Both the position numbers and the translations under genes were made by a program. Source: Anaerolineales bacterium (GTDB lineage: Bacteria > Chloroflexota > Anaerolineae > Anaerolineales > UBA6668). Taken from it: a DNA stretch of 60,713 nucleotides. Below the pieces are notes generated by a model that worked only from the letters and a program-made list of their open reading frames with translations, was not told the origin of the DNA and did no database searches. Below, piece by piece: positions 1-60,713 of the stretch; the first letter of the stretch is position 1; every line of letters starts with the position of its first letter. The DNA is taken from NCBI GenBank assembly GCA_020630805.1, contig JAHDIM010000003.1, positions 1 through 60,713 on the forward strand, given 5' to 3'.

Positions 1-262
1 CGCTAAGAATTAGCACGACAAAAATGTAAATTGGCTCGGTGGAAATGAGGGTAACTAAACGTTCTAAGGCGGGGATGGCAGATAAAACCGCAACATCATT
101 TGTTGAGAGTAACTGCAGCGCCAAGTAGATAAAGCTATACGTGCCCCCTTCTAAAGCCGCCGCAACAATCAACGCCAAAAGCGACGTAAGCAAAATACGT
201 TGGTTCTGTTTTACGGCTGTCAGAATGACCTGGCTGGCAGGTCTGGAGAGGGCGTTTCGCAT
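1..262 (-). CDS. 5' fragment of a probable ABC transporter permease/ATP-binding protein (MsbA/PglK/HepA-like glycan exporter); runs off the window edge
   Basis: Not in the ORF track. Manual translation from ATG at 262 is open to base 1: MRNALSRPASQVILTAVKQNQRILLTSLLALIVAAALEGGTYSFIYLALQLLS...IYIFVVLILS. An amphipathic lead helix then a TM ending 'AALEG' resembles the N-termini of glycan-locus ABC half-transporters. The ATPase domain is not visible. Confidence 0.5.
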   Translation of the reverse strand, partial: MRNALSRPASQVILTAVKQNQRILLTSLLALIVAAALEGGTYSFIYLALQLLSTNDVAVLSAIPALERLVTLISTEPIYIFVVLILS

Positions 263-463
263 GGATGAAGCGTTAGACGATTGGCGCTAGCACAAAGGCT
301 ATGTGGGCGCAGTATTCTCAGAGAAATAAGCGTAAAAAACGCAAAGGCCACTCTAAGAGATTGTAAGACTGTGAATAACTGATGCTAATCAATAACCAGG
401 CAAAACAAAAAAGCACAAACAATGTTTGAAAAACTTGACCGCGTTTCATTAGAAAAATTTAGT

Positions 464-2461
464 CTACTCCGTCACAGCAATGTGCCAAGTTTGTGCTGTC
501 TGTTGGCAGTATGTCGTTGGGGTAACGGTACGTTCTGACTCGAGCTTTATAACCCGATAGGCATCATTTTCAAAAATGATTGTTGGTGTTAGCCAGTCAG
601 GACGTGGGTACGTACCATAGCGGTTTGCGATCTGCTTTTCGATAAAGTATTCAAAGCCGTGGCCGTACATTTTCTCCCAGCCATCGTTGAACGTTGTCCA
701 TTCTGGGTTAGAGGCCAAGCACATTAGCAAATCCTCCCGTAACCAAAAATCATAGCCGGCATGCAACAAGCGAGCACCTTCTGGCAAAGTCGCATTGATA
801 AATTCAAAGGCTTCACATTCGGCTACCGCCCGCTCATCAAATTGGCACAAATCGGCTTGCGTGTATACATTTTGCACACGGGCTAGCTCTTTATCAAAAG
901 CGCCATATCCCACAATGCCAATGAGCATCACAGCTTGTAACGCTACCCCGCCCAAGCGGAAGGGTATACGGTCAAACAGCTTATCTAGGCCAAAGGCCAA
1001 CGCCGGAATAAGCACCAGAAAGCTGGGTAACATGGTGCGAACCCCAACCTGCGGCGGGAATAAGTACACGTACAGCCCAAGCCCGACCAAAGCGCTGGTT
1101 GCGAGCCGCAGTAAATCGATATGCTTACGCCACTGCCGCGCACTAATCAGCAATAATGCCGGCACAGCGCCTAACATCAATGGCGATAAGCGTCCGACTT
1201 GAAAACGCACCATATTGTAAATAAGGAAGCGCCACCAGTTCAGAAAAATTTGGGTGTTCGAAAAGTCTGGGCTAAATACTTTCGCGCGTTCGCGATCTAC
1301 AGCACTGACAATCTCAGGATTCTCATCATCTTCACCTTGCCATTCTTCCCACTGCTGCTGGCGTAATTGCAACTGTGGATTGACCCAATCATCAGGCAAA
1401 AATGCGGGAAATCGCGTTAGTACAGGGTATGGCGCTAAGGGTAAGTCGTACCAATAATCATTTTTGATTGCATGTGGAATTAGGCAAATGATGCTCACTA
1501 GGCCTAATAAAACGCCAGAAATTGCCGTTTTGCGCACCCAATACCAACCGGTGTACGCCACGGTAAGGTTCCAAAACAAAAGCAGCCAAATTGAAAGCGT
1601 TACAAGCGGATACGAAAGCTTTGCAATAAACGTGAACGCCGCAAACGCCGCACATAACACGACTGGGGTATAACCATACTTACGATGCTTAGCCTGCAAT
1701 GCCCACCAAAATCCGGCGACAGCATAGCTTGTGCCAAACATTTCTACTTTGCCATCACTAAAGAACAAGTAAAAGCCAGAGCTAGATAACAGCATGGCCC
1801 ACATTAGGTCTTTCGCGGTTAGGCGCAATTGCAGTTGGCGCCCAAGCCGCCGGAAATAAACAAACACAGTGCCAGCCGTCAACCAAGCCAGTAAGGTTGA
1901 GGCCCGTTGCCCGGCGAACAAAAAGGCTGCCGCATAGCTCATTTCACCAATCAGCCCACGATGTGATGTCCACTCCCGGCCCATTGGTGGAAAAAGCTCC
2001 CCAGAAAGCGCAAGCACCTTAGGGGTAATCATGTAGTAGAAGAACGCATCGCCTGCGTTTAGCCGCATGGGTAATAGGATGTTGAAAATCCCAAATGTAC
2101 AGAACACTGCAACTAGCAACCAGGTAAAAACACCAAAGTCTTGCGTATGCTGTGAGATATAGTCACGGAACGAGGTGCGTTCGGAGGAGCGGGAAAGATA
2201 CCAATACAGCAGTAGCAGCGCGCCCGAAATACTAAGCACAACGGGTAAGGTAAACACACCCGCTAGGCCAATTAGCATCCACAATGATGCTAAAACGCCT
2301 TGCCCTAGTAAAAAGCGCGTTGCAATATCAAGCTGCGGTTTTGTAACAGCGCGGACGCGCCACAACAAAAGTGAGCCGCAAGCAAAGCAAACGTAGGCGT
2401 AAAAACAAACGCTAAAAAATGCGAATAGCCCTTCTAGAAGTGAGGACTGCACGACATTCAT
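464..2461 (-). CDS. Polytopic membrane protein, probable GT-C fold (ArnT/PMT-like) glycosyltransferase
   Basis: 665 aa with more than 10 hydrophobic segments. 'GDAFFYY..TPK' loop after the early TMs, 'IAK' Lys, 'PHAIKN..WY..PLAP' and 'RTMLP' motifs, and a soluble C-terminal domain. Confidence 0.55.
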   Translation of the reverse strand: MNVVQSSLLEGLFAFFSVCFYAYVCFACGSLLLWRVRAVTKPQLDIATRFLLGQGVLASLWMLIGLAGVFTLPVVLSISGALLLLYWYLSRSSERTSFRDYISQHTQDFGVFTWLLVAVFCTFGIFNILLPMRLNAGDAFFYYMITPKVLALSGELFPPMGREWTSHRGLIGEMSYAAAFLFAGQRASTLLAWLTAGTVFVYFRRLGRQLQLRLTAKDLMWAMLLSSSGFYLFFSDGKVEMFGTSYAVAGFWWALQAKHRKYGYTPVVLCAAFAAFTFIAKLSYPLVTLSIWLLLFWNLTVAYTGWYWVRKTAISGVLLGLVSIICLIPHAIKNDYWYDLPLAPYPVLTRFPAFLPDDWVNPQLQLRQQQWEEWQGEDDENPEIVSAVDRERAKVFSPDFSNTQIFLNWWRFLIYNMVRFQVGRLSPLMLGAVPALLLISARQWRKHIDLLRLATSALVGLGLYVYLFPPQVGVRTMLPSFLVLIPALAFGLDKLFDRIPFRLGGVALQAVMLIGIVGYGAFDKELARVQNVYTQADLCQFDERAVAECEAFEFINATLPEGARLLHAGYDFWLREDLLMCLASNPEWTTFNDGWEKMYGHGFEYFIEKQIANRYGTYPRPDWLTPTIIFENDAYRVIKLESERTVTPTTYCQQTAQTWHIAVTE

Positions 2462-2464
2462 CGT

Positions 2465-4321
2465 CTATATACCGTTTTCAGCACAAAAATTTGCCAGCGA
2501 CTGTTTGATATCAGAATCAGGTTGCTCTTCACAAGCCGCGGCAAAAGCCAACACCCGCGTTGCAAGTTGGGTTACATCCTCTCGGGGTGCAACCGCCGGT
2601 TTTGCAAAAAAGATTTTCTGATGCTGCGTACGCGTATGGTTTTCAGACGATGCAAACAACACTTCGGTCAGTTTCTCACCGGGACGTAAGCCAGTAAACA
2701 CAATTTTGATATCGCGGTCTACTTCAAGGCCAGAGAGCTCAATCAAATCACGCGCAAGTTGCACAATTTTTACAGGCTGCCCCATGTCTAGCACGTACAC
2801 GGCGTTATTGTCGCCAAACGTAGCTGCATGCAACACAAGCTGAACAGCCTCTGGAATGGTCATGAAATATCGTTCCATTTCAGGGTCGGTTACCGTAACC
2901 GGCCCACCGGCCGCAATCTGCTTAGTAAAGTGAGGCACAACGCTGCCACGGCTGCCTAATACGTTGCCAAAGCGAACTGCAACATACGGCTTACCTGTTC
3001 TAACAGACGCCGCCTGCACTAGGCGTTCAGCAAGCGCCTTAGACATGCCCATCACATTAACTGGATTTACAGCCTTATCTGTTGAAATAAGAACAAATCG
3101 CTCGACGTTGAGCGCTTCAGAAGATTGCAACACGTTATGGGTGCCGAGCACATTGTTAGTGACGGCTTCATGTGCATTTGCTTCCATTAGCGGCACGTGT
3201 TTGTGCGCCGCAGCATGAAAGACAATCTGCGGTTGATACAGTTCAAACATCGCTTGGATGCGGTCTGCGTCGCGCGTGTCTGCAATGACAGCAGTTAGCT
3301 GCGTATCAAGTGCAATGGTGCGGTTACGCAGCTCCATTTCCAAGGTGAAGATACTATTTTCGCCGTGCCCTAGCAACACAATGTGTTTAGGGTGCCCGAG
3401 CAGCACTTGGCGGCACAATTCAGAGCCAATCGACCCACCAGCGCCAGTCACCAATACGGTCTTGCCACTTAGCATCTGATGGACAGAATCAAGATCTGTT
3501 GAGACCGATTCACGGCGCAACAAATCTTCAATTTGCACTTTACGCAATTGACCGATTTGGAGTTTATTGTTGATGAGGTCTGCCAAGGCTGGCACAATTT
3601 GAATTTTGACCCCAAGGTCAGACGCCACCGTTTGAATCCGCCGCACAACCGCTCCGGGCGCAGATGGCAAGGCGATGATTAGGTTAGCAATATCATGCTG
3701 ATGCACTAATTTTTCAATGTCATCAATCTTACCGAGCACAGGAATGCCACCAATTTGCACGCGTTGCTTGGCATGATCATCATCTACAAACCCGATCGGC
3801 CAAATATTTAGCGCCCGATTGTTGATAATTTCACGCAGCATCATTGTGCCAGCATCGCCAGCGCCAACAATTAGGGCACGCTTCTGTAACAGGGTACGTT
3901 CAGAAATGCTGTGCTGATAAAACCACGTACGAACCCCTAAGCGCAAGCTAGAAATCCCCAGTAGTGTCACCATAAAATCGATAAACGGTACCGAGCGAGG
4001 CAACACAAAATTGAGCGGCGTGGTGATCACAATAAAGATAGAGTAGACAATTCCAAACGCGATCGTGCCGTAAACAGCAGCCAACACAATGGTGACAAGC
4101 TCACTAATGCTAGCGTAACGCCAATACCGGCGATATAACCCTACAAAATGAAACATCGGTAGTTTCAAGATCAATGCTGCCAAGACAACATAGATAATTT
4201 CGTAGCGTACAGCAACCAAACGGTATTGATCAAACCGTAAGGCATACGCCACAATTGGCGCAAGTGCTACAACAAGAATGTCAAAGATAAGAAAATGGCG
4301 ATTTCGCAAACGTCTTAACAT
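2465..4321 (-). CDS. Membrane-bound UDP-GlcNAc 4,6-dehydratase (PglF/CapD/WbpM family)
   Basis: Four N-terminal TMs, GAGDAG domain, TGAGGSIGSELCRQ, HAAAHKHVPLME, STDKAVNP..MGMSK, VRFGNVLGSRGSV, GLRPGEKL. Confidence 0.93.
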   Translation of the reverse strand: MLRRLRNRHFLIFDILVVALAPIVAYALRFDQYRLVAVRYEIIYVVLAALILKLPMFHFVGLYRRYWRYASISELVTIVLAAVYGTIAFGIVYSIFIVITTPLNFVLPRSVPFIDFMVTLLGISSLRLGVRTWFYQHSISERTLLQKRALIVGAGDAGTMMLREIINNRALNIWPIGFVDDDHAKQRVQIGGIPVLGKIDDIEKLVHQHDIANLIIALPSAPGAVVRRIQTVASDLGVKIQIVPALADLINNKLQIGQLRKVQIEDLLRRESVSTDLDSVHQMLSGKTVLVTGAGGSIGSELCRQVLLGHPKHIVLLGHGENSIFTLEMELRNRTIALDTQLTAVIADTRDADRIQAMFELYQPQIVFHAAAHKHVPLMEANAHEAVTNNVLGTHNVLQSSEALNVERFVLISTDKAVNPVNVMGMSKALAERLVQAASVRTGKPYVAVRFGNVLGSRGSVVPHFTKQIAAGGPVTVTDPEMERYFMTIPEAVQLVLHAATFGDNNAVYVLDMGQPVKIVQLARDLIELSGLEVDRDIKIVFTGLRPGEKLTEVLFASSENHTRTQHQKIFFAKPAVAPREDVTQLATRVLAFAAACEEQPDSDIKQSLANFCAENGI

Positions 4322-5448
4322 GGTGGTTTAACGCTCCGAATAACAGACACGATACGGTCTAAATCTGCTGTGGTTAGTGCAGACCCAGATGGTAAACACA
4401 ACCCCGTTGCAAAGAAATGTTCAGACACCGCACCACCAAAAACCTGCGACTCGCGGAAGATAGGTTGCAAGTGCATTGGCTTCCAAATCGGGCGCGATTC
4501 AATATCCGCAGCGGCCAATGCTAGCCGCAAATCCTCATTTGATGCGCCAAACTTAGTTGGATCAATCAGCACACAGGTCAGCCAGCGATTGGCGCGGCCC
4601 CATAGCGCTTCCGGCATGAACGTCAACCCCGGCAGGTCAGACAGGGCATTTAGATAGTAGTCAAAGTTTTGCCGCCGTGCTTGTACACGCGCTTCAATAA
4701 CTTGTAGCTGCCCGCGCCCAATTGCCGCACATATACTGCTCATCCGATAGTTATAGCCAACTTCGGTGTGTTCATAATGGGGGAACGGATCACGCGCCTG
4801 CGTAGAAAGCTTGCGAGCGTGGTGAATAAGGTCTGCATTATTAGAGACAAGCATGCCGCCGCCACTCGTTGTAATAATCTTATTGCCATTGAAAGAATAA
4901 AATCCGACCTCACCAAAGCAACCGGGGGACTGTCCTTTATACGTAGCGCCGAGGGCTTCTGCAGCATCTTCAATAAGGGCTACACCGTACTGTTTGCACA
5001 GCGCCACAATCGGTGCAATATCCGCGCACTGTCCGTATAAGTGAACCAGCACAACGGCTTTTGGTAATTTGTTCTTGGCAGCGCGATCTGCCAACGCTGC
5101 TGCTAACAACGCGGGGTCCATATTCCAAGACGTTGCCTCACAGTCTATAAATGTTGGCACTGCCCCCAAATAAAGCACCGGAAACGCACTTGCAGCAAAT
5201 GTTAGCGATGATACAAACACTTCATCACCAGTCGTTACACCGAGTTCAATCAACGCCAAATGCAGCGCAGCAGAGCCAGAGCTAACAGCTAAGGCATGAT
5301 CGGCACCAACGTAAGTGGCAAACTCGGCCTCGAATGCTTCAATTTGCGGGCCGGCTGGCGCGATCCAATTTGTTGCAAACGATTCAGCAACATAGTGTTG
5401 TTCTAGCTCACCCATGTGTGGTGGAGATAGATAAATTTTTTGCGGCAT
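4315..5448 (-). CDS. DegT/DnrJ/EryC1/StrS aminotransferase, PglE/EpsN-like
   Basis: MPQKIYLSPPHMG start, EDAAEALG, SFNGNKIITTSGGGML (PLP Lys), GYNYRMS, RPIWKPMHLQP, GLCLPSGS. Start moved to ATG 5448. Confidence 0.92.
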   Translation of the reverse strand: MPQKIYLSPPHMGELEQHYVAESFATNWIAPAGPQIEAFEAEFATYVGADHALAVSSGSAALHLALIELGVTTGDEVFVSSLTFAASAFPVLYLGAVPTFIDCEATSWNMDPALLAAALADRAAKNKLPKAVVLVHLYGQCADIAPIVALCKQYGVALIEDAAEALGATYKGQSPGCFGEVGFYSFNGNKIITTSGGGMLVSNNADLIHHARKLSTQARDPFPHYEHTEVGYNYRMSSICAAIGRGQLQVIEARVQARRQNFDYYLNALSDLPGLTFMPEALWGRANRWLTCVLIDPTKFGASNEDLRLALAAADIESRPIWKPMHLQPIFRESQVFGGAVSEHFFATGLCLPSGSALTTADLDRIVSVIRSVKPPC

Positions 5449-5544
5449 GTAACGATTAAATGTGTAAAAATACTCTCTATCTTGGCGAAAACTTGCCAAA
5501 GACCGAGGAATTATAAAGGGGGACGGCAACTTGTGCAGAAGCAG

Positions 5545-6723
5545 TTAAGAGTTGTAGGCATCCCAAAGTGTTTGGTATGCCTCAATCACAAGTTGATTGA
5601 CATACGTTGCGGAAAATTCCGCCTTTGCGCGGCGATAAGCCGCTGCGCCTAGCGTCTCTCTAAGGGTTGGATCTAAAACTAATTTCAACAACGCTGCATG
5701 CAGTTGATCGACAGATTTTTTATCAACCAATAGACCCGTGTCTTGGTCCAAAATCGCATCAACTAAGCCGGTCACGCGGGTGCCAACGGTTGGTACGCCC
5801 ATTGCGGCCGCTTCAATCACCACGCTGCCAAACCCTTCGCGGTAACTTGGTAGGCAAAAGATATCACTAATCGCAAGATAATCTTCCGGTTCTGTAGTAA
5901 ACCCAAGCGTCTTGATTTTTGAATGCGACTTGAAAAGCTGCTGTGTCTCAGATGGTAATTCAGACTGTAACGTTTGCATTGGACCAATAATCAGTAGCGT
6001 TACATTGGCCTGGGTTGCGCTGAGTGCTGCAAAGGCCGCCACAAGCTCATTGATCCCTTTATCTTGCACGACGCGTCCAATGAAGGTAATGACAACATCA
6101 TCAGGTGGAATTGCTAACGTTGCGCGCAATGTTTTGCCAAAGTCAGGGTCTTGCCGCTTCGCAATATCAAAACGCGCCAAATCTACGCCAGCAATAGACC
6201 CCTGCCCAATGACAGAAATCTTCGCGGGGTCAATAATTTTGTTGGCAATCAAAAACGCTTTTTGCGAGTGACTATCTGTATAGCAATGCGTGGTTAGTTT
6301 GCCAATGAGCCAATCACTACGTTTTAACAACCATCCTTGCCAGCCAGTAATTTCCACCCACGGTTGCCCAGTGTAAGTGTGAATACGAATCGGAACCCGC
6401 GCAATATAAGCGGCTAGGCTGCCAACAAGGCCGGCCTTTGGGGTACTCGTGTGCACAATGTGAAAGCCCTGCCGCCAGAAGAACCAAATCAGTTGCAATA
6501 GCCCGATGCCATCAATATGCGGAGAAAACGCACCAGATAGCGAAACCGTACGGTACGTTACGGCTTCTGGTAAATACAGCACCGCTTGGTCACTATGCCC
6601 AGAGACTGTTGTACAACGTACTGTTGTGGAAATCTGCTTGAGTTGTTCCCGCAACAAGGTATTTAGCGTAAACGGTGTTGTCACCACGCGGCACAATCGG
6701 ATAGAAGATTGATTAGAAGTCAT
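5545..6723 (-). CDS. GT4 glycosyltransferase (PglA/CapM-like)
   Basis: HTSTPKAGLVG, FIGRVVQDKGINEL, LPSYREGFGSVVIEAAAMGVP (EX7E). Confidence 0.92.
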   Translation of the reverse strand: MTSNQSSIRLCRVVTTPFTLNTLLREQLKQISTTVRCTTVSGHSDQAVLYLPEAVTYRTVSLSGAFSPHIDGIGLLQLIWFFWRQGFHIVHTSTPKAGLVGSLAAYIARVPIRIHTYTGQPWVEITGWQGWLLKRSDWLIGKLTTHCYTDSHSQKAFLIANKIIDPAKISVIGQGSIAGVDLARFDIAKRQDPDFGKTLRATLAIPPDDVVITFIGRVVQDKGINELVAAFAALSATQANVTLLIIGPMQTLQSELPSETQQLFKSHSKIKTLGFTTEPEDYLAISDIFCLPSYREGFGSVVIEAAAMGVPTVGTRVTGLVDAILDQDTGLLVDKKSVDQLHAALLKLVLDPTLRETLGAAAYRRAKAEFSATYVNQLVIEAYQTLWDAYNS

Positions 6724-6735
6724 TTCACTATTCCG

Positions 6736-7599
6736 TTATGCTTGGCACTCTTCAAGGAGCTGTTCCCATGTTGTCAACTGCGCTTGGCTAGGCGTGCCTA
6801 ACCGCCGCAAAAGCGAGCGTTGTTCTAAGCCAGTAATAATAAGTATTGTATCTAGCACGCACATAGCTGAATGGAAACAGACCGTTTTAAGCGTTTGCCA
6901 ATAGCGCTTTTTCATTGGGCGACGCCCGAGAAAAATACGAATAATGCGCTTCCGCATGCGACGCGCTTTCAGGTGAAACTGATCTGCTTCACGATACCCA
7001 ATGACTAGCGTCTCGACATTAGAAAATTTACTAGTTGGATAACTACGGTTGAGAAGCTCAAAATCCTCGCACAGCCGCGCTTTTTCAAAATATCCGTGTT
7101 GCTTGAACCAAGCCGTACGTCCAAAATAAGTTGGATGAACCACTGCAATACCAACATGCGGTTTACGCGTGATATTGGCATGCGCGGTTGGCATCGCCCG
7201 AATGCCCAATGGTTCAGCTGCCATGCTCATGACAAATAGCTGCCCACCAACCAAGTGCACATCTGGGTTAGCCTGCAAGAAGGCCAACTGTGTCGCAAAT
7301 CGATCAGAAAATGAAATATCGTCTTGATCCATCCGCGCAAAAAACTCACCCGTAGCAAAGGTCAAGGCTCTATTTAGTGAGGCGGGTAGGCCTAAATTCT
7401 CTGGGTTACGATGGTATTGAATACGCGGATCAGCTAACGTTGCGATTAGCGCAGCTGCGCCATCTTCAGGGCCGTCATCAATTACAATCAGTTCCCAATT
7501 TTCATAGGTCTGCAATTGAATAGAACGAATCGCCATGCGCAATGTTTTAATGCCACGATAGATTGGCAATCCAACGGAAATTAGCGGGGAGTGTTGCAT
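6736..7599 (-). CDS. GT2 glycosyltransferase
   Basis: ISVGLPIY, IVIDDG, NLGLPASLN, ARMDQDD (DxD), EDFEL. Confidence 0.9.
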   Translation of the reverse strand: MQHSPLISVGLPIYRGIKTLRMAIRSIQLQTYENWELIVIDDGPEDGAAALIATLADPRIQYHRNPENLGLPASLNRALTFATGEFFARMDQDDISFSDRFATQLAFLQANPDVHLVGGQLFVMSMAAEPLGIRAMPTAHANITRKPHVGIAVVHPTYFGRTAWFKQHGYFEKARLCEDFELLNRSYPTSKFSNVETLVIGYREADQFHLKARRMRKRIIRIFLGRRPMKKRYWQTLKTVCFHSAMCVLDTILIITGLEQRSLLRRLGTPSQAQLTTWEQLLEECQA

Positions 7600-7621
7600 A
7601 CGTTATAACGCCAAATGCGCG

Positions 7622-8839
7622 CTATACATCCTCATAAAAAAAGCGGTTCACCCAACTCTTTACGCTATATGCCCGCTCACCACGAATGCGCCAACTAAGT
7701 TCATATAACAATCGCCGAGCAGCTCGCCGCCCACGAACCTTTCCAAAGAGCACAGTAAAAGGCACTGTATAAAGCTTTAAGCCAAGTGCCAAGCTTTTCT
7801 GATGCCGATATTGGGCTTTGATATGCGCAAATGCATCCCAATCGATGGTAAGTTCGCGATCTTTATAGTCGTGGTGCAGTGGCAGGATTGCATCAATAAT
7901 CTGTTGAAAACGATGCTGGTAGGTGTGTTCGTTAGCTGTTCGGTGATGCCCAGCCAGCGCAATCTGATCGCGCTGGTCTGGGTGCGCCAAATAGAATTTT
8001 ATTTTTTCAACCAAGTCTGGCAAGTCTTCAAACGCGACGATTTCTTTATCGAGCACATAATGGTCTTTTAGAGTGGGATGGCTACCTGTTAGTAAGAAGC
8101 CGCCATAGCCTAATACTTCAAATGTTCGCGCTTTGATTTGACGATCTGGCATGCCTAGAGCAGACTTTGGGGTCCAGGCACCGTTGTCAAAATTCAAAGT
8201 AATGACAGAGTTGTTATACACATTGACCATCTCTTCTGTGGTGAGTGCGCCAGCTGGCCAACCATTGCCAAAGCATTGCAGTTCGATGCCAGCCGCCCGA
8301 ACAAATTCAGCCATGTCTTTGCGCTTACCGTGGGCACTGCCTACAAACGTCACCTGATATTCACAATCTGCGGCAAGCGTGGGGGCACGCAAGTTTGCGC
8401 CATTGGCCGCCCACTGCGAAAGTAGAACTGTATGCCCGTCCTGCTCATAGTTATCAACGCGGCTTGGATACGTTGTAACAAACCGATCGAAGTAGGTTGC
8501 TAAATACCTAGAAAACTGGTGATATTTCCAAGAATCATCTGCTGCCCAATTCACAAGCACAACTGCTTTGGTAGCTTGCAATAAGGCCCAAGTTTCGATC
8601 CAAGTTTCGTACCAGCGTTGCTGTACAAAAATCAGGTCGGGTTGCAGCGCTGCAACAGTCTCTAATAACTGCTGGTTTTGATCGGCGAAATTAGTATAGG
8701 CTGTCGGCGTATAGACTTCAAAAAAGCTAACGTCATGTCCTAGCTGTTCAAAAGCCGGGATGAAGTTAATATACTCGTAAGCTAAGCCACGGCCTTCTAC
8801 ACCATAGTTATATTTGTCAAAAACGCAGAGAATACGCAT
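7622..8839 (-). CDS. CgeB-like glycosyltransferase (Glyco_trans_1_2 type)
   Basis: NWAADDSW, VTFVGSAHGKR, FGNGWP, QIKARTFEVLGYGGFLLT, EHTYQHRF. Confidence 0.82.
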   Translation of the reverse strand: MRILCVFDKYNYGVEGRGLAYEYINFIPAFEQLGHDVSFFEVYTPTAYTNFADQNQQLLETVAALQPDLIFVQQRWYETWIETWALLQATKAVVLVNWAADDSWKYHQFSRYLATYFDRFVTTYPSRVDNYEQDGHTVLLSQWAANGANLRAPTLAADCEYQVTFVGSAHGKRKDMAEFVRAAGIELQCFGNGWPAGALTTEEMVNVYNNSVITLNFDNGAWTPKSALGMPDRQIKARTFEVLGYGGFLLTGSHPTLKDHYVLDKEIVAFEDLPDLVEKIKFYLAHPDQRDQIALAGHHRTANEHTYQHRFQQIIDAILPLHHDYKDRELTIDWDAFAHIKAQYRHQKSLALGLKLYTVPFTVLFGKVRGRRAARRLLYELSWRIRGERAYSVKSWVNRFFYEDV

Positions 8840-8878
8840 CTAGAAAGGCTCAACGTGCAACTGCAAGCAGCTACGTTT

Positions 8879-9778
8879 TTACGTTAGGGTTTGGACCCAA
8901 TTCCAAGTCTCTTGAACAGCAGTTTCAAAAGAAATTTGCGGCAGCCACCCTAACTCAGACTGGATTTTGGTGATATCAGGCACTAACTGAGGAACATCAT
9001 AGCCGCGCCCTGCAAGATAGGTAACATCCACCGTTGAAAGTGCCAGTTGATGTTGGATAACGCGCAATACGTCATTAAGTGAGCGCCCCATACCACTGCC
9101 GATATTGTAGACCCCCACCTGCTGCTGTTCGGTTGCCATAGTACAAGCTCGGATTAAGTCTTGAACGGCAAAATAGTCGCGGACAACGCTACCATCGCCC
9201 CAAATTGAAATTGGCTCAGACTGCGCGATTTTATACAGAAATGTAACAATCGCTCCCAGTCCACCCTGCGGATTTTGCCAAATCCCAAATGGATTGGCTG
9301 CGCGTAACACCGTGTAGGTCAAGCCATATTGCTGATGGTAATAATGCAGGTATTTTTCAATCGCTAATTTTACAATACCGTAAGGAGAGATTGGCTGTGT
9401 TGGATGGGTTTCATAAACCGGCGCCGCCTGCGGGATGCCATACACCGTACCAGCAGAAGAAAGAAACGTGATGTGCTGTACATCTGCCTGAACACATGTC
9501 TCAAGCAACTTCACCGTTGCAATAAGATTCTGATTGAGGTCCGCTATTGGGTCTGCAACCGAACTGGAATGGATGGTTGTGCTAGCAAAATGGTAGACCG
9601 TACGGATCTGATTTGCTTGCAGCCAAGCAGCGTCTAAAGTTGCATAGTCTTGCTTGATCCAATGTTGAGGCGTTGGAGAAAATCGAGGGGCGTAGGGATC
9701 ACAAACAATAGCGTCTGGCAACACTTGCTGTAGGTGTGCGCCAACAAACCCATTGCCGCCAGTGATAAGTGTTGGCAT
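8879..9778 (-). CDS. NAD-dependent epimerase/dehydratase (extended SDR)
   Basis: ITGGNGFVG, SSAGTVYG, PISPYGIVK (YxxxK), WGDGSVVRDY. Start at ATG 9778 overlaps the upstream TGA (TGATG). Confidence 0.9.
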   Translation of the reverse strand: MPTLITGGNGFVGAHLQQVLPDAIVCDPYAPRFSPTPQHWIKQDYATLDAAWLQANQIRTVYHFASTTIHSSSVADPIADLNQNLIATVKLLETCVQADVQHITFLSSAGTVYGIPQAAPVYETHPTQPISPYGIVKLAIEKYLHYYHQQYGLTYTVLRAANPFGIWQNPQGGLGAIVTFLYKIAQSEPISIWGDGSVVRDYFAVQDLIRACTMATEQQQVGVYNIGSGMGRSLNDVLRVIQHQLALSTVDVTYLAGRGYDVPQLVPDITKIQSELGWLPQISFETAVQETWNWVQTLT

Positions 9779-10440
9779 CAGTCCTTGCGTTGCCAGTTTT
9801 CCCACACAAATTCATATTGCCACGTGAGAGTATGTGTTTGAGAGAGGCGATCTTGAATAGCGCGCATGCGGGCTAAAGCATTAGGCACAGTATCATGAAA
9901 CTGGACTTGGATATTGTTGAAGTTCCCAATAAGCCCAGCATCAAGCAAACGCTCTAAAAGTGCAAATTCACCGCCTTCAATATTGAGCTTAATTAGGTCC
10001 ACATTATCGATGGAATTGGACTCTAACCATGTCACAATATCAACAATCGAGACAGTTTCAACTTGGGCACCGGCACTAACCGTAGAGGATCGGTCGCCTA
10101 GTAATGCAATTTCAAGCGTTTCTGTTGTACCACCTAACCCAAAAGCATGGCTCAAGACTTTAGGCACAGCCACAAATCGGGCTTGGATCATTTCCGCATA
10201 GGCTTTGACTGGCTCAAAAACATACACCGTTGCCTGAAATCTCTCATAGACTTCAGCCGCCCAATCACCGTGAAACCCGCCAATATCTAGCACTACAGCA
10301 GACGGTGTTAAGGGGTAATCAAAGCGCAAGTTCACATTACCATTGTCAGCTCGCCAGCGTTTTACAGCTTTCATATACGGGGTTGGCGCTACAACCCAAC
10401 GAAAATAACGCCAAAGGCGTTGTAATAAAGTTTCTTGCAA
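9778..10440 (-). CDS. FkbM-family methyltransferase
   Basis: VLDIGGFHG, VFEP, IKLNIEGGEF, QVQFH. TTG start. Confidence 0.85.
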   Translation of the reverse strand: MQETLLQRLWRYFRWVVAPTPYMKAVKRWRADNGNVNLRFDYPLTPSAVVLDIGGFHGDWAAEVYERFQATVYVFEPVKAYAEMIQARFVAVPKVLSHAFGLGGTTETLEIALLGDRSSTVSAGAQVETVSIVDIVTWLESNSIDNVDLIKLNIEGGEFALLERLLDAGLIGNFNNIQVQFHDTVPNALARMRAIQDRLSQTHTLTWQYEFVWENWQRKD

Positions 10441-10476
10441 AATAAAGTTTCTCAGCTTGAAACCAAAACTTCAAGC

Positions 10477-11379
10477 TTAATAATACCTACCTAAGAATGG
10501 TAATTTTTCTTTTAATTTACGCGCTAATTTCTGGGGATTATGAAACGCTAACACCAACGCATATTGCACTTTTTGGAAGAAGCTGTAATCGTCTACAAAT
10601 TGCCGTAAAGACTTAGGTAGCGGCTGTAAACGGGCTGGATTGAATTCCATATCATGCCACGGTAGCCGCTTGTTGCCAGTAAAGAACAGCTCGCCATCAT
10701 ACCCAACATACACATAGGTAATAAACGATAAATCTTGGCGCAGCAGTCTTGGCTCGTTCGATTCAATCCCAAAGTAGTCGAAGTATTCGCGTTTTACAAA
10801 AAACGCGTTGAGTTGCATGGCGCAGACGAGTTCATACCCCTTGCTTTTGCCGAGTTTCACCAAAGATAGCAAGCTCGTGCCCTGATGCACATTAGGGTCA
10901 GCGGCCTGAACAAACTCGCACTCATTGGGGATCGTGGGATTGTATTCAATCACCAGGGCCTTAGGCTGATATTCACGCATCGCGGCCCAAACATGATAGT
11001 CATTTCCATCAATGTCGATTGATAAGAAATCAAAATCTTTGGGGATTTCCGTTTTAGCAAGGAACGTGTCTAAATTGTCTTTTTGATCAAACCCGACAAA
11101 TCCATGCATCGGATGTACATCAGCATTGGCGTTGTAATTACGTTCAAGATCTTTGAATTTCTCAATATCGGCTTCAATCAATACCGCAGAATATTGCTGG
11201 TTTTCAATTAAATTGCGCGTGTTTGTAAGGTGCAGGCCATCCCATGCACCAAACTCAACGCACCATTTATCAGATGTTGGCAACGTTTCAAGAATCTTTT
11301 CAATCACTCCGTCTTCACCAGACTGTGAATAAACAGATTTTTGATGATCTAAAAGCCAAGTTGGGGAATTATTACTCAT
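10477..11379 (-). CDS. FkbM-like methyltransferase-fold protein
   Basis: YSQSGEDGVI, CVEFGAWDG...SNT-like 'TNT', FLSIDIDGNDYHVW, IEYN, NAFFV. Confidence 0.7.
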   Translation of the reverse strand: MSNNSPTWLLDHQKSVYSQSGEDGVIEKILETLPTSDKWCVEFGAWDGLHLTNTRNLIENQQYSAVLIEADIEKFKDLERNYNANADVHPMHGFVGFDQKDNLDTFLAKTEIPKDFDFLSIDIDGNDYHVWAAMREYQPKALVIEYNPTIPNECEFVQAADPNVHQGTSLLSLVKLGKSKGYELVCAMQLNAFFVKREYFDYFGIESNEPRLLRQDLSFITYVYVGYDGELFFTGNKRLPWHDMEFNPARLQPLPKSLRQFVDDYSFFQKVQYALVLAFHNPQKLARKLKEKLPFLGRYY

Positions 11380-11402
11380 TCAGTTATTTACCACGCAAAA
11401 CT

Positions 11403-12698
11403 TCAACTTGTCACGGCCTTGATAAGTGAGATAGTTCGGTTTTCAAACGATGCGCCAAACGTGCGTAGCAAGGTTTTGCTATACACTTCGCCCCATAGGC
11501 GGATTGGCGTTGTTTTTACAATGCGCAACTCTTGCGAAAGCTTTTTGGACATTAATCCGTATAAATATTCGCTCGCTTTATAAACGCTACCTAATGTAAT
11601 CAAGTATTGCTGGTTATAAGCGCTCTTTACTAACGTTTCGGTTGTTTCTTGTGTGTCAACCGTATTACTTCTGATCGTATCATTTACAGTGGCAGCATAC
11701 GTTGGAAATTGCGTTGCCCACGTACGCCACGCGGCCAACGCTGTTTGTAGATCAGCCTCTACCGTAACCACTTGGAACAATTCGCTAATTGCACGTGTGA
11801 TGAACGGCGTATAGTCTAGCTTAAAATCTAGCTGTGATGCAGTTGCCCGGGCGCTCTGATGCAAATAGGCATCAATCACAGCAATATATACGCCATACTG
11901 CGCTTTTACTTGCGGCAAGTCAGCATGCGTGACGTAGCCGGATTGCGCGTTAAGGTCGATAAACGATTTCTGCACCCGAGTGCCTTCTTTGATAGCGCTG
12001 TTAGCACCGTTACTCTTTGGCGAAATTCCCCAAATCCCTAACGTGCTGTTGACGCGCACATACGTGTCAATATGGTTAAGAATAGCAAACCCGCCACAAA
12101 TATCTGGCGATTGGCATAAGAACACACGCTGCCCATCAGCGCGGATGGCATCTAGCACAGCCCGATGCACAAACGAGTTGTAGAGCATGGGCAAGATCGT
12201 AAAATACTTATAGAAATGGGTAACGCTGCGCGCAACAAACCGTGAACGCAAGACTGAATAGTCAATTTTGTCGTCTAGCGGATTGTATTTCAGGCTCTCT
12301 TGGATAGTGTTGTTTTCAAACCCAGGCCACATATAGAATGCCTTTTCCATTGAAACAACTTGCGTGCCGGTCTCTTCAATAAGCGCATCTACAACCTGCA
12401 AGCAGTGCGGTAACAATGCATCATCATCACCCAACACGTTGATGTAGGTACCCGTTGCATAACCAATTGCAGTTTCCCAACTGCCAGACATCGCCAAATC
12501 CACATCCGACCGAAAGTATTTCAAGCGTGAATCTTCAAAAGACGCAACCAACCCAGCAACATCGGTCGTGCTGTTGTTGTCAAACACAACAACCTCATAG
12601 TCTGTAATGCCCCTTAACGCCAAACAGCAAGCAATAGATGCCTCTAGCGTGTCTAGCCGATTGCGGGTCGGGATAACGATACTGTACTTAGGATTCAC
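11403..12698 (-). CDS. GT2 glycosyltransferase with C-terminal extension
   Basis: YSIVIPTRNR, VFDNNS, VLGDDDALLP. GTG start. Confidence 0.85.
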   Translation of the reverse strand: MNPKYSIVIPTRNRLDTLEASIACCLALRGITDYEVVVFDNNSTTDVAGLVASFEDSRLKYFRSDVDLAMSGSWETAIGYATGTYINVLGDDDALLPHCLQVVDALIEETGTQVVSMEKAFYMWPGFENNTIQESLKYNPLDDKIDYSVLRSRFVARSVTHFYKYFTILPMLYNSFVHRAVLDAIRADGQRVFLCQSPDICGGFAILNHIDTYVRVNSTLGIWGISPKSNGANSAIKEGTRVQKSFIDLNAQSGYVTHADLPQVKAQYGVYIAVIDAYLHQSARATASQLDFKLDYTPFITRAISELFQVVTVEADLQTALAAWRTWATQFPTYAATVNDTIRSNTVDTQETTETLVKSAYNQQYLITLGSVYKASEYLYGLMSKKLSQELRIVKTTPIRLWGEVYSKTLLRTFGASFENRTISLIKAVTS

Positions 12699-12711
12699 AG
12701 AACCTTGTCAA

Positions 12712-13812
12712 TTAGTTTGTGCCACAAAATTCGCCGTCAATTGTGGCAAACGTTGTCTGATACGGAAAACTACTCATAATTTCCGTTAGGTAATTTTTGT
12801 TTGAGACCAGCACCAAGTCTGGTTTATAGTCAATTGCTGCTGCCGCTGAGATAATTTCTTGCCCAGTGCCAGGAATAAACTTGCCTTGCTTAGACTGATC
12901 AATATCCACACCGTAGCGAATTTTGTTGGCATCCCAGCCTAAATGGGTCAGCGCAGTAATCGCGCGGCCAGAAATCCCCCAAATCACCGGGCGCTCATAA
13001 GATGCAGCCAATGTATTCAGAAAATCAATTTTCCTAGTGACATTAGAATTTGGAGCCTTAAGCTGCGCGAACACACCCAAATAATTACGGTCAAATAATT
13101 CCACCGCTTGGCGCACTTTTAGGCCATACTGCCGCAACAAGATAGAAACAGCCTGCAATGAAAAATAACGGGAACATTCATGCGACAGGCACGTAAAGTT
13201 ACCTGAACTGGTGATGTAATCCAAATTGAGCGTTTCAATATAAAGCCAGCCTGTCTCGTTAAGCGACTCGGCAATTGACTGCATCACTTGCTCAAATTCC
13301 ACAACCGACTCTAAAGCATGGCGCAGCACGATCAAATCGTATGTATCGCCCGGAATCGCCGCAAAATAGTCTTTGACGATTGCATTGTCTAGGCCATACT
13401 GATCTGCATATGCTGGATCGTAGCCAACAACAGCATCAAGACCAGCCCTTGCTTGCAGCGTTTTTAGAAAATAACCGTTGCCACAGGCAATTTCCAACAC
13501 GCGGCTTTGCGGGTGCAGTTGGCAAGTTTGTGTTAGCAAATCTGTTACCGCAGCAACATGGCGCTGGTACGTTCCAGATGCAGTCTGGTTGTTGTTATAG
13601 TCCGGATTGTATTCCAGATCATGCAGCGCAAATTCTGGGTTGTACAAAAACTCACACTCATTACAGATCCGAAACGCAACATCAACACTTGGGCTTGCCA
13701 GCGCTTGCGCATTGGTGGCATACAAGACATTTTGCAACTGTGGCAAACGATTGATTTGCACATATAGCTCAGTCTCGTGTTGGCAAAGCGGGCAAAGATG
13801 ACGAGCTGTCAT
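12712..13812 (-). CDS. NDP-sugar C-methyltransferase-like protein (Zn-binding N-terminus, class I SAM domain, C-terminal domain)
   Basis: CPLC...CNEC, LEIACGNG, RHALES, IWG....DIDQSKQGKFIPGTG. Start at ATG 13812 (ATGA overlap). Confidence 0.78.
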   Translation of the reverse strand: MTARHLCPLCQHETELYVQINRLPQLQNVLYATNAQALASPSVDVAFRICNECEFLYNPEFALHDLEYNPDYNNNQTASGTYQRHVAAVTDLLTQTCQLHPQSRVLEIACGNGYFLKTLQARAGLDAVVGYDPAYADQYGLDNAIVKDYFAAIPGDTYDLIVLRHALESVVEFEQVMQSIAESLNETGWLYIETLNLDYITSSGNFTCLSHECSRYFSLQAVSILLRQYGLKVRQAVELFDRNYLGVFAQLKAPNSNVTRKIDFLNTLAASYERPVIWGISGRAITALTHLGWDANKIRYGVDIDQSKQGKFIPGTGQEIISAAAAIDYKPDLVLVSNKNYLTEIMSSFPYQTTFATIDGEFCGTN

Positions 13813-14933
13813 ACGGCCTCCGCAAGTGCTTTCCACTCATCAAAATGATAGGCAATCCCTTCGCTAAGGTCTTGGGTTCGTAACATTTTCAATTGCTTAG
13901 GCAGCGTTCCGGCTAAGGCCTCAAACTCAGTGCCTGTCAGCCAGCCGCTAGTGTATACGTCTTCATACGCAGCAAGCAGCACCGGAGCCGCTTCCAAAAA
14001 GCCTGCTTCTACAAGCTTCTCTGTAATCTCTGCCGTAGATAAGTTAGCCGCAGCCCCTTGAGTGCTTAGCTGGCAACAGATCAAGAGCTCGCCATCTTTG
14101 CGTAATGAAGAATACGGCGTTACATCTGCAATGCGCGACAAAGCAAACCCTGTTTTATGGGTGTCAAACACTACAACATAGCCAAACTTTTTTTTCTTGG
14201 TTGCTTTCAAATGCAGGGTTACATGCACCCAGTCCAAGGTATCTTTACTAACCCGTAACGGCTGCGCATTGACAGTTACTGCTAAATCAGTATATTGCCC
14301 AATGACAACAAATTCTTTTGGCGCAACCACCCCATCCGCAAAACGGCACTGCACCTGATCTGATTCAGACACTGTGATCGATTTAATCGCCGTATCTAGA
14401 AACACATCCACGTTGCTAGCGCTCAGTTTGGCCCGTAGGCTGTTCATAAGGTCGCTGCAGCCGTTTTTTGGATACAAGACCTTTGCCTTACGAGAGACTT
14501 GAAACCGATTCGATAAAAACGCGGTAGGCGCGGATTCTGACCGTCGTAACAGCACGCGTTTAATCTTGCCTGCCAACCGAAAGGCCCAATTCGTAAATTG
14601 ATAGGACACAAATTGGTAACTAAGCGGCCGCCGCAACGTTGGTGCAGACGAGAAAAACAAATAGTGCGTTGGCAAGAAAGACAGTTCCAACCCCAGCCAA
14701 TCAGTTAGAAACTGGTACGACTCTTCAGAGTGATGAATGATGTGACAGCCAACTTCGACATTAGCAATGTCATCAAACGTCTTGGTACGCCACGGGCCAC
14801 CAAGTTCGCTCGCTTTTTCTACTAGCGCAACCCGATGCCCTTGTAATTCTTGATATAGCGCTTCAATAATCATCATTGGGCTAGACCCAACAACAACCAC
14901 GTCATAAGCAGTATTCAATAGCGCAACGCTCAT
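13809..14933 (-). CDS. FAD/NAD(P)-binding oxidoreductase-like protein, divergent
   Basis: YDVVVVGSS, VALVEK..ELGGPW, EVGCHII. The dinucleotide-binding motif is degenerate. Confidence 0.55.
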   Translation of the reverse strand: MSVALLNTAYDVVVVGSSPMMIIEALYQELQGHRVALVEKASELGGPWRTKTFDDIANVEVGCHIIHHSEESYQFLTDWLGLELSFLPTHYLFFSSAPTLRRPLSYQFVSYQFTNWAFRLAGKIKRVLLRRSESAPTAFLSNRFQVSRKAKVLYPKNGCSDLMNSLRAKLSASNVDVFLDTAIKSITVSESDQVQCRFADGVVAPKEFVVIGQYTDLAVTVNAQPLRVSKDTLDWVHVTLHLKATKKKKFGYVVVFDTHKTGFALSRIADVTPYSSLRKDGELLICCQLSTQGAAANLSTAEITEKLVEAGFLEAAPVLLAAYEDVYTSGWLTGTEFEALAGTLPKQLKMLRTQDLSEGIAYHFDEWKALAEAV

Positions 14934-14967
14934 AGTTCAATAGTCAACAACACTAGAAAGTGCGTTG

Positions 14968-15711
14968 TTAGGTTTTTACACACCTCAAAAAGCCTTGCGG
15001 GGCGCTAGTCATCATGAGTTTATGATCGATTGAGGTATCAATTACAAAGCGATCTGTTTCCTGTAAAAATGCTTGCACTGCCGTGTGTGGGTTATTCCCT
15101 TTGCCCCACGGGCGATCCGGATACCCATTGCCTGGCAAGGTCTCAACAGACGTATCAAACACAACAAGATAGCTACCTTCGGTAACATATTTTGAATATA
15201 GGCGCAGTTCTTCTAGCACGTGATCATGCGTATGATTCGAATCTAACGACACAATGCAAACAGGGTCTGGGCGTTGCGCCACTAGCGCATCCACAGTTGC
15301 AATCGTGGTCGCATCAACAGAAGAGCCTTCCACAAGATCAATCCACTTGAAACACAAGTGCGATTCAAGCTCAGCGCGATTATGCTGCCGGATATCAATG
15401 TCAATGCCGATCACTTTTGCCGGCTTATCTAACAATGCTAGTAAAGACGCATACAAAATCAGTGAGCCGCCATGTGCAACGCCGGTTTCAATTACAAAGT
15501 CGGGTTGAATTTGCCAAATTAACTCTTGCATTGCCACCATATCGGTTGGGTACTGAATAATAGGGCGGCCAAGCCAGGAGAAGTTGTATTCATATCTTTG
15601 AACATCAGCTTCTTCCATCCATTGCTGGGTTAGGTCTTTTAGAACGTTGTTTGCGCCGTTCTGGGCGATACGTGCGGCGCGCTCTTGTTCAAATTTTTCA
15701 ATTTCATTCAT
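14968..15711 (-). CDS. CmcI (cephalosporin hydroxylase-like) family sugar O-methyltransferase
   Basis: YNFSWLGRPIIQYPTD, IETGVAHGGS, DSNHTHDHVLEEL, VFDT, RPWGKGNNP. Confidence 0.88.
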   Translation of the reverse strand: MNEIEKFEQERAARIAQNGANNVLKDLTQQWMEEADVQRYEYNFSWLGRPIIQYPTDMVAMQELIWQIQPDFVIETGVAHGGSLILYASLLALLDKPAKVIGIDIDIRQHNRAELESHLCFKWIDLVEGSSVDATTIATVDALVAQRPDPVCIVSLDSNHTHDHVLEELRLYSKYVTEGSYLVVFDTSVETLPGNGYPDRPWGKGNNPHTAVQAFLQETDRFVIDTSIDHKLMMTSAPQGFLRCVKT

Positions 15712-16789
15712 AGTAGTCACCGTCTAAAGTTACGAATTTAACGGTGTAAGGGAATTGTTCTTGAATTTCCCGTAAATAATTTTTGTTGGCAACAATTACC
15801 AACTCTGGTTCAAAGGCAACGGCTGCCGCTGGCGAAATAATTTCTTGACCCGTCACTGGAATGTATAGCCCTTGCTTTTGTTGATCTAAATCCACCCCAT
15901 ACTGAATGGTATCTGCGCGCCAATTCATATGCGCGAGGGCTGTAATTGCGCGTCCGGCAATCCCCCAAATTACAATTTTTTGATGTGCTGCAACGCACGC
16001 CTGTACTTTGGCAATATTTTGAAACAACGGCGGTGCACTTACAACCTTTTGCGCAAGTACCCCAAAATAATTGTTGTTAAATAATGCAATATGCGTTTGC
16101 ACACGCAGCCCGTACTTACCAAGTAACACCCGTAACGCTTGAAGCGAAAAATAACGTGGGTACTCATAAGACAGCAGCGTAAAATCCCCTGCATCGAGGA
16201 TGTACGCTAGATTAGCCACCTCAATATATATCCAAGACTCAGCGGTCATAGATGCCGTTGCGGCCTGCAACACCACATCTAAGTCTAGCAGCGCCTCTAA
16301 CGCATGCCGGATGACGATCACATCAAACGTTGTGTCCGGTTGGCTTTGGAAGTACTCCTTCACCACAAACGCAGCAACATCGTTCTGGTCGGCGTAGGCT
16401 GGGTCGTAGCCAGCAATATGCGTCGATTGGGTTTGCTTGGCTAATTCCTTGAGGAAAAAGCCATTCCCGCACGCAATCTCTAATATTTTTGACGTTTCCG
16501 TCAACCCGCAACGCGCTATTAAGAACGCAACCACCTCACCGACTAAGTCAATGTAAGTTTGTGACGCGGTCTGATTATTGTTATATGCGTCTGTATAAGT
16601 GATTGTGGTGTGATCAAATGTTGGATTGAACACAAACTCACAACCAATACAAAATTCAAACTGCACATCTTGATGCGCAACTGCTAACGCGGCCGTGGGC
16701 GTTGGGTAGAGCACATTCTGCAAGCTCGGCAGCTGATGGATATGTGCAAACGGAACGCTAGCCTGCTGGCATAAAGGGCAAATTGCCAT
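15704..16789 (-). CDS. NDP-sugar C-methyltransferase-like protein, paralog of 12712..13812
   Basis: CPLC...CIGC, YNNNQTAS, LEIACGNG, RHALEA, IWGIAGRA, DLDQQKQG. Confidence 0.78.
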   Translation of the reverse strand: MAICPLCQQASVPFAHIHQLPSLQNVLYPTPTAALAVAHQDVQFEFCIGCEFVFNPTFDHTTITYTDAYNNNQTASQTYIDLVGEVVAFLIARCGLTETSKILEIACGNGFFLKELAKQTQSTHIAGYDPAYADQNDVAAFVVKEYFQSQPDTTFDVIVIRHALEALLDLDVVLQAATASMTAESWIYIEVANLAYILDAGDFTLLSYEYPRYFSLQALRVLLGKYGLRVQTHIALFNNNYFGVLAQKVVSAPPLFQNIAKVQACVAAHQKIVIWGIAGRAITALAHMNWRADTIQYGVDLDQQKQGLYIPVTGQEIISPAAAVAFEPELVIVANKNYLREIQEQFPYTVKFVTLDGDYYE

Positions 16790-16812
16790 TTAGTGCGTCC
16801 TAATTACGTGCA

Positions 16813-17964
16813 TTAAGTTTGCGTTTCGGCATGAAACGCCGCAATTTGATCAACCACATACTGTACTTCCGCATCGGTAAGATCGGCATGCAATGGTAAT
16901 GTCAAAATTTCTGGCCAGACAGCTTCAGTTTGCGGCGTCTCATTGGCAAATCTCGCAAAGAGCGGGTGCATGTGCAACGGCATGTAATGAACACCGGTGG
17001 CAACGCCTTTGCTCTTCAAATATGCAACCATTGCGTCCCGGTCTGCAGTCCGGATGCCAAAGATCCAGTATGCGCTCTCGCCGCTCAGGTCATATGGAAA
17101 GATAGGCTCGACCGTAACTGCTAGCTTGCCGAGCAAGTCTAAGTACTGCCCGATCAGTTCTAAACGGCGGGCATTCATCTTTGGCAGCTTTTCTAGCTGT
17201 GCTAAGCCAATAGCCGCCATCAAGTCATTCATGTTGTACTTGTAGCCCAAGACCGCAATTTCGTAATACCAATGGCGGTCTAATACGCCAGCGTTATTGA
17301 CATAGTCCGCTTCGCGCTTCCATGTATCTTTATCGATACCAATCCAACGCATAGCGCGCAGCACCTCGTGATATTCAGGCATATTGAAGACCAGCATACC
17401 GCCATCACCGGTGGTCATGCATTTCTTTTCTTCAAAGCTGAAGCATCCAAAATGCCCCCAAGTGCCTAGTTTCTTACCTTGATAAGTGCCGCCAGCACAA
17501 TGCGCACAATCTTCAATGACCTTGAGATTATTTGCATTTGCAAACGCCATAATTTCATCCATTTTGGCTGCATGTCCGCCAAAGTGAACAACCACTAATG
17601 CACCGCAGTCGGGCGTATATTTACGCTTCAAATCCTCAACTGAAATTGAGAGCGTTTGCGGGTCAACATCAACAAAGACAATGTCTAGATCTTCATATAA
17701 GGCGGCAGTTGCGCTTGCAGCAAACGTCATAGATGGCACAAGCACCTTAGTGCCTTTCGGAAAATCCAACACCTTAACAGCCAAGTGCAAAGCCGCAGTG
17801 CCAGAGTTTACGCCAACCGCAAACCCACTGCCGATATAGTCTTTCCAAGCCGCTTCAAACTGTGTGACAAGTGGCCCTAATCCCATCCAAGCGCGTTCAA
17901 AAACGCCTTTGATGTTATCGAGTTCTTCTTGCCCAACGCTCGGTTTAAATAGTCTTACATTCAT
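16813..17964 (-). CDS. DegT/DnrJ/EryC1/StrS aminotransferase
   Basis: NSGTAALHLA, IEDCAH, FSFEEKKCMTTGDGG, GYKYNMND, GVHY.PLH. Confidence 0.92.
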   Translation of the reverse strand: MNVRLFKPSVGQEELDNIKGVFERAWMGLGPLVTQFEAAWKDYIGSGFAVGVNSGTAALHLAVKVLDFPKGTKVLVPSMTFAASATAALYEDLDIVFVDVDPQTLSISVEDLKRKYTPDCGALVVVHFGGHAAKMDEIMAFANANNLKVIEDCAHCAGGTYQGKKLGTWGHFGCFSFEEKKCMTTGDGGMLVFNMPEYHEVLRAMRWIGIDKDTWKREADYVNNAGVLDRHWYYEIAVLGYKYNMNDLMAAIGLAQLEKLPKMNARRLELIGQYLDLLGKLAVTVEPIFPYDLSGESAYWIFGIRTADRDAMVAYLKSKGVATGVHYMPLHMHPLFARFANETPQTEAVWPEILTLPLHADLTDAEVQYVVDQIAAFHAETQT

Positions 17965-17970
17965 CGCAGT

Positions 17971-18504
17971 CTATCCCTCCAGCAGCGGCCAAGCTGCATC
18001 TTTATCTGAAATTGTGAGCCCATCTGTCACGGGCCACTCAATCCCAACTTGTGGGTCATTCCAGCGCACGCCACGTTCAGCCGTTGGCGTGTAATATTCA
18101 GAAACCTGATAAAAGATCTCGCTATTAGGCGCAAGCGTTAAGTAGCCATGTGCAAAGCCATGTGGCACATACACCATCTGTCGGTTTTCGCTCGTTAGTT
18201 CAAACCCTTGCCAACCTAAATAAGTTGCCGACTCCGGACGCATATCAACGATGACATCATAAATAGCCCCGGCTGTACAGCGCACTAGCTTTGCTTCCGC
18301 ATGCGGCGCGAGTTGCATGTGCATCCCACGTAAGATGTTTGCCTCTGAATTCCACGCAACATTACACTGCACAAAATTCGAAATTAGCCTGGCGTCTGCA
18401 AATTCGTTATGACAAAACGCCCGCGCAAAAAAACCGCGCGCATCGCCAATACGATTTAGGCTAATCAGGTAAGCACCCGCTAGTTTCGTTTCTTCAAAAA
18501 TCAT
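17971..18504 (-). CDS. rfbC: dTDP-4-dehydrorhamnose 3,5-epimerase family (cupin)
   Basis: DARGFFAR, LRGMHMQ, EAKLVRC, YDVIVDMRP, VPHGFAHGY, RWNDP...W. Confidence 0.92.
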   Translation of the reverse strand: MIFEETKLAGAYLISLNRIGDARGFFARAFCHNEFADARLISNFVQCNVAWNSEANILRGMHMQLAPHAEAKLVRCTAGAIYDVIVDMRPESATYLGWQGFELTSENRQMVYVPHGFAHGYLTLAPNSEIFYQVSEYYTPTAERGVRWNDPQVGIEWPVTDGLTISDKDAAWPLLEG

Positions 18505-18507
18505 GAT

Positions 18508-19587
18508 TTAGACCGCTTTTGCGGCATCCATATACATGTTAATTTGCTGCGTTGTAAGCGCGGCTAGGTCTTGCGATTGGGCGGCAGCCTTATACCAATC
18601 GGTAACCATTTCAAGCGTTTGCGGCAGGCTAAAAAGCGGCTGCCAGCCTAGCTTAGATTTTGCCTTGGCACTATCCAAACTCAATAAGTTTGCTTCATGT
18701 GGATGGAACGCAGCGTCTTGTTGCCACGGCAAGGCATTATCAAAATGCTGTAACGTTTGTTCCGCAATCCAAGAAACGGGCTTGATTGAGTCATACTCTG
18801 GTCCAAAATTCCACGCCCCAGTTAGCGCGGAGCCTTGTGTTGCCAACGCCTCGGCCAGCATTAAGTACCCACCAAGCGGCTCTAGAACGTGTTGCCACGG
18901 CCTTGTTGCTGCCGGATTACGGAGCACTAACGGCTGATTCTGCGCCACTGAAGCGATAATATCTGGCACGATGCGATGTAAAGACCAATCGCCACCGCCG
19001 ATTACATTGCCTGCCCGCGCCGTTGCGAGATGTTTCACAAACGCCTTTTCTTGTGAAAAGAAAGACCGCTGATAGGCGCTTACCACCAGTTCAGCGCACG
19101 CCTTGCTTGCGCTATAAGGGTCATGCCCACCGAGTGGATCATTTTCCCGATAGCTCCAAGCCCATTCTTGATTTTCGTAGCACTTATCACTTGTAATGAC
19201 AACAACCACAACCGGCCCTTGTAATTGGCGGCAGGCCTCTAATACATTCGTTGTGCCAAGCACATTGGTCTGGAATGTTTCTAGCGGTTCAGCATATCCG
19301 GTCTTAACAATCGGTTGGGCTGCTAAATGGAATACTACGCTTGGCCGTTGCTGTTGGATATAGTCTGCCACGCACTGCATGTCACGAATATCACCAATGT
19401 GCGAGTCCATACGTGCCGCTAGATTAGTGGCCGTATAAAAATTAGGCGTAGTATGCGGCGTCAATGCCAACCCACTGACCTTGGCACCAAGTAACGTGAG
19501 CCAATGGCTCAACCAACCGCCTTTGAAACCAGTATGCCCGGTGACTACGACATTCTGGTCTTGCCAGAATTGTTGATTTATTTCCAT
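18508..19587 (-). CDS. rfbG: CDP-glucose 4,6-dehydratase
   Basis: [53 protein letters not shown]. Confidence 0.95.
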
Positions 19588-20348
19588 ATTGCCCACGGTG
19601 CACGATCTGAAGTCCAGAGTTGTTCCAAATAATTTTTATCGCGCAATGTATCCATTGCATGCCAAAACCCCGGATGTTTATATGATGCCAGCTGATTTTG
19701 CCCCGCAAGCGCTGTCAACGCTGTGGTTTCCCAAGCATCGGCGTCGCTTGTAATTAGGTCAATTGCGGCAGGTTCCACCACAAAATAGCCACCATTGATC
19801 CAACTATCATCCCCGCGCGGTTTTTCTTGAAATTTCAGTACTTTGTTGTTTTCAATTTTCATTGCGCCGTAGCGGCCGGGAGGTTGCACCGCCGTCACGG
19901 TAACCAAGCTAGCTTGCTGCCGATGATGGGCGATCAGATCGATAATATTTACGTCACTGACGCCATCGCCATACGTAAATAGAAACGTTTCATCTTGTAC
20001 ATACTCTCGGATGCGGCGCAGGCGCCCGCCCGTCATTGTGTGTAACCCTGTATCGACCAGCGTTACGCTCCACGGTTCGGCGTGTTTTTGGTGCACCGTC
20101 ATTTTATTAGAACGCATATCAAACGTAACGTCTGACATGTGCAAAAAATAGTTAGCGAAGTATTCTTTGATTACATAGCCTTTATAACCACAGCAAATCA
20201 CAAAGTCATTTATCCCGTGTGCGGAATAAATCTTCATAATGTGCCATAGAATTGGCTTACCCCCAATTTCGACCATTGGTTTGGGTCTTAGATGGGTTTC
20301 TTCACTGAGCCGTGTGCCTAGGCCACCGGCAAGAATCACTGCTTTCAT
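19578..20348 (-). CDS. rfbF: Glucose-1-phosphate cytidylyltransferase
   Basis: [59 protein letters not shown]. Confidence 0.96.
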
Positions 20349-20390
20349 AGATGGGCGCTAACCTTAAAATCCCGCTTCATAAGTCTTCAA

Positions 20391-21530
20391 TCAATTGTTT
20401 GGCGTGCTGTACAGCTTGAGCCAGTCACGCCTGATTTTTTGATATGCCATTTTCGAAACCAATTGTCGTTCATCTCGATCACGCAACAGCCGAAATATCA
20501 AATTAACTGGTGTTCGGATAAGCGCCGAATATAAAATCCAACCAAGTTTGGCGCGGCTAATTGTTGCTTCACGACCAAGCTCTTGATGTACAAATGCTTG
20601 CTGCTCAGGTGTAATCTCATCATTCAGGCCACTAAAAATAGCAGCACACCTGCGGACTGTATTCCCAGCTTGCAGATCTGTAACGCGGGCATGTTCTTTT
20701 ATTTGCCACTGTTGTCGCTCTGCTGCGGTTGCAAATTCCCGGTCTTCTGCGCCTAACTGGCTGATTAGCAATGGCCAATATTTATCATAGAGTTTGGTAT
20801 ACCACTCAATCGAAGCCGAGGCCGTTGTTGAATAGTTAATGGTCCGCATTGTGTAATATGCGGTTGGGCCATACACGCTAACCGGCAACCCAAAATCCGC
20901 ACAATACAGCAATGCGCTTGTCCAATCGTTGCACATTGCATATTTGAAATTGCGGGCAGTCTCGTAAAAACGCGCTACAAAATCACGGCTGGTTGCGTGC
21001 CCAAACGTTACACAGTCAATCCCGCGGGCCAATATTTTTTTGTGCACCCCTTTTTGAACATCAATATAGTGCAGGCACACGGTGACCGGTTGACGCTCCT
21101 CGGGCAACGATTTGAGATTTTCAATATAGGCCTCAAAATCAACATCAACATCTTTGATGACCATCGAATGCGAATAGAACGCAAGCGTACCTTGCTGATC
21201 TGGCGCTAATGTCACCCCTGTAAGTAGGCGGTACAACACAAACGGGCAGGGAATAAAATGACATTTAGTCTTTGAATATTGATCAAAGATGCTTTTATAA
21301 CGTTTTACATAGACCAGTGATTGGCTATAAAAGGTGCCTAAATCGCGCACGCTTGGCACATAATTTTGGCTTGTTGAATGTGTTGCCTCAACCCAAACAG
21401 GCAGCCATCTAGGGTATCTGGCATACCGGCGTAATACCTCACCAGCGCCGTACATTTCAGCCCCAAGATTTGTAAATGGCGGATACCACTCAACCGTTGT
21501 TGCCCGTGCTTCTAAGTCTTTAGCGTGCAT
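20391..21530 (-). CDS. Hypothetical protein, paralog of 29829..30950; possible GT-B-fold transferase
   Basis: 379 aa. Shares PPFTNLGAEMYGAG, WLP.W.EATHS, QPVTVCLHY.DV and W.SALLYC.D.GLP.SVYG with its paralog. Confidence 0.6.
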   Translation of the reverse strand: MHAKDLEARATTVEWYPPFTNLGAEMYGAGEVLRRYARYPRWLPVWVEATHSTSQNYVPSVRDLGTFYSQSLVYVKRYKSIFDQYSKTKCHFIPCPFVLYRLLTGVTLAPDQQGTLAFYSHSMVIKDVDVDFEAYIENLKSLPEERQPVTVCLHYIDVQKGVHKKILARGIDCVTFGHATSRDFVARFYETARNFKYAMCNDWTSALLYCADFGLPVSVYGPTAYYTMRTINYSTTASASIEWYTKLYDKYWPLLISQLGAEDREFATAAERQQWQIKEHARVTDLQAGNTVRRCAAIFSGLNDEITPEQQAFVHQELGREATISRAKLGWILYSALIRTPVNLIFRLLRDRDERQLVSKMAYQKIRRDWLKLYSTPNN

Positions 21531-22803
21531 GGCTAGCGGCAGCGGCCTCCGTGTTTAATATATTTTGATAGACAGCCTTATACCGCTGTGCTTGTAATGA
21601 AAGTGAAAACTTTTCCACCGCGCTTGTTCGCGCATTTTCAGCGCAGGCCTGCCGGACAGCATCATCATCTAATAGATAAGTTAGCCCATTAGCAAGGTCT
21701 GTCACACTTTCTGGCTCTGCTAAGTACCCGTTGTATTTATGTGTGATCATGTCTGGCACGCCACCTACATTGAATGCAACAGTTGGAGTGCCACTGGCAA
21801 GGGCTTCTAAAATTGTGTTGGGCAGGTTATCTTGCAACGTGGGTAACACAAACACATCCGCAGCAACGTAAATCATGCTGAGCGGAATCTCATTAGAGAA
21901 GTGCCCCAAGCTCTTGATTGGATAGGGTATTTCAGGGTGGAAATCTTGAACGCCATCTTGGCCAAAAGTCAGCAGCGTAATCTCTTTATCTGGAAGTTGC
22001 TGATGCACTAAATTGAGCGCATCCAGCAATAGCTCATAGCCCTTACGCCGATCTGTGGTTCCCACAGCCCCACCAAATAGGACGTACAAGCGATTAGGAT
22101 CTAAGCCCAGAATACGCTGTACATCTGCCTTGACATATGGCCTAAATGTCTCAAGATCTAGCCCGTACGGGATCGTCAAGACTTCAGAATTAGGGAACAT
22201 CTTAGACTCTTCTACAACTGTCTTGAGCCAGCGACTTGGCGTCACAATTGAGAATGTCTTTTTCTGCCAAAGCCTGCGCTTCAGTGCTTGAGAAGTTGTT
22301 GAAACATCGGTGTTGTATTGCGAGCCAAGGATGGGACAAGCGCCGCACCGGTCAGTATATTTATTGCAGCCAAAATCGTAATGGCAGCCCCCGGTCACAC
22401 TCCACATATCATGCATGGTCCAGACAATTGGCACCTTGATTTTTGAAATTTCTAACAAAGATAGCGTGGTGGAATTGACCCAATGCAGATTAACAATATC
22501 GGGGTCTAACGCGAGGATTTTTTTCAAAATACCTGAGCCGATCCAATTGTTACTGAAAATATCAGTTTTGGAGCGTTTTTTATACCCAAGTACAGGCAGG
22601 CGATCAAGATAAGGTGTTAATGTGTAGCGAACCGTTCTATCAAAGACAGAGTCTGTTGTAACGATACTGTTTCCAGAAAAATGCTTGCGCTTAACAAACA
22701 GAATTGAATCCACACCTTGTGCTAACAGCCCTTGATGAAGTCTTAACGCAGCTTTGCCAGCCCCACCAATAATGTCATGTTCACTGACATGCACAATTCT
22801 CAT
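21520..22803 (-). CDS. GT4 glycosyltransferase (WcaC-like)
   Basis: GGAGKAALRLH, VNLHW, WTMHDMW.VTGGCHY..GC..Y...CG.CP, RKG, DNLPNTILEALASGTP. Confidence 0.9.
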   Translation of the reverse strand: MRIVHVSEHDIIGGAGKAALRLHQGLLAQGVDSILFVKRKHFSGNSIVTTDSVFDRTVRYTLTPYLDRLPVLGYKKRSKTDIFSNNWIGSGILKKILALDPDIVNLHWVNSTTLSLLEISKIKVPIVWTMHDMWSVTGGCHYDFGCNKYTDRCGACPILGSQYNTDVSTTSQALKRRLWQKKTFSIVTPSRWLKTVVEESKMFPNSEVLTIPYGLDLETFRPYVKADVQRILGLDPNRLYVLFGGAVGTTDRRKGYELLLDALNLVHQQLPDKEITLLTFGQDGVQDFHPEIPYPIKSLGHFSNEIPLSMIYVAADVFVLPTLQDNLPNTILEALASGTPTVAFNVGGVPDMITHKYNGYLAEPESVTDLANGLTYLLDDDAVRQACAENARTSAVEKFSLSLQAQRYKAVYQNILNTEAAAASHAR

Positions 22804-22812
22804 AAATAGTAT

Positions 22813-23787
22813 CTATGATTCAGTAGCTTTGATGCCAATAGAATTTGACATCATAAACCCATATGGATAGGAGCTTACAGTTTTCTTACCGCTATTGTAA
22901 TTAAGCCCGCCTACAGGCTGGATTGAAAATTGTTTGCTTCTAAAAGATGCTGACCAGCAAAATGAAGAATTACTTTGAATAATATTATTTGACAGGTACA
23001 AGCCTAGCCAGTCCTGTGGAGCAGATCCCTGATGCAGTACGTAATTTTTGTCTTGAAAAATAGTAACAATGCGATCATGGTTATCCGAGAACAAATGATA
23101 AACAACATCACTGCCTAATTCTTGTTCGACGCGTTCAATTGCTAAATAGTAGTAACTATCAGGCAGCCGGATTGAATTAGGAAAAATATGCGGTAAATGA
23201 TCTTGATAATCAGTGTCTCTTAAATGAACAGCAACATGGTTTGGCGCGTCAATATCTGGGTAGTGCAGCCGATAGTCGCGTATGGAGTCATCTGGTATCA
23301 ATTTATGAACATCAAAAACATTATAAGTTGGCATCAGCCCATAATGCCAATTATGGCCAATAAATGTGATTGGTACAGAATACTGACTAGCGCTATCAAT
23401 AAAAGTCTTATTGCTTATATATTGGCGATGGCTATTCTTAAGCGCCTTTTCCGTTGTCTCACCGAGTAGGATAGAGGCGAGCTTACGTGGCAAATATTTG
23501 CGAATCTGTCTTAATACGTTATTTTCAATTTCGTATCCGATAGGTTCATCATAGACCAACTCACAATTACTGATATCTTGCGCATCAGCCAAAGGCAAAT
23601 TGAAAATATCATCCAACACAGACTTTTGAGGTGTGGACACCTCAAGACCATAGGTCTCTGCCAAAGCATACGCAAACAATAAATGTAGAATTTTATTGCC
23701 GTAAGAAAAGTTCCAAGAATCTAATCCAACAACTTTGTCAGACAAAATTATTTTTAGTTGTTTGGAAGTTGAATTTTGTCTATTCAT
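22813..23787 (-). CDS. Divergent GT11 (alpha-1,2-fucosyltransferase-like) glycosyltransferase
   Basis: GN motif near the N-terminus, VAVHLRDTDY (cf. HxRRxDY), LFSDN, SNSSFCWSA (cf. NSTFSWWA). Confidence 0.7.
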   Translation of the reverse strand: MNRQNSTSKQLKIILSDKVVGLDSWNFSYGNKILHLLFAYALAETYGLEVSTPQKSVLDDIFNLPLADAQDISNCELVYDEPIGYEIENNVLRQIRKYLPRKLASILLGETTEKALKNSHRQYISNKTFIDSASQYSVPITFIGHNWHYGLMPTYNVFDVHKLIPDDSIRDYRLHYPDIDAPNHVAVHLRDTDYQDHLPHIFPNSIRLPDSYYYLAIERVEQELGSDVVYHLFSDNHDRIVTIFQDKNYVLHQGSAPQDWLGLYLSNNIIQSNSSFCWSASFRSKQFSIQPVGGLNYNSGKKTVSSYPYGFMMSNSIGIKATES

Positions 23788-23848
23788 CTACACAAGTACA
23801 AGTTCTCTTTAGAGTATTCCCAAGTTGTTAATTACTTGATTTTTTACC

Positions 23849-24613
23849 TCAGTATTGATTACGGAAGTAGTTGATAACCAGGAATACAAAAGGCGGCACG
23901 AACAAATAAGCGATTGTTTGGCGTAATCTTGTCAACCGTGATGCAGACTTAATAACTTGATCTTGAACCGAATCCGGCCTGTTTTTGCTTTTCCGCAAGA
24001 AGCCGTTGACATTCCATGTGACCGTGTATTTTTCACGACTCGAATCTATATAAAAATCGTCGTTTTCTTTTAAGAAGTCATGTACAGCTTCATAAGCACC
24101 TGGCACAGGACCAAATGGTAATCCATGCCGTAGGATAGTGTCTTCTACAATAAAAAAGGACTCTTCCGTAACTAGAGCGCCATATGCGCGTAAGACAGCA
24201 AGCGTATTATGGTAAGTATGTGAGCTATCTTCAATAACAAGCACTTTGAAGTGCGGCTGAATTAATTCAGTTACGCGGCTTAATGCTTGGATCGCGTCAT
24301 CTTCAATAAGGGTGATGCGCGGATGCTCAGTGACAACAGGTGGCACTGTTCTATGGGAAAGGTCAATCCCAATAATTTGCCCATTGTCCAGTAAGTCTAA
24401 CGTATGCGCGAGGGCTAAGGTACTCCCACCATTTTTATTGCCAATTTCAATAATGATATCGGGTCTAACTTCAAAAACAATTTCCTGATATACCCAAAAG
24501 TCTAATGGGTTCTTGAGGGTTTGGATGCCAAAATAATGCGTACTGTGCGTAAAGGCATTATGAAGTTGTGGAAGCAGTTCAGCTAAAGGTTGATTAAGTT
24601 GATTGTCTAGCAT
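23849..24613 (-). CDS. CmcI-family O-methyltransferase
   Basis: KNPLDFWVYQEI, IIEIGNKNGGS, IEDSSHTY, IVEDT. Confidence 0.85.
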   Translation of the reverse strand: MLDNQLNQPLAELLPQLHNAFTHSTHYFGIQTLKNPLDFWVYQEIVFEVRPDIIIEIGNKNGGSTLALAHTLDLLDNGQIIGIDLSHRTVPPVVTEHPRITLIEDDAIQALSRVTELIQPHFKVLVIEDSSHTYHNTLAVLRAYGALVTEESFFIVEDTILRHGLPFGPVPGAYEAVHDFLKENDDFYIDSSREKYTVTWNVNGFLRKSKNRPDSVQDQVIKSASRLTRLRQTIAYLFVPPFVFLVINYFRNQY

Positions 24614-24664
24614 TTCAAAATTAAGGTGATAAGACTGAGCGCTTTTCTCTAACTACACAAGATG

Positions 24665-25396
24665 CTAGTTGTTATACAACATATCAACCTTCTTACGATT
24701 CAAGAAGATTGCATCAACATAAACATAACGCCCAGCCGAATCAGGTATTTGAGACAAGTTGCCGGCATAAGAAAATCCATGTGAATCCAAAAACGCACAT
24801 ACGTCAGAGAATTTAGATTGATTTACATATAACGGCTGCAGGCAAATTTCCACTAAAATTGCAGTAATGTTTTCCAACATCGCTACACTGCCCTTTAAGA
24901 CTGGAATTTCATAGCCCTGAACATCTATTTTTAGAAAAATCGGCTCTATGAGTGGCGTATCTTCAAAAAAAGAATCCAAAGTCCTGACAGATACCGATAC
25001 TGATTCTTGACGTTCTGAGATAGGGTACATCTCAGTTTCTAATGAGGTAGTCTCAAGCAATGAGGAAGCTGGACTAAAATCGACGTGCTGCACCATCTCT
25101 TGACTACCATCTACATTACCAATAGCAGACTGGGTCGTGATGACTTTGCCACCTTGAGTTTTAGCCCAAGTGTCTAATTTCGCAAATGGGGCACTTAATG
25201 GCTCAAACGCATATATCTGAGCATCTGGAAAAATCTTCCGATAGACCTTTGAACTTTGTCCTTCATTTGCGCCAACATCTAATATTGTTTCAATTGGAAG
25301 CAGTTCAAGACCTGCCAGGCTATCGGAATTCACATTCAGTACAGTTGAATAGAAATTAGACAAACCTCTTTTTAGTTGTTTAATTTTATTTTGCAT
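24665..25396 (-). CDS. FkbM-family methyltransferase
   Basis: LDVGANEGQ, AFEP, ASSLL, LKIDVQGYE, LY..Q. Start moved to ATG 25396. Confidence 0.9.
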   Translation of the reverse strand: MQNKIKQLKRGLSNFYSTVLNVNSDSLAGLELLPIETILDVGANEGQSSKVYRKIFPDAQIYAFEPLSAPFAKLDTWAKTQGGKVITTQSAIGNVDGSQEMVQHVDFSPASSLLETTSLETEMYPISERQESVSVSVRTLDSFFEDTPLIEPIFLKIDVQGYEIPVLKGSVAMLENITAILVEICLQPLYVNQSKFSDVCAFLDSHGFSYAGNLSQIPDSAGRYVYVDAIFLNRKKVDMLYNN

Positions 25397-25488
25397 TCTA
25401 TATAGACCACATTTGTTACAAGCTAAGATAAATAACTCACAAGGAAACAACTATAACTTATAACAATCAGCCTTGAAAGGATTTTTCT

Positions 25489-26385
25489 CTAGTTGCTCTT
25501 TTTCGAAATCTGCAAACTGGCGGGTTCTAAAACGTTAGATGCTTTCGCAACGATCAAACCATCGTGAGAAAAGGTTTCTAATAAGTTTGCTGACGCAAGA
25601 ATGTGGTATCCATAATCTTCTAGCAATTTTATGCAGTTTGCATGCAACGCATTTGAATGTGTAGAGATAAAGACATATGTTATTTGTTGTCGCGACAGCA
25701 TCTCTGACGCGCCCCAAAGCATTTCCTCTTCATACCCTTGTATATCAGCATGAAGAATATCTAAGCTATCAATAGAATGCGTCTCACAAAACAAATCAAC
25801 AGACGTTGTCGCGTTTTTATTCGCCGGATCTGCACCAATAAACGCTTGTTCAAAATAACCTGTACGGTTATTGAGTTCAAAGTTAAAACGCCCTGTTTCC
25901 AGACATTCAAACTGGGGGTCGATCAAGAAGCATTTGGCAGCGGGCCGCTCTTGCAACAACGATAAAGAGTAAAACGCCCAGTATGAGCCGAGCTCTAGCA
26001 TTGTGCAATTACTTGGTAGTAAGGCAACAATCTCATTAAACGCTCTTTCTTCTTGAGGTTCATGAACACCATTGTTACGAATCAGTAAATTTAATATGCC
26101 TTTCCCATAATATCCGTTAGCGCAAACTCTAACGCCATTATGCATAACAATCGTATACCCATCGACCACGCCCGCATCGGCTACACGCGCAATAGCAAGA
26201 TTATCAGGCGAAGCAATCGCGTCTTGTGTTCTTTCCTCCCAATGACTATCAACATACCCTAAAGAGCGTTGAATCAGCAGTTCATTCTTTAGAAACTGTC
26301 GAATCATTAGACGACGAACAAAATTCGGAAGTATGGCTCTAATTCGATAAAAAGCCTGGATAAGGAAATGCTTGATTCTATACAT
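25489..26385 (-). CDS. FkbM-like methyltransferase
   Basis: GVHEPQEE, MLELGSYWAFYS, LHADIQGYE, FISTHS. Confidence 0.78.
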   Translation of the reverse strand: MYRIKHFLIQAFYRIRAILPNFVRRLMIRQFLKNELLIQRSLGYVDSHWEERTQDAIASPDNLAIARVADAGVVDGYTIVMHNGVRVCANGYYGKGILNLLIRNNGVHEPQEERAFNEIVALLPSNCTMLELGSYWAFYSLSLLQERPAAKCFLIDPQFECLETGRFNFELNNRTGYFEQAFIGADPANKNATTSVDLFCETHSIDSLDILHADIQGYEEEMLWGASEMLSRQQITYVFISTHSNALHANCIKLLEDYGYHILASANLLETFSHDGLIVAKASNVLEPASLQISKKSN

Positions 26386-26397
26386 TCAACGTTTAAA

Positions 26398-27126
26398 TCA
26401 GTCCGTTTTAGGCTGCAACTGTTCAAATTTTTCAGACCGGATATGGCGTTCTTCCAACACACTCTCGTGTATATAAAATGTGTCGAACATATAATTTTTT
26501 ACAAAAACATACCCATTAGCAAAGAGTATTTCATTGACCCGAGCCGAGGGACGTTCAACTGTCAAACTCTTGAACATATATTTTTGAAAATCTACGCCTA
26601 ACAATACGCGTTCTTCACTGCCTTCAACGTCTAAAGAGAAATAATCAATAACTTTTGGAGCGTTATGTTTATCCAAAATATCAGTCAAGGTAGAAGCTTG
26701 TAATGTGATTAGGTTTGCTTGTGCTAGCTGTTCACCGCGCGCCTCATAATTGTTATCTGTGTCTTCGGCAACAATTCCGCCAAGTTGTCCATTATCAATT
26801 CTAAAAACAACATCTTCCTTAACGTTATTAACAACAGACGGATCTATAGTACAGGTGCGGTTTTTCTCTAGTTCTGGCAAAAATGACGGATTAGGTTCAA
26901 TACAAATCCCGGTCCATCCGAATAACTTTTCTAGTGCATAAGTATTGCTGTGTGTAACCCCATCGGCCGCAGCTAGCTCAATAAAATACCCATTGCGTTT
27001 GAATGGAAAAACCTTGAAGATAACCCAAACGTCCTGTCCACGCTGTGATTTAAACGGGACAATTTGTTTGTAATGTAATAGCAACTTACGGCGTGCTAAT
27101 TCAAAGAAGCTAAGTTTTTCTGACAT
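26398..27126 (-). CDS. FkbM-family methyltransferase
   Basis: SQRGQD, FIELAAADG..HSNT, WTGICIEP, FSLDVEGSE, TVE. Confidence 0.88.
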   Translation of the reverse strand: MSEKLSFFELARRKLLLHYKQIVPFKSQRGQDVWVIFKVFPFKRNGYFIELAAADGVTHSNTYALEKLFGWTGICIEPNPSFLPELEKNRTCTIDPSVVNNVKEDVVFRIDNGQLGGIVAEDTDNNYEARGEQLAQANLITLQASTLTDILDKHNAPKVIDYFSLDVEGSEERVLLGVDFQKYMFKSLTVERPSARVNEILFANGYVFVKNYMFDTFYIHESVLEERHIRSEKFEQLQPKTD

Positions 27127-27132
27127 ATCAAT

Positions 27133-28050
27133 TTACCTTGTTACAACTCTTTTTAGCTTTGAAAAAACACTTGTGCTAAATATTGAAAATTGCAAAAATT
27201 TGTCGTAATCTTTATTCCACTCTACTGTTGCAGGATGTGATAAATCTAGGACGTTTTGGGGTAAGTCAGACAGTTGCACATCGTAATAATCTGGAACATT
27301 CGAAGTGTGTGTTCCAGCACCACTAAAGCCAATATTTTTAACTAACGGAACGTTAGACAAAATAGCAACCCCATTATTTTTCCAACACGTAAAGACCCAC
27401 TGATAATCCCAACTTGTTATGTGATCCTCATAAGTCTTTTGAAAGACACGATACCAAGACACAACTGCTTGAAGCCCTACAACGTTATTTTTCCAAAACC
27501 GGTATTTTAAACGCTGCGTTGGCCAGTCGCGCATCTCTAGATCGTACAGTTGCCAGGCGCTTCGCCATGTAGCCCAGCCCCACACCGTTGGAAAACGAGA
27601 CACCTGATATCCGTTGGCTGCTGTTGTATATTTCCGCACACCAGACCCAACGTGCATGACGCTGTCATCGTCCTTGTAATAGTCCAGCAATTCCTGACAA
27701 AAGAAAAAGAATGCAACGCTAGGAAGACAATCATCTTCTAAAATAATAGCGGTCTCTACCTGACTAAACGCCCAAGAAATACCACTTGAAACGCGCTCTT
27801 TGCACCCTAAATTATGGTCGGCATAATTCATTTTTACATCGCAATCCCAGGTCACTTGGGAGACAATGGCACGCACTTCTTCACAATTTTCAACATCAGC
27901 AGGATGATGCGGTCTTGGTCCATCTGCAACAATCAGTAATTCCGTTGGCTTAACGCGTGCAACAGCTTGAAATATACGTCTTGTCATTTCAGGCCGATTG
28001 AAGACTAACAACACAACTGGTGTTGTTAGTGGTGGATTAGATTGTTGCAT
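27133..28050 (-). CDS. GT-A fold nucleotide-diphospho-sugar transferase (GT2-like)
   Basis: LLVFNRP, VADGPR, NLGC, IILEDDC, WGWATWRSAW, WDYQW, NIGF...THT. Confidence 0.85.
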   Translation of the reverse strand: MQQSNPPLTTPVVLLVFNRPEMTRRIFQAVARVKPTELLIVADGPRPHHPADVENCEEVRAIVSQVTWDCDVKMNYADHNLGCKERVSSGISWAFSQVETAIILEDDCLPSVAFFFFCQELLDYYKDDDSVMHVGSGVRKYTTAANGYQVSRFPTVWGWATWRSAWQLYDLEMRDWPTQRLKYRFWKNNVVGLQAVVSWYRVFQKTYEDHITSWDYQWVFTCWKNNGVAILSNVPLVKNIGFSGAGTHTSNVPDYYDVQLSDLPQNVLDLSHPATVEWNKDYDKFLQFSIFSTSVFSKLKRVVTR

Positions 28051-28097
28051 CTCTTATGGAATAGTGGCGGTTTCAGTATGTGTAAGCGCTTAACTAA

Positions 28098-28874
28098 TCA
28101 ACTAGATTTTATGGCGATGCGCCCCGTGGCGTCGATCCTGTGTAGCAAAACGTTTATGTTATTGGCCTCGAAATATTCATCAACAGCTTTTTTCGCACCA
28201 GCCCAGAATCCATAATCGTCAAAAATGATGATGCCACCCGGCACAACTAATTCAAACAAATGCTCTAACTCATGCTTTGTAGACTCATACCAGTCTGTAT
28301 CTAGGCGTAAAACAGCAATTTTTTCAGGGATAGTACCTGGTATCGTATCTTCAACCTTACCAACCACATAATGGACTTGAGATTGCGGATACTCTGTTTG
28401 ACCCATCGTCTGTTTAACAAGATCTAGCTCTGCTGCACACCAAATACTAGTTGGATCAGATTTGCTTTGTGTATTCAGAAGTTGCGCTGCGCCATGCCCT
28501 TGGGTATTTACATCTTCATCTGTTGGCGCGCTCATGCCTTCGTAGGTATCATACAAATACAACTCACGCTTAGTGTCGCCAAACGCTACTAAAGATTGTG
28601 CTGCCGCAAATGAACTACCGCCGCGCCACACACCACATTCTACAAACGCCCCTTCAATACCCGTATCAACCACATACTTAATGGCCTGACAAAGGCTATG
28701 TAGACGCTCATAACTTGTCATCGTATTCTGTTTAGCTTCAGCAATGATTGGCAGAGTCCACTGGTCAAACCCATAAGATGCTAAATCATCTAACGATGGC
28801 TTTACAACAAGAGAATATCCGTACTTTTCAAGAGTAGTTTTCGCTAATCCCGCTATATATGATCTTATCTTCAT
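28098..28874 (-). CDS. TylF/MycF/NovP-family sugar O-methyltransferase
   Basis: VECGVWRGGS, YDTYEGM, LRLDTDWYEST, DDYGFWAGAKKAVDEY. Confidence 0.92.
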   Translation of the reverse strand: MKIRSYIAGLAKTTLEKYGYSLVVKPSLDDLASYGFDQWTLPIIAEAKQNTMTSYERLHSLCQAIKYVVDTGIEGAFVECGVWRGGSSFAAAQSLVAFGDTKRELYLYDTYEGMSAPTDEDVNTQGHGAAQLLNTQSKSDPTSIWCAAELDLVKQTMGQTEYPQSQVHYVVGKVEDTIPGTIPEKIAVLRLDTDWYESTKHELEHLFELVVPGGIIIFDDYGFWAGAKKAVDEYFEANNINVLLHRIDATGRIAIKSS

Positions 28875-29070
28875 AATTTTCTAGTATTACCTGAAATAGC
28901 AGTGCTATAGCAGGCATCAATCTGCCAAGTAAATACTGATAAACTAATTTTAACAGACGCGTATTCTACAAGAGTTTCACGATCTACAGCGATTATGCCT
29001 ATGGGTGAGCAGCATGAGTAGCTACCGCTACAATAGAACGTTTTACTACATATAGGCTTAACGATAAATA

Positions 29071-29700
29071 CTATTTCGTTGCAATTGCATATAGCGACTC
29101 AAAATCACGCGCTTTGTTATCTAATTCGGGATCAAATTCCCGGCTCATAACATCCTTAAAGCCTGCTTGCTCTAACCTACATAGAAGATTCTCTTTATCA
29201 AACATATAGTAGTGATTACCATCCATGTAAGCCATGTAGTTTATATAGTCAATAGGCGTTGTTCTATTTATGGCAGGAATATATAGCTGCTTTTCTTCAA
29301 ATGGTAGGGTGCCAGCCATATAAGCATCTATATATAAGCGTGCATTGGGGACACAAATTGAAAATTCGCCACCTGGCGATAACACACGCAAGCTCTCTTG
29401 AAGAAAACTCTGGCCATCAGTAAACGGAAGATGCTCTAAAAAGTGCGATGAATAAATACGTTTTACTGAATTTGAAGGAAAGGGGATACCATTTTTTAAG
29501 TTCCAATAGATATCACACTTACGCGTCATATCCACAGTTGTCCAGCCGTCTTCACCCTTTTTATCACCAGCGCCAATCTCTAAATAAATATCAGTAGCAT
29601 TATTATTTAATAAGCGCCTAGTATTCAGCCGTCCTTGCGTAACACGTACAACTCGGTAGCATGGGTAAATTAGTTTTTTTAGTGTTGCATTGATCTTCAT
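29071..29700 (-). CDS. Class I SAM-dependent methyltransferase domain protein
   Basis: LEIGAG, IPF, YSSHFLEH, RVLSPGG...VP. Confidence 0.82.
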   Translation of the reverse strand: MKINATLKKLIYPCYRVVRVTQGRLNTRRLLNNNATDIYLEIGAGDKKGEDGWTTVDMTRKCDIYWNLKNGIPFPSNSVKRIYSSHFLEHLPFTDGQSFLQESLRVLSPGGEFSICVPNARLYIDAYMAGTLPFEEKQLYIPAINRTTPIDYINYMAYMDGNHYYMFDKENLLCRLEQAGFKDVMSREFDPELDNKARDFESLYAIATK

Positions 29701-29828
29701 TCGTTTTGAAAACTCAAATTTATTTTACGAAAAGAATATGGGGAAACTTCATCTTTGAAACAAAGGCCATAATGACAACGCCCTAATACAGCACTGCTAT
29801 CTAATCAGACGTAAAAATGCGTAATTAT

Positions 29829-30950
29829 TTACGCAGTATTGCGACGCTTAATCTTGTCTATAAACATTCTATAAAGCAAATAACGCTCTACTTTGTCAGT
29901 TAGCAATCGATAAACAAAGAAGAATGGCGTGGTAAGCAAGGATTGATAAAACAAGAAACTCAGCTTAATACGACTGATACTAACATCATTACCAAGTTCA
30001 ATATCTGCAATTCGTTTCTGTTCTGCTGTAATCTCTCGATTCAATCCGGTAAAAGTTTCAGAAATGTACAATAGATTATCGTCTTTATAATCTATTCGCG
30101 CCTGATGTAATGCGCTAAACCGGCGCTGTTTTCTGGTCTGAATGGGAGCATCGGCAACCTTACCAACCTTATAGACATCAACTAACCAATCCCAATGCCT
30201 TTCCATTAGGTATATGTACCAATCTAGCGTGGTGTCTTGCTTATTGATTACAGCTTTTGCGCTAGGAATTTCAAAGTCATACCGAATACCATAAACACTG
30301 GAAGGTAACCCCAAGTCCACACAATACAGCAGTGCGCTAGACCAAGAATTTGCAATTGCATATTTATGACGTTTAATAATCTCGTAAAAACGCGGAATAA
30401 ACATGTTATGAAAGCCATTGCCTGCCGTAACACAAGTAATGCCATTCTCAATTAACTTCTCATGCAATTTGTAGTTCACGTCCAGATAATGCAAACACAC
30501 AGTTACAGGCTGCATCTCTTCGGGTAACGCTTTCAATTCAGCAATATATTCTTCTAAATCAACAAGTGCAGCGCCAGAGTTAAGCGAATGCGCGTAAAAA
30601 ACAACAGTTCCTTGACAATCTTTTGTCTGCGTCACGCCAGTTAGGCGTTTATAAAGTACAAAAGGCGATGGGATGTGAAAACAGACAGATCTAGAGCGCT
30701 TGTCATAAATGTCCTTAAATCGCTTGACATATACAAATGCATTTCTATAGAAGCATTCTAATTCCCGGGTGCTTGGCATTAGATACTGATTTAGCGAATG
30801 CGTCGCTTCTATCCACAATGGCAACCATTTAGGGTAGAACCCATACCGACGCCATACATAACCAGCACCATACATTTCAGCACCCAAATTCGTAAATGGG
30901 GGGTGCCAATCAGCATCAGTTGCTAAACGCTCTAATTCTTCTGATTCCAC
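29829..30950 (-). CDS. Hypothetical protein, paralog of 20391..21530; possible GT-B-fold transferase
   Basis: 373 aa, GTG start, shares the motif blocks of the 20391 ORF. Confidence 0.6.
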   Translation of the reverse strand: MESEELERLATDADWHPPFTNLGAEMYGAGYVWRRYGFYPKWLPLWIEATHSLNQYLMPSTRELECFYRNAFVYVKRFKDIYDKRSRSVCFHIPSPFVLYKRLTGVTQTKDCQGTVVFYAHSLNSGAALVDLEEYIAELKALPEEMQPVTVCLHYLDVNYKLHEKLIENGITCVTAGNGFHNMFIPRFYEIIKRHKYAIANSWSSALLYCVDLGLPSSVYGIRYDFEIPSAKAVINKQDTTLDWYIYLMERHWDWLVDVYKVGKVADAPIQTRKQRRFSALHQARIDYKDDNLLYISETFTGLNREITAEQKRIADIELGNDVSISRIKLSFLFYQSLLTTPFFFVYRLLTDKVERYLLYRMFIDKIKRRNTA

Positions 30951-30968
30951 GTTTAAATACCTGATTCG

Positions 30969-32711
30969 TTATGCTGGACAACGATCTAAATCCTGAACCT
31001 TATATAAATAGACAACCCAAGCAGACGATTGATCTTCAAACATAGAAATAAGATTGAGTTCATTCTGCTTAGCGTTTTCTATCAAAACAGCCGATAGTAT
31101 ATAACAACCGCCCATTTCAGCGAGTGCTTGCGTATTGATTCTAAAATCTGAAATAGGAGCACTGCGTGTTTTATCAATTTGCAATGCATAGCCAGCAGTC
31201 AATTCATGAGAAAAAACATATGCCCGGCTGCCCCAAGTGTCATAGTAAGTACGCCATTTTTCACTGGCAGCTAATTCATCTTCAATAATGGTGCGGAACT
31301 GCTGCTTATACGCGAGTGGATACAAGTTCTGATAGCTATCTAAGGTATAAAACCCATTATGTTGCGCTACTGCTGGCGGAATGCCTAAACTCACCACGCG
31401 ATAGTCGGCCTGAGAATGCCCAATCGTATCTGCAATTTCTTGATATTGCTGCTCTGCAAAGTAACGTGAATACGAGAACTTATATGCCTCTTGGCTGCGA
31501 ACCCGCTGCACAAGATTGTAGCTAGTCACCACAAATTCACGATTGTTGCTGAGCGTATAGCCTAGTTGAAGCACCAGCGCGCCAATCCAGATCAACTGCA
31601 ATGGGATCGAGCGCCATTTTTTCCAGCGCGTGAATACTGTCAAGGCCACAGCCAAGACCATATTCCAGCAAATAATACGAAAATAATGAAAGCGCGACCA
31701 ATCAAACGAATTTGTGCTGCTACCGTCGCCAATAATTGAAACTAATGTCTGGTTAGCGTAGATTGCATAAATCAACGAGACGCTTAACGCGCCTAAAAAC
31801 CAAATCCAAAGCGCCTTTTGTAACGACTTTGCCGCAGTCCACCAAGCAACAATTGATGCAATCAGAAATAAAACTAATGTGGGGACATGAAAACTACCAG
31901 AATGATAAAAGTTGCCTAACACGAACCCATTTCTAATTGCATATAAAAATGCTGTGTTTAATCTAACAAATTCTTGCCGATGCACAGGCGTGTCTAGAAA
32001 AAGCTGGCTATAAATCATTGGCGCAGCAGAAATGCAATAGCCCACGCCTAAGGCGATTACCGCAAGCGCTAGTAGGCCAATCCGTCTTGTTTTGAGCGCT
32101 AAGATTGCTACAACGACGCCTGTTATAGCAATGATAAAGACGCCATTATGTGCAAGCGAAGAGTAAAAAGGGAAGGCCGCAACAATTGCAAATGAAAGCC
32201 CCAATCGGCGGTGCTCATGAATGTTCCACAGCGCCCAAGTTAGCAACGGGATGCCAGCAATGCCGATGCCAAAGCCAAACAGATACGGCAAAAAAGCGTG
32301 ATTGAGTGCAACCCCGACCATAATCCAAACGGGGAAAGGATGCTGTTGCACGCTAGAATATTTACCTAGGAATAAACGCATCCCCACGTAAGCCACGATA
32401 TGCACAACCATGCGGTCTATAAAAAATACATAGAACGCGTCTTCAAATATTGTGCTCAGTAAAAGCACAAAATCAAAGCCCATTTGAAAGTAACTGCGAG
32501 GCAGCCCGTTCATCGTCTGATAAACCGGGTTATTTAGCGACCAACCGGTCTCCCACGTACCCAGTGCCCCAAGTAGACCATTTACATCTAAACTGTCATG
32601 AATCAGGAAATAGCTATCCTTCCACATCAGCAGAAATAGACCAAGGTAACCAACTAAGCCAAGCAGGCCTACATAGTCCCAAGTAATTCGGGTCTTTATT
32701 GTATTTGTCAT
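30969..32711 (-). CDS. Polytopic membrane protein resembling DUF6044 (YkoS-like), possible GT-C
   Basis: IHDSLD after TM1, MNGLPR, RFH, LDSYQNLYPL.YK..FR.II..EL, WGSRAY, and about 10 TMs. Start moved to ATG 32711. Confidence 0.65.
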   Translation of the reverse strand: MTNTIKTRITWDYVGLLGLVGYLGLFLLMWKDSYFLIHDSLDVNGLLGALGTWETGWSLNNPVYQTMNGLPRSYFQMGFDFVLLLSTIFEDAFYVFFIDRMVVHIVAYVGMRLFLGKYSSVQQHPFPVWIMVGVALNHAFLPYLFGFGIGIAGIPLLTWALWNIHEHRRLGLSFAIVAAFPFYSSLAHNGVFIIAITGVVVAILALKTRRIGLLALAVIALGVGYCISAAPMIYSQLFLDTPVHRQEFVRLNTAFLYAIRNGFVLGNFYHSGSFHVPTLVLFLIASIVAWWTAAKSLQKALWIWFLGALSVSLIYAIYANQTLVSIIGDGSSTNSFDWSRFHYFRIICWNMVLAVALTVFTRWKKWRSIPLQLIWIGALVLQLGYTLSNNREFVVTSYNLVQRVRSQEAYKFSYSRYFAEQQYQEIADTIGHSQADYRVVSLGIPPAVAQHNGFYTLDSYQNLYPLAYKQQFRTIIEDELAASEKWRTYYDTWGSRAYVFSHELTAGYALQIDKTRSAPISDFRINTQALAEMGGCYILSAVLIENAKQNELNLISMFEDQSSAWVVYLYKVQDLDRCPA

Positions 32712-32727
32712 ATGACAACAGTGAGGA

Positions 32728-33573
32728 TTAGCGTAATTCGCAAAATGCAAACAGCGTGTATTTTTTACTTGGGTCTTGTAAACGTTTCAGTTCTGAGATG
32801 GTGTAACCCGCGCTTCTAATTGTGAGCGCAAATGAAACGGCTCCAAAAACATGCCCATGATCAATAAAGAATTCTTGCCGCTCGATGCCGTCATACGCCG
32901 CAATTTCGCCGTCTGGCACTTCAAGATATACAAAGCCACCTGGCTTTAGAAAGCGTTTTGTATGCGCTAAAAAGTCAATTGGAGCCGGCACATGTTCTAA
33001 AACTTTGTTGAGACTGATCACGTCAAAGCGTGCTTCCGTTTCAAACTTAGCAAAGTCAGCATGATATGCAGTGACGCCCACGTAGTCTCGGGCGTGCGCC
33101 ACATTCCGTGGATCTGGGTCTACGCATGACACTTGCCAACCGCCGCGCTTCATAGCCGCCGGAAATACAGCCAACCCACTCCCAACATCTAATACACTGT
33201 GTTGGCTGAAATCAGTTGTGCCAAATTCTTGGGCAGCATAGTCCGCAATCCGCTTTACTCGGCCAGCGTTATCAGACGCTGAGGCCGGTAACGCCATAAT
33301 GCGTTCAAATGTGGCCTCTACCCCTTTCTGCCCCGCATAGGTCGCCGTAACGTAGTCAGCGTCATAGTGCACTTCACTGCCCATCGTATGGTGCGAAACA
33401 AAATGCCCACACACCTGACACTGATCTACCGTCCGCCGATAAGGTTTATTTTGTGTAAAGGAGAAACGCGTTTCACGCGCTGGGGCTTCGCTATATTTAA
33501 AAACATTTTTCCAGCTAGTTTGGCTGCAAATTAGGCAAGGTTGCGTGTAAAGCGGGAACTCTTCAGTAGGCAT
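32728..33573 (-). CDS. Class I SAM-dependent methyltransferase with N-terminal CxxC...CxxC
   Basis: CLIC...CQVC, LDVGSGL, KVLEHV, LKPGG.VYLEVP. Confidence 0.85.
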   Translation of the reverse strand: MPTEEFPLYTQPCLICSQTSWKNVFKYSEAPARETRFSFTQNKPYRRTVDQCQVCGHFVSHHTMGSEVHYDADYVTATYAGQKGVEATFERIMALPASASDNAGRVKRIADYAAQEFGTTDFSQHSVLDVGSGLAVFPAAMKRGGWQVSCVDPDPRNVAHARDYVGVTAYHADFAKFETEARFDVISLNKVLEHVPAPIDFLAHTKRFLKPGGFVYLEVPDGEIAAYDGIERQEFFIDHGHVFGAVSFALTIRSAGYTISELKRLQDPSKKYTLFAFCELR

Positions 33574-33677
33574 GTACTATACGTCTCGATTTTGATTGCC
33601 GTATTGATGGGCTGGGCACTGGTGGACAGTTTGGTTAGCGGCACAGCAAAACACTATGCTGAAGGAGCCACTCAGGC

Positions 33678-35510
33678 TTATGCCCACTGCTCCATAAACA
33701 TTTTGGTGCTAAGGAAGTAAAACAAGAATTTACTTTCACTATTCGGCAGTTGGTCTTTTTGAATAATCTGCGCTATTTTATCGCGTTTGACATAGTCAAA
33801 AATTGGGCTGTTGTCCAGCAAATAGGCTTTTGTAGCGGGGTCGGACAGCTCTAGAAAATCAAAAATTGGCGCATTGAAACCAACCTTACGGCGATTATCT
33901 AGAATTTTATCTGGCACAATACCGCGCATCGCTTCCCGCAAAACAGACTTCGCTGCGCCGTCTCTAATCAGGTGCCGTGACGGAATTTGATAGCAATGTT
34001 CATACAAGGCGCGGTCTAAAAATGGAGAGCGGTTCTCGATAGAGAAGTACATTGCATTGAGGTCTTCCTCATGTAGCACCTGACGCGTGGCTTCATGGAA
34101 GAGTTCATTCATCATCCGATTACGTAACACGCCTGGCACGTAGCGTTCTTCGGCAAAGGGCTCTGGCGTGTAATTGTGCAAAAATTGCGCAAACTCAACG
34201 TTCCCAAGATAAATATGCCCTCTAAATTCAGGATCTTTGACATACAAATCGGGCTGTTTCAAATACGGGTTGCGCACGATCGGCGCAATGTGTTTTTGCC
34301 AATTACGTAACGCTTGCGCGTGTTCTACAGGGTCATTGCTAACCTCGTATAGATAGGCGTTGTGATGGTCATAGTAGCCAGTAAACAGTTCATCTGCCGC
34401 AATGCCACTAATCGAGATTTTGTAACCATGTTGCGCAACCTGCGACATCAACAACCAATGTGCATAATACGTAATGGTTAGTACAGGTGCGTCGTGTTGC
34501 GCGACCAGCGTCTTGAGATTTGGTAGAAAATCGCTAGTGCTGATAGGCAATGCTGTGTGTTTCAGCCCTTGTTGTGTCACGGCGTGATCGATATAGTCTT
34601 GCTCTTCATAGCGGGCATCGGTATTCACAATGGTGAAGCCGTGCACGTCATAATCAAACACATTCTTAGCGATGCTAATTAACGAATTAGAATCAATGCC
34701 ACCACTCATCGCAAAAGCTAACGGCACATCAGCCCGCAAGCGCAATTCAACCGACCGAATAAGGCGCGCGCGCGCCTCAGCAACCGCCTCGGCATAGCTC
34801 ATATCTGGCTGTTGCGCCACAATTGGGTCCCAATAGCGGAAGCTAGAAATAGTACGCGCCGCGTCTAACTGCACCACAGCGCCTACTTCTAGGTAATAAA
34901 CCCCTTCAAAATAGGTTTCATCAGATTTACTTAGCGACTTATAGCCATTTACCAAATAACGCTGTACATAAGGGATATTGATCGGCAATTTATGCCCCAA
35001 TAAAGCAAAAATGAATTTGATCTCAGACCCAAAGTAAACGCCATTATGCGCGCGGTATAGGTACAGCGGTTTTTCACCAAAGCGATCACGTGACAGGCTA
35101 AGTTGCTCTTTGGCACTGTCATAGTAAGCAAACGCCCACATTCCTTCACAACGGTCTAGAAATTCTAAGCCATCACAGCGTAAACCTTGCAGCATCACCT
35201 CAGTATCAGACTCAGTTTCAAATTCAACCTGATGCGACTTGCTTAAAGCCGCCCGCAATTCAAGGTAGTTGTAAATTTCACCATTGATTGCGAGAGATTG
35301 CTGTCCACGGCCCATTGGCTGATTAGCGCGAGCGTCTAAATCAATAATACTTAGGCGTGAATGTAATAAATGTACATGTTGCCCCTTAGATGTCTGCCAA
35401 GACTGTACAGCTCGATGATCTGGTCCGCGACGGCCCATCTTTGCTAAACAAGCGTCTAGCAATTTATCCTCAAGCGGTGCGTCACCTATATAGCCAGCGA
35501 TACCACACAT
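33678..35510 (-). CDS. asnB: AsnB-type glutamine-dependent amidotransferase (glycan amidation type)
   Basis: MCGIAG N-terminal nucleophile, RRGPD, RLSIIDL, NGEIYNY, RDRFGEKPL, SGGIDS, ADELF.GY, ENRSPFLD. Confidence 0.93.
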   Translation of the reverse strand: MCGIAGYIGDAPLEDKLLDACLAKMGRRGPDHRAVQSWQTSKGQHVHLLHSRLSIIDLDARANQPMGRGQQSLAINGEIYNYLELRAALSKSHQVEFETESDTEVMLQGLRCDGLEFLDRCEGMWAFAYYDSAKEQLSLSRDRFGEKPLYLYRAHNGVYFGSEIKFIFALLGHKLPINIPYVQRYLVNGYKSLSKSDETYFEGVYYLEVGAVVQLDAARTISSFRYWDPIVAQQPDMSYAEAVAEARARLIRSVELRLRADVPLAFAMSGGIDSNSLISIAKNVFDYDVHGFTIVNTDARYEEQDYIDHAVTQQGLKHTALPISTSDFLPNLKTLVAQHDAPVLTITYYAHWLLMSQVAQHGYKISISGIAADELFTGYYDHHNAYLYEVSNDPVEHAQALRNWQKHIAPIVRNPYLKQPDLYVKDPEFRGHIYLGNVEFAQFLHNYTPEPFAEERYVPGVLRNRMMNELFHEATRQVLHEEDLNAMYFSIENRSPFLDRALYEHCYQIPSRHLIRDGAAKSVLREAMRGIVPDKILDNRRKVGFNAPIFDFLELSDPATKAYLLDNSPIFDYVKRDKIAQIIQKDQLPNSESKFLFYFLSTKMFMEQWA

Positions 35511-35515
35511 AAGGG

Positions 35516-36514
35516 CTAGCGCACCGCGTCCAAAGCGAACTGTTCACCGGCAACCATTGCGTCATTTAGCGTTTTACCGATTAGTAGCGCTTCTTCACCT
35601 GGCGCAATACCAGTTCCCGGGCGCGTCCAGGTGAGGTCTGCTGCGGTCAGCACGTGCCCAGCAGCTAAATCATGGGCAGCCACAATCGATCTTCGGTAAG
35701 CTGAAACGCCCTGTTGTTCTGGCGCTTGAACAATTTTTTCGACGTTGCCGAGCATGTTCTCTACACGCCGCACCGCGGTCACTAAGGCCTGCAACTCAGC
35801 CGGATCTGCGGAGAGCTGATGGTCACGGAAATCAGAATAGTTTTTATCTAACGTAAAGTGTTTTTCAAGAATAGTGGCCCCAAGCGCAACCGCAGCAATA
35901 CAAGCATCAATGCCAAGGGTGTGGTCAGAATATCCCACAGCAATATCCGGATATTGCGCCTTGAGGAATTTGATTGTGTTCAACCCCGCATCTTGATCCA
36001 ACGTTGGATAGCTGCTAACACAATGTAAAAGCGCGAGTTCATTCTGGGTGTGAGCATGGGCCCGATAAACCTTGACCAAGGTGTCAATTTCAGCACCAGT
36101 ACACAATCCTGTTGAAATAATTGTTGGGTTTGGCAAGGCCGCTGTCGCGCTAATCAATGGAAAAAACTGGTTATCACCCGAGGAAATCTTCACAAAATCC
36201 ACTGCATTGCCAACAAACGCAACGCTGGGAACATCAAACACGCTGGCCGATGTTTTCACGTTGAGCGTGTGTGCCAAGGCAAACAGCTCTTGAAATTGGT
36301 CGTCTGTCAGTTCGTAAGACTTCAACTGCGCTAAGCGTTTATTTTTCTCTGGCCCAACCAAACGTTCAGGACGAATCACCTGAAATTTAACAACATCTGC
36401 ACCACTTTCTGCGGCAGCATGCACCATTTCTTTGGCAACAGTAAAGTTGCCTTCATGATTATTACCAATTTCGGCAATAACCAATACGGGTCCGTTTGAT
36501 AAAGAATTACTCAA
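35516..36514 (-). CDS. neuB: NeuB-family nonulosonic acid synthase (copy 3) with SAF domain
   Basis: IAEIGNNHEG, VKFQ, LLHCVSSYP, GYSDHT, EKHFT, DHQLS, RRSIVA, RPGTGI. Confidence 0.88.
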   Translation of the reverse strand: MSNSLSNGPVLVIAEIGNNHEGNFTVAKEMVHAAAESGADVVKFQVIRPERLVGPEKNKRLAQLKSYELTDDQFQELFALAHTLNVKTSASVFDVPSVAFVGNAVDFVKISSGDNQFFPLISATAALPNPTIISTGLCTGAEIDTLVKVYRAHAHTQNELALLHCVSSYPTLDQDAGLNTIKFLKAQYPDIAVGYSDHTLGIDACIAAVALGATILEKHFTLDKNYSDFRDHQLSADPAELQALVTAVRRVENMLGNVEKIVQAPEQQGVSAYRRSIVAAHDLAAGHVLTAADLTWTRPGTGIAPGEEALLIGKTLNDAMVAGEQFALDAVR

Positions 36515-36541
36515 ATTAGCCTCTGTCTAGATAAACGCCAT

Positions 36542-37273
36542 TTAGAAGGCTGCATCTACATAGTGCAGCACATATTTTGTAGACTCGATTGAAAAGCCTA
36601 GCTTCTCATAAAACCGCATTGAAGGAATGTTAGACACCTGCGTGCCCACCCGCCAACGGTCAATATTTGGAATTGATTGCTGCGCAAAAGCGACCAGTTG
36701 CATTGCAATGCCCTGCTTCTGAAATGCCTGATCGACGGCAATCAAATCGATCGTAAGTGTGGCTTCTCGCTTGATAAGCAGTAAAAAGCCCACAATTTTC
36801 CCCTGATGTTCTGCAACAACTAAGTCTGTGCCACGTGTTCCTAAAAAATAATTACCCACCCATGCAGACCGCGTTTTTAAACCAGCTGCTGGCGGCACCT
36901 TAGGATCAATCAAAAAACGATTATAAACAAAACTCGCGCGCGCCATTGTTTTCACAGGCGTTGCGTCAGAGGGGGTGGCAAATCTATATGTGATCTGCGT
37001 TGAAGCGCTGGTAGAAGAAACATCGGGCGTAACCGCTGGTGTTACAAACACGATGTTGGTATCAATAAGCCGAAACTGCTGCTGCTGATAAGCGGCAACC
37101 CACTCAACGGCCACAGTTGGGAGCTTGACATCTACAAAAACGCCACGCTCCCGCTTGTTATGTGATTTGAGTTCAGCCCACGTTGGGCTCGCTAACGCTT
37201 GAGCATAGTCTGTAACTGTATAAGCATCTAAGGCCCATAAGTCAGATAGCCAAGCATTTTTGACAATTGTCAT
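36542..37273 (-). CDS. GNAT acetyltransferase (WecD-like)
   Basis: RF..DP, IDLIAV...QKQGIA, VGTQ..N.PSMRFYEKLGF. Confidence 0.82.
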   Translation of the reverse strand: MTIVKNAWLSDLWALDAYTVTDYAQALASPTWAELKSHNKRERGVFVDVKLPTVAVEWVAAYQQQQFRLIDTNIVFVTPAVTPDVSSTSASTQITYRFATPSDATPVKTMARASFVYNRFLIDPKVPPAAGLKTRSAWVGNYFLGTRGTDLVVAEHQGKIVGFLLLIKREATLTIDLIAVDQAFQKQGIAMQLVAFAQQSIPNIDRWRVGTQVSNIPSMRFYEKLGFSIESTKYVLHYVDAAF

Positions 37274-37281
37274 TTGCCTAA

Positions 37282-38298
37282 TTAGGCATTTTCAAGTGAT
37301 TGATACCACTCAATATATTCACGAAAACCAGTATCGATTGGATATTGGGGATCATATCCAATTAGCCGACGCGCCTTATCTACACTGAGAGTACCCCGGA
37401 TTGGCAAGGCCGTGTCACGCTCTGATTCTTCGAGTTGAATATCAGGAAAGTATTCCCGCGTAATTGTCGCCAGATCAGCAATAGAGCGGGCGCTACCGTA
37501 GGTCATATTGAAAATTTCATTATAGGAATTTGTATTTTCAATACAATTTACAATCCCACCGACCAAGTCGTTGATGTAGGTAAAGTCTAGCTTTTCTGCC
37601 CCACCACCGTTCAGGCGCAATTTATGACCTTGTAGGGCATTTTCAATAAAGATTTGACCGACACGACGGCTAACACAACGTTGACCGTACAATGCTGAAG
37701 GCCGAATGATGGTATACGGCAAGTCAAACACGTGGTTGTATGCCATCACCATTTTTTCACCGGCAAACTTCAATGACGCGTACATGCCAAACGGTTCGCA
37801 GTGGGTTTCCTCATCAACTGAAGCCGTTTTGAAGTGGCCGTATACCGTACTTGAAGAGAAATAAATAAACTGCTCAACATGCCCACGTGCATAATCTAGC
37901 GCATTTTCTAGCGTGCGTAGGCTATGGTCAAACGTGCTGTATGGGTTCTTATTAGACTTACCAGCATGTGAAATTGCAGCTAAATGCACAATCACCTGCG
38001 GATTGATCTCACGTAGTGTTTTAGAAAGACCACCATAGTCACGCGCATCTTGCACATGCAACGGAACCTCTGCGGCGCGCAACAGATCTAACCGTTCATT
38101 CAAAATACGTAAGTACAAGTCACGGTTCCGCACGGGCTGCGCAGTGGTGGAATATTCCAACAAGTTGTTGACTTGCAAACTATCAACGACATGGATATCT
38201 GCCCCTAATTCTTTTAGAGTAAGTGCCATGTGGTGCCCAATAAAGCCAGCCCCGCCAATGATGGCAATGCGGCGGTCTTTGATTTCTAGTATGCTCAT
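37282..38298 (-). CDS. NAD-dependent epimerase/dehydratase (extended SDR)
   Basis: GGAGFIG, HLAA, SSSTVYG, YASLK, RPSALYG, DFTYINDL. Confidence 0.9.
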   Translation of the reverse strand: MSILEIKDRRIAIIGGAGFIGHHMALTLKELGADIHVVDSLQVNNLLEYSTTAQPVRNRDLYLRILNERLDLLRAAEVPLHVQDARDYGGLSKTLREINPQVIVHLAAISHAGKSNKNPYSTFDHSLRTLENALDYARGHVEQFIYFSSSTVYGHFKTASVDEETHCEPFGMYASLKFAGEKMVMAYNHVFDLPYTIIRPSALYGQRCVSRRVGQIFIENALQGHKLRLNGGGAEKLDFTYINDLVGGIVNCIENTNSYNEIFNMTYGSARSIADLATITREYFPDIQLEESERDTALPIRGTLSVDKARRLIGYDPQYPIDTGFREYIEWYQSLENA

Positions 38299-39443
38299 TT
38301 TGTCACCTCGATTAAGGCGTCTTTCAGCGTTGCCACGATGTAAGCCATATCGTCTTGGTCTAAGTGTGGGCCAACCGGCAGCGCAATAGATTGTTCACTA
38401 ATGCGGGTTGCATTTGGATAGTCTGACTCTTGGTAGCCATACTTTTCACGGTAATACGTCAATTTTGGGACTGCTTTAGGATAGTACACGCTTGTACCAA
38501 CACCATGTGCTTTCAAATAGTTCACAATCTCAAAACGCAGTGGCGCAATGTCATCTTTCAACACAACTGAGAGACAGTAATAGCTGCTTTGAATACGGTC
38601 TGTAGAAGACTCAAACAAATCAATTTCAGCAATGTCTTGTAACCCAGCCTGCAACGCTTCATAGTTAGCTTTACGGGCCGTCAGGAAGCCGGGCATGCGT
38701 TTAACTTGCTCAATGCCAATGGCAGAGGCAATTTCATTGAGCCGATAGTTGAACCCCAGCATATTGACATCGTAAACGCCAGGCACTTTGCGTTCACCAA
38801 CGTGACGATCCACCCCAAAGGCCCGCTGGCGCGTAATCTTTGTGGCAATATCCTCATGCTTAGTGGTCAGCATGCCACCTTCAGCTGTTGTCATATGTTT
38901 GACCGGGTAAAACGAATACGCCCCAACATCACCAAACAACCCAACGTGTTTGCCATCTACGTAGCCACCAATTGCCAAGGCGCAATCTTCAACAACAAAC
39001 AAATTATGTTTATTCGCGATTGTCATCAGTTTTGGCATGTCTACCGGTAAACCGAGGTAGTGCACAAGCGAAATTGCTTTTGTGTTGGGTGTGATTGCAG
39101 CTTCAAGCTGATCCAAATCCATATTACCGGTACGTAATTCGGCATCAACAAACACCGGTTTAGCACCGGTCAGTTCAACCGCATGTGCGGTAGCATTATG
39201 GGTTTGCGCTGGCACAATAACTTCATCACCGGGGCCAGTGCCCAAATAGAAGTAACTCAGGTGCAACGCGGCTGTACAAGAGGAGACAGACACCGCATAA
39301 GGCGAACCAGTGAATGTAGCAAAGTCCGCTTCAAATTGCTTTGCACGCGGCCCATGCACAAGAATATGGCCTTCTAAAACTTCGGCGACAGCTGCTTTTT
39401 CTTCAGCACCAATAATTGGTCGCCCAAAAGGTACGTTTCTCAC
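38295..39443 (-). CDS. DegT/DnrJ/EryC1/StrS aminotransferase
   Basis: SSCTAALHL, VEDCA, SFYPVKHMTTAEGG, GFNYR. GTG start at 39443 has AAGGA upstream. Confidence 0.92.
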   Translation of the reverse strand: MRNVPFGRPIIGAEEKAAVAEVLEGHILVHGPRAKQFEADFATFTGSPYAVSVSSCTAALHLSYFYLGTGPGDEVIVPAQTHNATAHAVELTGAKPVFVDAELRTGNMDLDQLEAAITPNTKAISLVHYLGLPVDMPKLMTIANKHNLFVVEDCALAIGGYVDGKHVGLFGDVGAYSFYPVKHMTTAEGGMLTTKHEDIATKITRQRAFGVDRHVGERKVPGVYDVNMLGFNYRLNEIASAIGIEQVKRMPGFLTARKANYEALQAGLQDIAEIDLFESSTDRIQSSYYCLSVVLKDDIAPLRFEIVNYLKAHGVGTSVYYPKAVPKLTYYREKYGYQESDYPNATRISEQSIALPVGPHLDQDDMAYIVATLKDALIEVTK

Positions 39444-39470
39444 TATTAAAAAATCCTTATCTATTCGCAA

Positions 39471-40463
39471 TCAATCTAACGTAATTTCAGTTCCCGTTCG
39501 GATTGACTCTTCAATTGCTAAACACACGCGCATCACATGGAAGACATCAGCCTTCAACACATAGGGATTACGATCGTCACGAATTGCATCCACAAAATCA
39601 CGCACTAGTTCGCCTTTATCAACAGCGGGGTAGGCCTGATCGGTAATCATCGGGCTATCCTGATGTGCCCGCGACGTATAGTATTTGCCGCCCTCTAAGG
39701 TGTTCTCAAATGTCTTTTTCGCGCCGTATACGCTCATCCGATGGAAATGCGGGTAGACACAGCCAAAGTTTGCCGAAACCTTACCAACCACCCCATTTGC
39801 AAATTTGAGTAAGCAAACTGTGAAGTCATTATAGGCAAATGTTGTATCTGCTGAGACAATTTTATTTCCCATCGCAGAGACGGACGTCACTTTACTATCC
39901 ACTAGCCAGTACAGCAAGTCAATTACATGAATCGCTCCGCCAAAAGTCACTGAATAATAAGGGATCTGTCCGCGCCAGCCTGCAACAATTTTATGCAAGC
40001 GCCCATAATTGTAATCGCCTTCCACAAAATAGAGGTCACCGAATTCCCCAGCGTTAACCTGCTGTCTGAGATCTTGAAATCGCGGCGCTTGGCGCAAGAT
40101 CAAATTAGACGAGAGTTTTAGGTGCTTATGCTGAGCCGCTAACGCTTCAATTGCAGTCAGTTCTGCGGCGGTAAGGCAGATAGGTTTTTCAACAAAGACG
40201 TGCTTACCAGACGTCAGGGCTGCTTCAATTTGTTCAAAATGATGATTGTCATAAGACGCAATGACGACCGCATCAATTTGCGGATCGGCCAAGATAGCCG
40301 CTGCATCAGTATGCGAACGTGCCAAAGGAAATTGCGCGTGGACGGCGGCCAGCTTATCGGTATCAAAATCGGCAATCGCGAGCAATCTTGCATCTGGATG
40401 ACTTGCAATAGCATGGGCGTGCCGTTCGCCAACCCCAAGCCCAATAACGCCAAAGTTAATCAT
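39471..40463 (-). CDS. Gfo/Idh/MocA oxidoreductase
   Basis: GVIGLG.G, HVFVEKP, AIHVIDL. Confidence 0.9.
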   Translation of the reverse strand: MINFGVIGLGVGERHAHAIASHPDARLLAIADFDTDKLAAVHAQFPLARSHTDAAAILADPQIDAVVIASYDNHHFEQIEAALTSGKHVFVEKPICLTAAELTAIEALAAQHKHLKLSSNLILRQAPRFQDLRQQVNAGEFGDLYFVEGDYNYGRLHKIVAGWRGQIPYYSVTFGGAIHVIDLLYWLVDSKVTSVSAMGNKIVSADTTFAYNDFTVCLLKFANGVVGKVSANFGCVYPHFHRMSVYGAKKTFENTLEGGKYYTSRAHQDSPMITDQAYPAVDKGELVRDFVDAIRDDRNPYVLKADVFHVMRVCLAIEESIRTGTEITLD

Positions 40464-41151
40464 GATAAGTCTCTAAAAAAGCTTGATAACGTGCAACAAG
40501 GTCAGTTACATCTAACCGGCCAACGGGGTCAGCTATGGTTGCTAGGAAGGCATTCAAAATGTTGTAATCCTGCTGGGTGTCAACAGAAAGTTGTAAGTCA
40601 CCAGCGGCGAGACCACTAGTGAAGTTTTCAATGTTAAACGCCGCTGAATTACGGTAGAAGTAACGTGTGACATGCTCTTGATCTTGCGCATCAAAGGCTG
40701 CGATGTTGGCCTGAAATAAATCAGCCGTAACAACTTCAACAGACAACCCTTTCGGGTACGACCGCTCCAGCGTGTTGGTGACAATGTCACTCGTGCCGTG
40801 TTGATGCAGCTGAATTGCGCGTTCTACAATCGAGATATTTACAAGCGGGCTATCGCCACAAATGCGAACAAATGCTGCCGCCGGATATTGCGCAAGCACC
40901 GTCTGATAGCGCTGCGCAACATTTGCCAAAGCGCCCCGAACACAAGCAATATCATGCGTCGCACAATACGCCGCAATCGAGTCGTCTGACGGTTCGCTAG
41001 ACGTTGCAATCACAAAGCGATTGGCTAAAACTGACTGGTCTAAGGCGTCCGCCAAATGTTGTAACAACGGCTTACCCGCTAGCGGTAGCAACACCTTCCC
41101 CGGTAATCGGGTAGAAGACATTCGTGACTGAATAATGCCAATATAAGTCAT
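40456..41151 (-). CDS. spsF: SpsF-type acylneuraminate cytidylyltransferase
   Basis: IIQSRMSSTRLPGKVL, RICGDSP, YPKGLSVE, EHVT, SVDT..D. Confidence 0.85.
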   Translation of the reverse strand: MTYIGIIQSRMSSTRLPGKVLLPLAGKPLLQHLADALDQSVLANRFVIATSSEPSDDSIAAYCATHDIACVRGALANVAQRYQTVLAQYPAAAFVRICGDSPLVNISIVERAIQLHQHGTSDIVTNTLERSYPKGLSVEVVTADLFQANIAAFDAQDQEHVTRYFYRNSAAFNIENFTSGLAAGDLQLSVDTQQDYNILNAFLATIADPVGRLDVTDLVARYQAFLETYHD

Positions 41152-41187
41152 CAAAAAGTTACCCGCTATAGCAGCAGGTGCGCCCGG

Positions 41188-42237
41188 CTAAGACGCAATC
41201 AGCTCCCAAGAAAGCGGTGTACCAGCAGCAACATCTGCTAGGCACTTACGCCCAATAACTGCCTCATAATTGCGCGTGTGTAACCCATGTGCTGGCCGCA
41301 CGGAGCGCACATTCTCAGCCGTAAACACCTCGCCAGCTTTAATGTCTTTGGAAACAAATAAAGACCGTCTAAACTTGATCGTCGCTTTCTCTTTATCTGT
41401 GCGTTGATACTTGATTTCACCCAAGGCTTTTTCTGTGGTTCTAATGGCCGTCACCATTGCTTTAAATTCGGCCGGTTCCATTGAAAACGCACGGTCAGCC
41501 GTCGGCATCTCACGTGATAATGTGAAGTGCTTTTCTACAATACAGGCGCCTAATGCCACCGCTGCTACAGGGATCGTTGCCCCCATCGTATGGTCAGACA
41601 AGCCACTGGGCACATTAAATGTTTTCGCCAAATGTGGAATTGTAGACAAGTTCATTTCTTCAGGAATAGCTGGATAGGAGCTCGTGCATTTCAACAATGC
41701 CAATTGTTCACACCCTGCCGCACGGGCAGCGGTAACGGCTTCGTCAATTTCCGCTAAGGTTGCCATGCCGGTTGACATAATAATCGGCTTGCCCGTTTGT
41801 GCCACGTACTTAATAAGCTGTACGTCTACATTTTCGAAAGACGCAATCTTGAAGACCGGCACATCCATCTCATTTAGAAAGTCAACAGCGGTCAGGTCAA
41901 ACGGCGATGAAAAACAATGAAGCCCTAAGTCTTCTGCAATTGCTTTCAGCTTAGGTTGCCATTCCCAAGGTGTGTATGCAGTTTGGTACAAATCGTAAAG
42001 GTGTTGACCTTCCCAAATTGTGCCGCTTTGCAAAAATAAATCACTATGACAATTAAGCGTAATCGTATCTGGAGTGTAGGTTTGTAATTTGATAGCATCT
42101 GCACCAGCGGCCTTAGCAGCTTCAACAATTCGGACGGCTACGTCAAAATCTTGCATATGGTTGGCAGACATTTCAGCAATTACATACGTGGGATGACCGG
42201 GGCCGATTTTACGGCCAGCAATTTCAATAAAATTCAT
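41188..42237 (-). CDS. pseI: Pseudaminic acid synthase
   Basis: AEMSANH, KLQTYTPDT, TPWEW, KIASFE, LLKCTSSYP, SDHT, EKHFT, D.AFSMEP.EF, FRRSL, VRP..GL are PseI-type signatures. Confidence 0.9.
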   Translation of the reverse strand: MNFIEIAGRKIGPGHPTYVIAEMSANHMQDFDVAVRIVEAAKAAGADAIKLQTYTPDTITLNCHSDLFLQSGTIWEGQHLYDLYQTAYTPWEWQPKLKAIAEDLGLHCFSSPFDLTAVDFLNEMDVPVFKIASFENVDVQLIKYVAQTGKPIIMSTGMATLAEIDEAVTAARAAGCEQLALLKCTSSYPAIPEEMNLSTIPHLAKTFNVPSGLSDHTMGATIPVAAVALGACIVEKHFTLSREMPTADRAFSMEPAEFKAMVTAIRTTEKALGEIKYQRTDKEKATIKFRRSLFVSKDIKAGEVFTAENVRSVRPAHGLHTRNYEAVIGRKCLADVAAGTPLSWELIAS

Positions 42238-42246
42238 AGGGATGCG

Positions 42247-42945
42247 TTAAAGCGTTAACAAAGCCGCAAGTGTAGGAACCTGCGTTGCAGCTTGATAGAG
42301 CGGGTCAGTTGGTATGGGTGTTGTTGCTGGGAAGCCTACTCTCACAGGTCCAGAACGCGTAATGTGCACGCTAAGCATTTGTAACTGATTAGGCGCAAGA
42401 AAGTCTTTGGCGGGGTTGTCTCCGACGTACATAGCCCTTTGCGGCGCACAATTTAGGGTTTGCAAGGCGTATCGGTAAGGCACGTCAGAGGGTTTCCAAC
42501 AAGATTTGCCGAGATCATCAGTACAGATGACCATATCAACATATGGTTCAACGGCCAAGGCCTGAATCTTACGCCATTGCACAGAGGCTTTCCCATCGGT
42601 AATGATGCCGAGTTTATGGCCGCGTTTACGAGCAGTGACGAGGAAGTCTACGGTATCAGGATAAAACGAAAGTGCAGGCGTGTGCGTGCGGTACAGATAA
42701 ATAAGCGCCCGCACATTTAGAGGTGTTTCGAGGTTGTAACGGCGTAAGATAGCGTTGAAAATCTTACCGCGTCCGTCTTGTTCTAGATATTCAACAAGCT
42801 GCGCATAGAGCTGCGCTTCGGTCTCGTCTACTTTTGCAGCAAGGTACTGCGCAACAGCCCGTAAACCGCTGTAAACAAACGCAACTTCCGGGTAAAGGGT
42901 GTCATCAAGATCGAGTAAGATGCAATCATACTCATTTAATAACAT
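42247..42945 (-). CDS. HAD-superfamily hydrolase
   Basis: LDLDDTLY, ITDG, KP, YVGDNPAKDF. Confidence 0.9.
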   Translation of the reverse strand: MLLNEYDCILLDLDDTLYPEVAFVYSGLRAVAQYLAAKVDETEAQLYAQLVEYLEQDGRGKIFNAILRRYNLETPLNVRALIYLYRTHTPALSFYPDTVDFLVTARKRGHKLGIITDGKASVQWRKIQALAVEPYVDMVICTDDLGKSCWKPSDVPYRYALQTLNCAPQRAMYVGDNPAKDFLAPNQLQMLSVHITRSGPVRVGFPATTPIPTDPLYQAATQVPTLAALLTL

Positions 42946-43900
42946 CGCCTTTCCTTACAAACACATCTTGTGTATAGCGGATCATCACTAAGTCGCGTTC
43001 AAACTCACCAATAATTGGCGTTACAGTTTGCCCTTGCAACAGTTGCAACAGCATTAGCGGTGAATTTGCGCCAGCCGCAAAGCTTAGGCTAGAGCCACCG
43101 CCATAGCGCGGATTGACCTCGATGAACAATACATTTTCGCCATCAAAAAAGCATTGGAAGGCGTTGTGCCCAATTAGGCCCATGCTAGCCGCCAAGCGGG
43201 CAGATTCTTGGATCAGGATCTCATTGTAGAAGGTCTGCCCAATAAATGATTCCCCACCAAACACAGACAACCGCCGGCGTGGCACAACAGAAAGAACATT
43301 TCCATCTAGGTCTGAAAACAGATCAATTGTAAATTCAGGCACATCAATATATTCCTGAATAACAGAGTCTTCGCCAAATTGTTCTAGCAGGTGGCGTAGT
43401 GCTTCGGGCGAATCGGCTTTGGCAGCAAAACGGCTGCTTTTGCTCTTGCGTGCCCGCACAAAGACCGGGTACTTTTGCCCTTCAGCAAAAGGCGTATCGA
43501 CAACTTCAGCAACCTTAAATCCGTTAGAAATACAGAATTGAACAAACTTATATTTATCTTGGCAGGCATCTACTACGTCCAGGTCTGGCACGAGAGTCGT
43601 GATCCCTAACTTGGCGTAATAGTCGCTATACGTCGCGAAATGCGGTAAGTCTTCATCCCGGGTGGGGATGATAAGCGTAACATTCTCGGCCTTACAGATT
43701 TCAACAATAGCATCGTTAAATCCCGGCGCTTCAGACTTTGGAACAACATGCGAATTATCAGAAAAGTACAAGGATGCAGAAAGCGGCTTGCTGTCAACGA
43801 CAACGAGCTTACCTGCTCCATTTGTAACTTCTGATAGCGCCTCTTGGAAACTTTTTACCAAAGAAACCTTTCTAGACGCACTAGTGATCAAAACATTCAT
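42932..43900 (-). CDS. ATP-grasp ligase (CarB-like single domain)
   Basis: IIPTRD, DKY, IQEYI..EFTID, FIEVNPRYGGG. Confidence 0.88.
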   Translation of the reverse strand: MNVLITSASRKVSLVKSFQEALSEVTNGAGKLVVVDSKPLSASLYFSDNSHVVPKSEAPGFNDAIVEICKAENVTLIIPTRDEDLPHFATYSDYYAKLGITTLVPDLDVVDACQDKYKFVQFCISNGFKVAEVVDTPFAEGQKYPVFVRARKSKSSRFAAKADSPEALRHLLEQFGEDSVIQEYIDVPEFTIDLFSDLDGNVLSVVPRRRLSVFGGESFIGQTFYNEILIQESARLAASMGLIGHNAFQCFFDGENVLFIEVNPRYGGGSSLSFAAGANSPLMLLQLLQGQTVTPIIGEFERDLVMIRYTQDVFVRKGDVIK

Positions 43901-43995
43901 TGAGTATTACAACGCACTGTCTGAAAAATCACGCTTGGCCTCAACAACGCTAAACACACTTACTTTTGAGATGAACGTGAAAAAAACAACCACAA

Positions 43996-44682
43996 CTACA
44001 GTGAAACAACCTGCCGAATAATGCAAAATGCTTCAGCAAAATCGAGACCCGTCATAGACCCGAAGTAGCGTGCTTGGCTACGCAACGCTTCTGGAGATCT
44101 CGGATGTGGGAAGGCCCGCACCTCACTTTCATACATCTGAATGCCGTGAATTTTGTCTTCAATCGTATTTGAAATATCGACAAATAAGTTAGGTTCGAAT
44201 TTGGGTGCAAATTGCTGGAACGCCCACTCAGTAGAAGATGCAACTTGGTATGAGTACACATTCTTGATTGAGGACCCTTTCATTGGGCGGGTTGCAGTTA
44301 GAACAGAGCGGTATGTCTGCACGTGGTCAATATTCAGATCGCCCCCGTGTTGGGTAAACACTGTGGTGGGTTGCAGTTTTTCAACCAGTGTTTCTACAAT
44401 TTTCACGATATCAAGCAGCGGCACCATGTCAAAGCGATTGTCTGGCAGGCCGTACATGAATAGGTCTTTGGCACCTAAATACTCAGCAACCGCCTTGCTG
44501 TTGGCGTTCAATGCGTCAATCAAGGATTGGTCGGCAATTTCGCGGTCGTTGTAGCGTGAAGTAATCCCTTCACCTAAGATCGCAATATAAACATCTTCAC
44601 CTTCAGATGTTAACCGTTTGATTGTCCCGCCACATCCTAGAACTTCATCATCAGGATGGGCTGCAATTACGAGTGTTGTCAT
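43996..44682 (-). CDS. PIG-L family N-deacetylase
   Basis: AAHPDDEVLGCGG, DLNIDH, PHPRS, AEAF. Confidence 0.92.
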   Translation of the reverse strand: MTTLVIAAHPDDEVLGCGGTIKRLTSEGEDVYIAILGEGITSRYNDREIADQSLIDALNANSKAVAEYLGAKDLFMYGLPDNRFDMVPLLDIVKIVETLVEKLQPTTVFTQHGGDLNIDHVQTYRSVLTATRPMKGSSIKNVYSYQVASSTEWAFQQFAPKFEPNLFVDISNTIEDKIHGIQMYESEVRAFPHPRSPEALRSQARYFGSMTGLDFAEAFCIIRQVVSL

Positions 44683-44686
44683 GAAA

Positions 44687-45382
44687 TCAGTTTCCGGTCA
44701 GTAAAATAGGTCGGCTCTCTGGGCCGTGATTTACAAGTAAATCAATCAAAGACATATAAGGCATAAAATCCTGATGTGTCAATTGAGTATAAACTGGGTG
44801 ATTATAATCTTGATAAGACACCTGAACACCCTCAGTTTCAAATTTGCTCTGATCTAGATAGTCGCGCCCTAATGCTCCGGAGAGATAGTGTTCGGCACCG
44901 ACTGCTTTGCAGATGTCTAATATCAAATCACTTTTAGTTGACGTAAGATCGAGTTGCGAACTATACACAAGATGTGTATTGATTTGCAATGTTTCTAAAA
45001 AATACGTATCAAATGCGCGGCATAGGCGTGCAAGAGACCGCCAATCTTGCGCATATAAGTGTTCTAAAAACGGCGCATGGTCTGCCCAAAACGGCGCTTT
45101 TTGGTAATTTTGCTGGAGCGTTGCCCAGTGTTTACGACGCCACTTTGTTTGGTTGGCGTCAATTTCTAAGGTGTTTATGGGCAAAGCCCCAAACTTGCCA
45201 CGTGTTTTCACCGGAACGGTAAGCCAAGTGGCTGTTTTACCTGTACGCACCTTATTACGGTTGATAAAACTATTTTTTTCAAACTGCACATGGTCAAGTA
45301 CAACGTGTACATCACTTGTTGCAATCCGGGCAAAATACCCAAGCCAAGGCAAATACGCTGGCTGGTTGATGGAAACAAGCAT
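44687..45382 (-). CDS. wbqC: WbqC-family protein
   Basis: INQPAYLPWLGYF, DHVQF, NRN, YLSG..G..Y, Y.HPVY.Q, SLIDLL.N.G. Confidence 0.88.
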   Translation of the reverse strand: MLVSINQPAYLPWLGYFARIATSDVHVVLDHVQFEKNSFINRNKVRTGKTATWLTVPVKTRGKFGALPINTLEIDANQTKWRRKHWATLQQNYQKAPFWADHAPFLEHLYAQDWRSLARLCRAFDTYFLETLQINTHLVYSSQLDLTSTKSDLILDICKAVGAEHYLSGALGRDYLDQSKFETEGVQVSYQDYNHPVYTQLTHQDFMPYMSLIDLLVNHGPESRPILLTGN

Positions 45383-45388
45383 CGGTGA

Positions 45389-46006
45389 CTAGCGGTACAT
45401 GTACACAGTAAAGTCATGACCCAAATAATCATGACGCAGGATAACGTTGCGTGTCAATGTCTGGCAGAAAGCCAACACGCGGCTGGGATCTGCGTAAAAC
45501 TCACCAGGCTCCAACGTATCTGCTAGGCTGCTTAGAGAGTTGAAGATCAGCCCCTTTTTAGAAAGCGCAAACATCCGTGCAACAAGCGTTTGCATATAGT
45601 CTTCTGCGGCTTCCCCTAGCAAATAAAAGATACCGTTGGCGGTAACGTAATCAAATGTAACATCAAACTCCAATTCGCAGATATCACCGCGATAGAAGGT
45701 CAACGCTGGGTGCAGTTCACGGGCGTTGTCGATCATTTGTTGAGAAAGATCTAACCCATAGTAACTAATATTTGATTGTCCATTTGCCTGTAAGTAATCG
45801 GCATAGTCTGCAAACCCACAGCCAACATCTAATAAGTTGAGCGCGCTGGTTTCTCTGATGCCTGCACTGATTACTTCAAACTTAGCCAATTGGGAGCTTG
45901 CACGCCCATAATCACATGCGCGCGGATCATGCCCGTATTGGTTAATAAGCGCGCTATAGTAATTTTCAATATCAGATTGCTTGGCTTTCCAGTCTTGACT
46001 ATTCAT
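45389..46006 (-). CDS. Class I SAM-dependent methyltransferase
   Basis: LDVGCGFAD, YYGLD, ANGIF, RHDY..HDF. Confidence 0.85.
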   Translation of the reverse strand: MNSQDWKAKQSDIENYYSALINQYGHDPRACDYGRASSQLAKFEVISAGIRETSALNLLDVGCGFADYADYLQANGQSNISYYGLDLSQQMIDNARELHPALTFYRGDICELEFDVTFDYVTANGIFYLLGEAAEDYMQTLVARMFALSKKGLIFNSLSSLADTLEPGEFYADPSRVLAFCQTLTRNVILRHDYLGHDFTVYMYR

Positions 46007-47045
46007 TTGAGTACGAAACGATCACTTCTTGCAGGTTACTTACAACATACGCCAATTCTGTATCTGTTAGCGTTGGATACAAAGGAATTGAGAGCACCTG
46101 ATTATAGGCGCTTTTCGCGTTATGTGTATGGGCAAGCGGATAAAGGTCTGTACTCCAATCTTCAATGGGCGGGTAGGTAGTAATACCCCGGTCAGATAAA
46201 GCGGATTGGATCTCTAAAAAAGGCAATTCAGCGAGGTCAATTACGAAACGGTACCAAACGCGATTTGGGGTAGCAGGCGGCAGGCTAATCACCGGCAGCG
46301 CCGCAAAGCTGGCTAAGTAGCAATCCGCAAGCCGTTGCCGCTGCGTAACAAACTCTTGATATTTTTGTAATTGCACCGTGGTAACGGCCGCTTCAAGGTC
46401 AGACATTTTGTCATTCAGGCGCTGCGGGTGCGGCTTTTTATCGGTGTAATCCCGCCAGTCCAGTACAAAGTCGTAAAGCGCCTTTGTATTTGTAAGTACG
46501 GCCCCACCTTCGCCACCACCAATCATTTTTGTTGCATAGAAAGACGTAATGCGGATATCTGCCGTAACGTTTTGCAACGGAAACCCATGGGCGCAGTCTT
46601 CAATAATTGGCATACCAAGCAGTGCTAAGCGGGCAATATCTGCCGGATAGCCAAAGGTATTGACGGCGATAATTGCCTGCGTCTTAGCAGTAATTGCAGC
46701 CGCCGCTAACGCTGGATCGATGCACAATGTATCGTGCTCCACGTCTACGGCAATCGGCACAGCCCCAACAGCAAGCACAGCATTGATAATCGCAACACAG
46801 CTGTACCCCGGCACAATCACTTCCCCCTCAGCAGTCACGCCCAGTGCTAGCAGTGCTAAGCGTAATGCAGAAACGCCAGACGCAACGGCAACAGCAAAAT
46901 TCATACCGCCTAACGTTGCAACAGAGGTTTCGACTGCAAGTACCGCATCACCGCCCGCCCAGTAACCAGACGCCGCAGTGCGTTCAGCAGCCGCGACCTC
47001 GCGCTGATCAAAAGTAAGCCGGTTGTGTGGAATATGTAATGCCAT
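45999..47045 (-). CDS. DegT/DnrJ/EryC1/StrS aminotransferase
   Basis: ASGVSAL, IIEDCAH, SFYATKMIGGGEGG, LSIPLYP. Confidence 0.88.
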   Translation of the reverse strand: MALHIPHNRLTFDQREVAAAERTAASGYWAGGDAVLAVETSVATLGGMNFAVAVASGVSALRLALLALGVTAEGEVIVPGYSCVAIINAVLAVGAVPIAVDVEHDTLCIDPALAAAAITAKTQAIIAVNTFGYPADIARLALLGMPIIEDCAHGFPLQNVTADIRITSFYATKMIGGGEGGAVLTNTKALYDFVLDWRDYTDKKPHPQRLNDKMSDLEAAVTTVQLQKYQEFVTQRQRLADCYLASFAALPVISLPPATPNRVWYRFVIDLAELPFLEIQSALSDRGITTYPPIEDWSTDLYPLAHTHNAKSAYNQVLSIPLYPTLTDTELAYVVSNLQEVIVSYSNE

Positions 47046-47055
47046 GCGGGCCTAA

Positions 47056-47514
47056 TTATGTACGGGGTAGCACATAATGCAAAATATCAGCGTCTGTTTT
47101 AGTGGGATTTGGCACAAACCCAACTTTAGAGAAAGACGCAACAGATGCCTGATTAGTGGGAAGAATTTCGGCATCAATTTGCGCAATTGGCCATGCCGCA
47201 AACGCCATTTCACAGCCAAGCCGCAAAGCACGCGTCCCTAAACCCTGGCCAATATAGTCCCGCTGCAAATAAATAGAGACTTCAGCAGCAGCTAACGTGC
47301 GTGCAAAGCGCACTGTTCCAATTGGCACATCTCCAGCGGACGTGGTGAGGGTCGGGATATAAAATAGCCAGTCTGGGCTAGCAACAACGCGGGTAAACCA
47401 AGCAGTATGTTCTGCCAAGGTAACTTTACGGTTCAACGTTCCTAAAGAAACAATCCAATCGCTATTACGCCATGCAAACACTAGCGGCAAATCCGCCGCT
47501 GTTGCTAGGCGCAT
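47056..47514 (-). CDS. GNAT N-acyltransferase, PseH-like
   Basis: WRN, EH.AWF, IGTVRF, EVSIY, GQGLG, N.ASV..F.K.GF. Start moved to ATG 47514; TTG 47520 is also possible. Confidence 0.8.
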   Translation of the reverse strand: MRLATAADLPLVFAWRNSDWIVSLGTLNRKVTLAEHTAWFTRVVASPDWLFYIPTLTTSAGDVPIGTVRFARTLAAAEVSIYLQRDYIGQGLGTRALRLGCEMAFAAWPIAQIDAEILPTNQASVASFSKVGFVPNPTKTDADILHYVLPRT

Positions 47515-47527
47515 ACGCAATGTAGGC

Positions 47528-48193
47528 TCACTTCTTTTCAACAACGACTCTCCATTCAGCATGTTGGCTATTGTCAGCACCAACCTGATTATTCCAGAGC
47601 GTTTCTTCACAAGTGTGCATGTGCCAATTGGCAACCGGGAACATCTCCATAATCATAGCTTGAGTATAAAAACAAATTGCGCCAACACCGGTTAGGTTGC
47701 CTTGCGTAATTTCTGTATTCAGCCCGCTTTTGCCAGCTGCACTCGTATGACTAACAGAATACACATTAAAAAAGAATTTACCGCCAGCTTTTAGTGTTCT
47801 ATGCACTTCAGCGACAGCTTGTTGCGCTTGCGCGTAAGCACAGCAGGTAATCCCAGCACGGTCAATCGCCAGATGAAATACGGCATCCTCAAAAGGAAGG
47901 CTTGTAAAGTCGGCGACACGCAAATCTGCGGTGAGACCTTCTTCTACAAAGCGCTGTTTTGCATACTCGATTGCGGTTGTGCTGCCATCAATGCCAGAGA
48001 CAGAAAACCCTTCGCGGGCCGCAAACCAAAGATTACCTGCCGTTCCACAGGCAACTTCTAAAATTTCAACCTGATTGCGTTCAATGTCGCGCGGGGCATT
48101 CCGGAAAACAAATGACACAACCGCATCCCATGGATAGCGATTCCTATGCCCTTGTGAATAGAGCTCATTCCAGATTGGGTCAAATGCGGTCAT
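47528..48193 (-). CDS. Class I SAM-dependent methyltransferase
   Basis: RYPWD.VV.F, LEVACGTAGN, GIDGS, LPF, LKAGG. ATGA overlap at 48190-48193. Confidence 0.87.
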   Translation of the reverse strand: MTAFDPIWNELYSQGHRNRYPWDAVVSFVFRNAPRDIERNQVEILEVACGTAGNLWFAAREGFSVSGIDGSTTAIEYAKQRFVEEGLTADLRVADFTSLPFEDAVFHLAIDRAGITCCAYAQAQQAVAEVHRTLKAGGKFFFNVYSVSHTSAAGKSGLNTEITQGNLTGVGAICFYTQAMIMEMFPVANWHMHTCEETLWNNQVGADNSQHAEWRVVVEKK

Positions 48194-49539
48194 AAAAGGC
48201 AACCTTGTAATTCTGTGTAAATGGTTGATTTGCCAACTTGCTCTGTATCCAGCCAAACGAACGGAGCATATTGCGCAAGCTCTTGTTTGAGCTGCTCTAA
48301 TTCGGCTAGATAACCCGGTTTAGCGAGACTATATGTTTTGGGCACCCGATAGTGCACAGAATCTACATAGGTAGCCGTTGGCGTCACAATCTCACTTTGG
48401 ATAACTTCTTGCCAAAGCTGATCACGATACTGCGCAATATCTTGCCAATACGCAGATCCAACTGGCGTGACCACTTCGCAGCAAATATAAGAGTATCCCG
48501 GCGGTGCAGTGTTCAAATTATCGATGTAACTACCCGGTGTAGAAATGCGATACGCAATTTCTGCAGCATCATAGTTGTGTATGTATGTGATGTCCGTCAC
48601 ATCGGTAGACTTTACCGCGAAATACATCAGCACCATCGGCACCGCTTCAGTCAATGTATCAAGCTTATAACGACCCGCACAAAAGGGCGTAAACGTTGCT
48701 TTTGGTAACGTCCAAAACAAGCGATCCGCTTCAAAAGACTGTCCGTCTGCGGTGCTGACACGGGCATCGTTTGGCGTTAGCAGCACATCATTAACTGCGG
48801 CGCCTAGATGCAAAGAAACCCCACTACTTCTCAAATTAGATGTCGCAATGTCCAAAAAGTCATCAAACCCACGCAATGTCGGGTAGAAATTACGAAAGTC
48901 GCGCTGCTGCACTTTGTCTCGATAAAACTCCAATGGATCCGCCGCAGAAGACACGCCAAGCCGATCATCAAGATATGGGGCTTGTTTGAACAACAAAGAC
49001 GTCTGTCGATCAAAGAGTTGAATCCGCTGAAACATTGTTTGAGGCAATGCGTTGGCTGAAATCGCTTCTGGCCGGACGCTATACGCTTTTAGGAAGGCTG
49101 CCGCAACATGCGGATATAACGTCGGGCCAAACCGCTGTACAAGTGCCTCGGCTAAACTGTGATTAACGCCGTCACTACTAGCATGGCTAGCCTGAGCAAT
49201 TTCTAGCAAACTAACGGCACTTGTAGCCTGCGGCAAATGCAAAAAGGTTGGAATTGCTAATCCATTAACAGTTTGCCCGCCGCTAATAGATGCATAATTT
49301 ACAGTGAGCGGCGCAAAATTACCATTGCCCAACTCCCAAATAAAATCAGTAAAAGAATCGCTACTGTTGTCAAAGAGATGGCAGCCTTTATCAAGCAGAT
49401 AAGCCCCCCACTTAATTGGGCGTAACACCCCACCAAGCTTTGGGGCAGCATCAATCAAAGTTACATCTTGGCCTTTTTTTGCCAACAGGTAAGCTGTAGC
49501 AATGCCTCTAAATCCCCCGCCTACAACAATATTTCGCAT
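48190..49539 (-). CDS. FAD-dependent oxidoreductase (HemY/UGM-like fold)
   Basis: VVGGGFRGIATA, DAAPKLGG, DKGCHLF. Confidence 0.75.
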   Translation of the reverse strand: MRNIVVGGGFRGIATAYLLAKKGQDVTLIDAAPKLGGVLRPIKWGAYLLDKGCHLFDNSSDSFTDFIWELGNGNFAPLTVNYASISGGQTVNGLAIPTFLHLPQATSAVSLLEIAQASHASSDGVNHSLAEALVQRFGPTLYPHVAAAFLKAYSVRPEAISANALPQTMFQRIQLFDRQTSLLFKQAPYLDDRLGVSSAADPLEFYRDKVQQRDFRNFYPTLRGFDDFLDIATSNLRSSGVSLHLGAAVNDVLLTPNDARVSTADGQSFEADRLFWTLPKATFTPFCAGRYKLDTLTEAVPMVLMYFAVKSTDVTDITYIHNYDAAEIAYRISTPGSYIDNLNTAPPGYSYICCEVVTPVGSAYWQDIAQYRDQLWQEVIQSEIVTPTATYVDSVHYRVPKTYSLAKPGYLAELEQLKQELAQYAPFVWLDTEQVGKSTIYTELQGCLL

Positions 49540-49541
49540 AC

Positions 49542-50597
49542 TTATTTTTGCAAATCTGTTTTAGAAAACATATACCCAATCGCAACATCATGCGGCAGCG
49601 TATACCCAATTAGGTAGTCCATTTGGGCTGGCGGTAAGCCACTGCCCGGACGCCGAAAGGCGATGTCATCTTTAGACAGAGTGTGCCCCTTTGGCAACGC
49701 CCGCGCCGCAACGCAAGACAAGCGATAAGCCTCACGGTTTTCATTTTCTACACCGCTTAGTCCCAGCGCCGAAACGCCAAGATTCGCTTCAATCTTACGA
49801 ACCCCTTGCACAAGCTGCGTAAATTCAGCCGGGTCTGAAGAAAATCGATGATCTGGGCCAGGCAAATTGCGATCTAACGTGAAATGTTTCTCAATGAAGC
49901 AAGCCCCTAATACCACTGCGCCAATCGCCGCCTCAATACCTTCTGTGTGATCACTAAAACCCACTGGCACCCCAAAGGTCTGTTGTAAAGATGGAATCTT
50001 GCGCAAATTCACCTCATCTGAGGGACACGGATAAGCAGACGTACAATGCAAAAGCACTAAATTCTGATTGCCTGTGGCCTTAAATGCCCGCACAGACTCG
50101 TCAATATCAGCAACGGTTGCCATGCCAGTAGATAGAACGGTGGCAACGCCACTTTGCCCCATATAAGCAACCAGCGGCAGGTTAGACAAATAGTCTGAGC
50201 CATTCTTAACAATTGGGGACCCTAGCGCCACTAGCGCATCAACACCATTTTTGTTAGTAGGCGTGCTATGAAAGATAATGCCAACTTCATCACAATACGC
50301 CTTCAACATGCCCAACTGAGCATTGCTAAGTTCATACCGCTTGAACATATCAAACTGAGGCTCGCACACGGGTTCACCCTGTGAGATATAGTCATACATC
50401 AGTGAGCGATCAGATAGAAAATCTTCGGTGACATAGTTCTGAAACTTGACAGAATCAGCACCAGCTTCCTTAGCAGCATCAATCATTTGCTTTGCTAAAT
50501 CCATATCACCGTTATGGTTGATACCAATTTCTGCAACAATAAAGCACGGTTCACCCGCACCAAGCGCACGGTCTCCAATTGTAATTTTAGTGTTCAT
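49542..50597 (-). CDS. neuB: NeuB-family nonulosonic acid synthase (copy 1) with SAF domain
   Basis: AEIGINHNGD, VKFQ, LLHCTSAYP, GFSDHT, EKHFT, GPDHRFS, RRPGSG. Start moved to ATG 50597. Confidence 0.88.
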   Translation of the reverse strand: MNTKITIGDRALGAGEPCFIVAEIGINHNGDMDLAKQMIDAAKEAGADSVKFQNYVTEDFLSDRSLMYDYISQGEPVCEPQFDMFKRYELSNAQLGMLKAYCDEVGIIFHSTPTNKNGVDALVALGSPIVKNGSDYLSNLPLVAYMGQSGVATVLSTGMATVADIDESVRAFKATGNQNLVLLHCTSAYPCPSDEVNLRKIPSLQQTFGVPVGFSDHTEGIEAAIGAVVLGACFIEKHFTLDRNLPGPDHRFSSDPAEFTQLVQGVRKIEANLGVSALGLSGVENENREAYRLSCVAARALPKGHTLSKDDIAFRRPGSGLPPAQMDYLIGYTLPHDVAIGYMFSKTDLQK

Positions 50598-51636
50598 AAG
50601 ACAACATCGCCTCAACGACGCGGCTGGCACCTTTGCCATCAATTATGGTGGCCGCACGCTGGCCTAACTGTTTACGTAATGCTGGCGCAGTTAAGAAATG
50701 CGCTAAGCGTTTTTGGACAGCAGCCGTTGACTCTGGCGTAATCACCCGTAAATCAACCTGCAATGCTGCCGCCGCATTTGCTAAATATAATGCGTTGGCA
50801 TTCTGGTTATCTGCAAGCACGCAAATAAACATTGGCAACGCAAAAAATGCGATCTCCCAACACGTAGAACCACCGGCACAGATAACCGCATCAAACGTCG
50901 GAATAAATGTTGCCATATTTTCTACATAGTGTATTAGCGTCACATCATGTGGCAGCGTTTGCACCAACTGCTTCAATTCCGCAACATGCTCATTTTGGGG
51001 ACCGGTAATCACGGTCAGGGAAAGCGGCTTTGCTTGGAACGTAGCCAATGCTTGCAAAATACGCTGCGTGACGTTATCAGGATCGCTGCCGCCCATCGTA
51101 ATCAGGACAGAAAGTTGCGCATTAGTCGGTTTAGGCAACTGCGAAGCCGTAATAAATTCAGACCGTAACAGTGTATATTGCGTACCAAGCAGTAAACGCG
51201 CCTGTGGGCTACTGTCCTGATAGGGATAGTCTGCCGCTGTAATGTTTTGATTGAGGATCAGGTCTGCCTGATAAGTAGGGAGATGATGATAGTCGTCTAA
51301 GACGAGCAGTTGCCAACCCGCCATTTTAATCTGTTCTTGATAGGCAAGATCAAAGTGATAGCCATCTAATACCACCCAGTCGGGTTGGACCCGTTGAATG
51401 TCACCTAAAAGCGCTGCCAATTGCTTTGCCGGCGGCGCTGAAGGTGAGACAGGCAGAATCTGCGCAGACAATAGCAAGAACTTCGCCAGCAAATCTGGCG
51501 CGGTGCAGTCTGTCACAACAACAAGCTGACCGCCTGTGGCATGCCAAGCCTGACCCAAAGCGAGGCAGCGCATAAAATGCCCTACCCCAATCTTTGGATT
51601 CGCATCTATTCGTAATAAAAGAGTTTTTTCTGGCAA
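50587..51636 (-). CDS. pseG: UDP-2,4-diacetamido-2,4,6-trideoxy-beta-L-altropyranose hydrolase
   Basis: RIDA...IG.GHFMRCLALG, DGY, DD, LLR.EF, MGGSDP, AGGSTCWE, ADNQ, DGKGA.RV. Confidence 0.9.
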   Translation of the reverse strand: MPEKTLLLRIDANPKIGVGHFMRCLALGQAWHATGGQLVVVTDCTAPDLLAKFLLLSAQILPVSPSAPPAKQLAALLGDIQRVQPDWVVLDGYHFDLAYQEQIKMAGWQLLVLDDYHHLPTYQADLILNQNITAADYPYQDSSPQARLLLGTQYTLLRSEFITASQLPKPTNAQLSVLITMGGSDPDNVTQRILQALATFQAKPLSLTVITGPQNEHVAELKQLVQTLPHDVTLIHYVENMATFIPTFDAVICAGGSTCWEIAFFALPMFICVLADNQNANALYLANAAAALQVDLRVITPESTAAVQKRLAHFLTAPALRKQLGQRAATIIDGKGASRVVEAMLSYEH

Positions 51637-51645
51637 GGGTAGCCG

Positions 51646-53736
51646 CTAGCTAACTAAGCGTTTGAACCGCGAGTGCGCTTCAGGACCAATCAGCGCGTCT
51701 TGAATAGTGTCCGTTTCGATATGATCTTTGAGAATACGGAAGACTTTCTCTACAGAGACCAAATACTCGGCGACGATTTCGGCGCTGTGCGCGTTTGTGA
51801 AATACACGCCACCGGTTGCCAAATAGCCCTCAGAAAGCATGTATTGGGTAAACAATGTGCGTAATGCGTTGGCTTGCGGGTGGTCAAAGCCAAAATGGCT
51901 TAATGCCGGCAGCCCGTCAACATGTACAGCAATCCCTACAGTCTCGGCAGCAGCCCGCCAGCCTTCTTGCACCTGATGGCCAAGTGCATTCAATTTCTCG
52001 GCAACATTCGCCGCCTGATATTTACGGATTGTTGCAATCGCGGCAGCTGGCCCAATTCGTTCAGTCCAGTAAGAGCTACTGATAAACGTTTCTTGCGCCG
52101 CGCTCATTACGCCTTCAGTCCCAATAATTGCGGCCATGGCATATCCGTTGCTCACCGCTTTGGCAAACATTGCGATATCTGGATTCACATCATAAAGCAA
52201 GTGCGCTCCGCCAGCATTTTGCCTAAATGCCGCTGTGCACTCGTCAAATACTAGTACAGCGCCAATTTCATCCGCAATTGCGCGTACAGCCGCTAAATAT
52301 CCCGGCTCAGGCTGAACAGTCCGGATCGGCTCCATAACGATTGCCGCCACTTCGCCAGCGTGCGTGCTGACAAGGTCGCGCAAATTTTCAATATTATTGA
52401 ACTCAAATGGGAAGGTCGTGCCAACTAATCCGCGCGGCACACCCTTTGGCGCTAAGCCTGGAATTAGATGGCCGTCTAAGCCAGCATCATCTGCCAAATT
52501 TGTAGACAGATACCAGTTATGCCAACCATGATACCCACAAAATAAGACTTTATCTTTACCCGTGGCGGCGCGTGCAATCCGGACAGAAATTGCCATTGCT
52601 TCGCCACCAGTGCGGGCATAGCGCACCATATCAGCCCAAGGATGCAGTTCACACAACAGTTCGGCCAACTCTACTTCTTCTGGACAGTTCAGCGTAGACA
52701 TCACGCCATTTTGAAAGGCCTCAAGCACGGCCGCATCCACATCCGGATCCTTAGCACCCAGAATGCAAGTGCCAATGCCATTGTGTGCCATATCAATATA
52801 AGCATTACCATCCAGATCCCAAACGGTTACCCCTTCAACTTTGCTGTAATAAGAAGGCCAAAGATCGGGCAACATCATTTCTGGCCGCTTGGATAACAGT
52901 TGGGTGCCACCTGGAATTAGGCTTTTGGCATGTTCGTATAGTTTCTGACCAGTTCCGTTTTGAAAGTTGTTATCTGTCATGAGTCCACGCTCTGCTGCTA
53001 GGGATTTTGCATACCCTTCATTGCGTTCATACATTGTGTTGTATGTCATCAAATGTGGGTTTGCTTTTACATATGCCAATGTTTCTGCGTAAGTAAACGC
53101 AGGATTATTAGCGTACAAGGCTTGATAAATAATATCGATTAGTTCGAAATCTTCTGGTTCATCTACGGTCCAACGTAAGTGCGACCAGTTTTCTGCAGCG
53201 CCTAAGTGTCCAATTTTGAACAATTCAGGCTGCCGATTGATGTAAGGGGTAACGTGTTCACGCTGTGAGGGGAGCTCAGCGTTTTGCCACGCTTCTTTCA
53301 GAGCGTCTAGGCTAAAGACTTCAACATCTAACCCGTCTGGAAAAACAGGGTTGAGCGCATTGGTTGCATAATCAAAGTCGTTATTCAAATAGAGGTCAAT
53401 CACCTCATCAATAATCTCTGGATCAATAACGGGGCAATCCCCTGTCAGGCGTACCACGGTGTCAATGTCAGGATATTGCAGTGCGGCCTGATAAAACCGA
53501 TCCAGCACATCGTTCAAATCGCCAGCGAACGCATCCACCTGATGCGCCGCGCACAGGTCAAGAATTTGCGTGTCACTGCTATCGTTACTGGTTGCAACAA
53601 CAAGTTTGTCAATTCGCTTAGAGCGCTGTACGCGCCGAACCTGCTGGATAAGCATTGGCGCGCCCGCTAAGTTTTTCATGACTTTACCGGGCAATCTTGT
53701 AGAAGAAAAGCGAGCTTGAAGAATTGCAAGAATCAT
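51646..53736 (-). CDS. Fusion of an SpsF-type cytidylyltransferase and a glutamate-1-semialdehyde aminomutase-like class III aminotransferase
   Basis: N-terminal LQARFSSTRLPGKV, RLTGDCP, EHVTPY, RWTVDE. C-terminal IPGGTQLLSKRP, RTGGEA, GYHGW, FDE, FAKAVSNG (PLP Lys). Confidence 0.9.
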   Translation of the reverse strand: MILAILQARFSSTRLPGKVMKNLAGAPMLIQQVRRVQRSKRIDKLVVATSNDSSDTQILDLCAAHQVDAFAGDLNDVLDRFYQAALQYPDIDTVVRLTGDCPVIDPEIIDEVIDLYLNNDFDYATNALNPVFPDGLDVEVFSLDALKEAWQNAELPSQREHVTPYINRQPELFKIGHLGAAENWSHLRWTVDEPEDFELIDIIYQALYANNPAFTYAETLAYVKANPHLMTYNTMYERNEGYAKSLAAERGLMTDNNFQNGTGQKLYEHAKSLIPGGTQLLSKRPEMMLPDLWPSYYSKVEGVTVWDLDGNAYIDMAHNGIGTCILGAKDPDVDAAVLEAFQNGVMSTLNCPEEVELAELLCELHPWADMVRYARTGGEAMAISVRIARAATGKDKVLFCGYHGWHNWYLSTNLADDAGLDGHLIPGLAPKGVPRGLVGTTFPFEFNNIENLRDLVSTHAGEVAAIVMEPIRTVQPEPGYLAAVRAIADEIGAVLVFDECTAAFRQNAGGAHLLYDVNPDIAMFAKAVSNGYAMAAIIGTEGVMSAAQETFISSSYWTERIGPAAAIATIRKYQAANVAEKLNALGHQVQEGWRAAAETVGIAVHVDGLPALSHFGFDHPQANALRTLFTQYMLSEGYLATGGVYFTNAHSAEIVAEYLVSVEKVFRILKDHIETDTIQDALIGPEAHSRFKRLVS

Positions 53737-54638
53737 TTATTTACCTGCCATAACCCTGGGTTGAGATAGTGCGAATCACCTTGAAAACTAAACTTTTGAT
53801 ACTCAGCCTGTGTCAATGCGGCTGGCGCTTGCCACAAAGTATTCAATTGCCTAAGTTGGGCTTCTGAATTGACACCAACCACAGCAACATCAATAGCTGG
53901 ATGCGTTTTCACATAATCCAACGCTAATTGTAATTTTGAAATATTACGCGGCTCAGTTTGGGCAAACACGGCATTCAGATGCGCAACAAGCGGCGCAAAG
54001 TAAGGATCGAGATTGCCTAAATCCATCACAAGTAAGCCCTGCAAAAATACAGACCGCGCATGAATTTCTACGCCCCGCGATTTTAGCGTATTTAGAAATG
54101 TGTGCCCTGCTGTCGTAGGGTCTAAATAATTGACAGGGATCTGCAACACATCAAATTCAAATTTCGAAAAAAGTTGCTCTGCTTCTGCAACTGAGTAAAC
54201 AGAAACGCCAATTTTTTCAACCAGCCCTTGCTGTTTGAAGCGTCGCAAAAGTGCATAAAAATCCGCTGCCCCAGCCACGTGTAGGTTATTTGCCGCGTGA
54301 ACTAATACCGCATAAATCTTTTCAAGTTGTAAATTTTGTAGCGATTGGTCAAATTCTTGTTGCAACTGTGCAATTTCAGCGGGACCAATATTTGTATACG
54401 GCTGTGCGCCAATTTTAGTAATGACCTGTGCCGTTTTTGTCTGTGCAGTAAAGTTACCCAGTACACGCTCACTATCGCCATAGGCTGCGGCGGTATCTAA
54501 ATACGTCACGTTTGCGCTAGCGGCGTAGTTCAAAATCGTTTCAACTTCAGCTAAACTCGTTTTGCCAGCCGCATTGGAAATGCCATAGTCAAGGCCAAAT
54601 TGAACCGTTCCAAGCCCAAGGGCACTGGTTGTCATCAT
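53733..54638 (-). CDS. Aldo/keto reductase
   Basis: LGLGTVQFGLDYG, DTAAAYG.SE, ITK, LVH, IGVSVY, HARSVFLQGLL. Confidence 0.9.
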   Translation of the reverse strand: MMTTSALGLGTVQFGLDYGISNAAGKTSLAEVETILNYAASANVTYLDTAAAYGDSERVLGNFTAQTKTAQVITKIGAQPYTNIGPAEIAQLQQEFDQSLQNLQLEKIYAVLVHAANNLHVAGAADFYALLRRFKQQGLVEKIGVSVYSVAEAEQLFSKFEFDVLQIPVNYLDPTTAGHTFLNTLKSRGVEIHARSVFLQGLLVMDLGNLDPYFAPLVAHLNAVFAQTEPRNISKLQLALDYVKTHPAIDVAVVGVNSEAQLRQLNTLWQAPAALTQAEYQKFSFQGDSHYLNPGLWQVNK

Positions 54639-54644
54639 GCTACT

Positions 54645-55652
54645 TTATTCTCCGTTGGAGCGTTTTACATCCATAAAAACTGACATTTTTATCGCGCCGC
54701 CAAAGCCACTTTTGAATTTTGCAATATTCTGCATTTTAGGTGTCATCGGCGCAGAAGAATCTGCATAGGTCTGCCCCATATGAAAGCTAGGGATGCCAAG
54801 CTTAATACATTGTTGCAATGCCAACCACATAATTCCGTGATTCACAGGTTGACCAAATAACTCGCGTTTAGCAACAGAAGAACTATACTGACAAACACCA
54901 GTGTGCATCCCAGAAAACAAGGACGCCCCAACCAATTCGCCAGCCTCATCACGCGCCTCAACAACAAAAGAAGCACCTGCCACAATTGCATCCCATTGCA
55001 GGTCCCATGTTGCTTGGCTCCGCGTCTGTTTACCAGCTAAGGAAAAATGCAAAGCCTGAAACGCATCAAAGTCTGCACGCTTAGCACTCGGTCCAGAATA
55101 CAGATTGTGCGTCCATTTAGTTAGCGCACTCTTGATCAGCGGGCGATAACTCTTGCGGATATTCTGCCAAACGCTAGCATCATCTGAAAGCACGATGACA
55201 CTTTCATAGAAATTAGAAACTGCTACCTGCCACTGCAGATCTTGTAAAAAATAAGCCGCAAAAGCAGACAAACTGCCATCGATTAGCACGTCCTGCAATC
55301 TAAACTGATTAATACCGTGTGCAGCCAACAATTTCAAAAAATGCGCCGTTACGGAACGCCGCACGATGCCATCATTTTTAGCAATAACCAACACCTCATC
55401 GCCCCAGTTATTAAGAACAGTTGGGGCATCTTCAGCGGCAGCAGATGCAATTGTACAGAATACAGCAATGCCTGAATTAGCATCAGAGAAACGGCCAAAG
55501 GAGACATCTTCAAATTGCTGAGCCGTATAGTACTCAGCTTGGTATTGGTAGTGCCGCGTATTCTGCAAGCGCAAGGTATACGCGTTAGGCTCTGCTAGCG
55601 TTAGCGCATGTGGGTGGAGATTTGAGGCAGTTTGAATAATATGGTGTGACAT
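54645..55652 (-). CDS. FemAB/GNAT-fold protein
   Basis: W.NIRKSYRPLI, LH....GK.TRS..TW, Y......R, H..MW, I..FK.GFGG. Confidence 0.72.
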   Translation of the reverse strand: MSHHIIQTASNLHPHALTLAEPNAYTLRLQNTRHYQYQAEYYTAQQFEDVSFGRFSDANSGIAVFCTIASAAAEDAPTVLNNWGDEVLVIAKNDGIVRRSVTAHFLKLLAAHGINQFRLQDVLIDGSLSAFAAYFLQDLQWQVAVSNFYESVIVLSDDASVWQNIRKSYRPLIKSALTKWTHNLYSGPSAKRADFDAFQALHFSLAGKQTRSQATWDLQWDAIVAGASFVVEARDEAGELVGASLFSGMHTGVCQYSSSVAKRELFGQPVNHGIMWLALQQCIKLGIPSFHMGQTYADSSAPMTPKMQNIAKFKSGFGGAIKMSVFMDVKRSNGE

Positions 55653-55698
55653 TTAATATTCACGCAAAGTTAGCAAAACGGCAGGTCGCCTTAGAGTC

Positions 55699-55738
55699 AA
55701 AAGAGCCGTGATATCACTAATGTAGCAATGTCACGGCT
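55699..55738 (-). terminator. Terminator-like hairpin between rnj and the first glycan gene
   Basis: Minus strand AGCCGTGACATTGCTA-CAT-TAGTGATATCACGGCT (one mismatch, two G-U pairs) followed by CTTTT. The U-tract is short. Confidence 0.55.
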
Positions 55739-55826
55739 TCTAGTTTTGATTTCGCTAATTCTAAAGGGAATTGAAACTGAGTGCAAAAGGCAACCTACCA
55801 TTGCAACTACAGTTCATGCTGCGCAT

Positions 55827-57464
55827 TTAGACCTGATTGATTAGGGCAAACACCAATGGGCGACGGCGCATTTCACCATAGAAGAAATCGCTAACAGTTT
55901 GCTCCACGCGTTTGCGCAAGCTACCATTACCGCCACTTTCTACTTCACGTACAATCCGGCTTTTGGCATCATTGAACAAGCCCTTTGAATCACGTACAAA
56001 CACAAACCCGCGTGAGATCAATTCTGGATCTTCAATCAATTCACCGGTATCCATGTCTACCAACATATTTACAATCACAAAGCCGTCTTCACCAAGCCGG
56101 TTGCGTTCGCGCAATACTGCTGGACCAATGTCCCCAATCCCAGTTCCATCTACATAAATGTAGCGGCCCGGCACGCGTTCGCCAATGTGCATTGAATTTT
56201 GGGTAAATTCCAAAACACGACCGTTTTCTACGGTCGCAATATTTTCTGGCTTAATACCCACTTGTTGGGCCAACCCAGCGTGCGCATGTAGGTGGCGTAG
56301 CTCACCATGTACTGGCACAAAATATTTTGGGCGGAGGATGTTTAGCAGTTGCTTTTGCTCTTCACTATGCGCGTGCCCAGACACGTGCACAGGCAAAATC
56401 GGATCATAAATAACCCGCGCCCCACGTTGGATCAAGCTGTTGATCGTGCGGCTAACTTGTTCTTCATTCCCTGGGATTGCATGCGCAGACACAACAATCG
56501 TGTCGCCTTCCATTGCATCAAAGTCACGGTTTTGCCCACGAGACAACCGCCCCAAAATAGAGCTGCGTTCCCCTTGAGACCCAGTTGACATAATAACAAG
56601 CTTATCTTTAGGAAGTTTTAGCCCTTCAGACAGTGGAATAATTACGCCTTCAGGATCTTTCAAGTGCCCAAGCTTCAAGGCAAGCTTGCTGTTTTCCACC
56701 ATTGAGGTACCAACAAGTGAAACGCGCCGCCCAAACTGAGCCGCCGCATTAATAACCTGTTGCACCCGTGAAACAAGTGAAGAGAAAGACGCCACAATAA
56801 TCCGCCCTTCTGCATCTGAGAAGACGGTACGTAACGCGCCATCGATAATTGCTTCTGATGGGGTGTACCCTGGGCGATCTGCATTCGTAGAATCAGAAAG
56901 CAACGCCAAAACGCCACGGCTTGCAAACTCAGAGAGCTTGCCCATATCGGTTGGAATACCAAGCGTTGGTGTGTTATCTAATTTGAAGTCGCCAGTGTGG
57001 ACAATAAGGCCAGCTGGGGTTGTAATGCCAAGCCCACTTGCATCAGGGACGCTGTGACATACATTGAAGAATTCAACATCAAATGGGCCTAAGCTAATTT
57101 TACCGCCAGGCTCTACAACGTTGATACGTGACTTTGATTTTGCGCCTTTTAGCTTGCGCTCAACCACACCCATCGTAAATGGAGTGCCGTAAAGCGGGAC
57201 ATCTAAATAGTCCATCATGTAGCGAATTGCACCAACATGGTCTTCATGACCATGCGTAAAGACAATTCCTACAACGCGCTCTTTTTTATCGTCCAAATAT
57301 CCCCAGTCTGGGATGATGTGGTCGATACCAGGCATGTCGAATTCCGGAAACATAATCCCTACATCAACAATAAGGATGTTCTTTCCGTACTCAACTACGG
57401 TCATATTCTTCCCAATCTCGCCTAAGCCGCCGATTGGAATAATGCGCAGTTTCTTTTCTGCCAT
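55827..57464 (-). CDS. rnj: Ribonuclease J
   Basis: IPIGGLGEIGKNM, THGHEDH, HS.PD, HTGDFK, DSTNA, TGSQGE, IPGNE, HVSGH, PVHGE.RH. Start at ATG 57464 with AAAGGG upstream. Confidence 0.96.
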   Translation of the reverse strand: MAEKKLRIIPIGGLGEIGKNMTVVEYGKNILIVDVGIMFPEFDMPGIDHIIPDWGYLDDKKERVVGIVFTHGHEDHVGAIRYMMDYLDVPLYGTPFTMGVVERKLKGAKSKSRINVVEPGGKISLGPFDVEFFNVCHSVPDASGLGITTPAGLIVHTGDFKLDNTPTLGIPTDMGKLSEFASRGVLALLSDSTNADRPGYTPSEAIIDGALRTVFSDAEGRIIVASFSSLVSRVQQVINAAAQFGRRVSLVGTSMVENSKLALKLGHLKDPEGVIIPLSEGLKLPKDKLVIMSTGSQGERSSILGRLSRGQNRDFDAMEGDTIVVSAHAIPGNEEQVSRTINSLIQRGARVIYDPILPVHVSGHAHSEEQKQLLNILRPKYFVPVHGELRHLHAHAGLAQQVGIKPENIATVENGRVLEFTQNSMHIGERVPGRYIYVDGTGIGDIGPAVLRERNRLGEDGFVIVNMLVDMDTGELIEDPELISRGFVFVRDSKGLFNDAKSRIVREVESGGNGSLRKRVEQTVSDFFYGEMRRRPLVFALINQV

Positions 57465-57762
57465 ATTCAATTTTCCTTTTTTACTAAACGTTCTAATGGC
57501 TTCCAGAACGTAAATTTCTTTTATTGTGGCAGACAAAACTCAACTAAATTGAGGGCACTGTCTGCGCTGTCTCTCTTCTTGAATCGGATCTTTTTAAGGC
57601 GTGCAAAATTACAGCAACGAGTGCTGTAAAGCGAAACGGCTTTGAAATTTCCGGAAACTCAAATGCTGTGCCACAAATGATTAGGCTCGAACGATTTTGA
57701 GGATGAAGAGGATAACTATCTATGCGATAGGCACGAATCAAACGCTTAAGTTGTGATTCGCT
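57465..57762 (-). promoter_or_regulatory. Predicted ~300-nt structured 5' leader of rnj
   Basis: Lies between the predicted promoter and the rnj ATG. Six inverted repeats at 57733-57761, 57716-57730, 57641-57663, 57609-57629, 57529-57565 and 57488-57511. Confidence 0.5.
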
Positions 57763-57768
57763 AGATGC

Positions 57769-57797
57769 ATCGTAACATAATCAAAATAGGCTGTCAA
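57769..57797 (-). promoter_or_regulatory. Sigma70/SigA-type promoter for rnj
   Basis: Minus strand TTGACA-17 nt-TACGAT with TGn extended -10, just downstream of the NYN-gene terminator. Confidence 0.75.
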
Positions 57798-57852
57798 AAC
57801 ACCAAAACACATGTGCGTGCCTGCCCAATGCGCAATATTTTTGTATCAACTT

Positions 57853-57888
57853 AAAGAAAAACAGGCAGCTCAAATTGAGCCGCCTGTT
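57853..57888 (-). terminator. Intrinsic terminator of the NYN-LOTUS gene
   Basis: Minus strand AACAGGCGGCTCA-ATT-TGAGCTGCCTGTT then TTTCTTT, 27 nt after the stop codon. Confidence 0.8.
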
Positions 57889-57915
57889 AGGGTCAAGACA
57901 ATAACAGGGCGCGTC

Positions 57916-60713
57916 TTACTTGCCGCGTTCTAAATACGCTGCAACGGTGTCTTTTGTGATGTTGAGATTGTACAACGCAGGCGTGTCACTTGATGGTTCC
58001 ATTTGCAAAATGCCAGCCATAACTGCATCCAATACAAGCTGACTAACTTGGAAATCACTTACAGATTGCTTTGCTTCATCACGCAGCATCTGGCAGTGTA
58101 ACTTCAGATCATCAATCGTTGCTGGGAAATTGTTGTAACCGTTCATCCACATTACAACTTGGCGCTTGACTTCTTCATCTGCCAGCAACTCGCGTGTTTC
58201 TTCAACAACCTTGTCACTAATAGCGGAGTCTACTGGCACGGCCAAATCATCCTGCAGGTTGAGCGTTGTTTCAATCAAGGCTGAGTCTGGCTCATCATTG
58301 ACTTGCATAATCGCTTCAATTTCTTCAACAGTTAGCTCTTGGCTTTCTTCAACGCCTTCAAAGATATCTGGCAATTCTTCTTCAGGTGCTGGTGTTGCGG
58401 CAAATTTCTCTGTAATTGAAGAAAGTCCGTCTGTAATTGAAGAAAGTCCGGTTGAAATTGTATCTGCTGCACCCTCACCTAATGGAGAGAGTAAGCCCGC
58501 TGCTGCGGCTGTTCCGGCTGCTGCAATTCCAGTGGCGGCGCTCGTCGCACTGTCCACAGCCGTATCCACAGTGTCGGTTACAGGCGCATCAGCATTTTCC
58601 AAGGCTTGAGTTGTAATCGAGCTACCTAATTCGTTTTCAATCGCCTTGATCTTTTCTCGCAGTTGGAACTGTTGCGTTACTGCACCCGGCAGTTGAATAT
58701 CGTCCTCTGCCACCTCGTCTTCTACAACACTGTCTGCTTCATCAGCAGTCGGCATCTCTACGGCGTCTGCCGCTGGCGTTTCAACAACTGTGTCCTCAAT
58801 CGGGGCAACTTGCTCTTTATCGACTAGGAATGGAGGCAAATCAGGCGTCACGACTGGCTCATCAGCCTCGTCAAGCACAACAACCTCATTTACTGGTGGG
58901 ATTGCAAGCGTTTCAGCCGCTGCTTCAAGGTCTTCTTCAACCGCGGTGGCAGCGTCTTCTATAACTTCAGCAACTTCTGGCATGTCAGCGGTTTCTACCG
59001 CTTCAACTTCAGGCGTTTCTGCAATTTCAGGATCAACACTAGCGTCTGCAGTTGGCGCGTCTTCGGTTGACACATACTCAATGCTTAAATCATCAGTTGC
59101 ATGAATTGGCGCGCTAGAATCTTCCGTTTCGATGACGGCCACAACTTCAGGGACATCATCTGTATCTTCCACCTCAGGCGCTTCAACAGCTTCAGCTGCG
59201 GCAACAGTTTCAGTCTCTGGTTCTACAGCGGGCGCTACGTCCGCATCCATAGACGCTTCAACGGCATCTGCTGCGGGCAAGTCCTGTGGTTCTTCAGCTT
59301 CAACCGCAGCAACCGTCAGTGCTGCAACCGTCGCTTCAACCGGTCCAGGGTCAGGTTCAACATCTACTTCCGCTTCGGCGGTAGGCTCTGGAGTGTTTAC
59401 TTCGCCTGTATTTTCTGGCAAGTACACTTCACGATAGACCCCTTCACCCTCTAGCCGTACCAATCCTGACTTTTCAGCATCAAGCAAGAATTGGTCAAAT
59501 TTTGCAAAGCGTTGCCCTTCACTATTCCGGAAGTCTTTTTCACTGAAATCGCTGTTCAGGCGGCGCATTGTCAACTTCACAATGGAAGCACGCGGGTTGC
59601 GGCCTTCAGCGGCAAGCTTAGTAACGGCCTCTAGCAATAACGCTTGGGCAGATTCAATTGTTAGTTTGTCAGTGGCCTCTTCTACAACAGGATCAGCAGC
59701 TTTAGGGGCAACTGGCGTAGGATCAGGCAATGCGGCCGCAGGTGCTGGTGTTTCAATAGCTGGGGCAACAACCTCTGCCACGGCTTCAACCACTGGGCTT
59801 TCTTTTTCAACCGGTGCAGCTTCAGCCTCAACTTCAGCAGCGGGCGTGACGTCTTCAGCCTCTGTTTTTTGCGGGGCTGGTTTCTTGCTATGCGATTTGT
59901 TACCCTTACGGCGCTTATGATCACGGTCACCCTGACCCTTGCGGCCTTTACTTTTGGGCTTTTCTTTTTCGCTATCTTTACTTTTTTCTGGCTCTTGCGC
60001 GTCATCCTTGAGCAGATGTTCACTGTCTGGCGAAAGTAAAAACTCTTGGTTCTTCTTTTTGCGGATTTGGTAGCCTTTAGGGCCAAGGCGATGCATCAAA
60101 TACGCACGCAGGTCCCGATAGTACCAGTTCTCAGAATTGATCAGGCGGCGATCATCAAACCCTTCAATGGAGGTTTTTAACCATTCAGAAAGTTCATGCA
60201 AGCTAGGCATGTCATGCCCTTGCGCGCGCATTGTTTTTACAATTTCAACTACGCGGTTATCAAGATCAATATCATCAACATCAATCAAACCGATAGAGGC
60301 CGGTGAAATTTGACTGTAAGCCAAAAACTCATCAACAGCAGATTCAAGATTGTCTGACCAGCAGCGGTCTACGCCAACAGCGACAACTTTCTTGCCAGCG
60401 CGCTTGATCGCATTCACCAACGGGATAAAGTCGCCATCGCCAGTGAGCAAGACGAACGTACTGATGCTTTCGTCTTCAGCAAGAACGCGCATCGCATCTA
60501 CCGTCATATAAATATCGACGATATTAGGCTTAGATTTATTGGTGTAGCCGTTGGCTTTGTGCGCTGAAGCAGGCACATGCATGAGGTCAAAACCGCAGTT
60601 ATTTAACCACTGGATTTCGCGAACAAGAAATTTTTCATCCCACTGCCCATAAGCACGCGCAATTTTTACACGTCCATAATCACGACAGCGAGCCATAATA
60701 TCGTTGAAGTTAA
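57916..60713 (-). CDS. NYN-domain (LabA/PIN-like) protein with LOTUS/OST-HTH domains and a long acidic low-complexity region; 5'-truncated
   Basis: RAYGQW, KPNIVDIYMTVDAM, LLTGDGDFIPLV...GKKVVAVG. OST-HTH-like block 'RASIVKLTMRRLNSDFSEKDF...FAKFDQFLLDAEKSGLV'. The frame is open from 60696 to the edge and the N-terminal DxxN motif is absent. Confidence 0.85.
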   Translation of the reverse strand, partial: NFNDIMARCRDYGRVKIARAYGQWDEKFLVREIQWLNNCGFDLMHVPASAHKANGYTNKSKPNIVDIYMTVDAMRVLAEDESISTFVLLTGDGDFIPLVNAIKRAGKKVVAVGVDRCWSDNLESAVDEFLAYSQISPASIGLIDVDDIDLDNRVVEIVKTMRAQGHDMPSLHELSEWLKTSIEGFDDRRLINSENWYYRDLRAYLMHRLGPKGYQIRKKKNQEFLLSPDSEHLLKDDAQEPEKSKDSEKEKPKSKGRKGQGDRDHKRRKGNKSHSKKPAPQKTEAEDVTPAAEVEAEAAPVEKESPVVEAVAEVVAPAIETPAPAAALPDPTPVAPKAADPVVEEATDKLTIESAQALLLEAVTKLAAEGRNPRASIVKLTMRRLNSDFSEKDFRNSEGQRFAKFDQFLLDAEKSGLVRLEGEGVYREVYLPENTGEVNTPEPTAEAEVDVEPDPGPVEATVAALTVAAVEAEEPQDLPAADAVEASMDADVAPAVEPETETVAAAEAVEAPEVEDTDDVPEVVAVIETEDSSAPIHATDDLSIEYVSTEDAPTADASVDPEIAETPEVEAVETADMPEVAEVIEDAATAVEEDLEAAAETLAIPPVNEVVVLDEADEPVVTPDLPPFLVDKEQVAPIEDTVVETPAADAVEMPTADEADSVVEDEVAEDDIQLPGAVTQQFQLREKIKAIENELGSSITTQALENADAPVTDTVDTAVDSATSAATGIAAAGTAAAAGLLSPLGEGAADTISTGLSSITDGLSSITEKFAATPAPEEELPDIFEGVEESQELTVEEIEAIMQVNDEPDSALIETTLNLQDDLAVPVDSAISDKVVEETRELLADEEVKRQVVMWMNGYNNFPATIDDLKLHCQMLRDEAKQSVSDFQVSQLVLDAVMAGILQMEPSSDTPALYNLNITKDTVAAYLERGK
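58409..58450. repeat. Perfect in-frame 21-bp tandem duplication
   Basis: tctgtaattgaagaaagtccg x2, encoding GLSSITD-GLSSITE. Confidence 0.95.

Follow-up and report, generated by a model that had tools for sequence, protein, structure and literature searches.

Among the closest described systems, the canonical pseudaminic acid (Pse) pathway of C. jejuni and H. pylori runs through PseB/C/H/G/I/F. In the Kdo8N route, the oxidoreductase KdnB and the DegT-type aminotransferase KdnA act on the free ulosonic acid. The flagellin-glycosylation locus of C. jejuni (PseI, LegI, ptmG/ptmH) holds several nonulosonic acid (NulO) synthases, and its legionaminic acid (Leg) branch uses the NeuC-type LegG and GDP-sugars. 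For B. subtilis, the sps passages of PMC7439481 describe Leg synthesis without NeuC, via SpsG/SpsE/SpsF, and in the Vibrio Pse cluster, according to the cluster description in PMC7371886, an SpsF-like cytidylyltransferase with an aldo/keto reductase (AKR) domain replaces NeuA.

The region compared here is the NulO part of a ~55-kb single-strand surface-glycan locus from an uncultured Anaerolineales genome, and all its NulO genes lie on the minus strand of the window (the whole stretch of DNA analysed, 60,713 nucleotides). Like the C. jejuni locus it contains several NulO synthases, and the target here is not flagellin, as no flagellin gene was found in the source bin (84% complete, 6.8% contaminated). 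We read the region as three cassettes end to end, A (55652-43996), B (43900-41188) and C (41154-32728), of which A would encode a Pse variant, B the canonical PseI and C a third CMP-NulO; taken as a whole, this reading appears rather probable to us. More than one synthase per locus is common in this order, and three are not unique to the window, since the relative G007 has three NeuB genes within 15 kb.

The earlier note had counted three distinct NeuB-family synthases, and this was confirmed: PseI349 (41188-42237), NeuB366 (49542-50642) and NeuB332 (35516-36514) share pairwise identities of 35-37%, and the E-values of all three (≤1e-82) exclude a chance feature. A NeuB phylogeny, which the note had suggested, was run as a context-labelled tree and placed them in three separate, well-supported (starred) clades. 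E. coli K1 NeuB grouped with NeuC-adjacent synthases and no window synthase fell into that clade, so that NeuC is probably not needed by any of the cassettes, against the expectation of a NeuC-type enzyme for the NeuB paralogs. Residues equivalent to E25, H215, E234, H236 and R314 of the N. meningitidis synthase are present in each of the three window synthases; of these residues, we take H215 and H236 to be the metal ligands. The list of catalytic residues is that of PMC8208679 (section 13). NeuB366 carries a KNGSD[YF] motif with Tyr at the E134 position, a change seen in 109 of 120 homologs and therefore a conserved family trait rather than decay. Direct observation thus covers gene families, clades, kept catalytic residues and the conserved gene order described below. 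That one or two synthases have decayed to inactivity in a hypervariable, horizontally shuffled locus, or that the triple arrangement is an assembly chimera, would agree with glycan loci varying within the genus (a NeuB332 search of genomes G001 and G002 gave one match of ~33% each) and with two populations in the bin, but the three intact genes with tight operon spacing on a single 60.7-kb contig, the kept residues, the shared NeuB366 motif and the many homologs of 50-67% identity for each synthase make it highly improbable.

Neither a NeuC nor a PseB equivalog is present in the window, as the earlier note had stated. The whole-bin profile search also proposed there returned no NeuC above cut-off from the 84%-complete bin (best match 76 bits versus 235.9), and across the order NeuB homologs occur in 31 of 41 genomes with NeuC above cut-off in only 2 of 41. 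The same search located both PseB (498 bits against a cut-off of 407.75) and PseC (454 bits against 423.5) outside the window locus, on contig C152 of the bin, where a FemAB-like gene follows them, so that the claim of an incomplete canonical supply route is not supported. Most of the apparently missing starter enzymes are therefore either not needed or located elsewhere in the assembly, although it is not proven that C152 and the window derive from the same organism, because the bin is a mix of two congeners. Two alleles of RNase J occur in it: the window copy is 98% identical to that of G002, 92% to the C317 copy and 91% to that of G001. C152 shares no overlapping ends with other contigs, and its PseB, 75% identical to that of G001, finds nothing closer than 42% in G002, so that, considering the two alleles, PseB/PseC may belong to the other population; this contamination counts against our reading. 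So does the lack of PseH and PseF equivalogs above cut-off anywhere in the bin, a further difference from the canonical pathway.

The context of NeuB366 was derived from 41 metagenome loci with a minimum length of 8 kb, 31 of them with a central synthase 52-61% identical, and that of PseI349 from 80 PseI-centred loci. Cassette A consists of the following genes:

54645-55652, minus strand: FemAB-family aminoacyl/acyl transferase-like protein (TIGR04421 105 bits, below the cut-off of 250)
53733-54638, minus strand: aldo/keto reductase, AKR (KidO-like NF011432 124 bits, below cut-off)
51646-53736, minus strand: cytidylyltransferase-class-III aminotransferase fusion of 696 aa, CTP-AT3 (PF02348 115 bits, PF00202 125 bits)
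50587-51636, minus strand: PseG-family UDP-sugar hydrolase (TIGR03590 219 bits, cut-off 153.55)
49542-50642, minus strand: NulO synthase NeuB366 (TIGR03569 350 bits, below 399.65; PseI model 262)
48190-49539, minus strand: FAD/NAD-binding oxidoreductase, amine-oxidase/desaturase-like (weak NCBIfam matches only)
47528-48256, minus strand: SAM methyltransferase MT242 (UbiE/MenG-like weak matches)
47056-47634, minus strand: GNAT acetyltransferase GNAT192, weak PseH relative (TIGR03585 33 bits, cut-off 93.1)
45999-47045, minus strand: short DegT-family PLP enzyme DegT348 (PseC model 152 bits, below 423.5)
45389-46006, minus strand: SAM methyltransferase MT205
44687-45382, minus strand: WbqC-family protein (PF08889 261 bits)
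43996-44682, minus strand: PIG-L/BshB-type N-deacetylase (BshB1 77 bits, below cut-off)

All 31 close loci keep the order PseB-PseC-[AKR-CTP-AT3]-PseG-synthase-[FAD/MT/GNAT/DegT]-MT-WbqC-PIG-L, and over the 41 loci PseC was counted in 32, WbqC in 31, PIG-L in 29 (and in 14 of the 80 PseI loci), MT205 in 28, always paired with and directly before WbqC, PseG in 27, PseB in 24, and MT242, GNAT192 and DegT348 in 14 each. NeuC is present in six, only beside distant homologs (39-43% identity), and in none of the 31 close loci, whose dehydratases are PseB-type (49-64% identical to above-cut-off PseB). The NeuB366 clade (31 rows, SH-aLRT 99) has PseB, PseC, PseG and WbqC as neighbours. NeuB366 hence belongs to a widespread, conserved cassette fed by PseB/PseC/PseG, and the PseB-PseC-...-PseG-synthase order of the canonical pathway is the norm around both PseI349 and NeuB366 homologs. 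AKR homologs between PseC and the CTP/aminotransferase gene (11/80 PseI loci, 9/41 NeuB366 loci) identify AKR as a recurrent member of Pse-type cassettes, and the FAD oxidoreductase, found directly after the synthase in 5/41 loci, would be a variable tailoring gene. The genes for AKR, FAD oxidoreductase and additional aminotransferases, which the note had drawn on for non-canonical routes, are thus regular components of cassettes fed by PseB, PseC and PseG rather than substitutes for NeuC.

The FemAB-like gene is the first operon gene after RNase J, has no Pfam match and is 42% identical to its counterpart behind PseB-PseC on C152, and we consider it a candidate N-acyltransferase in place of PseH. 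In CTP-AT3, PF02348 covers residues 4-201 and the class-III aminotransferase residues 296-622; homologs of 33-61% identity lie between PseC/AKR and PseG in 18 of the 80 PseI-centred loci, and the protein is presumed to be a CMP-NulO synthetase that carries an extra domain for tailoring, a fusion that, with the adjoining AKR, differs from canonical CMP activation. The two SpsF-type domains of the note were recovered as two PF02348 domains (40456-41154; 51646-53736), with the label itself taken from PF02348 and the literature, since no PseF/NeuA equivalog matched the fusion among the best 25 of 69 NCBIfam families or 40456-41154 among the listed NCBIfam results. PtmG of C. jejuni is presumably a WbqC-family protein, and the WbqC/MT205 pair plausibly matches ptmG/ptmH, with WbqC as candidate PtmG-like acetimidoyl-forming enzyme and MT205 as candidate PtmH-like N-methylase. 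The SugarBase preprint, in its section on ptmG and ptmH, has the two convert N-acetyl to N-methyl-acetimidoyl. By gene names given in their cluster descriptions and tables, the uncharacterised Pse-type clusters of Vibrio B9-25K2 (PMC7371886) and L. pneumophila Sg6/Sg12 LPS (PMC3694923) unite the same families with PseG and DegT, and a cytidylyltransferase is proposed there as NeuA/PseF substitute; the domain fusions differ, being CTP+AKR in Vibrio and CTP+aminotransferase in the window.

Cassette A would accordingly be the local version of a Pse pathway variant that is widespread and so far uncharacterised; every substrate and product in this scheme is a prediction from gene content. PseB and PseC, encoded on C152, would supply UDP-4-amino-4,6-dideoxy-L-AltNAc, which the FemAB-like or a GNAT acyltransferase may N-acylate before PseG removes UDP and NeuB366 condenses the released sugar with PEP. 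The product would be activated to its CMP form by the SpsF-type domain, and the fused aminotransferase, AKR, PIG-L deacetylase, WbqC and methyltransferases may remodel the N-acyl group, for example to N-methyl-acetimidoyl.

Against this scheme count the Tyr at the E134 position, seen in a second, non-PseI synthase clade that the canonical pathway lacks, and the nearest solved relative of NeuB366 (likely start giving 351 aa, 49542-50597), which is SpsE of the B. subtilis Leg pathway (1vli, 191 bits) and not PseI. An sps-type route from UDP-GlcNAc to CMP-Leg or an isomer, as by SpsM/C/D/G/E/F, was therefore considered, in which PglF-like and LegC-like enzymes, GNAT, PseG, NeuB366 and the SpsF-type domain would act and only PseI349 would depend on PseB/PseC. 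Two genes at the far end of the window bear on it:

2465-4321, minus strand: PglF/CapD-type membrane-anchored UDP-GlcNAc 4,6-dehydratase of 618 aa (PseB model 184 bits, residues 283-579)
4315-5529, minus strand: LegC-like aminotransferase (TIGR04181 367 bits, below 420)

This PglF/SpsM-type dehydratase and its partner, on the same contig and strand, could supply 4-amino-4,6-dideoxy-HexNAc from within the window, and the sps operon as outlined in PMC7439481 is likewise NeuC-free with a PseG-like hydrolase (SpsG), a NeuB homolog and SpsF. However, the pair lies 44 kb away amid glycosyltransferases and more likely makes a bacillosamine-type sugar, PglF-like dehydratases were found in 0/41 NeuB366 loci, the 31 close homologs being linked to PseB-type dehydratases, and the modest SpsE match stands only slightly above the matches to PseI (168 bits) and to NeuB of N. 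meningitidis (175 bits). The sps passages also describe no fused aminotransferase, AKR, WbqC or PIG-L, and we regard this route as unlikely.

Cassette B, in the preferred reading, adds a ligase and a hydrolase to the canonical synthase:

42932-43900, minus strand: ATP-grasp ligase, PRK12767 type (NF009405 257 bits, below 390)
42247-42945, minus strand: HAD-IA hydrolase/phosphatase (TIGR02253 112 bits, below 169.75)
41188-42237, minus strand: canonical pseudaminic acid synthase PseI349 (TIGR03586 499 bits, cut-off 340.25)

PseI349 matches the C. jejuni PseI structure 8h2c with 311 bits, its clade comprises 19 rows (SH-aLRT 100), and the 80 PseI loci contain PseB in 53, PseC in 62, PseG in 61 and CTP-AT3 in 18. 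No ATP-grasp homolog was found at the thresholds used in these or the 41 NeuB366 loci (≥8 kb), and the ligase is a candidate amide-forming tailoring enzyme. The cassette would probably be fed by the same PseG product as cassette A; PseG is, as the note had it, the only one, with no other match above cut-off in the whole bin. That a single PseG has to serve two synthases counts against the scheme. Two of the three synthases belong to widespread, so far unstudied gene sets.

Cassette C would be a self-contained, conserved module for a third CMP-NulO:

40456-41154, minus strand: SpsF-type cytidylyltransferase CTP232, first gene of the cassette (PF02348 96 bits)
39471-40463, minus strand: Gfo/Idh/MocA NAD(P) oxidoreductase, GFO (IolG model 140 bits, below 355)
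38295-39470, minus strand: DegT aminotransferase DegT391 (PseC model 298 bits, below 423.5)
37282-38298, minus strand: extended SDR (weak matches only; RmlB model 104 bits)
36542-37273, minus strand: WecD-like GNAT N-acetyltransferase (NF008212 86 bits, below 219)
35516-36514, minus strand: NulO-synthase homolog NeuB332 (TIGR03569 278 bits, below 399.65; PseI model 217)
33678-35510, minus strand: glutamine-dependent AsnB-type amidotransferase (TIGR01536 355 bits, cut-off 267.1)
32728-33573, minus strand: SAM methyltransferase MT281 (Pfam Methyltransf_23 77 bits)

The CTP-GFO-DegT-SDR-GNAT-NeuB-AsnB order is the same in three other genomes (G019, G026, G081), and no dehydratase or NDP-sugar hydrolase is recognisable in the cassette in any of the four; the lack of an identifiable free-sugar source counts against our explanation. 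The SDR carries SSSTVYG...YASLK, which we take as epimerase/reductase-like and not as 4,6-dehydratase. GFO and DegT391 may oxidise and then transaminate the ulosonic acid itself, for which the Kdo8N route is a precedent, and DegT391 matches the KdnA structure 5k8b, among others, with 140 bits. KdnB presumably belongs to an oxidoreductase family other than GFO, and cassette C differs further by its SDR, GNAT, NeuB homolog and AsnB.

The earlier note had proposed that at least two of three acids arise by new routes, with AKR, FAD, Gfo/Idh/MocA, SDR and aminotransferases replacing the PseB/NeuC steps. The scarcity of NeuC in bin and order, the doubtful origin of C152 and the composition of cassette C in all four genomes speak for it; PseI, however, is canonical, and AKR, CTP-AT3, FAD, DegT and WbqC co-occur with PseB, PseC and PseG in NeuB366 loci and are thus additions to a canonical supply. 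The proposal fits at most NeuB332 and is improbable in its full form; what stands of it is cassette C, a real candidate for an undescribed route, and not NeuB366 or PseI349.

Within cassette C, identity to the counterparts in the other genomes is 34-45% for CTP232, 38-49% for GFO (nearest solved relatives inositol/sugar dehydrogenases), 54-61% for DegT391 (best solved relatives ArnB, 198 bits, and perosamine synthase, nearest to C4 aminotransferases), 61-63% for the SDR, 35-36% for the GNAT (G026 and G081) and 45-57% for AsnB, the conserved end after the synthase; MT281 homologs of 38-42% identity lie nearby in G019 and G081. NeuB332 has a SAF domain, Asp at the E134 position and 6ncs as best solved relative (151 bits), shares its clade with G019 and G026 (SH-aLRT 99) and has homologs in at least 120 database clusters at about 50% identity; one homolog, P0185 with 529 aa, carries a fused PF02348 domain.

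From 55652 down to 464, all sizeable genes of the window lie on the minus strand with short gaps or overlaps, and from the gene content of the left half (464-32750) the stretch 32728-55652 is the nonulosonic acid (NulO) part of one very large surface-glycan locus. The left half encodes GT2 and GT4 glycosyltransferases, a DUF6044 protein, a PglF/CapD-type dehydratase with a LegC-like aminotransferase, an NDP-hexose set (nucleotidyltransferase, 4,6-dehydratase, 3,5-epimerase, DegT and C-methyltransferases) and is rich in FkbM/CmcI/TylF methyltransferases. The three synthases of the NulO part comprise one canonical PseI, one enzyme of a widespread uncharacterised Pse-type cassette and one enzyme of a conserved cassette with unassigned chemistry. 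The relevant features are as follows:

57916-60696, upstream of the glycan operon: 926-aa NYN-domain protein (the NYN match is short, 34 bits)
55827-57536, upstream of the glycan operon: RNase J
55652-43996, minus strand: cassette A
51646-53736, minus strand: 696-aa protein CTP-AT3, N-terminal PF02348 cytidylyltransferase domain and C-terminal class-III aminotransferase domain
50587-51636, minus strand: PseG (TIGR03590, 219 bits, cut-off 153.55), sole pass in the bin
49542-50642, minus strand: synthase NeuB366
45389-46006, minus strand: methyltransferase MT205
43900-41188, minus strand: cassette B
41188-42237, minus strand: synthase PseI349
41154-32728, minus strand: cassette C
40456-41154, minus strand: PF02348 cytidylyltransferase domain
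37282-38298, minus strand: short-chain dehydrogenase/reductase (SDR)
35516-36514, minus strand: synthase NeuB332
30969-32750, minus strand: DUF6044 protein (424 bits)
29829-30950 and 27133-28050, minus strand: open reading frames, neither matching NCBIfam or Pfam
464-2461, minus strand: open reading frame, no match in an NCBIfam search

The inventory given in the earlier note (three synthases, two PF02348 domains, one PseG, neither NeuC nor PseB equivalogs) was confirmed, and PseB (TIGR03589) and PseC (TIGR03588) were both absent from the window. The three synthases share 35-37% pairwise identity. PseI349 passed the PseI model TIGR03586 with 499 bits (cut-off 340.25), which NeuB366 (262) and NeuB332 (217) failed, and none passed the NeuB/NnaB model TIGR03569 (cut-off 399.65; NeuB366 350, PseI349 310 and NeuB332 278 bits). 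Comparison with solved structures gave 311 bits for PseI349 against C. jejuni PseI; NeuB366 matched B. subtilis SpsE best (191 bits), followed by N. meningitidis NeuB (175) and PseI (168), and the best match of NeuB332 was 6ncs with 151 bits. A quick IQ-TREE analysis (LG+G4, SH-aLRT) of 84 NeuB-family rows bore out the expectation of three separate clades: PseI349 fell into a 19-row clade (support 100), NeuB366 into a 31-row clade (support 99) and NeuB332 into a 3-row clade with its homologues from the related genomes G019 and G026 (support 99). E. coli K1 NeuB, the characterised reference in the tree, paired with a NeuC-adjacent synthase (support 100) within a NeuC-linked group (support 87) that holds none of the window synthases; the remaining rows were labelled by their gene neighbours. 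Besides these four proteins, the rows were 18 random ones from 80 PseI-centred loci with the second copies of those loci, every stop-free NeuB match with 250 aa or more in the metagenome loci that reach 8 kb, and matches from relatives' loci; shorter loci, broken matches and the loci L111 and L112, duplicating genes of L100 and L101, were left out.

The equivalents of E25, H215, E234, H236 and R314 (N. meningitidis numbering) are invariant across all three synthases. At the position of E134, the proposed catalytic residue of N. meningitidis NeuB (PMC8208679), Glu is found in PseI349, Asp in NeuB332 and Tyr in NeuB366, where an Asp precedes the Tyr by one residue. Asp at this position is given for 29% of environmental sequences (PMC8208679) and occurs in 119 of the 120 NeuB332 homologues listed. 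The NeuB366 clade reads KNGSD[YF] (homologues compared, P0002-P0120) versus K-x-x-S-x-E/D in other NeuB-family enzymes, and with 109 of 120 homologues listed the KNGSD motif is a family trait. The catalytic and metal residue set of the NeuB family (PF03102 + SAF) is thus present, save for the E134 position of NeuB366. Three database searches for homologous proteins returned automatic names only, with no characterised reference among the matches. They comprised at least 120 clusters each for the NeuB366 and NeuB332 clades, the latter at about 50% identity and with names including Riflebacteria, Planctomycetota, Alphaproteobacteria and Armatimonadetes. Neither clade is covered by a curated model or a solved structure.

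The whole bin (500 contigs, 4.67 Mb, 84% complete, 6.8% contaminated), in which the window makes up the entire contig C46, was searched for NeuC and PseB, neither of which the earlier note had recognised in the window. NeuC/LegG (TIGR03568) stayed absent, with a best score in this 84% complete bin of 76 bits against a cut-off of 235.9, whereas PseB was detected on another contig, C152 (498 bits, cut-off 407.75), with an adjoining PseC (454 bits, cut-off 423.5). The supposedly incomplete canonical supply route is probably, for the most part, an effect of reading one contig. No protein of the bin passed the models for PseH (TIGR03585; best 42 bits versus 93.1, window GNAT 33) or PseF (TIGR03584; best 163 bits versus 205.7, at C103:24-707 on a contig edge outside the window). 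The gene order on C152 (1-8169) is ABC-transporter C-terminus, PseB, PseC, a FemAB-like gene, a 237-aa gene without assigned family, methyltransferase, FAD oxidoreductase and an esterase-like gene. This order resembles the beginning of a gene set of the cassette A type, and its FemAB-like gene is 42% identical to the first operon gene of the window.

The bin is apparently a mixture of two congeneric populations, as RNase J is present twice, once in the window and once split over C317 (25226-26830) and the start of C481. The window copy shares 98% amino acid identity with that of the congener G002; the second copy and that of another congener, G001, are 92% and 91% identical to the window copy, respectively. 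Named database relatives of this RNase J belong to Anaerolineales/Chloroflexota at about 65% identity. A second copy with 70-90% nucleotide identity exists for about 173 kb of the bin, a figure that partly includes true paralogs. When contig ends of the bin were compared, overlaps of 55 bp joined C66 with C103 and C317 with C481, and none was found for C152 or C46. PseB from C152 shares 75% identity with a gene of G001; G002 offers no close match (best 42%). Because of the mixed bin, this likeness to G001 and the lack of an end overlap, PseB and PseC belong to the bin but not provably to the organism of the window; C152 may be a second locus or an allele of the other population.

Cassette A could be placed by its relatives. 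NeuB366 as query gave 80 metagenome loci, 41 of them at least 8 kb long, and the 31 of these 41 whose central synthase is 52-61% identical to NeuB366 keep one gene order: PseB, PseC, (aldo/keto reductase [AKR], cytidylyltransferase, class-III aminotransferase), PseG, synthase, (FAD oxidoreductase, methyltransferase, GNAT, short DegT), methyltransferase, WbqC and PIG-L. Homologues over the 41 loci numbered 32 for PseC, 31 for WbqC, 29 for PIG-L, 28 for MT205, 27 for PseG, 24 for PseB, 11 for CTP-AT3, 9 for AKR and 5 for the FAD oxidoreductase; NeuC was seen only beside six distant synthase homologues (39-43% identity). The genes from 55652 to 43996 match this order exactly, save for the head, where a FemAB-like gene takes the place of PseB-PseC. 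The 80 PseI-centred loci, from many phyla, typically read PseB-PseC-AKR-CTP/AT3-PseG-...-PseI, with the same upstream set as the NeuB366 loci (PseB in 53, PseC in 62, PseG in 61 and CTP-AT3 in 18). As PseB, PseC and PseG occur beside them in the 31 loci, the AKR, FAD oxidoreductase and extra aminotransferase near NeuB366, which had been taken for substitutes, are ordinary companions of a canonical Pse-type supply. Judged from gene order, cassette A represents a widespread but uncharacterised kind of Pse-type cassette, presumably fed by PseB, PseC and PseG, with NeuB366 as its predicted synthase.

We take PtmG to be a WbqC protein. The trio of WbqC, methyltransferase and deacetylase would fit as a candidate for N-acyl remodelling of the ptmG/ptmH kind (SugarBase preprint, PMC5378307). 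The cytidylyltransferase-aminotransferase-AKR set has been noted before, but no paper in a limited literature search gave it a function. For LPS loci of non-Sg1 L. pneumophila, gene tables show PseG next to a class-III aminotransferase, a cytidylyltransferase, an aryl-alcohol-dehydrogenase-like oxidoreductase and DegT (PMC3694923). A NeuC-free Leg pathway has been published for B. subtilis (PMC7439481), and all sps families are present in the window, namely a PglF/SpsM-type dehydratase, an SpsC-type aminotransferase, a PseG-family protein (SpsG), an SpsE-like synthase and an SpsF-type cytidylyltransferase. NeuB366 is, however, separated by 44 kb from the dehydratase and the aminotransferase, and its close homologues are linked to PseB instead.

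In cassette B an ATP-grasp ligase and a HAD hydrolase precede PseI349, which from its scores is a predicted canonical PseI. At the thresholds used, neither the 80 PseI-centred loci nor the 41 NeuB366 loci that reach 8 kb yielded a homologue of the ligase or the hydrolase. With a single PseG to draw on, PseI349 and NeuB366 most likely both use its product or take differently N-acylated versions of it.

Cassette C is the remaining real candidate for new chemistry. Its order, CTP232-GFO-DegT391-SDR338-GNAT243-NeuB332-AsnB(-MT281), where GFO denotes a Gfo/Idh/MocA oxidoreductase, is the same in G019, G026 and G081, all of the same taxonomic order as the window (34-63% identity). Neither PseG, NeuC nor a dehydratase was found near any of the four copies. 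The G081 copy has a further DegT, a second Gfo/Idh/MocA protein, an HTH protein and a GT4 upstream, and G026 has a formyltransferase and a polysaccharide deacetylase in addition. Few NeuB332-type genes occur in the sampled phylum (found in 1 of 400 other genomes, E <= 1e-65), and one homologue cluster is fused to a PF02348 cytidylyltransferase. An Asp-Glu pair after the catalytic Ser/Thr is, as we take it, the motif of NDP-sugar 4,6-dehydratases of the extended SDR type. Read by eye without residue-level alignment, the cassette C SDR shows SSSTVYG with YASLK and misses this pair. PDB searches placed DegT391 nearest to C4 aminotransferases, e.g. ArnB and perosamine synthase; the matches of the cassette C DegT, SDR and GFO are at family level only and do not fix the position of oxidation or amination. 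A limited literature search gave no paper describing cassette C.

The non-canonical, undescribed pathway suggested in the earlier note is thus narrowed: the conservation of cassette C without dehydratase or hydrolase in four genomes speaks for it, but PseI349 is canonical and NeuB366 belongs to a PseB/PseC/PseG-type cassette. That cassette C provides an undescribed route to a CMP-NulO without 4,6-dehydratase or NDP-sugar hydrolase of the PseG/NeuC type is in our estimate rather unlikely; if true, its product would represent a type of NulO beyond the Neu/Leg/Pse scheme. In one version, NeuB332 would condense PEP with a common hexosamine, followed by oxidation (Gfo/Idh/MocA), transamination, N-acetylation and epimerisation. 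Such tailoring of the free or CMP-bound acid, analogous to the post-condensation tailoring of Kdo8N, would lead to a 7- or 8-acetamido acid retaining the C9 hydroxyl. Alternatively, the Gfo/Idh/MocA enzyme might produce a 4-keto NDP-HexNAc with no 6-deoxygenation, from which the sugar may be freed by a redox-assisted, GH109-like elimination. AsnB would amidate the product.

From the counts in the order and a second NulO locus of the bin, glycan loci with several synthases and no NeuC are characteristic of the group and no peculiarity of the window. With NeuB332 as query, NeuB homologues were detected in 31 of 41 genomes of the order, often two or three in each, and NeuC scored above its cut-off in 2 of 41. 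Several of these genomes have NeuB paralogs 10-17 kb apart, and G007 carries three NeuB within 15 kb beside NeuA-like, aminotransferase and PseC-like genes. Many NeuB matches in G007, G011, G014, G018, G020, G024, G026 and G040 lie in open frames of 635-760 aa forming their own (starred) clade, and look like NeuB fused to another domain. The second NulO locus of the bin consists of C103 (1-3260) and C66 (1-12271), joined by their 55-base end overlap, with genes for a HepA-like ABC transporter, an unknown protein, a PseF-like cytidylyltransferase, two TIGR04396 'surface carbohydrate biosynthesis' proteins, an AsnB-like amidotransferase, GT4s and a fourth, SAF-less NeuB on C66. A frameshifted pseudogene was rejected for the latter, as the reading frame is interrupted by a scaffold gap, a stretch of N between duplicated flanks. 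G002 has a NeuB-NeuC pair on its 1.8 kb contig C98 (L194), and because this NeuB shares only 30-33% identity with the NeuB proteins of the bin, the species of the genus differ in their NulO genes.

Nonulosonic acids shape the recognition of microbial surfaces, CMP-activated NulOs are difficult to synthesise, and Anaerolineales are common filamentous bacteria, for which no NulO chemistry was described in our limited literature search. The gene order of the cassettes is conserved in the metagenome and genome loci examined, and our analysis shows that environmental bacteria probably use at least two NulO-synthase clades beyond curated models and solved structures, each in a conserved cassette recurring across phyla. 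Automated annotation now labels all these synthases 'N-acetylneuraminate synthase'. Solving the role of the SpsF-type cytidylyltransferase/aminotransferase/AKR trio and the product of cassette C would broaden the Neu/Leg/Pse scheme and make such annotation better. For Anaerolineales it would point to sialic-acid-like sugars on some surface structure that is not a flagellum; a search of the bin gave no flagellin domain. The DUF6044 protein and the three open reading frames listed above, all within the glycan operon, are possible candidates for a polymerase, flippase or transferase for NulO sugars. The 926-aa NYN protein has a partial paralog (65% identical) on another contig of the bin, C225. 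Between 7622 and 29700, three FkbM-type, two CmcI-type, one TylF-type and two C-methyltransferase-type genes stand beside the NDP-6-deoxyhexose set, which suggests a heavily methylated, branched deoxy-amino sugar glycan.
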